From Octopus sinensis (Eukaryota): a stretch of DNA of 46,887 nucleotides. How positions within the stretch are numbered: the first letter of the stretch is position 1; each line of letters begins with the position of its first letter. Under the pieces are notes generated by a model that saw nothing but the letters and a program-made list of their open reading frames with translations, searched no databases and was not told where the DNA came from. This document shows positions 1 through 46,887 of this stretch, piece by piece. The translations under genes and the position numbers were made by a program. Location: contig NW_021834618.1 of the NCBI RefSeq assembly GCF_006345805.1, positions 1 through 46,887 on the forward strand. The letters are read 5' to 3'.

Positions 1-44
<44 letters not shown>

Positions 45-342
45 ATATATATATAATATATATATATATATTATGTAATAATATGAAGTGTGTGTGTGCG
101 CGCAGGGCGTATATGTAATTTCTAAACATCGTGGTTTGGAGTGAATAACTTTTCTCTTGTCATATTGCAAAATCTTTAGAATGGAAGTGAATTAATTCAC
201 ATCGAATATTTACAAGACTTTTCAAATTATACTCAATAGCATTTTAGCTGCAGCGCGCTACCAGTATCAGTTAACTCTTGTCGACTGAAATGCTCATATG
301 CTAAGCAAAATTCTTTCATGGAATGTGACTAAATGAAGTTAA

Positions 343-765
343 TGTTTTAACATAGTCCCTCTTACTGTCCACACTTCCATCAGTACGTGCAGTGCTTGGA
401 TCGCACTGGTGAAGACGCTATTATGTTTGCTCAAAATAGTCACCAACAGCAGATAAAACGTCATCATCTATTCGATAATGGTGCCCAGCCGAGTGTTTTT
501 CATGTTGGGAAACAGATGGTAATCAGTTGGAACCAAATCACTAACATAGGTGACCAACCAGTTCAAATCCAGTCAAGCAATGCTGACATTGAAACCAAAG
601 ATTTGGGTGCTGAAGCATTGTCTTAATGAAACAAGATCCCATTTATCAGTTTATCTTGGGCGCTTGGTCTTGATAGACTTTTGTAACTACCTTAGCAAGT
701 TTACGACTGATTCCGTGATCATTTTGAACATAGTCAATAAACACAATATTTTTTGCATTAACGTA
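343..765 (-). mobile_element. Mariner transposase C-terminal remnant
   Basis: Across frameshifts the minus strand reads IVFIDY...DNASAPKSLVSMSALLD..FELVGH..DLVPTDYHLFPNMK..DDDVLSAVGDYFEQ..DYVK, matching the mariner HPPYSPDLAPSDYHLF region. Confidence 0.8.
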
Positions 766-1384
766 TAGTATATGTAATAATATGAAGTGTATTTTGTATA
801 TTAAAATGTTTTGTATATTAAAATGTTTACCTTCGGAAATATATGAAGCGAATCAAACATAAGGTAGCGAAGAAGTCCTTGACTTAATTTAAGATAACCT
901 CGCATGTGTCCTTCCTCATAACTTAAAGACGGACTAATAATAATTCTAACTGCAATAGGTTATCTTGAATTGTGGATCAAACAGTCTGTGTTTTATTCTT
1001 CTGTTGTAGTATTCAGCATATAAGCAACATGGGAGAATTCCCACAGTTACGTAAATATATGGACATAAGCAGCCACGGTTCTCTGCACTCCCACATGAGA
1101 TACCGTCCATTGTTGAAGAGCTGCGTAATCAGTTATTGCATAATCTTTCATGATTACAAATAAGTGAAAACCTCCAACAATCAAAGACCACGAACCTTTC
1201 TGGTGCCCAGTGTAATACAAATTACCGGCGATGAAAGATCTCCATTTTCGTAGCTTCAAGTATATGGAAGAAGCAGAATAAACGAGAGCAGTTCTGGTCC
1301 TCTTGGGTAATAATCGAAAAAACAAACGGCCGAAATGGGGTTCCTACAAAGAGTGTTTGGAGAGCGTTATTGTATTGTGTGCGT

Positions 1385-1702
1385 ATCCTGGACATCAGAG
1401 AGGTATTCTAGGTAGGGCATCTACTTCCCGATCATATTCCCGATACTACGGAAGTGTGGTAAGAATACATTAGGAATGAAACAGTGGTCAGATTTTGCGG
1501 GCAAAACAACTGACAGGAAACCAGGGGTACATCATGAGCAAGTTGTCTGGATAACATCAATGAGCTCGGTTAGTCTCTTTTCGGGTTCCAGCTGAATCAA
1601 ATGGAGATGGTTAATTGTGACGGGACCCGGTGGAAGACAGGATCGAGCGTTCTTCCTCTATAATCCTTCCAGGAATTAAGCGGGTGAAGAAGATGAGTGG
1701 AG
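1385..1702 (+). mobile_element. Probable 3' fragment of an RTE/L2-like LINE
   Basis: Degenerate translation VGHLL...RG..ASCLDNINELG..TRWK resembles the LINE RT C-terminus (GH..R / GRPR..WLDNI). It ends in gaagaagatga. Confidence 0.4.
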
Positions 1703-1754
1703 ATTTACATACACAAATAATCCACACACATAAACACGTATACCTGTATATATT

Positions 1755-2178
1755 GGTTTCAAATGTTAGCACAAGACCAGTGATTCCGGTGGAGGGAGAA
1801 AAACGATTACATCGACCTCAGTGTTCAACTGGTACTTATTTTATTGACCCTGAAAGAATGAAAGACAAAGTCGACCCCGGCGGCGTTTGAACTCAAAAAC
1901 TAAGGACGAAAGAAATGTCCGGCATGCTAACCACCCTGCTAGCTCGTTGTCTGTAGATTTGTATATATTGATTTCAATTTTGGCACAAGGCCAGTAATAT
2001 CGGGTGAGAGAAAAGTCCATTACATTGATCCCAGTGCTCAACTGGTACTTATTTTATCGATCCGGAACGGTAGAAAGGCAAAATCGACCTTGACGGAATT
2101 TGAACTCAGAACGTGAAGACGGACGAAATGCCCCTAAGCATCTAGTCCGATGGGCTAACGTTTCTGCCGCTCGCCACC
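1755..2178 (-). mobile_element. Two tandem tRNA-derived SINE copies (family A)
   Basis: Minus strand has a tRNA-like head (ggcgagcggcagaaacgttagc...gagttcaaattcc, A/B-box like) followed by a GCCTTTC..CC..GATCGATAAAATAAGTACCAG body. Same family as 12040-12810. Confidence 0.8.
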
Positions 2179-2489
2179 TTTGTATATGTATTTGTTGATA
2201 GACAGAAAGGTATGCATACACACGCGCGCGCACAGACGCTGACACACACACACACACACACACGGACGCCCGCCGTCTGCACGTACGCACACACACACAC
2301 ATTAATGTAAATGAATAGATTATATAAATAATTTTTTTTTGTGTGCATGAGTGTGTATGCTATAGTGCATAAACGCCCTGGGGCAAGCTGCATGGCGCAA
2401 GTACATTCGCTCATATAAGCATCCGCACAAATGTCAGCATACGCACACCTGAGGTTTGGTGCACTCATAATCATTAAACGAGGTATCTC

Positions 2490-3250
2490 TCTACTTTATT
2501 TGTAAGATTGGGGAGGTTAAAAGTAAACTTAAGTTATCCATATCTTAAAGTAAATTAAATCGTTCCTATTGCATTGTGCGAAAGTGCATTTATATGCGTG
2601 TAGGCACCTCGAAATTCGTTTAGAAATTCTGTTAATGATCTTCTCGTAGTCCACGGAATAGACAGGGATTCCTCGGAGCAGAGACGGCATCCCCTGGAAA
2701 TTATATTGTATAGTCTCGCATACCTTTCTATGGAACAATTTACTCTGTACTTCATTTTATCCATATTTTAATTGCCATACAAAATCTGCCAAAGATGCTG
2801 AATGTCTCTTATTGATTGTTTTAAAGCTGACTACATGGTTACAGTAACGATTCTTAAATGACTCATCCGTCTGCCCAATGTAAGTATATGGCCCTCCCCT
2901 TGTGTGCAGCCTACATTTATATACAAGATTTGTACTCGTACAGAGATTCATCAAAGGACATTTTGATTTTTCTCTGCATGAGCATTTATCGTATTTATTT
3001 GTATATAAGGCAGACCCGACTCCATTTACCGACGTTGTTACCGTGTTAAATCTATCATATGTATTTCTACTACTACAAATTGATCGTAATTGGCGTTTAT
3101 CATTGCGGTTTATATCTCTTTGGTTGGTATTTAGATGCAAATATTCGCTAGATCCGGCACGTGGGTTATTGAAACTTTGCTGCATTTTACTATTGCTTAT
3201 TCGATGCATAAGCTGTTACAAATTAGCAGAGTTGGCATAAAGAGTAAAGA
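2490..3250 (-). mobile_element. PLE 3' fragment encoding a GIY-YIG endonuclease
   Basis: ORF 2757..3209: CSCREKSKCPL..C..NLVYKC..YTYIGQTDESFKNRYCNHVVSFK..SLADFVWQLK. The degenerate C.LC..E..and SRCLH motifs follow in 2529-2764. Confidence 0.9.
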
Positions 3251-3454
3251 TAGTATTATGAGAGAAACCACAAAACATGTCAAATAAAGCTATCCGAGTT
3301 TTCTTAATCGAAATAATTTATTTCATCATGTTTCACTTGTCGGTTGACAATTGACAAACAGCTTGAAAAATGAGGAAATAAATTATTTCGACGAGGAAAC
3401 CCTGGTTAGCCGAATTTAACAAGATGTGTGGTTTTTTATGATAGCATACATAAC

Positions 3455-3459
3455 CCCAT

Positions 3460-3511
<52 letters not shown>

Positions 3512-3555
3512 ACACACACAAACGCACGCATAAACACACGCGCGCCCGCACACAC

Positions 3556-3609
<54 letters not shown>

Positions 3610-3638
3610 TCATTCTTTATTTGTTTCTGTCATTTGAC

Positions 3639-3688
<50 letters not shown>

Positions 3689-3735
3689 TATAATAATAAT
3701 AATAATAATAATATTAATAATAATTATAATAATAA
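3455..3735. repeat. Compound microsatellite (CA)n-(TA)n-(TAA)n
   Basis: Directly visible. Confidence 0.97.
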
Positions 3736-3766
3736 TTCTCGGATGGAATTTATAAATATTTAATAC

Positions 3767-3897
3767 ATCGCTAGACGCGTTTCCACAAATCAGATTACTT
3801 TAAAATCAGCGTCCATATCTCTGGGAATAAGTGCAGTATAGTCCATAGCATCCTTGTGCATCCGGTTGATCATCATTGATTCATTTCTTCAGGCGAT
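3767..3897 (-). ncRNA. Type I hammerhead ribozyme with long stem II (stem I shifted by 2 nt)
   Basis: Minus strand: atcgc-CTGAAGA-a atgaatca...tgatttgt g-GAAAC-gc-GTC-ta-gcgat. Stem III acgcgt is palindromic. Stem I atcgc/gcgat pairs only with a 'ta' bulge. Confidence 0.55.
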
Positions 3898-4496
3898 AAT
3901 GCATTAGTTAATGAATCACAGAGGACTGTTTATCTCTACTTGAGAGTATGAAGGCCAATCTAGCTATATAGCTAGCAACTACACATTAATCTGCATGCAA
4001 TTATGCATCCTAGTCGCTGCAATTTCATCAGGGGTCCATCACTTACGACGTTTTCAAAGTGAACTAATTCGAACAAGCTTCCTGCGTTGGTACTCAGATG
4101 AAGGTTATAGCGTTACTTTTAAAATCGAATTGAATTCTGGTCTTATATTCACCTCTACTGGTATTACAGATGGAACGTGGTTTTAAAATGTTTACTTGTA
4201 TTACACTTAATTGAAGGAGTTTGTTTACATTTTACTGTATGGAGTACGTTATCTATTCAGAGGTATTTCACTTATTTGGGGTTTATACCCTCAATTAATA
4301 TCATTGCTATTATTATTATTATTATTATGATGTTTTTTCCTTCTTTCTTCAAATTTTCTTTCGTTTCTCACCGAGTGTTTTCCATACACCTAGGGCAGAG
4401 AAAGGCATTGTATGCATTTCCAGAATACACGCGCAAATTCACAGATAAAATATGTATTTAAAAATTAATAAATAAATAAATTCATGGATGGATGTT

Positions 4497-4625
4497 ATTT
4501 TCACAACGACAGTGCTCTTCTCAGTGCATGAGCCGTTCCAGTTAATAAGATTTTTTGCACTTCCTGTAGGGATGGTAAGCCTGGAATAATTTTCAAATAG
4601 GTTTCAGTGCATTTGTCAGTAGTCT
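4497..4625 (-). mobile_element. 3' end of an R4/Dong-like (RLE) non-LTR retrotransposon
   Basis: Minus strand reads DKCTETYLKIIPGLPSLQEVQKILLTGTAHALRRALSL*, the characteristic 'QK..L.GTAH.LR..L' C-terminus. Confidence 0.65.
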
Positions 4626-5565
4626 TTTCAGCGATTTGGATTACTTTTCACATTTGATGAATTTATGTTTTAAGAATGTAGTACATTTTTGGATCCCTAG
4701 TGAATATTGACAGATTTTGTACAATGGCGTTATATGCCTCATTGTTTCTAGCATTGAGAGTTGTTATAAGCGGTAGTATTTTGAGATGCGGTGTCGTGTT
4801 TCATTTTTTTCCCCTTAGTATTCTAATGCCTTTTTGTTCTGGCACGCTTAATTCTATCATCTATAAGTGAGTGTTGTTCTAAGGTCTTGAAAACGAAATC
4901 CCGTGTATTTCCATCAAACATCATTGCAAAAAGTCTTTGCGTTAAATGAACGGGAATATTTCTTTTGATGTGTTTCGCGAGGCATGAGCTAAACAGAAGA
5001 TATTTTCTTCGACTCCGTTGGCTTATGATAAATGTCGGTTACAATTTCGTTGTTGACTTTTTATCAGAATATCTAAGAAGCGGGGTGGGGGATGTTCTTT
5101 GCTATATTCCATTGTAAACTAAATATTAGGGTTTATACTATTTAGTATTGATTTTAATTCCAAAATTTTATCAAAGGTCTCATTCTAAATGATAAAGCGG
5201 TCTTCCACATATCTTTTCACATATCTTATCTCTCTTATATAAAGGTGAAATGGATATCCATATTTTTGCAGTGACACTTCATATATGGTGAATTCAAAAT
5301 ATCCCATTGTTAGGTTCCCATCGCAATTCCACATTTTTGTCGATAGTAGATGTCATAAAATATGAAATAATTGTTCTGAAGTATAAAATTGTAAGTTTCA
5401 ATAATAAAACTTGGTTTACACGTTCCACATAAGGACCTGGAAATTGAAATACAAAAGATGTGACCTATTAAAGTGAAAACTATTCCTGCTATTGTCAGTG
5501 CCCTAGGTATGATAAAAAAAGGGATGTCAGAAACATCTAGATAATATCCCAAGAAAACCATGTCT
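4615..5565 (-). mobile_element. Decayed PLE reverse transcriptase and thumb region
   Basis: NYFIFYDIYYRQKCGIAMGT (ORF 5310..5561), then RYVEDRFI, FTME, FLDILI, TDIYHKPT, NIP and KSLKRLLTNA across stops and frameshifts. Confidence 0.85.
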
Positions 5566-6064
5566 AACAGAAGTAAAAAAAAATGTGCTGACTATTTCCG
5601 CCATATCCTTAGAGAAACCTTATCAATTTAGATGTCTGTGTTGTATCATAAAAACATCAAAATATTTATAAATTTCATCCCTGGATTATTATTTTTTAAT
5701 TCCTATATATGTCTACACATACAAGCGCACGCGCAGACACATACACATATATATATCTATACAACTACCAATGTGCACTCACAAGGCTTTCACCAATCTG
5801 TCCCTTGCACAAAATGCAGCATAGTGCTACTGACGATGGAACCATGCGAACCATGTGATTAGGAAAAATTCGTATCTAATACACACGTTTGCATTTCGTG
5901 GTATTCCTTTAACATTCTCCCTTCCAATAGGATATGATATTAAATTTTGTGTATGAGTGTTTATATATAAGTCGTGTGCGTGTGTGTGTGTGTCTGTGTG
6001 TGTCTGTGTGTGTGAGTGTGTGTGTGTATGCGTGTATTTGTATTGTGTGTGTGTGTGCAAGAGA

Positions 6065-6181
6065 GAAAGAGATAGACTGGTAGATAAATACATAGATAGA
6101 TAAACAGACAGACAAACAGATATATAGATAGATAAATAGATAGATAGATAGACAGATAGATAGATAGGTAGATAGACAGAC

Positions 6182-6270
<89 letters not shown>
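6065..6270. repeat. (GATA)n/(GACA)n microsatellite
   Basis: Directly visible. Confidence 0.97.
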
Positions 6271-6400
6271 TGAGTGCGACCGATCCGGAAGTGAGCGAAC
6301 GCATGTTTAGTACTTACCGGATATTTCTGACGTATATATTTACGCCACGTCACTATCAGTGTGGTACCATAGACTGTAAAATATCTCTAAAGGAAAGGAA
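6271..6400 (+). promoter_or_regulatory. Candidate promoter of the galectin-like gene
   Basis: Local CpG enrichment in AT-rich DNA. ETS motif CCGGAAGT (6285-6292), CRE-like TGACGT (6328-6333) and GCCACGTCA (6344-6352; TGACGTGGC on minus), all within 120 bp of an ATG in strong context (gaaATGG). Confidence 0.45.
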
Positions 6401-6517
6401 ATGGAAATCAGCCGATATACTTGTCTATTTTCTCTCCTTCTCCCACTAGTATACAGCATAACCAATAATTCACCTGCAAAAGTGTCTTCCTTTGACCGCG
6501 AAAATTTTTTCTCGCAT
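6401..6517 (+). CDS. Galectin-like exon 1, predicted signal peptide ([39 protein letters not shown])
   Basis: Kozak-like ATG, basic n-region, hydrophobic h-region, donor CAT|GTAAGT in phase 0. Caveat: the h-region is encoded by a pyrimidine tract followed by AGs at 6448-49 and 6455-56, so it could instead be a splice acceptor. Confidence 0.55.
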
Positions 6518-7429
6518 GTAAGTTTTGATATATCAACACTGGATGTAAATAGACTGAATTCTTTTCATTTTAATTCTTATAAATTCTTTTATATATTTCT
6601 AGCTCTGGTTCGGTTTCAGTTATATATATCATATAATATCATAGTAACTGATATGCATAAGATCATTGTGTTTCGGGGTATTCCTTCCCTGTCCTCATTA
6701 CCAATTCATGTCTATATATATATATATATGTACAAAAACGTGCAAACCTATATGCATACACACACGCACAAATATGTATAGAGGCAATTGACAATTATTC
6801 AGACAGACAAATGAGATATATCAAATATTATAGCAGTTCGGATATGAAATACAAAATATGTATATATGTATGCATGCAAAACGAGAGTAACAAAAAAAGT
6901 GGAGAAATTCAGTCAATGAATATTTAACTATAAATACGCAGATATTTAGATTTATAGATCTAACTTACATACAGTAAAAATGACAGACAAAAATTAAAGT
7001 GTCAGGAATAAAGGTTTTATAAATCCAGCAACTATTGGGCGAATAATACCTTTCTTCCAACACTTTAATTTCCTCTGTCGTTTGTTCTCTGTGTAAGTTG
7101 TATCTATTAATATTAATATCTGTATATTTATACTTAAATATTCATAATCTGAAAGTTTCCACTTCGCTTCCTCTCGTTTTGCATGCATACGTATATATAT
7201 ATTTTGTAGGTCATATCAAAATCGTTATATTTAATACTTCTAATTTGTTTATCCACATAACTGCCTCTAAATCTGGTCAACTTTATCACACGTTTAGTCA
7301 TTGCTTACCCCGCGGAGTTGGTTTCCTTTAAATACATCAGAGTGTATGTTTGAATCATTTGAGCTCAACTAAATGTTCTCCAGAGTGAGAATCTCTGGGT
7401 CTCATCTATGGATCACACACACACATACA

Positions 7430-7485
<56 letters not shown>

Positions 7486-9375
7486 CATACTTACATACTT
7501 TCATACATACAGGTACACACACACGCACACAATCACACACACACACACACAATCACACATACACAATCACACTATATATATATATATGTATACACACACA
7601 CACACACACACTCGAGGGGTGGTCATTAAAGATTTCCCTTGACTCACGGTTATTGGCGGATACGGAACTGAAACAGGTCTCGACAAGTAAACATACTTGT
7701 CTCTAGATGTCACATTGTAAATTTCAGCTGTCCACTGGTATTCATTCGACTTTTATGGTTGCTGAAGTGGGCTGGGGTATTATAATGGAGGAAGTTGAAT
7801 GCACAACCGCGATCAGGTTCTTATACTAGAAAGGTCGTACACCAAAATAGATTTTCGATGAAATGAAAGAAGCTTATGGTGATGATGCACCATTCACATG
7901 ACGTAGTCAATCACTGGCATCACTGGATCTCACTCATAAGGTATTGAAATGTTACATTGTGTATAAATTCTATATTTGGATGGAGCCATTTAAAATTCTG
8001 TTGGATTTTACTCATAGGGTGTTGGAAATTTGCATATATACCATTTTGCCTAAAAAATGGATCTATAACTTCAATATTCCTACTTATCTAATATCTATTT
8101 TCTCTTCTCCACCCCACTCCCTATTTTGTATCCTCTCACACCGTCTCCGATGACGGGATATAATTAATAAATATCCTGCAAACAGCTGTAAGACCTTCTA
8201 TCTATAAATGTTCTAATATCTACACAGCCTTGGTTTTTATCTCATTATGCAAAAGATTCTAATATATATATATATGTGTGTGTGTATGTCTGTGTGTGTG
8301 AGTGTGTATGTATGTATGTGTGTCTGTGTGTGTATGTCTGTGTGTGTGTGTGTGTGTGTGAACATGTATGCTACGGCACAGGCATTGATGGTATTTCTAT
8401 TTTATATAGTATGACGGTACCTGTGGCAGCTTGGAACTGAAATCTCCTGAATAAACGTATTTTTTCAAGTTTTGTGATTTCCAACACCTCACTTTGGAAC
8501 TTAGGCAGTTAGCCATGGAGATAAATTTTGCAATGGTTATTGGTAGGAATTCAAATTTATAACCCAGATCGAGCTCCTGAAAATTCCTATTCTATATGGC
8601 ACAGATGTTCTCTTTCTGACTAAGCTAAAATAAAATACGTCGAAAGCTTTTGGGCAAGCCATTTCAACTGCACAACAGTCTCTTCCCCCCCGTCTCTCTC
8701 ATTCTCTCTCTAGATAGATAGATAGAAATATGTCTGTCCTACTTTGTATGTATTCGAGTACATGTTCTTACTATCACTAATTGCCGGTTTAAGTGATCAT
8801 TTCCCTTATATACAATGTTGCATATGAACTGTTCTAAACAATGTGATTAATTTCTCATTGTATTTCTCCAGTAAAATGATATTACTGAAGAGAATATATG
8901 CGTATTTATGGATTCTCGATTGTTACATCATCCACAGCGAGCTAACAGCGTTAGTCGACTGTTTGTAAAAGAGAAACTATATGATTTAATTCATATTCGT
9001 ATGTAAATTTGTACATTATGCACTCTTATACAGCCTTTGCTATGATACACCTGAAAATAAAGACATTTTCTTTCTCAACAGTCGATTAAGAAATTTCTCG
9101 TGTCATCAGAGCCGAGACCAGAACCAATTGTGCATAACATCTCGGACGTAAGTCGTTTTGGGATTTCTATCATTTATTTTAATTAACCATTAATCTAACA
9201 TTTATTATAATTATTTACAATTTGGCTGACAGGTTTCTTTAGCCAGAGTGGTTTGGATGTATTTTTTAAATAAAATTACTAACGCTTATTTATTTTCACT
9301 TTTCTCAGTATTTCAGGTCCAACCTAAATTCATTTTGTTCGGTATTTTACATGCTTACACACACATAATCACAGA

Positions 9376-9444
<69 letters not shown>

Positions 9445-12400
9445 CTCAAGCACACACACACAAACAAACAAATAATTATTTGGACCTTGGGTATATAGTA
9501 TTCTGATTAAAGCACTTTCACAGTTTAGAGTATCTGATGTCATCCACACTTATGATATAAGTGTCAGTGGATCTTTGTCGAGAATTCTGCCGTTTTTGTT
9601 GAGTCTATAATGAATGAGGGGAACGGAAAATGGAGTTTTCAAAAATCATTATTGAAAACAACTATTGTTTCGACCCATCCTGCATCCCTTGCGGATAGGA
9701 CATTGTACATCTAGTTGCGTTGCATCATTAAGTGCAGAGTGCATCTCGTTGGCTGTCTCGTTTTAAATAAGATACTTCGCTAAATATACTTGGTTTCGCT
9801 TGGCATGTTGTAGTCGCCAGTAAGTAGTTGACTATACTGATAGAGGATAGAAACACTTTCCGGGTGATAACCGGTAAATGGCTCTGGCTATATTTCACAG
9901 TGAATACATGACAAAGTAAAGTAATAAAAACCCGGAAACAAAATTAGAAAGGATATGAGTTAAAAGATAAAATGAAGAAAGGTAAGTTTACATATATCTT
10001 GACATGAACACATGAGTACTCCTCGGTCTAAGCTCAGCATGAGAATAGTTGAAATTTGTCCTCATCATTCAATAAAAGCAGATACATTCTGTGTGGAACC
10101 TACAGATGCTGTGGAATATGCAGGCAATAGAGGCCTTCCGTATAGTATTGTCATTGTAGAGATATCAAATAATCGCCCTTTTAACAACGTTCTAAACATA
10201 GTAGTTCAATGTAGAGAGATCAGGAGCATCTGGACATACCATCTGTCATTTCCTCTGTTACACTTTTGGCTTTAGTCAACGTTTATCTAATCAGAGAAGA
10301 ATAAAAGCATAGCATATTCTTGGTTTTTTTAAAACCTTGTTAAGTATGCCTTGGCACAAATCAAACGGTTAATTTGTGCCTTTGCAAATATGAATTGGCC
10401 GCAACTCAGCACAACGAATGTTCTGATAATCCATTCTAACATCTGAAGTTCTTAAGCAGTGGTCCACTTCGATGTTCCCAGTTCGTGAAAAATGCTTTCA
10501 ATCCGTTGGATGAATTGTGGTTTTATATGGTGACCGAAAATTTAGAAGTCTTAGAAGTATTTCTGTTTCCTACAGTTGAAACATTCCCGCCCGATGCTTT
10601 TAATTTTATTGGGACATTGTGTAGAAAAGATCTTGCTACGTTTAGGAAGTTTCCTATTTCTAAATAACTGTGTTCTATAAATGTGGTCACATGACTGCAT
10701 GTCTTTTCACTTTCTGCGTTCTCATTTCATTAACCATGGCAGATTTGAAAGGAAAGGTAAATATTCTATCTTTTAGAGAGATATGACTACATTCAAATTC
10801 CCAGTTCGATTATATTGAGATCACTGGAGCTCACTAAAAACGAACATTTATGCAGAATTTTGGAGCAACAGGAGAGGAGATGCTTCCCTGTCCCATCGTC
10901 GCTTGAAAGAGCTAGATATGTGTTTACTTAAAGAATGACTCAAAATTCCCCTTAAAACATTTCAGAACCTGTTCGGGTCAATTCCTCGACGTATTGTTCA
11001 AGCCCATGTATGTAACTGAACATGTACGCACTGATACAGGAATAGATGGCTGATAAAGGAATGGATGGCATTGCAAATATGAATTATATTTTACATAATT
11101 TGTCACCATTAACGACCAGGAGCCGAAATTTAAATGCAGGTGACATTTTTGGTTTTGTGACTTCCAACTTCTCAGGTGTATTACCGTTACACTTTGGCAC
11201 ACAGTTAATATCTTCAGTAGTTATTAGTACAAATTAAAAAATTTTGCACTTGCAGATTTTTCAAAACCTTTAATATTATGTTGATATCTGCAGGGCAAAT
11301 GATTTCAACTGTATATATAAAGTTCTAAATAACGTGCATAGTTTCTGAAAGTATACCTCCTGTCAAATATTATTACTGAAATGAACGAACTTGTGCTTCA
11401 ATCTTAGAGAGTACTTTCGACTTATATCCAGTAGCAGCATGCTACCAGTGTCAGTAAGGTATTTCTGAAAGAGTAACTATATAATTTAACTCATGAACTT
11501 TTGCGTTTAATTGTCTACAAAAGTTAATTTCTTTCTCAACATATTCTCACGAATTTGAAGCCTGTTCTACCGTCAACAGAATTTCCTTTGGCTAACCGTC
11601 CGGAAGTAAGTTTTTTTTAATATCTTTCCTTTCATTTTGTATGTCACTTTTTATAAATCATCGCAATTTTTCGAAGTTATAAATTTTATAGAAATAAATT
11701 TCGTATCAAGTGATATTCTCTTTCATATTAACATGCTATTACTAACCATTTCATGTGATGGATATGTTATTGAAAAATAAGTATAGTCTATTACAGCTAA
11801 GAAAACACATCACTCTCTTCACTAACATGTTTCTTTCCTTATATTTGGATGTCTTTATTTTTTAAATAAAACTACATATGCTTATTATTTATTTTCCCCT
11901 TTGCCATCACTTGAGGTAATAATTAAATTGATATATTGTTCACTAATTTACAGGATTTGTCACGTTTATCATCCTATCATCATAAATTATATCGACGACA
12001 AAATATTCTTTTCTATTAGGCTCAAGGCCCAAAATTTTGGGGAGGGGGCCAGTCGATTAGATCGACCCCAGTACGCAACAGGTACTTAACTTATCGACCC
12101 TGATAGGATGAAAGGAAAAGTCAAACCACGGTGGAATTTGAACTCAGAACATAGACAGACGAAATACCTATTTCTTTACAGTCCACAAGGGGCTACACAC
12201 AGAAGGGACAAACAAGGACAGACAATCGGATTAAGTCTATTATATCGACCCCAGTGCGTAATTGGTACTTATTTAATCGACCCCGAATGGATGAAACGCA
12301 AAGTTGACCTCGGCGGAATTTAACTCAGAACGTACGGCAGACGAAATACCTATTTCTTTGCTACCCACAAGGGGCTAAACGCAGGGAGAACAAACAAGGA

Positions 12401-15400
12401 TAGACAAACGGATTAAGTCGATTAGATCGATCCCAGTGCATAACTGGTACTTAATTTATCGACCCCGAAAGGCTGAAAGGCAAAGTCGACCTCGGCGGAA
12501 TTTGAACTCAGAACGTAACGGCACGCGAAATACCGCTTAGCATTTCGCCTGGAGTGCTAACGTTTCTTATTTCTTTATTGCCCACAAGTGGCTAAATTTA
12601 GACGGGACAAATTAGGACAGACAAAGGGATTAAATCGATTAGATCGATCCCAGTGCATGACTGGTACTTAATTTATCGATCCCGAGAGGATGAAAGGCAT
12701 AGTCGACCTCGGCGGAATTTGAACTCAGAACGTAACGGCAGACGAAATCCCGCGAAGTATTTCGCCTGTGCATGCTAACGTTTCTGCCATCTCGCCGCCT
12801 TACACCAACGACAAAATACTTATATATAAATATATATACTGGAGAATTTACATTGTACAATATAACTATTTACAGATACTGTAAAAGACAATGTTTGGGT
12901 AACTGGTTGAATTTAATTATTTACGAATAATTTATGATTATTATAAAATAATCGAAGTGCAAAGATCATTTTGGAAAGTATGTCAAACAGACCCACGGAC
13001 GCGATTCAGCAGTATTCGAATTACAGATAAGTATACTGGTGGAAATGTTCAGAATGTCTGCATGAAACTTTCCAGTCGACGGTACTCATCGATGGGCTCG
13101 CAAAGTAAGAAAGCGTACAAGAAGAAGCGTATCATCACAGTTCTTACGGCAAACAGTCGTGAGATATGAATTTCTCAAGTATCCATCGAAATTTCGAGTG
13201 CTGTAATTGATATGAACCGGCCCGAAGTATAGGGTTTTGCTTGTTGTACTTGGCAAGATGAGTGGAAGGTACCCATTTTCTAAGGATAATATTTGGACTG
13301 ATGGTATTACATATAAATGAAAGAGTTCAACTATTCACCATAATTGTTTCTACAAAGGCCTGAGCATTTGCGCATTGTGGAGGAACATCATAATAAAATG
13401 CAAGGCTTACGTTATGGTGAGACTTATCATGAATACGATTAATCGGAACATTCATTTTTCACTCTAACTGGTTCCATTTGCAAAATATGTAATGCAAAGT
13501 ATTGAAGAGGACTTTGAAACTAGAGTTTATTTCCAGGTGTATAGCGCAACTCCACACTGCCATAGTGATGTAATGGTCTATATTGATGAGAGATTGCCAA
13601 GTATGTGGATTGGATGGAGAGGTTCAGTAGAATACACTCCGCGCTTACTGAAGTTCTCACACCGCATGAAATTCAGTGTTAGCTCTCACTGCACACGCAA
13701 CGGTGTGCTATTCGTTGGCGCGCTACAGAACGAATATACGAGATGGTATGACAAAGTCCGTGATCTTTGTCATACCATCTCGTATATTCATTAGATGTGC
13801 CTTTTTTATGTACGGAAAGCAATATCAGTTTGATACTTTGTGTATATTCGAGTACACCATTCTTTTGTCACTATATAAGTATTAGCTGATTTGATTTACC
13901 ATTCTAACCATTCTACTATATATGTAATATGCTCTAAATAACTTGCTTAATTTCTGAGAATGATTTTCGAGTAAAATCATTTTAGAATGTGAACAAACTC
14001 GTGTTTCAATCTTAAAATATATGCTCCGCATCTCCCCAGTGTCACATAAGTGAGAACGTGCTATCATTGTTAGTAAACTTTTCATGATATTATTTTCTTT
14101 GTTTCAATCATTTGACTGTGGCCATGCCGGAGCACCGCCTTAAAGGGCTTTAGTCAAAGAAATCAACCCCATGTCTTATTCTTTGTAAGCCTAGTACTTA
14201 TTATGTTGGTCTCTTTTGCCGAACCGCTAATTTACATAAACTCACCAGCATCTGTTATCAAGTGATGGTGGTGGTAATGGTAGTGTGAGAAACGCAGACA
14301 CACACACACACATACAAACACACACATACATAAAGAAGATATATATATACGACGAGCTTCTTTTGGTTTCCGTCTACTAAACCCACTCACAAGGCTATGG
14401 TCGGCCCGAAACTATAGTAGAAAACACGTCCAATGTGCCACAAAGTGGGACTGAACTCGGAATTATGTGACTGGGAAGATGCTTGTTATTAGCCATACCT
14501 GTGCCTAATAGACTAACTATTGAATTTAATTAATGCCGTTTTGTTCCTTTGGCACTATTTAACCTGTATAAAACGTAAGTTTTGATCTACTTGAAAGCAG
14601 AAGATCATTTTCTTTTCAACAGATTTTGCAGAGCCTATCCGAGAATTTCAATACATCAGGAGGATTTTCAACTGACTTTTATCCTGTAAGACGTTTTTGC
14701 ATTTCTCGTATCTTGTGATATTCCTTTGATATTCTCTTACATGACAAATATCTGCATTAGATTCTAGTGAGATTATGAATCAGAATATATGTGTGTATTT
14801 TTGTATGGCAGAATCGGTGAATCACTAGACACACTTTGTTGTAGCAATTAAAATTTCGTTAGCTCTTTAGTACATTCTGGTTTCAATCCCATTGAACGTT
14901 CGGTTAGATGAAATTCCTACAATAAGACATAGATAGAACTTACTTTAATGAATCGCAATTCATTTTTGTGCAAATTGTACATACAAATATTTATTGGGAT
15001 AAAACCCTAGATGTGGGACAGTGAGCTTACAAAATCTATAAATGCTAATTACAGAAGTCGTGTTCCGATTTGTATTTGAAGTTGTTCCAAAATTTTGGTG
15101 AAAGTTATGAACGCAACCCTTCATTGTTATATTTAACTTGAGAATATGATGCCTTACATCTTTTTAGGAGATCATTCATAAACGTCACTATATTATGGTT
15201 AATAAATGTATGTAAGTCAATAAACATAGTCCTGAATCAAACAAAAGATAAAAAGTGAAAATGACAAACTTTAGGAATATACTTATTATATTGGTGAGAA
15301 TTTATAATTTGACCTGAAGCTTTCTCTGATGTTTTTTCGTGAACACCAGTTACAAATATTTGTGTCATGTGTAAGCTCGTCGAGAGGAAGAGCACAACTA

Positions 15401-18400
15401 ATCCAGAGAAAGTGCATTATTATTTTTTTTTTTTTGCGTAGCTAACTTTGAATTATTGTGAAAGATATACTGGCCAAAACACTTCATACTTCATATTCGG
15501 CATATTCTTCTTTATGAGTTCAATAAAGGCAACAGCGCAACTGAAAACGCGAAGAATATTAATGTAGTATATAGAATCAGACAATAAGCATAAGCCAGTG
15601 TCAACGGTAGTTCTTGAAATTCTGAGCCGGAACCTACAGCCTAGAAGACGAGCCTCATCCTGGAATATCTGTTGAGCTCGATGAGGACGTCCTGCAAACC
15701 CTGGCAGAAAAAAATCCCATCATAACTATTGAGAAACTAGCAGAGAAGCTTGGATTTGGCTATTGGAAACGACAGCAAATTGGATCAACGGGTTCCTCAC
15801 AAACTTCCCGAATCTAATCGCGCGCAGAGAGTGCTTATGTGCTCTTCTTTTCTGTCACGTCTCACGAATGAACCGTTTTCCCACCGAATAGTGACTGGTG
15901 ACAAGAAATGGGTTCTCTATAAAAATGTCAAGCACCGATGACAGTAAGAACCCACGTAAGGTTTTGTGTTATGTTTGGTGGAATATGACAAGTTTAGTCC
16001 ACTTTGACCTTTTAAAGCCTAACCAAACGATAATGCGAATTCGTCCTTTAATTGGCGTAATTTCCAAACAGATTTCTAATATTGTTTCTTCATATTTTAC
16101 TTTGAAATCCCTAGTGTAAAGTAACGTAGATATGAAAAGTCGTATAGATATATTAAGTAAATGATTTAACTTATCAAACAAATTTCAACAAATTCATTCA
16201 TATTTTACGTAAACGGAGGAGATTAGATGTTAATATGGATGATGTTTTTTTTTATTCATGTAACTATACGATCGCTTCGACCAAAAAGGCATTAATTTCA
16301 TTTTAAAAATCTGAGTTGTCAAAACGTACTGGTCAGTAGCCTAAAAATAAGAAAATAGCTAAAAGACATTATAATTACATAGGTATGGTGTTATTACTCC
16401 TTTTGTAATGTGTTATTGTTCTTTGAGAGTCATGTCTATTTAAACTAGACTAAAAGATAACACTTGGTTGCTGATATATATAATACTAATTAGCTGATAT
16501 ATATAATAACAATAAGGGTAACATACTCTCAATGGATTTGTATAAAGGAGCTAATTTAAAACTCCCATATATGAAGTAAAAAACTGGTGAGACAGTATTT
16601 TAAGGAAAAGACAAACCAAATAAGGAAATAAAGAATTTTGAAATTATGGAGACTAGGATATATGTTTAACCGTCAATAATCAAAACAGTTTAGTAATTGA
16701 TTAGGAAAAAGTGCTTGATAGTAATCATACATGGTTTCTGGTTTATAAAATTAATATTTAAAATAGGAGAGTATTGTAGTTCGCTTGAAACATTGTGTAT
16801 TGTTTGTAATGAATCGTCGAAGGGCAAGGAAACACGAGTGTAGATGTATGATCCTGATGGTGTTGGGAATTATGTTGATTTTTAAGCAGCGTTTAAGAAA
16901 GTTTATTTGGCATCCGATTTTTGCACGTTTCTCAGATAGCTTGATCAACTCCCTATCGGTCGCGAACTCGGCCTGGCCCAGGCGTAGAGATAGGAGAGTA
17001 TTGTAGTTTGCCTGAAGCATTGTGTATTGTTTGTAAAGAATCGTCGAGGGGAAAGGCTGCGGAAACAGGATGGTAGATGTATGTATAATTAAAATGATTG
17101 TAAATATTATGTCCAATTTTTACAGAAAAAGTAAGTGTAATATTACGGATCTATGAAGTGGTAGATACCTAAAGACAGTTAATAAGATAAAAATAAATAT
17201 AAAAAACAAAAATGTAAATAAGAATTAAAAATAAGAAATTAAAATTATTGAAGATGAGAGAAAATTTATTTACATTATCCGCTGCTAAAAACATATATAA
17301 TATCTATATATATAGAATATATATAATATCTATGGAATGGTGTGGAAAAGTTATATTTAATAATAACGTAAGCAGAGGAGTTTAATTGTGGTGGAATTAG
17401 AGTTATATGTAGTGTAGGGGAGATAACAATTAAGGGAACAAACAGTAGCCTTATATTTTCTATATCTATAAAACAGTCCTTGGACGAAAATTGTATGCAC
17501 ATTTTGCTTTGGCGGTTAATGGCGGCACACCCGAAGCTAGGATCGAGCTGAAAATTGGCAGGGATACTAAATGCGTGGTGAGGATGTGACCCGCGAAGGT
17601 TAAAATTCGCAAGCTATAAATATGTGGTTGCTTTGGCAAAAAGTGATTTTTTATCGATTCAAGGGGGCCTAGAACCCCTCTAGGTTTGTGCGATTAGCTT
17701 TTAATGCCCAGCGGCATGCACTGCAGGCTGATGTCCTTAATAAACTTACATTTTGTCGCGAAATTCCGGTTACTACGAAACGATTTTTCATTGTGAAAAA
17801 ACGAGTGCCTTTTGAACCTCATTTTCTTTTTAATCTTTTTATAAAAGTGAAAGGATTTCATCCATTTATTTCTGTTGTCCACTTACGACGGTGATTCAGT
17901 TGACTAGGAAAACTATACGTGATGAATATCCAATACCAAACTAACTTAATCTACATATTGAAACAGCATTAAACTTTGGCAAGCTTAACTTTACCTATTC
18001 AGAGTTACTTGAAAGGTGATGTTCCCTTCCCTCTCTTCTAATTGTTGATACCTTTGTTTTACCTTTGATACCGTTGTTTGACTTTAAGGATGCTTCTTTA
18101 CCCAGCCATTATGATATTTCGACTGCTGTCCATTGTTTCAAAAAGCAACTTAAACTGTCCAAAGGACAGGTGTGTTTGCTAGTCTATTTACATAAATATA
18201 AAAATATAAAAAGTAAATAGATTGACATCGTGTGTATATGGATGTACACGCAAAACATTATTTGCCATACATAACATTATACGTAAAAGAAATTATGCGT
18301 GTACATCCGGTACAACCATGTGTGCATATACAAACGATTTTTGTACATAGAAAAATAATTCACTGATAAATAATTACGTATACATATATACATGCATACA

Positions 18401-21400
18401 TACATACATACATACATACATACATACATACATACATACATACATACATACATACATGCATATATACATACATACATACATCCTGCATGTATGAATATGG
18501 ACAGACATATTGTTGCACTTGAATGTATGTCTTTGTGTCGTGTGTTTACATGTACGTTTGTGTAATGTATATGCGAGCGCCTGGATATGTGTACGTGTAA
18601 TCCCGACAAACTAGGGTTCCATATACACGCGTCGTAAGAATTCACCAGTGCACTGTTATGTGTATATAATGCAAAGGTGGGTGAAAATATCAGAATATTT
18701 TATTTCTCGAGGAACAAAATAATTAGAATTAAACGTTATTCAGACATAACTGTGAGGAGACTATATAGCTCTTCGGATACCAGACTCTGTAGAAACAATC
18801 TGTTCATTAGAGGATGTCTTGTGGAGAGTAAACAGTCCTTCCATGAACAGCATATCTAGAAAAGTACCTCTGAAAACATTCACAAGAAAATATATAAATC
18901 ACTAATGAACGATGTGCTTGCAATGATCAATTCAATCAATTCACTTCTTGAGTAAGGAATAGTGTCAGAGATCGTGTGGTGGCCGTATGAAACATCATGA
19001 CACAGTCAGTATATGTGCTGTAGAATCATTATAGCAATACATGAATACGTTTTTCAGTTTACCACATAGTACAATTTTATCTGTTTACAACTATTTCGTA
19101 ACATTAAATGTAGGAAAACTCTGTTTAAAACAAAGATGTCAATCATTGTTTACATGGCTCACGCCATTTCTATTATTTACAGAAAACTAAATTATCTCTG
19201 CATATACCAAAATGCACAGATACGATTGTGATAGTTAAGGGCATTCCAAGACAACCATGTCGCAGGTAACATTTTCAACTTAACATTTTGTTCCTAGTAA
19301 ATGAGGATATAATGGTACACGTCCCTGTATGTCTTATTTATCTGTAGGTCTACACTTTAAAATACTTCATAAGCTAAAACTTTGTATGGAGGAAACATTC
19401 CTTGTTATCATCAATGTTAAACATTCTCCTATAATTTTACTACTTCTACCTCCAATACCATTAACTTCATACCATCATCTGAAGTTATACTGAGCTATAT
19501 ATATTCAATGAGGACCAGTTGTATCCTTTCCAATTTTATATACAGAATAATTAACTAGGTTAAATTCGGGTTTATTTTTGCATTATAATCCTAGGTTTCA
19601 TCTTCTTTATTGTTATATTATTTGATGTATTTATTGTTTGTGTTAGCTTTACATGAAAAACTGTTTATTATCAGCCTCCACGTTGATAATTATCTGAGCT
19701 TCTAATTTTGCTATTTTGCAAGTCAGTTGTTACGAATTTATAGACAGAACTATCAGTCGTGATATGAGTTTTGGTAGTCCGTAAATCAAATTTTAAATTA
19801 CATTGAATGTTTTCCTTTATCGGATTTGAATAAAAAGATTGTATGAATTATTATTACAATTTCTTTGTCTATGAAGAATACTGATTTTTCCTCTCGAAGA
19901 ATGTACTTAATCTTATCCATGATACCCAATATTTTTCGTTATAGTTTACTATTTTTTTGTTAGCCGACAATTAAAAAATCCTGGGAGAAATATTTCTAGC
20001 TAGATTACCTATAATAGATGAAGGATAATTAGGTAATCTATGTATATATTGTATCCTGTGATTTGGCTTATCTCTTTTTTTTATTTTCTATTATAATTAT
20101 CATTATTATCTATATAATTTCTAACATGCTATTAATATGCATATTTTCGAAAGGAATCTATGCATTTGAATCTTAATGCCCTTTATTTCTCTCCAGAATT
20201 CGTCTGTATCATATACATCAACCATTGAACAATATACCACAATAGCTATTTACATATATATTAGAGGCCAGTGGTGTCAAAAATGTCTTCGGAGTTCTGT
20301 CATTCTTAATTGATTTATGAAAATAAGGAAATTGACCATTAATTATGATTTTCATAGCTGAAAGTGACATAACATTCATAATCACCCTTTCCTTACCTTT
20401 TCCGTTTTTATTCATTTTTTTCCCCATTTCATTTTTTGCGTCAACTATCCCATTCTTTCTGTTGGTTTTCCATAGACCAAAGTCTTGAGCTCACAGGTTG
20501 AGATTGCTTGGAGATTGAAGGCATGTTCTAAAAGCCAGTGTAAGCACGTTTCTTACTGGTATCAAAATATTAATAGCTCTTTCTAAGATTTAATGCACAT
20601 TAAATCTCTCAATGAATGCAATACATTTACTGTCTATCTTAACTTTACAGAACAGCAAACTATGTATTTATGTATGCATGTGTTGTGCGAGAGTACGACA
20701 CCTCCTGGCGAGAATAAACTGAGCCACTACATGTAAAATTTGTTGTATGAGTAAGTGAGGCTTTTCGTTTCGGAGAGTAGATCCTGCTAGTCCCACAGCC
20801 CGTGTGTTGATAGTTCAAAGTTGGAGTTCAACGTTTACAGTTCGATATAGCGTGTTGAACTGTTGGTTCTTAAAAGATTGTAGTTACGTTCCGTGTGGTT
20901 ACTGCCGTTTGATTCGATTACTTTGTTATTACTTTGTTGCAGTGTATTCGTTTATCCATAAGGATATAACATCTGGCGACGAGGATCGTTCGAAACTCAC
21001 ATTGGTTATTTGACAATTTCTGCGTCATGGGAAACCTATTAACCGCAGTATTACAGTTTCAAGAGAAACAAGAAGAACAATTACAGGGGCTGCAAAAACA
21101 AATACTGCAATAACAACAACAGCAACAACAACAATAACAACAATTAACTGAGTTACAGTTGGTGAAGTCCGAAAATTCGGTATGCTCGTTTATGCCAGAT
21201 GGCGTGGGTAACGTAATTTCTGAATCCGGAGGCGGGTATTACGTTTCCAGCGTATTATAGAAGATATGAGGAAATTTTTAACAACGAGTTCAAGTCATGG
21301 TTGAAGGAGCAGAAACTAAGGTATTTACTACACAAAGTAGCTCCTACTGAACATGAGCGTTACTGTAACTTTATTCTGCCAAAAGTCGAGTGAGAATGGC

Positions 21401-24400
21401 TTTCAAGAAACCGTGGAAGTGCTTTCAAAATTGTTTTGTGACGGAAGTTCATTATTTAACACAGAATTGTTTGTTGGAACTTAACAAAAAATGAAGATGA
21501 TGATTTTATAACCTACGCCGGAGTAGTCAATCGTATGTACCAAAATCCTGAATCTCACTCACGATATTTTCAAATCACTTATCTTCATGCAAGGACATAT
21601 AGCACATGAAGAGAGAGAGATTCGGACAAAGATTCTCTAAAAAATGGTGCAAGCGACCCGCGATTATTTCTCTACAGACCATCGCAGAAAAATGTCAGAC
21701 TATGGTAAATCTTAAACATGATGAAAAAAGAATACAAAATAAAGACTCTGCAAACATTCAAATGTGTCGTCCCGGGAAGCACAATAAAGTGTCAGGACCC
21801 AATCCGCGTTATGGTTGTGGAAGCCTACAGTACAAAAAAGCTTGTCCGTCTGAAAACAAAAATGTGCTATAGTTGTCAGAAGCTAGGACACAGAAGTTAT
21901 CATTGTAGAACAAAGCTATGAGGCCCAAACAGAAAAAGTTCTTAAATGTTTTAGGCGGATAGTGATCGTGACGGAAAAACACGAAAATTTGTGCACATAA
22001 AACTAAATTATATGAATACCAAATTACAGTTAGACACAGGTAGTGACATCTCGCTTATAAATGCGATTATTTCTCAAAAAATTGGTAAACCTAGGTTACG
22101 TAAAACAGGGAATACTGCGCGTGGTATAACGGGCGATAAATTACATTTCATGGTCAAAACGTATCGACGTCACATTTCGAGGAGCAAAATTATTCGTTGT
22201 GGATAGGACAATCAATCCGTTTGGCATGGATTGGTTAGAATAATTTGATTTATGGCACCTCCCCATAAATCTTTACTGCAATAACATAAATGATTGTTCC
22301 GTTAAAAACAAGTCTTCGGAAGAACTGAAGAAAAAAACTGAGCAAATGTTCCTGCAAATGTTATTTAGGTCTATGTAGAAAGACGGAAACCAACTTCCAA
22401 GTAAGTGAAAACGCTCTAACTATACTTAAAGCAAACAGAAAAGCAAGGCTTTTACTACGCAAGGTAGCTCCTGTTGAACATAAACGTTACTGTAACATTA
22501 TCCTGTCAAAGAGTCGAGCGAAACTGGTTTTCAAGAAACCGTGGAACTGCTTTCAAAATTGTTTTGTGATAGAAGTTCATTATTCAACAAAAGTACTGTT
22601 CGCGGCAATTAAATCCGTAAATAAAGAGTTGGACGGACTGGAAAAGAGTGGAAGCAGCAGAAAGGAGTCACGGTATGTATTTAAAAAAATGATAAGATTA
22701 GGCTGTATGGCGATTTCACTACAGAATTGGACGACTGCTTAAAAACCTACCACCATCCACTCCCGACTACAGAGGACATTTTTTCAAAGTGAAATGGTGT
22801 ATAAAGTTTTTTTCCAAATTAGTTCTGTATGTAGCCTATTTACAGATAAAAGTATATAAAAAATTCTCAAAGTATTTGACAATAATACACACAGAGGATT
22901 GTACAGATATATACGATTACCTTTTAGATTACAAGTGGCACCAGCAATATTCCAGCAAATCATGGATACCATGTTATCTGAGTGTGAATTTGCAATCCTG
23001 TATTCGGACGATATTTTGATCAAGAATAATTTTCGTGAACAGCATGTGGAACACATGAAGATTCTGTTTAAGAAAATGAAAGTTTTCGGGTTCACTTTGG
23101 GTGAAGAAAAATGCGAAATCTTTCTGCTATAAATTAAGTACTTAGGGCAAATAATTGATAAAAGTGGGACCCGTCCTGACCCGTGGAGGGCGGACGCAAT
23201 AATGAATATGCCTGTACCGACAAATATTACAACTTTACAAGAATTTCTTGGGTTGGCAAACTATTATCAAAGCTATATTCCTGTTATGGACAAGTTAAGA
23301 GCTCTATTGAACAATTTATGTTTTTTTAGAAAAAAGGAAATAAAGAGGAATTGGTCCACTAAATGCCTGAACACTTTTGAAGAAATTAAAAATTTCTTAA
23401 TCTCAGACTTGTTAGCAAATTACGATCCTGAAATGGACATCATCGTAGCACCTGATGCATACGAGCACAGATTAGATGCAGTTCTACTTCATAAATACGG
23501 AGACGGAAGTACAAAACCAGTGGATCACGTTTCGCGGTCGCTAACAGCAGCAGAGAAGAGATATTGTCAAATTGAAAAGGATGCCCTTGCAAATATTTTT
23601 GCAGTTAAACATTTCACGGGTTTCTGTGTGGCAGAAGTTTTTTAAAATTACAAATAGACCATAAACCTTTGCTGTCGATTTATGGGTAAAAAAAGGGTTA
23701 CTGATTCATATTGCGAATCGTCTGTAACGTTAAGGTGTAATATTACTAAATTATAATTTCAAAATGCAATACATCCCATCGAAAAGAATCGGTCGAGATT
23801 ATTTCGAAAAAATATGGAACTACTAGAACAAACTGTTATAGCCGCACTGCAGGCAGAAAATGAAATTAAAAGTGTTATGATGAACGTTATCCAAGAACGT
23901 CCAGTGACGGTACAGAATATAAGATTGGAAGCTGTAGATGATGAGTATAATACGAAAATAAAAGAAACTTTAAAACATTAGCAGGATATAAATTCAGAAG
24001 CCATTAGTTTTTCAATTGGCGACGATATTCTGATGTATGCCCAAAGAGTGATGGTTACAAACTAGTGTATTGCAACAATTTCACAACGAACATCCAGGAA
24101 TTGAAATGATGAAGGCTGTGATGAGGAGTTACGTCTACTGGCCGTCTTTGGACCGAGTTATCGAAAACTTGGTGAGAACATGTTGACGTTGGGTGCTCGC
24201 AGCCAAAGCCCCACTTGTAAAATATCAATCCTGGCTAGAGACGGAGAACCCATGGTGTAAGTTTCCCCATGACTATGCAGGACCGGTAAATGGCGAACGA
24301 TTCGGGTTCCTGTTGGTATATGTTTTTATTCATGTGCGCTAACTACAGCATTAGAGAATTTCAACAATTATTTCTAGCAATGTAGGCGTTTCTTAACACC

Positions 24401-25959
24401 CTAGTCGTATTTAGTGACATTAAAATTTTCCTTTTTGGTGAAACATTGCAACTTACCGTTCATGTTAATTTTAAGCATATACATTAAAAAATCGCTAAAT
24501 CATCTACTAATTTGGATGAAAAAAATATATATGTGTAGTAATGGAGAAGCAAATCCATCAAAAGCGAATATCGAGTGGGCTTAATTGATGAGGCAACGGA
24601 AATTGCCCAAACTGACGTCAGTATTAAGAATTCTCGAACGGCATTTTTCGGAAGATTCAGGCCCCTGTTATTGCATATGTTTTCATTCATTTTATCTCAT
24701 ATTTCTAGCAATGTAGGTGTTTCTTAACACTCTAGTCACATTTAGTGAAAATTATAATCCCCCTTTTGAGAAACATTGCAACCTACTGTTTATATATGTG
24801 TAAGTGTGTGTTCCTATATATGCATAAACACATATATATAACTATATGTTTATAAGTATGTATGTATGTGTGTGTCTGTATATATATAATACGAAAAAGA
24901 GATCACATAGGAGAAACAATGGTTATGTTATGATCTGCATTGCCTTACAGCTTTTTCTACTATAAGATGCAGTGGACTTGGAGTTGAGTGGCTGAATAAC
25001 ATCCTGTGGTTTTGTCGGAGCCTCCAATATCAAGTCCAACATATTTAGGAAAATACCAATTACAAATGTAGGCACTGATTAAGATATAGGATATCCAGCC
25101 ACTCAAGTTCGAGTCCTCTGTATCTTATAGTAGAAATAGGTGTAAGGTAATGAAGTTCATAATATAACCATCGTTTCTTCTGTGTTGTCTCTTTTTTGTA
25201 TTATATATATATATATATATATATGAATAAACATATATATAAAATACTTTTATTTAATTTTATTATTTTATAATTATTATATGTGAACTAAAATCTAAAA
25301 GTATTCAGTGTGATTGTTTTGTAAAATAGTTTGCAAAGTAAAATATTAGAGTATAGCTAGTGAAAAGATATTCTATAGTTTATTAATGTTATTCTTAAAG
25401 CTAAATTATATCTTCACAGATAAATAGATATTTGTATCTATTTACTCTATTTTTTACCTTAGGTTTTTAACATGATAAATGTATTATAGCCACCTGGTCC
25501 TACTGTTGAAGTTTCAAATTTAGTTCATGGAGTTTCTTCTATAAGAACAATCATGAGTTAATTTCTTTAAGAAATATTCTTTAATTCTATTAGATTATTT
25601 ATTTAACTCTTATTGTTATTATTGTTGACCTGAGGAGTGACTACTTTTAAATTAAATTTTTTTGCGACTAAATTTAAATTTAATTGTAGCTCGAATTGAA
25701 ATTATTGTCATGAAACGTACGTAGTCTTTTTACTTATTTATTGTTAATTCATTTATGTACTTTTTATGATCTAGTTATTTGTTTTATAATATATTTTATT
25801 TTTTCTTAATGATTTGGTTTATGTCTATCATTCTTTGAATTACATAATAGTGTTTTTTCTCTAATTTATAGATATTATATATTTATATTGTGAAATTTGA
25901 TTTAATACAAAATTGAATTTTTCCTTGTGAGTTTGGAGTTATACTCCCTATTATTATTA

Positions 25960-26017
<58 letters not shown>

Positions 26018-26051
26018 CATTATTATTATAATATATGTAGGTAAATATATA

Positions 26052-26086
<35 letters not shown>

Positions 26087-26248
26087 AAATATATATATAT
26101 ATACATACATACATATATATGTCTGGTTTTCTCTCCCATCCTTCCCTATTCTTCTCCTCTCCCTTCAACGTTCCCTCTCTCTTACTCCTCCTCCTCCTCT
26201 TCCTCCTCGACTCTCTCGTTACTGACACTGGATCAGAGTTATACTCCC

Positions 26249-26318
<70 letters not shown>

Positions 26319-26323
26319 GTAGG

Positions 26324-26421
<98 letters not shown>

Positions 26422-27083
26422 TTTAGAGACAAATCCACTATTTTGTAAATCAAACAAGGAAAGACTTAATCAATACATAAAAAAATTTTAATATAAAGTA
26501 AATAAATCGCCACTACAATTGTTTCCTGTCTTCAAATGACATTCATCAGGTGGATTTCATATCTAAAATATCAATTTTTTAAAAAATAAATTTAAAATGG
26601 CTAAAACTATAAATAATATAAATTTATCAATGAAAAAATATAAAAATATATAATCTATATATAATCTATATATAATCAATATATAATCAATATATAATCA
26701 AGAACTAAAATAACCTCTATAAACAATTGAATATAAAGAAACCTATTATTAAAGTTCTCATATTTAAAGATGAAGAATCTAATTTCAAAAAACAAAAAAC
26801 AAAAATAAAAACTACCAAATACCACATATATACCACCACAATACATTAATACTTAAACCCAACACACACACACACATATACAAATACCACATGCATTAAA
26901 CAAAACATACACAAATACGCAAATAAACACACACACACACAAACTTCCACACATACATATTTTGATTTACAAAATAGTGGTTTTTTCTCTAATTAACATT
27001 ATATAATATTTTACTATAAAATTGGATTCACTCCTAAATCTGATTTTTCTCTGTAAATTTGGATTTATTCCCTAATATTTTAT

Positions 27084-27116
<33 letters not shown>

Positions 27117-27890
27117 ATATATATATATATATATATACATATATACATATATATGTCTGGTTTTCTCTCCCACCCTTCCCTATTCTTCTCCTCTCCCTTC
27201 AACGTTCCCTCTCTCTTACTCCCCCTCCTCTTCCTCCTCGACTCTCTCGTTTCTGACACGGGATCAGAGGGAAGCCATCTTTCCAACTGCTATCTTCACC
27301 AAGATCAGACCACTTATACTAACTCTCTCATACCTTGTCTCCTTTAGCGTTCAGAATAATTTTTTCCATCGTCTTGATTACTTAACAGCCCTCATCGTTT
27401 GTTTTTACTGCGTTATTCTCTTTCTTCAGTCTTTTACTGTCTTGTTTTGTTCTTACTATCCTGTTCTTGTTACCAGTTTAAACCCCTCCGCAAAAAATCC
27501 CAAATTTTATTTAATTTGCTTTGCGGGAAGAACTGTTTCAATGAAGTCACGTCTTGTCCTTACCTTCGAACGCTGAATAGACGAAGCAGATACAACTGAA
27601 GAAGGGGAATATTCTTTGTGCTGTATGTCTTGTACTCTGTTTTTTCGTTGTTTGAAGAAAAAGTTCTTTTCCATGTTTTTGTTTTTGTATTTAAGTTTCT
27701 CATTGTGTTCGACGTATTTTTTTAAGTCTTGTACCCATATATGCATGTATATATACATATAGATGTAGGTGTGCACGTATATGTATGTATATATGCATAT
27801 ATTTATATTATTATATATATATATACATTATACATACATAAAAACATATATCGGAATACACACACACACACAACACACACACACACACCC

Positions 27891-27954
<64 letters not shown>

Positions 27955-28132
27955 ATTAATATACACAACAGGTTGCAATGTTTCCCAAGAACGAGGATTA
28001 TAGTTCATAATATAATCACCGTTTTTCGTGTATCATCTCTTTATTTCGCAATCACTCTATTCCGTCCCAATTTTTGTGTTGAAGCATACGTATATTGAGT
28101 TCTACACCGAGTTATTATATATTCATACATAC

Positions 28133-28179
<47 letters not shown>

Positions 28180-28180
28180 T

Positions 28181-28248
<68 letters not shown>

Positions 28249-29288
28249 CCGAGGATGACATCTAGAAGACTGGTTCTGTTTCATATTTTTAGAAATCATT
28301 AAACAGTTTTTCCAAGTTTTTAAATACGTTTTTACTGGCAAATATTTCAAAAGAAAGAAGGCTGGGAATACCACCTGATGATTCGAAACGTTAACTCAGA
28401 TTCCTGGAATAAGGGGTGACGGTGTGCTTTATGTCTTTATGTACATACATACACAAATGTCTGTGTGTGTGTGTGTGTGCAAATCTGTTTGAGTGTGTAT
28501 ATTTATGTTATATTTTCTTTACAGCTTCACTGTAAATTTGTTGAATGGTGACTATATACCTTTACATATTGATGTCCGCTTTAACTATCTGAGACATTGG
28601 AAACTCGTTGTTTATGACCACTATGACGGTAACTGGCTTAGACAACAAAGAATCACTAAATTTCCATTTTATTGTGATGTCCCATTTCAGATTGTGATAT
28701 ATGTAACTCCATATAACTTCCAGGTATGCTATATTATTTTCTTATTGACTATAGTAAGCGAGGGTGAATTAAAGCTGTTGAATACCGACATTTTGTAAAA
28801 TGAAATTTTTAGTATATGTGATTTGATGAAATTAGTAGTGAACTTAAGATTTGTCAAAGGTTGCATGTTTGTCAGATGGGTTATTAGTAATGATTAAGAA
28901 ATTGAAGTAGATATGAACTGAATATAATCAGTTATATTTATTCCATATTGTATTACATATTTCAAGGATAAAATTGCAAACGTAAAAAAACGAATTGAAT
29001 TGACCGCGTTAAATTCAATGTTTAGATAATGTCAGTCATCATGGCATCTTCTCATCTCAGCAGATAGATTATAAGACAAATATTTCCCATTAATCAGGAT
29101 TTAAAACAATGGGACATACACATAAATACAAAACATCTTTTTCCGTCGAGGGTTTATATGCCCCTACACTGGACTATTTTCTTTAGTCAAAACAGGGTGA
29201 TCGCTTATAAGATTTGAGCTTTAAGATTACAAATTATCGTTATTATTAATAGAATTGTCACTTGTTACTGCTTTTCACTTCATTGCAT

Positions 29289-29338
<50 letters not shown>

Positions 29339-30249
29339 TCAATTTAGGGTAGCAAAAAATTCAATAGAAATTTATCGCTACCAGCGGCCTAGTGGAAAAG
29401 AGAAAATAGTCAAAGACTAAATATATAAATATAACAATTTAGGAGTGACCTTAACAGGCCATTCGTCCACCAGAAAGAGCAGCCATAACTCACACCGCCA
29501 AGTAGTAGTAATTCAGAAATTAGGTGAAAATTTAAAAACATTTACCCTAATTCATCTTTTAGACGATGCATCGTTTCTGTGTTATTAATGATTAAATTAG
29601 CTTAATTAAATTAAATTAAGCTAATCTACCATAGGTCACACTTCATCAGTAAAAAACCTGGGAGAGACAAATATACACGAGGCGTCTGTATCGATGCCTC
29701 CGGAATATCTGTCTTAAAATTTTCAAGACCGACGTATTCGCGCCAAACTTATCAGCAGTAAATATAAACTGCCGATTCAATCTCAGAATTATTCAGAAAA
29801 TTATCAATTAGTCAATTTAGGGTAGCAAAAAATTCAATAGAAATTTATCGCTACCAGCGGCCTAGTGGAAAAGAGAAAATAGTCAAAGACTAAATATATA
29901 AATATAACAATTTAGGAGTGACCTTAACAGGCCATTCGTCCACCAGAAAGAGCAGCCATAACTCACACCACTTCCGGAGGCATCGATACAGACGCCTCGT
30001 GTATATTTGTCTCTCCCAGGTTTTTTACTGATGAAGTGTGACCTATGGTAGATTAGCTTAATTTAATTTAATTAAGCTAATTTAATCATTAATAACACAG
30101 AAACGATGCATCGTCTAAAAGATGAATTAGGGTAAATGTTTTTAAATTTTCACCTAATTTCTGAATTACTACTACTTGGCGGTGTGAGTTATGGCTGCTC
30201 TTTCTGGTGGACGAATGGCCTGTTAAGGTCACTCCTAAATTGTTATATT

Positions 30250-30334
<85 letters not shown>

Positions 30335-30343
30335 ATATATATT

Positions 30344-30390
<47 letters not shown>

Positions 30391-30905
30391 TAAATTAGGC
30401 AAATCAAGCAGTGAAAAACATAAACGAAAACATAAAAATAATATAATTAATATAATATACAAAATAGATAAAATTTAAAATTAAATCATTTAAAATTTTA
30501 AATTTTATATTTATATTTTTTAAATTTCAAATTTATAAATCTTTAAACTTTTAATTTTTAATTTTAAAAAAATAAATAAATAAATATAAATATTAAAAAT
30601 TTAAAGTTTAAAAATTTATAAACTTAAAGAAAATATAAAAAATATATAAAACTTTTAATATATAGAATTTTTAATTTAAATAATTTAATTTTAAATTTTA
30701 TATTTTATATATTTTGTATTTTATATTAATTATATTTATTTTTATCTCTTGATTTATGTTTTTCACCATTTGATTTGCCTAATAGTGGTTTATCTCTAAG
30801 TTAATTTATATTTATACTGTAAAATTTGATTTAATCCTAAATCTAATTTTTGGATTTACTACCTAATATTATATTATTATTATTATATTATTATTATTAT
30901 TATAT

Positions 30906-30948
<43 letters not shown>

Positions 30949-30956
30949 ATATATAT

Positions 30957-31011
<55 letters not shown>

Positions 31012-31812
31012 TCCCAGCACACATCACGTATATTACTGAACGCGAGATGCACGGTGGTATGCACTTGCCCATGAAGGCAGGCGGTGTAACTGGGCAAGTT
31101 GAAGCTTGTAATCAAACTTCATAATTATACATATATACCTACACATGGACTCTGTTATTACATTTGAGTTGCTTTCATTTGCAAGTGTAGTTCATAGAAC
31201 CTTATCAAACTTAGTAAACAGTTCAGATAGTATTTTGTCTTCGGGAGTAAAATCTCATTGACTTCAGCTTACGTAGATTTCTTTGGAAAGTGAAGTTCTT
31301 AGAGGAATAGGGACATATGAAGAATTGCCATTCTGCGAGTGACAAACCTAACGTATTGCCTTCAGGATTACTTGTACTGCTTGATCCCACTTAACGTTCA
31401 ATTTTACCTAAATCTATAAATAGAAATTTTAATCCTTACAAAGTGTTATCAATTGTTGTTTTATATGAATTTTTGAAGAATAGTGCGAGGCGTGTCCAAC
31501 TGATCACGTCTGACTGGATTTTATTTTTCAGCTTCTACTACACCACTTTCCTCAAACTTGCTGGTATGGAGGTCTCGTTTGTTATGGGCTTAAATCTCAA
31601 ATAAAAAGCAATATGTTTCAAATGTCTGATGCTGTTCTTATTATATTGAGAAAAGTTTTGATTTTAAGGAAATTAATTGTAGCTTTTCTCGTACAATTTA
31701 GGTTTATATTAATGGTAATTATAGCCACACCTACGATAATAGAAAGCGTTTCCGAGTGATTCAACTGGACATATTGAAAGAGGTTGAGGTTATTTCCGTG
31801 GAAATTAAGTGA
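6401..31812 (+). CDS. Spliced model of a galectin-fold protein (~224 aa): predicted signal peptide, P/S/T stalk, one CRD; join(6401-6517,9082-9147,11561-11605,14632-14685,19183-19265,28525-28723,31702-31812)
   Basis: All joins are GT-AG and phase-compatible (0,0,0,0,2,0) and the frame is open to TGA at 31810-31812. The last three exons rebuild a galectin CRD. The 5' exons are supported by splice signals and phase only. Confidence 0.62.
7613..7922 (+). mobile_element. Mariner 5' fragment (TIR-like start and transposase HTH)
   Basis: Starts cgaggggtggtcattaaag. ATG at 7785 gives [34 protein letters not shown]. Confidence 0.8.
9082..9147 (+). CDS. Galectin-like exon 2 ([22 protein letters not shown])
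   Basis: ttttctttctcaacAG| acceptor, GAC|GTAAGT donor, 66 nt, phase 0-0, open. Confidence 0.6.
9357..9460. repeat. (CA)n microsatellite
   Basis: Directly visible. Confidence 0.95.
9995..10345 (-). mobile_element. Tc1-like transposase remnant
   Basis: Minus strand: FFSD*INVD...[20 protein letters not shown], resembling FFSDE and WPPNSPDLNPLDYYVW. Confidence 0.55.
11561..11605 (+). CDS. Galectin-like exon 3 ([15 protein letters not shown])
   Basis: Pyrimidine tract then gAAG|, donor GAA|GTAAGT, 45 nt, phase 0-0. Confidence 0.55.
12040..12810 (-). mobile_element. Head-to-tail tetramer of SINE family A
   Basis: Unit anchors 'gattagatcga(c/t)ccc' near 12055, 12239, 12419 and 12637. The tRNA-like head on minus begins near 12800. 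Confidence 0.85.
12900..13660 (+). mobile_element. Decayed Tc1/mariner-superfamily transposase (DUF4817-type N-terminus)
   Basis: [26 protein letters not shown] resembles EVQRRFRREFQTEPPTR..I.RIRDK. Then WTD, HNC, and [20 protein letters not shown] resembling WIGRRGP.EWPPR. Confidence 0.7.
13732..13789. repeat. Perfect 25-bp inverted repeat with 8-nt loop
   Basis: gaatatacgagatggtatgacaaag-tccgtgat-ctttgtcataccatctcgtatattc. Confidence 0.95.
14095..14510 (-). mobile_element. tRNA-derived SINE (family B), diverged copy
   Basis: Homologous along its length to 42041-42492, including the internal (CA)/(TA) tract and the tail ...gtggccatgc(c/t)ggagcaccgcc. Confidence 0.85.
14632..14685 (+). CDS. 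Galectin-like exon 4 ([18 protein letters not shown]; alternative acceptor at 14623 adds ILQ)
   Basis: ttttcttttcaacAG|attttgcAG| tandem acceptors, donor CCT|GTAAGA, phase 0-0. Confidence 0.55.
15470..16040 (+). mobile_element. Decayed mariner transposase
   Basis: [79 protein letters not shown] (WVPH and VTGDEKW motifs). Confidence 0.9.
16560..17120 (-). mobile_element. Probable PLE 5' fragment (ORF N-terminus) with an internal ~90-bp direct repeat
   Basis: ORF 16751..17116 has [20 protein letters not shown], the 'FL..C....iiP' motif at PLE N-termini. 16762-16853 is repeated at ~16990-17085. Confidence 0.55.
17455..17906 (+). mobile_element. Possible non-autonomous Helitron-like element
   Basis: Starts tctatatctataaaa, contains gatcgagctgaaaattggc and ends in CTAG. 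The subterminal hairpin is weak. Confidence 0.3.
18380..18480. repeat. (CATA)n microsatellite
   Basis: Directly visible. Confidence 0.95.
19183..19265 (+). CDS. Galectin-like exon 5, CRD first segment ([28 protein letters not shown])
   Basis: ttctattatttacAG| acceptor, AG|GTAACA donor in phase 2. Gives the galectin spacing 'I.I.G + 8 residues + F' when joined to 28525. Confidence 0.7.
20197..20291 (+). pseudogene. Second galectin first-segment exon with damaged donor ([32 protein letters not shown])
   Basis: Strong acceptor ctttatttctctccAG|. Matches the NP.VPY...I......I.I.G motif. The expected phase-2 boundary is followed by GAGTTC instead of GT. Confidence 0.55.
20681..20971 (+). mobile_element. 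5' LTR of Gypsy element (TGTT...AACA)
   Basis: TG...CA termini with a 4-bp inverted repeat, immediately followed by a PBS. No 3' LTR found. Confidence 0.75.
20974..20986 (+). promoter_or_regulatory. Primer binding site TGGCGACGAGGAT (tRNA-Ser GCU)
   Basis: Complementary to the eukaryotic tRNA-Ser(GCU) 3' end ...AUCCUCGUCGCCA. Starts 3 nt after the LTR end. Confidence 0.8.
24355..24790. repeat. Two ~90-bp diverged direct repeats (24355-24450 and 24702-24790); inverted relative at ~27965-28000
   Basis: tttctagcaatgtagg(c/t)gtttcttaacac...gaaacattgcaac in both. acaggttgcaatgtttcccaag at 27965 is the reverse complement of the 3' part. Confidence 0.8.
24881..25210. mobile_element. Foldback element with ~120-bp imperfect inverted arms, set in (TA)n
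   Basis: 24881-24998 is the approximate reverse complement of 25092-25210 (e.g. ctactataagatgcagtgg / cctctgtatcttatagtag). Confidence 0.8.
25230..25950 (+). mobile_element. E1: ORF-less PLE pseudo-LTR-derived element carrying a hammerhead
   Basis: Homologous to the minus strand of 37239-37600 around the HHR and the end ...aatagtg(g)ttttt(a)tctctaatt. A shared tail ending ccta follows, then (TTA)n. Confidence 0.7.
25627..25726 (+). ncRNA. Type I hammerhead ribozyme (E1)
   Basis: gac-CTGAGGA-g tgac...gtca t-GAAAC-gtac-GTA-gtc. Stem III acgtacgt is palindromic. Predicted cleavage after A25723. Confidence 0.75.
26423..27080. mobile_element. E2: ORF-less element with 32-bp inverted ends, a 3' tail and a minus-strand hammerhead
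   Basis: 26423-26454 ttagagacaaatccactattttgtaaatcaaa versus reverse complement of 26961-26992 (2 mismatches). Flanked by (TA)n. Confidence 0.75.
26506..26557 (-). ncRNA. Compact type I hammerhead ribozyme (E2)
   Basis: Minus strand: aaatccac-CTGATGA-a tgtc atttgaa gaca g-GAAAC-aatt-GTA-gtgg cg attt. Stem III acaattgt is palindromic. Confidence 0.8.
28525..28723 (+). CDS. Galectin-like exon 6, CRD core ([66 protein letters not shown])
   Basis: Galectin signature F.VNL..G..I.LH...RF..VV....G.W....R...FPF....F.I.I.V. Acceptor ttttctttacAG|, donor CAG|GTATGC, phase 2-0 as in galectin genes. Confidence 0.9.
29557..29655 (-). ncRNA. Type I hammerhead ribozyme (E4, minus copy)
   Basis: Reverse complement of the 30022-30120 ribozyme. 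Confidence 0.8.
30022..30120 (+). ncRNA. Type I hammerhead ribozyme (E4, plus copy)
   Basis: tttta-CTGATGA-a gtgt..gattagcttaatt..aattaagctaatt..acac a-GAAAC-gatgcatc-GTC-taaaa. Stem III acgatgcatcgt is a 12-nt palindrome. Predicted cleavage after C30115. Confidence 0.8.
30395..30870. mobile_element. E3: AT-rich foldback element sharing the terminus and tail of E1/E2, no ribozyme seen
   Basis: ttaggcaaatcaa..gtgaaaaacataaa pairs with tttatgtttttcac..ttgatttgcctaa. Then aatagtggtttatctctaa and a tail ending ggatttactacctaatatt. Confidence 0.7.
31702..31812 (+). CDS. Galectin-like exon 7, CRD C-terminus ([36 protein letters not shown])
   Basis: cttttctcgtacaatttAG| in phase 0. Matches the galectin V.VNG.....Y..R....I..L.I..dV.I.SV pattern. 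TGA at 31810-31812. Confidence 0.85.
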   Translation, partial: VYINGNYSHTYDNRKRFRVIQLDILKEVEVISVEIK

Positions 31813-31943
31813 ACCTTTGTTCAAAACTGCCTGTCCTCCTCCTACTTTGCTCAGAGTAAATAACTAACACTAAAATATTTCGAAACTCTTACAGTTCGTA
31901 GAATAGAAACGATTTGCTAAAAGTAGAGTTGATTAAGCCTCCG

Positions 31944-31949
31944 AATAAA
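31944..31949 (+). promoter_or_regulatory. Candidate polyadenylation signal AATAAA
   Basis: First AATAAA downstream of the stop codon (~130 nt). Confidence 0.4.
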
Positions 31950-32039
31950 TTTGTGAATTTTACATCGTACGATGAACGTGATGTTGTTTGTTTTTATTTA
32001 AAAGTGTGCATACGTAAAAGAAAACTCGTTTCTCTAGCT

Positions 32040-32690
32040 CCATTTCGTTTCTCAGTCGCTGCTTACATCACAGCCTCATCCCTAAAGGTTTCCGCTTCCA
32101 TTTTCACCCCACTCTCTAATCTGCTCCAACCATTCTACCCATACTCTGTACTACATCCTATCGCCTTATGCGTGCCACCATTCGCTCTAATCTCTCCAAA
32201 ATACGCACCATCGATCGTCTTCTCCATCTCGCTTGTTCTATCTTCTCATCTCAGTCGCCCTACCATGCCAACACCACATTACGTTGCATAATCCATTTAA
32301 TTCATCTATTTCATCAATTTCTCGCTAACACCGAACAACATAAACTCCACTCATCCTCCATTCCATCACACCCGATGCCACTACCCCAACTCCTCTACTA
32401 CACCTCTCCCTCCCTGATACCCTCCTCCAAACACCCGTCCTTCCAGCCCCAACACATATACCCCCATCTCATCCCTCCCAGCCTTCCCCCATCCCCACCA
32501 ACCCTCTTACTTCTACCCAACCGCTCCTCTTAGTTCTATCCCGTCCACCCCTCCTACTTCTATCCCATCCACCCCCTTCACCACTTCAGTCTGTACTTAC
32601 CATTCCTCTAGATCTTCCCCTCTCTGAGGCAGAGCGCTCCCTCCTTAGTAAGTGTCTGTGCTACATTCCCCTCCCACATGGTTTCCCAAG
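32040..32690 (+). mobile_element. Probable PLE ORF N-terminal fragment
   Basis: C/T-rich L/S/P/T-rich translation ending LSEAERSLLSKCLCYIPLP, resembling the PLE motif LS..E.SVLSKGL.F.P.P. Confidence 0.55.
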
Positions 32691-35600
32691 TGAGTTATTA
32701 TTCTGTTGAAAACAACTCGAGCAAAGATTATGTCCTCTACAGATGAGAATTCAGTTACAAATGGAATCGATATCTTATATCTCGGAAATACTTTGATCTA
32801 CAAATTGCGTTCCAGATCCACTTCGTCCCACCGTACACAGACACACTGAACTTTATGTTCTCCTACCTTTATAGTTGCTCCTTTCCTTTTCACTCCGATT
32901 CTACCTACTGAATTACTGTATTTGTAAGTAGAAAATCCACATTTCTTCTGACATTCTGCTCCGCACCCAAAAGTTTTACTCTGTCTGCGCACTAACTTCG
33001 TCCGGGGTCTTTTCCGCCTTTCATTTGCATCCAATACGAAAAGGAGTCCTCACTTTGCTGAGAGCTGGATCTCTAAACTTGCTTGTTCTTAAAACCACAT
33101 GTAACGTGCTTGCATTGAATTCTTTGCCCACCGATGTCAATGACAGTGGTAGTTACCCTGAATGACCAAATAGTGCAATATAAAATGATATTCTTTTCAT
33201 GCCCAAGCTTTTCCTATAGTTATTATTCTTCATTTATTGCATTTGTCCATTCATTATAATTGCTACATCTTATACCACTAGCGGCTGCACAACACGTTAG
33301 TAAACTATATTGAAAACACAAGAGCCTTACATTTCCACATCTCAATGTCTCGTCTTTCACATATAATTCTTACACACTACAACGACTATCAATTACGTTA
33401 CCCTCGTATTACTATCCTGGATCTATTATTCCCTATCTTGAAACCCAAGGAATGTTCTCGCCATTTGCCTGAAACCATTTTCCATCCACCTTATATATTC
33501 TGCGGACACACACCTGCTTTTCTTCACCTTGAAAAACATCTGTGTTTAAAAAATCAGCTCTTCAATCTTTCACACTTATTTATCTGGTAATTCTCAGAAG
33601 ATTTACAATGGACTGTAATATCAGATGCTCTTAGCCTTGTCTTGAAACTAATGCGAAAAACTATCTTCAAATGTGAGATGCAGACATGCTAATCAAATTT
33701 GCTGCAATGTATGCAAAGCCGCCAATGAATACTTGGAATAAATACTACACGAAATAATTACAAGGAATCAGTTGTACTGAAATTTGAAAATATACAAGAG
33801 GCACGCTAATGCTTGTTTGATGACTGTTTCTTTATTAAATAAAATTTAGAGACACTTTAGCAGACTTGAGTATTCTTCTGAACAATTTTCACGAAATTCT
33901 GAAGTTTGCATAGGAGACGAACATAACAAAATTTTGGTTTCCCGAAATAACTGCAATTCTAAAAAAATACCAACATCATATATATATTATAAAGTCAGAC
34001 ACACATAGGTGCCAGGAATTTAAATCATTCAGTTTAGTACCTACAGATCGTAACATTCCATAGTGTATAGCCAGGAAAATTTATGTCATCGCTATTAGTA
34101 TCAGAAATGAACGACTCACAGAACAAATACAATTTTTGTTTCAGCAAAACAATCCGACGTAACTTGTACAAAATTTTATTGAATGTGTGAAACAAATACC
34201 TAAATAACAACTTGGAGTGACCTCTAAAATACGAACAGAAGCCATTTTATTGGGGGACTTAATCCACGTGATCAGAAAATGATTACCGTTGTCAAATCAA
34301 ACTTGCCAGTTATGAGGCAAATTGATAAATCAAATTATTTGATAACCAGTCAAACATGTTTAAATAAAAACTTGAGGCAGTTGAAGGCAAAGCCAAACTT
34401 TGATCTGAACTGTAAAAATATATATTGGCAAGACTAAGTTTCATAATCAAAACACATACGATTACACGATTAGCTAATTAGCGACTTTAATGTCAAATAA
34501 CTATCATTAAGTATCATTTGGAAATATGCTGCAATAAAACTGAACTTAATCATACTAACAAGTTTCGCTTTTGTTTTGTTTTTACACTTATTAATTATTT
34601 TACACTAACTCAGTTTTATAACCAATTCATTTACAGACTTTCAATTTCTCGAGATATTTTATAAAGGATTAACCAAACACTAAACAGCAAACACACTCAA
34701 ACATAAGCCATTTCAATTTAAAAATATGTTTCACCATTGTTATAGAACCTGCTCGCTGATAACCAATGTCTGTATTAGAGTATGGTTTAGTGTATGCTAT
34801 ATATTGCTTCCTTAATTTATTCTTTATACTGTCATAAAAAAACATCATCCCATTTCGATGTAAAATCTAAATCAAAGACAAAATTGTAAGTAAAAATATA
34901 TCGAGAAATATATATTTATCTATATACCTGCGCTTGTAAGAATTCTCTAGGAGCGTTATGAATTTATACTTCCTGTGTGTGAAACTTGTATTTTCCCCAA
35001 ATGTTTTTGGAGCAGGAACTGAACAGTACTAAACTGATTATACAGACTAGCTTTAACGTATTTTATTATCTCTACCACATATGACATAAACACGCAAAGT
35101 GTCACAGGCACAGACAGACACACACACAGAGTCACACACACACACTCAAACATATATAGAGAGAGCAGAAGATAAACGCATATACATATATATAATCACA
35201 AAGGCGCATACACAGCCACACACACACACTCTCATACACTGTTGAAATTTATAGGAAAACCAAAGGCGACGACAGGAGTATGAACAACAAACAATTGTGT
35301 TTTTTGACGCTCGAGAAAATGAAAATGATTCTTGTGTTTCGAGCCTACGCTCTTCAACAGAAAAGCATGAAAGAAAATAAACAGAGAGAAAATGAATAAA
35401 AAACTTATAGATTTCAGCGGTGCAGCACGACGATATATATCTGTGGAATTCGCTTATGCTGGGTTCCTGTCGTAAAGGACGTCCCTTTACACGAAAGGCA
35501 GATGCCAGAAAAAGAATCATGTGGGCATGTATTTGATTTTTTATTTCGTTGCATCTTGAAGAAATGTAATTTTCTATAGTATGTCGACACATAATTTGTG

Positions 35601-36192
35601 AGTACAAGTTGATGCAAACTGTATTGTAGACCATCAGATGGGTTGTAGGTATAGTCCACATATATAACCTTTTCACATACTATTTTACACTCAATGAAAC
35701 TGAGAATTACATAAAGATATCAGCGTGTGTGGGATGCTCAGTCATTCAGTCGCTTTATCAATGAGCATGAAATTCATTTGATCGAAGATCTAAAATCTCA
35801 TCTTTGAACTAGATGGAGATACACACGTATATACACTCGCAAGTAGATATAATAAACATTATGACTACATGACAGATATATATATATATATATATATATT
35901 GGTAAAAACGGTAATATAACAAAAGAAAGAAAGAGACCATGATATTATGTAAATATTTACTATGAACTTTTAACCTTATTTTAATTAGCGGTCATTGAAT
36001 TAGCGCTTTTATATAAGTAGCGGACTATAACACAGTAATTTCCCTTTGTATAACGGTCTTTTTTCGTAGCGTTTTTCAGATGGTCAGATACCCGAAGAGA
36101 TAGTGTTCTGGATTTCCACCTCGGCATCCGAAACTCAGAGTTTTATCTTGGCTACCGATGAATTGTCACATATTATTTTACACATACATATG

Positions 36193-36236
<44 letters not shown>

Positions 36237-36453
36237 CATATGTATGTTATATATATATATATATATATACGCATGTGTATAACTTTACATGTACATGCAA
36301 ACACCAACACTCGTATATACTCATGTATACACACATATACATCTATGCATCCACACACACACGTACACGCGCACTTATTTTTCTTCCTCTTTCTCGATTG
36401 CCCTGCTCCTTTCTCGATTGCCCTGCTCCAAAACAAACAGCATGATTGAATAG

Positions 36454-36490
<37 letters not shown>

Positions 36491-36775
36491 CTATCCTTTT
36501 CCTCTTTTATTTTCTTTTTCGATTGTCCTTGGCCTTAACTTTCTCTCTGTTTCCCTTTCTACAAAAAGACAAAAATAATACTCTGCTTATAAACAACGCG
36601 AAAAACATCGAATTCACATGAAAGAACGAAGAAACGTTCTGTTGTTATAATTTTGGTCTCGAAGAGTCCAGTTAAAGGAACGAAAGTGCTAATAAAGAAT
36701 TATCCCAAAGTTCTGGCCGCCTAATTTTTCTCAATATGCAAAATTTGTATACCATTTCAAATACTATACATATAT

Positions 36776-36810
<35 letters not shown>

Positions 36811-37123
36811 GCATATATATTTGAATGTGAGTTTTTGTGTGTGCGGACGCTTCAATGTGCATGTATGTATGTATGTATGTGTATGTATATATATATATTT
36901 ATATAATACAATTGTTAAGGGGAATGACCACTAAAGTGGATTCCTATACGCTAGAGATAGACGTCAAATCGCCTTGCCATAAAGTGTGTGTTCTCAAGAA
37001 AAAACACCAGTAAATGCCAAAATGTAAAAAATGAGCAAATCAAATGAAATTTTATAAAATATAACGATTACCTACGTATCATGATTTCATTATTAATACT
37101 TTTAATTACATATATATAATTAA

Positions 37124-37156
<33 letters not shown>

Positions 37157-37185
37157 GTAAAAGAGAGAGAGAGAGAGAGAGAGGA

Positions 37186-37222
<37 letters not shown>

Positions 37223-37416
37223 AAATATATAAAATATGAATTAGAATTAAAACCACTATTAGGCAAGTCAAACAATGAAAGACATAAACCAATACATAAG
37301 TAACAAATAATATAAATATAATTAATATAATATATAATATATATATATAAAATATGAATCTTTTTTTTAAAACCAAAACGCATAAAAAGAATAATAAATA
37401 TAATATAATAAAAAAT

Positions 37417-37516
37417 CTCTACGTACGTTTCATGGCTATAATTAAATTCGAATTACATTAAGTTTAAATTTAATTGAAATAAATTCGAACTAAAATTATA
37501 TTCAATCATCAGGTTA
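37417..37516 (-). ncRNA. Hammerhead ribozyme in the PLE 3' pseudo-LTR (stem I degenerate)
   Basis: Minus strand: aac-CTGATGA-t tg..tataatt..aattata..ca t-GAAAC-gtac-GTA-gag. Same stem III and position relative to the terminus as in E1. Confidence 0.6.
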
Positions 37517-37815
37517 ATGATAATAGTTAAATAAATAAGCAAATAGAGTTAAACAATATTTTTTAAGAAATAAATAAAATAATTTTTGTTATAAAAAATG
37601 TCCATTGTAGTCAATGGACTCAAACCACATACAGAATTGCAAACACAACACTACTATCATTAATTAATATATTTATTTAATTTATTTAATTATTTAATTT
37701 ACAAATTAGAAGCTTAAAACGTTAGGATTGTGTAATACAACCCATTTGTTATGTTAAATATTTATTTTCAAGGTAAAAAAATTGATAGAAATATGTATTT
37801 ATCTATGAAGATAAT

Positions 37816-39140
37816 AAATTAATTAATCCATTATTACTTACATAAATATTAATTATTAATATAATATATTTATGAAATACATTAAAAAATTCAAGATTAA
37901 AAATCAAATTATAAACGTATAAACTATCTTAAAAGAACCGTATAACTATTTTACGATCTATATATCTCGTTGGATAAGTAATATCTTACAAATAACATAC
38001 AGTTATAATCTAATAAATAAATGCATATCATCAACAACTATATAATTATAGATTCAAATTAACAATCAGTAGTTATATAGTATACAATACAATACAATAA
38101 AACGTTTTAAAATATCTTTAAAAATCTCAAATAGAAAAGGTTTACTTAGCTTTCAAAAATCGTGTCCTTAACTAAAATTATGATAAACAGATGGAAAACT
38201 ATTTTAACAATGAAAGCTACGAATATATTTTATCAATGAAAATTACGAATAAATATTATCAATGGAAAATACGGCTATATTTTAGCTATAATGTATAAAG
38301 AGAACAAAGTCTCTATTAGAGATATCTATGATGATATAATATGGATGTAAAAAAACATAATAAACTCACAAATATCCTTAACTCATTTATAGTCCAATAT
38401 TTAATTACCACATTATAAAACTAAGTAATCACTATTCATATTTTTAGATTTAAGTTCACATCTAATAATTATGAAATATTTAAAAATAATGACTAATTTA
38501 TTATCAATAAATATTGTAATTAAAATCAAAAATTTACGCTATCAATAAATATATAGACATAAAATGAAAAATAAATAAATTAATTAGTCCAATATTACTT
38601 ACATAAATATTAAATATTAATATAATATATTTTTGAAATACATTAAAAAATTAATGATGAAAAATCAAATTATAAACGTATAACCTAACTTAAAAGAACT
38701 GTATAACTATTTTACGACCTATATATCTCGTTGGCTTAGCAATAATCTTACAAATAACGTACAGTTATAATCTAATAATTAAATACATATCATCAACAAC
38801 TAAATAATTATAGAATCAAATTAACAATCAGTAGTTATATAATATACAATAAAATAAAACTTATTAAAATATCTTTAAAAATCTTAAATAGAAAGAGTTT
38901 ACTTAACTTTCAAAAATCGTGTCATTAACTAAAATTTTGAAACGGAAAACGTCTTTTAAGTGTTTATAAGAATACTCATGGAATTACGTTATTAACAGAA
39001 ATAGAATAAACAGAGGGAAAATTCTTTTAACAATGAAAACTACGAATATATTTTATCAATGAAAATTATGAATAAATATTATCAATGGAAAATACGGCTA
39101 TATTTTAGTTATAATAGATAAAGAGAACAAAGTCACTATA
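37816..39140. repeat. Two ~520-bp diverged AT-rich tandem copies (period ~760 bp); also 37617-37700 repeated at 39871-39960
   Basis: ttacttacataaatatt...gagaacaaagtc occurs from 37816 and from 38577. ctcaaaccacatacagaattgcaaacacaaca occurs twice. Confidence 0.85.
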
Positions 39141-40819
39141 AGATATAAAATCACTATATATTATAAAATTTACAATTAAAAATAACTACAATAAATTATA
39201 CTCAATACTCTATAAATAAAATAATTTATATAACTACCAATATATATCCTCAAAAATCTTATAAAAATTAATTAATTTTATATAAAAAAAGGTAACGTTG
39301 TAGTCAAATCTTTATTTAAATAAAATAAAAGAATAGCTATTAGACACATCACATTCAAAATTAATTCAATAGTAATTCTAACATTATCTATATTATGACC
39401 ACTAATTAATATAAAACTATATTCTAACAAAATTCATTATATAATATTAATTAAATAAACATCTAAATAAATCTACACCGAAATATATAAAAAATACATG
39501 CATATTGATTAATTTAATAAATTTATTACAAACTATATAATTGACTGAAGTATAAAATAAATATATATTATATATCATATTAATAGTCAAAACAAATGCT
39601 AAACAATAACAAATTAAACTTATTATATAGGTAAACTAATTTATAGTTAGATCGAATACTTCGTTCTTTAATTGAATAAATAAGGTACATATCAACATTA
39701 TAAAAAAGTATTACAAGAAGAAAAAAATTATCATCCTATACATTCAAAATTGTAAACCATTAGTTAATCTATATTCATTAAATATATTAAATATTTAATA
39801 ATAAAATAAACATCTAAATATAATCTAACTATAAGTAATTAAAGAACTTTAACTAACTCTTATTGGCTAAGACTCAAACCACATACAGAATTGCAAACAC
39901 AACACAACTATCATTAATTAATATATTTATTTAATTTATTTAATTATTTAATTATTTATTTAATAATATTAAATTAAACATATTAAATCATGTAATATAT
40001 ATTATAAATCACATACTAAATTTTAGAATTAATACTAGTACATATAACTACAAATTAGGAATAAAAAAAGGTTTAAATATAGTTTCTATTTATGTGAAAA
40101 TTTATTATATAAGTAAAGTAATCTGTGTCTACATTTAATTTTACACTCGTCCAGTGTATTCTCTAAATTATTAAGTGCATTAAATAAAATTTCATTAAAC
40201 TCACAAGAACATAAATAACAATAATTGCTAGCTATACTATATTATTTGGCCTTACAAATTATCTCCCACTTTAAATTATACCTAGTTCTTTGGGATTTTA
40301 GCCCCCATATGTATTTGCTAATCCCTGTAGAGTTTATAAGATTTTTATTTTTAAATGAATGCATATGCTGTTCGATTTTAAATTTTATTTTAGAGGAAGT
40401 GGACCCTATATAAATGGCGTCTAAGTTATTATTATTCCTATTATTATATTTAATTAATGTAACTATACATTTATATAGAACATCGTTTAAAATCACATTT
40501 ATTATTAAGCATACAATTAGTTTTATCCCTACATGTACAATCAATGAGTGTCTTATCTTTATTATTATTGCCATGATTAAAAATTTTGTTTTACGAAAAT
40601 TATTCAATTTACATTTGTTAAAAGGAGAAATAATGTAACCTACAATATTAGTGTTAGAATAGCCTGCTCCAAGATTATCATTAGAGAAATGTTTTTTATA
40701 TTTACGATTATCATGAAGGAATTGTTCAATCATATCTAAAATCTTTTAAATAATGTTGGTTTTAACTTCGGCCCCATAAGGAACAATTAACCAAATTTTT
40801 CTTCTTCTTCTTCGTCTTA

Positions 40820-40837
40820 TGATTATTATTATTATTA

Positions 40838-40878
<41 letters not shown>

Positions 40879-40920
40879 GCACTATTATAATTCATCATAT
40901 CAATATTATCACCATTATTA

Positions 40921-40970
<50 letters not shown>

Positions 40971-41085
40971 ACTATTATAATTCATCATATTAATATTATC
41001 ACTATTATTATTATTATTATTTTTATTATTATAATTATTATTATTATTATTATTACTACCATTATTATTATTATTATTATTATTA

Positions 41086-41174
<89 letters not shown>

Positions 41175-41215
41175 TATTATTATTTTATTATTATTATTAT
41201 TATTACCATTACGAT
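40820..41215. repeat. (ATT)n expansion inside the PLE ORF (poly-Asn on minus)
   Basis: Directly visible. Lies between the RT thumb and the RRKIWLIVPY motif. Confidence 0.95.
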
Positions 41216-42040
41216 TATTTTATTTCCTTTTAATATTATAATTAATTTAATATTATAATTATCATTTATTGAATTAATATTAAAATTCGGCTTATTTCTA
41301 TTTTTATTTCTATTTTTATTGCCATTAGTACTACAATTATTAATATACTACTACAATTACTACTAATATTACTATCATAATTATTATAATTATTATTAAT
41401 ATTTTAAGTTTTATTTTTATTATAGAATTTAATATTATTATTATATCCTGCCTCTCGCAGGGCTTCATAAATATAACGTATATGTTTATTGAAAATCTGT
41501 AAATCATAAGAAAGTAATGATATTCGTTTACTTATAACGATTTTTTAATTGATGGTGGGTGATTACTATTAGCGTATATATCTAAGGTTTTCATTAAATT
41601 TATGATATGGTTGTGTTTTACCCGTTATTATATTAAAATTAATATCTAAATAATTTACATTATACTTCTCATTATATATGGTAATACTTAAACCATATCT
41701 TTTAAAGAAACTATAAAGTTTCTTTTTATATAATTCTAGTTTCCTATTAGTGCAATTCTTTGTAATTAATAAAAGGTCATCCCTATATAAACCAACCTCT
41801 AGTTTTAAATTTTCTAATTGAAGTTCAGATAATAGATAAATACCTACCAAATTCGTAGCTTGTGCAGAATCGGGTGCCCCCATAAGTATATCAAAATAGT
41901 CCCTAGTATCCTTCCTAGCCCATAATTTATTATCGTATCTAATAAACGATTTCCTAGACATTTTAATTACATTAACCTCGTCAAAAGTCCTTCCTACCTT
42001 ATTCATTGCGTATACTAGGGCCTTATTAAACACAATTTCA

Positions 42041-42244
42041 TTACTCTTTTAATTGTTTCAGTCATTTTACAGTGGCCATGCTGGAGCACCGCCTATAGTC
42101 GAGCAAATCGACCCCAGGACTTATTCTTTGTAATCCCAGAACTTATTCTATCGGTCTCTTTTGCCGAACCGCTAAGTGACGGGGACATAAACACACCAGC
42201 ATCGGTTGTCAAGCAATGCTAGGGGGACAAACACAGACACACAA

Positions 42245-42308
<64 letters not shown>

Positions 42309-42492
42309 TATATATATATACATATATACGACAGGCTTCTTTCATTTTCCGTCTGCCAAATCCACTCACAAGGCATTTGTCGGCCCGGGGCTATAGCAGA
42401 AGACACTTGCCCAAGATTCCACGAAGTGGGACTGAACCCGGAACCCTGTTGTTGGTTAGCAAGCTACTTACCACACAGCCACTCCTGCGCCT
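42041..42492 (-). mobile_element. tRNA-derived SINE (family B) inserted into the PLE RT
   Basis: Head aggcgcaggagtggctgtgtgg...gggttcagtccc (A and B boxes). It splits the RT motif FIQ..I.NYYSYI | EIVFNKAL. Confidence 0.9.
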
Positions 42493-43431
42493 AATATAAG
42501 AATAATAATTAGCTATACTTTTTTGAATAAATTTATATCGCTTTTTTCTTTAATATTATTAAACCAATTTAGACTATTATTATTACTAATCCATAAGTTG
42601 AGGTAGTTTAATTTATTTACTTTATTAATATATTTATCTAAAATGAGTTTACTCAATTTACCAAGGCTCGATTTACATGGACAAATTAATCTAACTTTAG
42701 GATCTGAATAAAAATTATCTTTATGGTCTTTCAAAGTAATTCTAAGATGCATAGGTACATAAGGTTCAGTTTTATTATCCGACTAATTGTTCATCATGAC
42801 AAATTTAGAGGCCTTGTTTATAGTATAAAGTGTATTATCTGGAACAATTTTATATTTTTTAATTATCTCTTTTACTAAAAGGTAATAGTATAATTTAACA
42901 TCCAATTTATATAGATTCCTAGTTTTATCTGATTGTACAATAATACCATCCATATTTCTCATTTCTTTAATTCTAATAGCTAAATTTCTTAAATATTCAT
43001 TATGTCTGTTTGGGTATTTATGAAATTTAATATTTTTCACCACCTTCCAAATATTATCTTCTAAGATCTGTAAATCTCTATTATATGGGACTTTTTTTTA
43101 GATTTAAAATTTGAATAAAAACATTAGTATTCATAATATCATTAAAATTAGATATATTATAGTTATAATAGTAGGCTTTCCATTTAACCCTAGAAACAAA
43201 ATCCTTAATATTATTAATAAGTTTCAAAATATATTCTTTCCTAGAGGGTATTGGAATATCCTTGTCATTCTTTATATACTTTTTGGTTAAAAAAAAATTA
43301 ATTTTATATTTTATATATATATATATTATATATTATATTAATTATATTTATATTATTTGTTATTTATGTATTGGTTGATGTCTATCAGTGTTTGAGTTGC
43401 TTAATAGTGGTTTTATCTCTAATTCATGTTC

Positions 43432-43449
<18 letters not shown>

Positions 43450-43505
<56 letters not shown>

Positions 43506-46500
43506 ATTATATATATATATATTATGTAATAATATGAAGTGTGTGTGTGCGCGCAGGGCGTATATGTAATTTCTAAACATCGTGGTTTGGAGTGAATAAC
43601 TTTTCTCTTGTCATATTGCAAAATCTTTAGAATGGAAGTGAATTAATTCACATCGAAAATTTACAAGAGTTTTCAAATAATACTCAATAGCATTTTAGCT
43701 GCAGCGCGCTACCAGTGTCAGTTAACTCTTGTCGAATGAAATGCTCATATGCTAAGCAAAATACTTTCATGGAATGTGACTAAATGAAGTTAATGTTTTA
43801 ACATAGTCCCTCTTACTGTCCACACTTCCATCAGTACGTGCAGTGCTTGGATCGCACTGGTGAAGACGCTATGCTGTTTGCTCAAAATAGTCACCAATAG
43901 CAGATAAAACGTCATCATCTATTCGATACTGGTGCCCAGCCGAGTGTTTTTCATGTTGAGAAACAGATGATAATCAGTTGGAACCAAATCACTAACATAG
44001 GTGACCAACCAGTTCAAATCCAGTCAAGCAATGCTGACATTGAAACCAAAGACTTGGGTGCTGAAGCATTGTCTTAATGAAACAAGATCCCATTTATCAG
44101 TTTATCTTGGGCGCTTGGTCTTGATAGACTTTTGTAACTACCTTAGCAAGTTTACGACTGATTCCGTGATCAGTTTGAACATAGTCAATAAACACAATAT
44201 TTTTTGCATTAACGTATAGTATATGTAATAATATGAAGTGTATTTTGTATGTTAAAATGTTTTGTATATTAAAATGTTTACCTTCGGAAATATATGAAGC
44301 GAATCAAACATAAGGTAGCGAAGATGTCCCTGTCTTAATTTAAGATAACCTCGCATGTGTCCTTCCTCATAACTTAAAGACGGACTAATAATAATTCTAA
44401 CTGCAATAGGTTATCTTGAATTGTGGATCAAACAGTCTGTGTTTTTTCTTCTGTTGTAGTATTCAGCATATAAGCTACCTAGATATATGGACATCAGCAG
44501 CCGTGGTTCTCTGCACTCCCACATGTGATCCCGTCCATTGTTGAAGAGCTGCGTAATCAGTTATTGCATAATCTTTCATGATTACAAATAAGTGAAAACC
44601 TCCAACAATCAAAGACCACGAACCTTTGTGGTGCCCAGTGTAATACACATTACCGGCGATGAAAGATCTCCATTTTCGTAGCTTCAAGTATATGGAAGAA
44701 GCAGAATAAACGAGAGCAGTTCTGGTCCTCTTGGGTAATAATCGAAAAAAAAACGGCCGAAATAGGGTTCCTACGAAGAGTGTTTGGAGAACGTTATTGT
44801 ATCGTGTGCGTATCCTGGACATCAGAGAGGTATTCTAGGTAGGGCATCTACTTCCCGATCATATTCCCGATACTACGGAAGTGAGGTAAGAATACATTAG
44901 GAATGAATCAATGGTCAGATTTTGCGGGCAAAACAACTGACAGGAAACCAGGGGTACATCATGAGCAAGTTGTCTGGAAAACATCAATGAGCTCGGTTAG
45001 TCTCTTTTCGGGTTCCAGCTGAATCAAATGGAGATGGTTAATTGTGACGGGACCCGGTGGAAGACAGGATCGAGCGTTCTTCCTCTATAATCCTTCCAGG
45101 AATTAAGCGGGTGAAGAAGATGAGTGGAGATTTACAGTCACAAATAATCCACACACATAAACACGTATACCTGTATATATTGGTTTCAAATGTTAGCACA
45201 AGACCAGTGATTCCGGTGGAGGGAGAAACACGATTACATCGACCTCAGTGTTCAACTGGTACTTATTTTATTGACCCTGAAAGAATGAAAGACAAAGTCG
45301 ACCCGGCGGCGTTTGAACTCAAAAACTAAGGACGAAAGAAATGTCCGGCATGCTAACCACCCTGCTAGCTCGTTGTCTGTAGATTTGTATATATTGATTT
45401 CAATTTTGGCACAAGGCCAGTAATATCGGGTGAGAGAAAAGTCCATTACATAGATCCCAGTGCTCAACAGGTACATATTTTATCGATCCGGAACGGATGA
45501 AAGGCAAAATCGACCTTGACGGAATTTGAACTTAGAACATGAAGACGGACGAAATGCCCCGAAGCATCTAGTCCGATGGGCTAGCGTTTCTGCCGCTCGA
45601 CACCTTTGTATATGTATTTGTTGATAGACAGAAAGGTATGCATACACACGCGCGCGCACAGACGCTGACACACACACACACACACACACGGACGCCCGCC
45701 GTCTGCACGTACGCACACACACACATTAATGTAAATGAATAGATTATATAAATAATTTTTTTTTTGTGTGCATGAGTGTGTATGCTATAGTGCATAAACG
45801 CCCTGGGGCAAGCTGCATGGCGCAAGTACATTCGCTCATATAAGCATCCGCACAAATGTCAGCATACGCACACCTGAGGTTTGGTGCACTCATAATCATT
45901 AAACGAGGTATCTCTCTACTTTATTTGTAAGATTGGGGAGGTTAAAAGTAAACTTAAGTTATCCATATCTTAAAGTAAATTAAATCGTTCCTATTGCATT
46001 GTGCGAAAGTGCATTTATATGCGTGTAGGCACCTCGAAATTCGTTTAGAAATTCTGTTAATGATCTTCTCGTAGTCCACGGAATAGACAGGGATTCCTCG
46101 GAGCAGAGACGGCATCCCCTGGAAATTATATTGTATAGTCTCGCATACCTTTCTATGGAACAATTTACTCTGTACTTCATTTTATCCATATTTTAATTGC
46201 CATACAAAATCTGCCAAAGATGCTGAATGTCTCTTATTGATTGTTTTAAAGCTGACTACATGGTTACAGTAACGATTCTTAAATGACTCATCCGTCTGCC
46301 CAATGTAAGTATATGGCCCCCCCCTTGTGTGCAGCGTACATTTATATACAAGATTTGTACTCGTACAGAGATTCATCAAAAGACATTTTGATTTTCCTCT
46401 GCATGAGCAGTTATCGTATTTATTTGTGTATAAGGCAGTCCCGACTCCATTTACCGACGTTGTTACCGTGTTAAATCTATCATATGTATTTCTACTACTA

Positions 46501-46887
46501 CAAATTGATCGTAATTGGCGTTTATCATTGCGGTTTATATCTCTTTGGTTGGTATTTAGATGCAAATATTCGCTAGATCCGGTACGTGGGTTATTGAAAC
46601 TTTGCCGCATTTTACTATTGCTTATTCGATGCATAAGCTGTTACAAATTAGCAGAGTTGGCATAAAGAGTAAAGATAGTATTATGATAGAAACCACAAAA
46701 CACGTCAAATAAAGCTATCCGAGTTTTCTTAATCGATATAATTTATTTCATCATTTTTCACTAGTCTGTTGACAGTTGACAAACAGCTTGAAAAATGAGG
46801 AAATAAATTCGAACAAGCTTCTGCGTTGGTATTCAGTTGAAGGTTATAGCGTTACTTTTAAAATCGAATTGAATTCTGGTCTTATAT
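43450..46887. repeat. Segmental duplication, copy 2 (second copies of the mariner ~43794-44216, LINE ~44812-45129, SINEs ~45182-45603 and PLE endonuclease ~45915-46675)
   Basis: Colinear with 1-3384, then jumps to the match of 4070-4147. Runs off the window end. Confidence 0.97.

Follow-up and report, generated by a model that had tools for sequence, protein, structure and literature searches.

Galectins are defined as proteins that lack a signal peptide and are made in the cytosol (PMC3269628), and the absence of signal peptides has also been described by others (PMC4671058). The congerins I and II of conger eel skin mucus show accelerated amino acid replacement under positive selection, which has been read as an adaptation for defence (PMC3269628). 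Cnidarian nematogalectins combine a signal peptide, a spacer and a C-terminal galactose-type lectin domain and use the secretory pathway (PMC4195985).

The window (the whole stretch of Octopus sinensis DNA that was analyzed, 46,887 nucleotides) probably contains an intact and unannotated octopus gene, whose product is a protein with a single galectin-fold domain. This protein has the same ~130-residue beta-sandwich as the prototype galectins (galectin-1, -2, and -7) and the CRD of galectin-3, but differs from the prototype galectins by a predicted N-terminal signal peptide, three swapped contacts, and the extremely fast evolution of its mature part. Like the congerins, it is a single-domain galectin with accelerated replacement, and Congerin II was one of its structural matches in Foldseek, whereas the congerins have no signal peptide by the definition of galectins (PMC3269628). 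In contrast to the congerins, the acceleration in octopus was measured directly against introns, between orthologues of two species. The congerins keep the canonical sugar site. GRIFIN and the galectin-related protein HSPC159 resemble the window protein in having a galectin fold with substituted canonical contacts, and chicken GRIFIN was a good structural match (Foldseek); both are cytosolic and slowly evolving. With the nematogalectins the window protein shares the order of signal peptide (predicted here), spacer and C-terminal lectin domain, but the nematogalectin spacer is collagen-like GlyXY and there is no sequence relationship to the window gene. The 'gal-lectin' module of the nematogalectins may be of the SUEL type rather than PF00337, and no GlyXY repeats were present in any model of the window gene.

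More tentatively, with a probability that we place a little below even, octopuses would possess a lineage-specific tandem family of classically secreted galectin-fold proteins with a diversifying mature part, a fixed D/D/Q site, and a linker derived from duplicated signal-peptide-exon cassettes. If true, this tandem family would amount to an extracellular recognition system that has not been described before, with a place in immunity, saliva or reproduction.

Gene model, galectin fold and putative sugar-binding site

The gene shared with Octopus vulgaris consists of four exons encoding 169 aa, namely exon 1 and the galectin-domain exons A, B, and C (Table 1). All four are phase-compatible, with exon 1 ending in phase 0.

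Table 1. Features of the galectin-fold locus, in positions of the window (a slash marks a splice junction).
Feature	Position	Strand	Evidence
TATA-like motif TATATTTA, possible core promoter	6335..6342	+	~60 nt 5' of the ATG; kept in O. vulgaris
Exon 1, 39 aa	6401..6517	+	ATG context AAGGAAATGG; donor CAT/GTAAGT, score 8.6
Predicted signal peptide, 19 residues	6401-6457	+	cleavage predicted after VYS
Hypervariable N-terminal stretch of the mature protein	6458-6517	+	divergence from O. vulgaris
Cassette unit c2: decayed signal-peptide exon copy, then symmetric exon 9082-9147 (66 nt)	8936..9176	+	nhmmer E 6e-56 to cassette profile
Cassette unit with dead ancestral acceptor (CAACAT), relic exon 11543-11605	11436..11631	+	nhmmer E 2.8e-37
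Cassette unit c3, symmetric exon 14623-14685 (63 nt)	14481..14713	+	nhmmer E 1.4e-52; intact in the window
Galectin-domain exon A, 27 aa + 2 nt, N-terminal strands	19183..19265	+	acceptor tttacag/, donor CAG/gtaaca, both kept in O. vulgaris
Galectin-domain exon B, 1 nt + 66 aa, sugar-site strands	28525..28723	+	Pfam and PDB alignments; splice sites conserved
Galectin-domain exon C, 36 aa, then TGA (31810-31812)	31702..31812	+	Pfam match reaches profile position 132/132; acceptor and stop kept in O. vulgaris
Poly(A) signal AATAAA	31944..31949	+	132 nt past the stop; same offset in O. vulgaris (134 nt)

The three domain exons together matched Pfam PF00337 over profile positions 12-132 of 132 with 78.3 bits (E 4.8e-22; cut-off 22.1 bits), the score rising from 60.5 bits when exon A was included. 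Sequence matches in the PDB were galectin-8 and galectin-3 (E 7e-18 to 1e-11), and 152 galectin chains were found at E<=0.01. The AlphaFold model has a block-mean pLDDT of at least 87 for residues 51-169 and a pTM of 0.78, and Foldseek aligned it with the galectin-3 and galectin-8N domains at target-normalised TM-scores of 0.79-0.88 and an rmsd of 1.5-2.0 A, the galectin-3 domain fitting at 1.5 A. By the sequence and fold of its ~130-residue PF00337 domain the protein belongs to the galectin family, which bears out the galectin-like domain proposed in an earlier note on this DNA. The coding sequence of the domain is divided among three exons, one boundary lying just before the 'F-x-V-N-L' strand, as in vertebrate LGALS genes.

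The protein of the window was absent from the searched protein collections. The homolog search returned only two close relatives, both from octopus, in line with the lineage-specific origin suggested earlier. One of them, O. vulgaris CAI9729906.1, stems from the orthologous locus and is annotated as a mis-spliced fragment of 83 aa, the true exons being intact. The other, O. bimaculoides XP_052827821.1 (LOC128249093), is the nearest annotated paralogue. It shares the three domain exons and the Cys pair (C65 and C117, conserved in the octopus relatives only), and its coding part opens with a cassette unit. It differs from the window gene in its length of 131 aa, a model without signal peptide, a sugar site whose W-containing part is lost, and an identity of only ~33%.

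Exon B encodes LHIDVRF ... VVYD ... GNWLRQQR ... FPFYCDVPF. The residues at the sugar-contact positions are H81, D83, R85, D98, W104, Q107, and R109, so that the canonical set H-x-N-x-R, N, W-x-x-E-x-R is retained at 4/7 positions (H, R, W, and the second R), with replacements N to D, N to D, and E to Q. Among 458 homologous domains, D was found at the second N in 4 and Q at the E position in 10, and the full H-D-R/D/W-Q-R pattern in none. Since three of the seven canonical contacts are replaced, the protein may bind carbohydrates differently or no longer, and a changed glycan specificity is probable. All seven positions are the same in O. sinensis and O. vulgaris although 48% of the domain residues differ (chance P ~0.011), and 15/44 residues are replaced in the stretch 77-120 vs 47/86 in the remainder of the domain (P 0.04). 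Strict conservation of the altered site amid fast-changing surroundings speaks for a binding site that was kept but retuned.

Divergence from Octopus vulgaris

Positions 5490-40909 of the window align colinearly with the orthologous locus of O. vulgaris (L001), whose introns are ~94% identical. With exon 1 directly joined to the domain exons, the frame is open in both species (169 aa in the window and 168 aa in O. vulgaris). The start codon (ATG), the stop codon (TGA), all six splice sites, and the poly(A) signal AATAAA are conserved, and the only coding indel between the two species is an in-frame one of 3 nt in exon 1. The sequons for N-glycosylation, by comparison, showed no positional conservation between the window and O. 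vulgaris.

While the introns diverged by 6.15% (20,622 sites), the domain exons diverged by 22.9% (90/393; binomial P 2e-27), which amounts to an exon rate of ~4x the intron rate since the split from O. vulgaris. Apart from microsatellites and one alignment-block edge, dips in identity were found only in the 3' part of exon 1 and in the three domain exons. The deepest dips were 0.63 for exon A and 0.62 for exon C, the latter lying inside exon C only, and in exon B the divergence was likewise confined to the exon. The comparison thereby marks each of the four exons independently, which is more than chance. The stretch upstream of the ATG (6262-6400) carries 4/139 substitutions, which is not significantly different from the 6.15% in introns (P=0.066).

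For the four-exon frame, dN was 0.299 and dS 0.107, giving an omega of 2.8 for one species pair with only 11 synonymous differences, and omega was ~3 for the mature part (replacement vs silent changes, Fisher P 6e-4). In this one species pair, dN/dS above 1 thus extends across the mature protein, as in congerin-like accelerated defence lectins. The comparison of the two loci indicates that this is a live gene under strong diversifying selection on the mature protein.

Gene conversion by paralogues or the decay of a pseudogene could produce divergent exons without positive selection. Conversion donors may exist, as a tandem array of paralogues in O. bimaculoides comprises two or more genes and the cassette units of further ones in a space of 30 kb. 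The O. vulgaris annotation is also a truncated model of 83 aa. However, the truncation is a mis-splice of intact exons, and in each of the four exons the divergence ends precisely at the splice sites, whereas a conversion tract would take no account of exon borders. Conversion or decay would also raise both rates or leave them at the neutral level, but the synonymous rate (0.107) is near that of introns (0.064) while the replacement rate is 0.30. Furthermore, neither species shows stops or frameshifts, although only 1.6% of neutral simulations with an equal number of substitutions stayed stop-free. We therefore regard conversion or decay as very improbable and retain diversifying selection as the preferred explanation.

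First exon and predicted signal peptide

Judged by hydropathy and the -3/-1 rule, the first 19 residues of exon 1 are arranged like a cleavable signal peptide (n/h/c layout), with a hydrophobic core of 13 residues and a V-x-S cleavage motif. In O. vulgaris this exon retains its ATG, its open frame, and its donor. Its 5' part (6401-6463) carries 3/63 substitutions, compared with 14/51 plus the in-frame 3-nt indel in the 3' part (6464-6517; P=1.6e-6 vs the 5' part), where the divergence ends at the donor. For the signal codons 1-21, omega was 0.68. The leader is most likely a cleavable signal peptide, and the prediction of the earlier note is supported by an intact first exon with an n/h/c leader that is conserved in O. 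vulgaris while the later residues diverge fast.

The conservation of the leader (3/63) is indistinguishable from the intron level and is, taken alone, no proof of coding. Since 44 ATG-plus-donor candidates for a first exon lie 5' of the galectin domain and 2 of these are signal-peptide-like, exon 1 does not exceed chance by its sequence features alone. No other intact first exon is compatible, and the leader of 6401-6517 is conserved in two species. The same stretch can also be read as an acceptor: the pyrimidine-rich sequence ...TTTTCTCTCCTTCTCCCACTAG/TATACAG/ would be a good one at 6450 or 6457.

An ordinary cytosolic prototype galectin would result if 6401-6449 were the end of an intron and the exon began at 6450/6457, or if the first exon lay elsewhere, the 'signal peptide' then being a translated polypyrimidine tract. 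Such tracts do translate into L/F/S/P-rich signal-like peptides, and the one here, together with CACTAG/TATACAG/, resembles the real acceptors of this gene; but both species have preserved the ATG with its A-3/G+4 context as well as the frame of 39 codons, and the hydrophobic core is followed by a cleavage motif. The region evolves at the intron rate and alternative ATG-plus-donor candidates are present upstream, yet among the eight homologous units described below the exon-1 unit alone keeps the ATG and an open leader. The first five codons past 6450 are unchanged, whereas the other three exons diverge within their first two codons, so that a constrained cleavage site fits better than an exon start. 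A cytosolic protein would agree with the O. bimaculoides paralogue model, which has no signal peptide, and with the description of galectins (PMC3269628, PMC4671058). On balance, we consider this alternative quite unlikely, and we infer that exon 1 is joined to the domain exons, with which it shares the selection signature and compatible phases. The link is further favoured by the profile match between exon 1 and the cassette units described below, one of which serves the annotated galectin-like gene of O. bimaculoides (XP_052827821.1) as first coding exon.

According to the preferred reading, exon 1 would supply the start codon and the hydrophobic leader of 19 residues, followed by ~20 variable residues, and exons A-C would supply the complete galectin beta-sandwich. 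Unlike ordinary galectins, the protein would be routed through the classical secretory pathway, and its mature part would be under diversifying selection while the signal peptide and the core of the non-canonical sugar site are held constant. Its role would most likely be that of an extracellular recognition lectin in an arms race, whether in defence (mucus or haemolymph), in saliva, or in reproduction.

Cassette exons in the first intron

The 12.7-kb first intron contains three more copies of a duplicated unit, consisting of a decayed signal-peptide exon and a symmetric exon of 63-66 nt. Of eight homologous units, all but the exon-1 unit have lost the start or carry stops in the leader frame. 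Five of the eight cassette exons are 63 nt long and the others measure 60, 66, and 72 nt (family range 60-72 nt), so that every length is a multiple of 3. The frame is open in 7/8 copies, 4/7 cassette peptides contain N-x-S/T, and in most copies the conserved ttctttctcaacag acceptor is preceded by stop codons at a distance of 5-9 codons. A profile of the sequence 5' of the cassette exons, built with the exon-1 rows left out, matched the exon-1 units of O. vulgaris (E 1e-4) and the window (E 1e-3). Judged by these sequence matches, the cassette exons originated from duplicated copies of the signal-peptide exon.

Exon 9082-9147 (acceptor ttctttctcaacag/, donor GAC/gtaagtcg) has an open frame and intact splice signals and has its homologue in the exon with which the coding part of O. 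bimaculoides XP_052827821.1 begins. In the O. vulgaris c2 unit the exon part is deleted, leaving the first 70 positions (L001 3556-3625). Exon 14623-14685 (acceptor ttcttttcaacag/, donor CCT/gtaagacg) differs from its O. vulgaris copy, which has lost the donor GT and has an in-frame TAA, by 11/63 substitutions vs ~5.5% in its alignment block (P=6e-4). In the relic exon 11543-11605 the frame is still open and the donor is GAA/gtaagttt, but the acceptor reads 'ctcaacat'. Because the ancestral acceptor has mutated to CAACAT, the shorter form 11561-11605 needs an in-frame cryptic AG, which has a poor pyrimidine tract and an acceptor score of -4.7. The region 11436..11631 is missing from the colinear O. 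vulgaris alignment.

The earlier note had joined these pieces in a seven-exon gene (6401-6517 / 9082-9147 / 11561-11605 / 14623-14685 / 19183-19265 / 28525-28723 / 31702-31812). This model was reproduced as phase-compatible and open with 227 aa, and its four listed sequons (NNS, NIS, NTS, and NYS) were exactly recovered; the conserved gene, however, has four exons, and O. vulgaris has no usable cassette. A constitutive seven-exon mRNA, with three phase 0-0 exons encoding a glycosylated stalk of 78 aa between signal peptide and galectin domain, therefore appears unlikely. Exons 9082-9147 and 14623-14685 have splice scores equal to those of the proven exons of the gene, the cassette family keeps frame and splice signals across paralogues, and the annotated O. 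bimaculoides paralogue carries a phase 0-0 exon of 27 nt. Yet phase 0-0 'exons' of like splice quality occur ~0.5 times per 12.7 kb of control sequence, so that on splice and ORF features the middle exons are not above chance, and it is homology that supports them. The P/S/T/E-rich stalk of ~75 aa described before did not hold up: even in the longest model the linker (78 aa) is 41% P/S/T/E without mucin-like repeats, and one of its exons depends on the cryptic acceptor. In the conserved four-exon gene the linker has only ~20 residues, as opposed to the long Pro/Ser/Thr-rich repeat stalk of mucin-stalked lectins.

As the gene is intact in O. vulgaris with one cassette deleted and one donorless with a stop, the stalk is not essential, and the comparison indicates that the cassette exons are evolutionarily dispensable. 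It is plausible that 9082-9147 and 14623-14685 are optional linker exons, which may be spliced into some transcripts and extend the protein to up to 212 aa when included. An extra candidate exon at 18089-18169 was rejected; in O. vulgaris its acceptor AG is changed to CG and an in-frame TAG is present. The origin of the cassettes from copies of the signal-peptide exon had been overlooked in the earlier note, as had the non-canonical sugar site and the diversifying selection.

The galectin-fold gene and its octopus relatives

The window is AT-rich (~32% G+C), carries many microsatellites and is eukaryotic in character, without bacterial gene structure. The public sequences nearest to it come from octopuses, in line with an initial guess of a cephalopod. 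Two of its exons matched the Pfam family Gal-bind_lectin, and the N-terminal strands of the domain were located by a pattern search in 19183-19265, which is bounded by a good acceptor and donor. With this exon added, the match reached 78.3 bits (E 4.8e-22) and covered profile positions 12-132 of 132. The resulting 130-aa domain matched 152 galectin sequences in the PDB, galectin-8 and galectin-3 being the best. In the AlphaFold model of the 169-aa protein, residues 51-169 had block-mean pLDDT values of at least 87, and its superposition with the domains of galectin-3 and galectin-8N gave target-normalised TM-scores of 0.79-0.88 and rmsd values of 1.5-2.0 Å. These results confirm the galectin-like domain claimed in an earlier note; by sequence and predicted fold it belongs to the galectin family. 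A tblastn search of both strands of the window for a second domain, as in tandem-repeat galectins, found none; the domain is single there.

An exhaustive, profile-free search over 1.84 billion representative proteins returned ordinary galectins at 23-35% identity and two closer relatives, both from octopus, namely O. vulgaris CAI9729906.1 (an 83-aa model, 58% identical) and O. bimaculoides XP_052827821.1 (131 aa, 33% identical). Word-indexed searches with a 102-aa domain fragment, with an alignment of the octopus relatives and with O. bimaculoides cassette peptides yielded nothing or the two octopus proteins only. The proposal of a lineage-specific protein therefore holds across this collection, in which an RNA-supported full-length model was not found. 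Other protein-search matches, lying outside the window, included giant proteins with 18-25 galectin domains from Anguilla anguilla (XP_035239585.1, 3214 aa) and Conger conger (KAJ8256622.1, 3840 aa), and, from a moray eel, KAJ8273427.1, in which an N-terminal membrane anchor accompanies a lone galectin domain.

A 29.7-kb O. vulgaris locus (L001) is colinear with window positions 5490-40909 at 87-95% identity, introns and an embedded retroelement included, and the O. vulgaris gene is therefore the orthologue in a closely related species. All three domain exons have intact counterparts there. The annotated model CAI9729906.1 is mis-spliced: its start codon is an ATG inside the first domain exon, it exits the second through a false donor, and its last exon (L001 19607-19660) is spurious. 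When exon 1 is joined directly to the domain exons, the frame stays open for 169 aa in the window and 168 aa in O. vulgaris, and the two products are 54% identical. The gene is real, intact and unannotated; because current octopus annotations lack it or model it wrongly, surveys of transcriptomes and proteomes cannot see it.

Coordinates of the gene, its relatives and the repeats in and around it
Feature	Sequence	Coordinates	Strand	Remarks
Exon 1	window	6401-6517	+	ATG at 6401 in context AAGGAAATGG; 39 codons; CAT followed by donor GTAAGT at 6518
First domain exon	window	19183-19265	+	
Second and third domain exons	window	28525-28723, 31702-31812	+	Pfam Gal-bind_lectin, 60.5 bits
Repeat unit copies	window	8936-9176, 11436-11631, 14481-14713		
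L001, orthologous locus	O. vulgaris	OX597824.1:30986262-31015924		
True exons	L001	887-1000, 9986-10068, 17097-17295, 19417-19527		intact 168-aa protein
Repeat unit copies	L001	5360-5592		plus a truncated copy
L002, paralogue locus	O. bimaculoides	CM046611.1:55631031-55660613	reversed	tandem array of related genes
XP_052827821.1	L002	10001-19583		
Repeat unit copies	L002	19-262, 3379-3616, 9801-10047, 28428-28621		plus a partial copy
SINE-like repeat	window	12051-12801		four tandem copies, first intron
SINE-like repeat	window	1745-2180, 45172-45607		
SINE-like repeat	L001	4314-4552		
SINE-like repeat	L002	29142-29360		
LTR-retrotransposon gag/pol	window	21200-24400	+	intron between 19265 and 28525
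RVT_1	window	22860-23129	+	
RT_RNaseH_2	window	23133-23642	+	
Internal duplication	window	21318-21461, 22445-22589		within the retrotransposon
Inverted repeat	window	29421-29705, 30256-29972		100% identity
Direct repeat	window	29334-29496, 29807-29969		100% identity
End repeat	window	16-3384, 43469-46809		direct; 3.4 kb, 97.2% identity
End repeat, resumed past a microsatellite	window	4066-4148, 46806-46887		

Coding divergence, the first exon and the putative sugar-binding site

The window and O. vulgaris differ at 6.15% of 20,622 aligned non-exon sites and at 22.9% of the 393 nt of domain exons (binomial P 2e-27). In a sliding-window scan, identity fell below 80% only in the 3' part of exon 1, the three domain exons, microsatellites and one alignment-block edge. 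At base level, divergence begins right after each acceptor AG and ends at each donor GT or at the stop; both species keep every splice site, the TGA and an AATAAA 132 nt downstream. Nei-Gojobori estimates for the four-exon frame were dN 0.299 and dS 0.107 (omega 2.8), with omega ~3 in the mature part and 0.68 in signal codons 1-21, and replacement and silent changes differed significantly (Fisher P 6e-4). Synonymous divergence is near the intron rate and replacement divergence several-fold higher, a pattern for which positive selection accounts better than gene conversion or decay. Only 1.6% of neutral simulations with the same number of substitutions stayed stop-free, and the sole indel in the coding sequence is 3 nt long; the gene is therefore functional in both species. 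A contrast this clean (introns 6%, coding sequence 23%, borders at the splice sites, dN/dS ~3) is unusual. Rate signatures of this kind typify molecules caught up in conflict between host and pathogen, predator and prey, or gametes.

Since the first domain exon lacks an in-frame ATG and starts in phase 0, another exon must precede it. Among 44 upstream candidates with an ATG and a phase-0 donor, two are signal-peptide-like; the first exon of the earlier note ranks high in an enumeration by splice score and open reading frame, without being statistically exceptional. Comparison with O. vulgaris was more informative. Positions 6262-6463, comprising upstream sequence, the ATG and the codons for MEISRYT[C/S]LFSLLL[P/L]LVYSIT, are near-identical, while 6464-6517 carry 14 substitutions in 51 sites and an in-frame indel (P 1.6e-6), and intron-level identity returns exactly at the conserved GTAAGT. 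Positions 6464-6517 are therefore coding and show the same signature of selection as the domain exons, and the donor at 6518 is genuine. Secreted proteins that undergo diversifying selection usually combine a conserved leader with a hypervariable mature part. In the promoter region before the ATG, conservation did not reach significance (P 0.066).

After a short polar start, the leader runs through 13 hydrophobic core residues (mean Kyte-Doolittle 2.6) to V-Y-S, just before the predicted cleavage point. This layout, with an ATG and frame kept in O. vulgaris, supports the signal peptide proposed earlier, although sequence features of this kind do not by themselves validate the 5' part. Alternatively, the pyrimidine-rich codons of the core may be the tract that serves an acceptor at 6450 or 6457; leader conservation (3/63) does not differ from intron level. 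However, the ATG and the entire frame are intact in both species, and among eight homologous units at three loci only this first one has kept a start codon and an open leader. Moreover, both species share the five codons directly after 6450, while in the other exons substitutions set in no later than the second codon past the acceptor. We consider it likely that the leader of exon 1 is a signal peptide.

The galectin-3 contact residues H158, N160, R162, N174, W181, E184 and R186 correspond to H, D, R, D, W, Q and R in the window. The same seven are found in O. vulgaris although 62 of the 130 domain residues differ (chance ~0.011), and residues 77-120 are less often replaced than the remaining domain (P 0.04). 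Among 458 related domains HNRNWER was commonest (150) and HDRDWQR occurred in none; the D and Q swaps are found together, independently, in a multi-domain protein of Meloidogyne. The conserved, isosteric and charge-neutral exchange (N to D with E to Q) suggests a working, retuned site rather than a dead one. The strict conservation of all three swaps points to retuned ligand specificity, testable on glycan arrays. C65 and C117, common to the three octopus proteins only, may pair as a disulphide, in keeping with an extracellular location. Its evolutionary rate and rewired binding site make the gene more interesting than first realised.

Middle exons and the cassette family

The earlier note had proposed a seven-exon gene with a stalk rich in P, S, T and E. 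That model was reproduced as seven exons and 227 aa, with exactly the sequons listed. Overall, the observation is partly confirmed and its interpretation partly supported. A composition filter missed the exons, and the stalk is not strongly P/S/T/E-rich. Phase 0-0 "exons" of comparable splice quality were about equally frequent in control sequence, and enumeration was rejected as sole evidence since the middle exons rank high in it but are not statistically exceptional. In O. vulgaris, 9082-9147 falls in a deleted segment, with 70 positions left at the start of its unit; the donor GT of 14623-14685 is gone and a TAA interrupts its frame; and the region of 11561-11605 is absent. O. vulgaris therefore cannot make the stalk, though its gene is intact, and the conserved gene has four exons. 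A further candidate, 18089-18169, with the best donor in the intron, was discarded: its divergence is at neutral level, and in O. vulgaris the acceptor is gone and a stop codon is present.

Comparison with the O. bimaculoides locus (L002) uncovered a ~240-bp repeated unit, in which a conserved pyrimidine tract and acceptor (ttctttctcaacag) are followed by an exon and a GTAAGTCG-type donor. The cassette exons measure 63 nt in five copies and 60, 66 and 72 nt in the others, so that every length is divisible by three. Frames are open in seven of the eight, and in most copies stop codons sit shortly before the acceptor. Judged by these features, the cassettes behave as real symmetric coding exons. 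Each is preceded by a decayed copy of the signal-peptide exon, as in VEFNSYSVAFLFSIPLVYS* of L002 aligned to the window leader, and a profile of the pre-cassette region built without the exon-1 rows matches the exon-1 units (E 1e-4 and 1e-3). Tandem duplication of the 5' exon region thus gave rise to the cassettes, a small, neat case of exon birth that also links exon 1 evolutionarily to this galectin-like gene family.

In L002, XP_052827821.1 consists of a cassette-unit first coding exon, a 27-nt phase 0-0 exon and three domain exons; a homologue of the 27-nt exon was sought in the window and none was found inside the gene. One annotated 131-aa gene of the locus stops at 3617, in cassette-exon read-through, and the unit at 28428-28621 is presumably the start of the next gene.

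In the window, cassettes 9082-9147 and 14623-14685 have intact splice sites and frames, so they may be included, lengthening the protein to at most 212 aa. In the unit at 11436-11631 the acceptor is dead (CAACAT), and the proposed exon 11561-11605 relies on a weak cryptic AG. We lean slightly towards at least one cassette being spliced into some transcripts; the seven-exon stalked form would at most be an optional isoform.

A 4.7-kb part of the first intron (9008-13755), containing two cassette units and an array of a SINE-like repeat of ~180-220 bp, has no colinear O. vulgaris counterpart, ~1 kb (L001 3627-4638) occupying its place. The break lies inside the unit of 9082-9147, and a deletion in O. 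vulgaris is therefore most likely.

Proposed role and surrounding sequence

The fold, the integrity of the gene, its orthology, the selection on it and the cassette family are shown by these data; from them we infer how the exons would be joined, the protein exported and its ligand bound, and what its role may be. A TATA-like motif is found ~60 nt upstream of the ATG. Transcription would start near 6370, and exon 1 would be spliced to the domain exons with the cassettes optional. The leader would direct the protein to the ER and be cleaved after S19, releasing a mature lectin of ~150 aa, or ~190 aa with cassettes, whose surface may be in an arms race while the ligand pocket stays fixed. An expanding family of defence type would be in keeping with the paralogues arrayed in tandem in O. 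bimaculoides. Little of cephalopod innate immunity has been mapped.

Galectins are a textbook case of export by unconventional routes without a signal peptide. A galectin-fold protein that had acquired a classical leader would put this rule to a natural test. Absence of a signal peptide is part of the strict galectin definition (PMC3269628), and all galectins analysed so far are stated to lack one (PMC4671058). By the strict definition the protein fails on the canonical motif and may fail on beta-galactoside binding and on the absence of a signal peptide; we therefore use the label "galectin-like". The best functional analogy is with the congerins, eel mucus galectins of accelerated evolution (PMC3269628), and the best architectural one with the nematogalectins, which combine signal peptide, spacer and lectin domain (PMC4195985); however, the nematogalectin spacer is collagen-like and the lectin module may be of another type.

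Frameshifts and an internally duplicated stretch mark the fragmented LTR-retrotransposon inside the gene; it is an old insertion, since O. vulgaris shares it at 90-94% identity. ORFs within 15626-16116 (+) and 40245-43097 (-), those at 42516-42782 and 42786-43097 (-) among them, resembled a mariner-type transposase and a reverse transcriptase with endonuclease. Six ORFs (15626-15814, 15741-15938 and 32344-32706 on the + strand; 40245-40745, 41572-42048 and 2760-3215 on the - strand) gave no match to Pfam at E<=0.01, and the mariner and Penelope-like identities were not confirmed. The identical repeats within 29334-30256 represent either a foldback element or an assembly artefact; the O. vulgaris alignment is interrupted across 29318-30295. 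The minus-strand ORFs inside the repeats at the window ends (2760-3215 and 46185-46640) had no Pfam match. These end repeats either belong to a large mobile element present twice or mark the edge of a ~43.4-kb segmental duplication, in which case another copy of the gene would lie just beyond the window.
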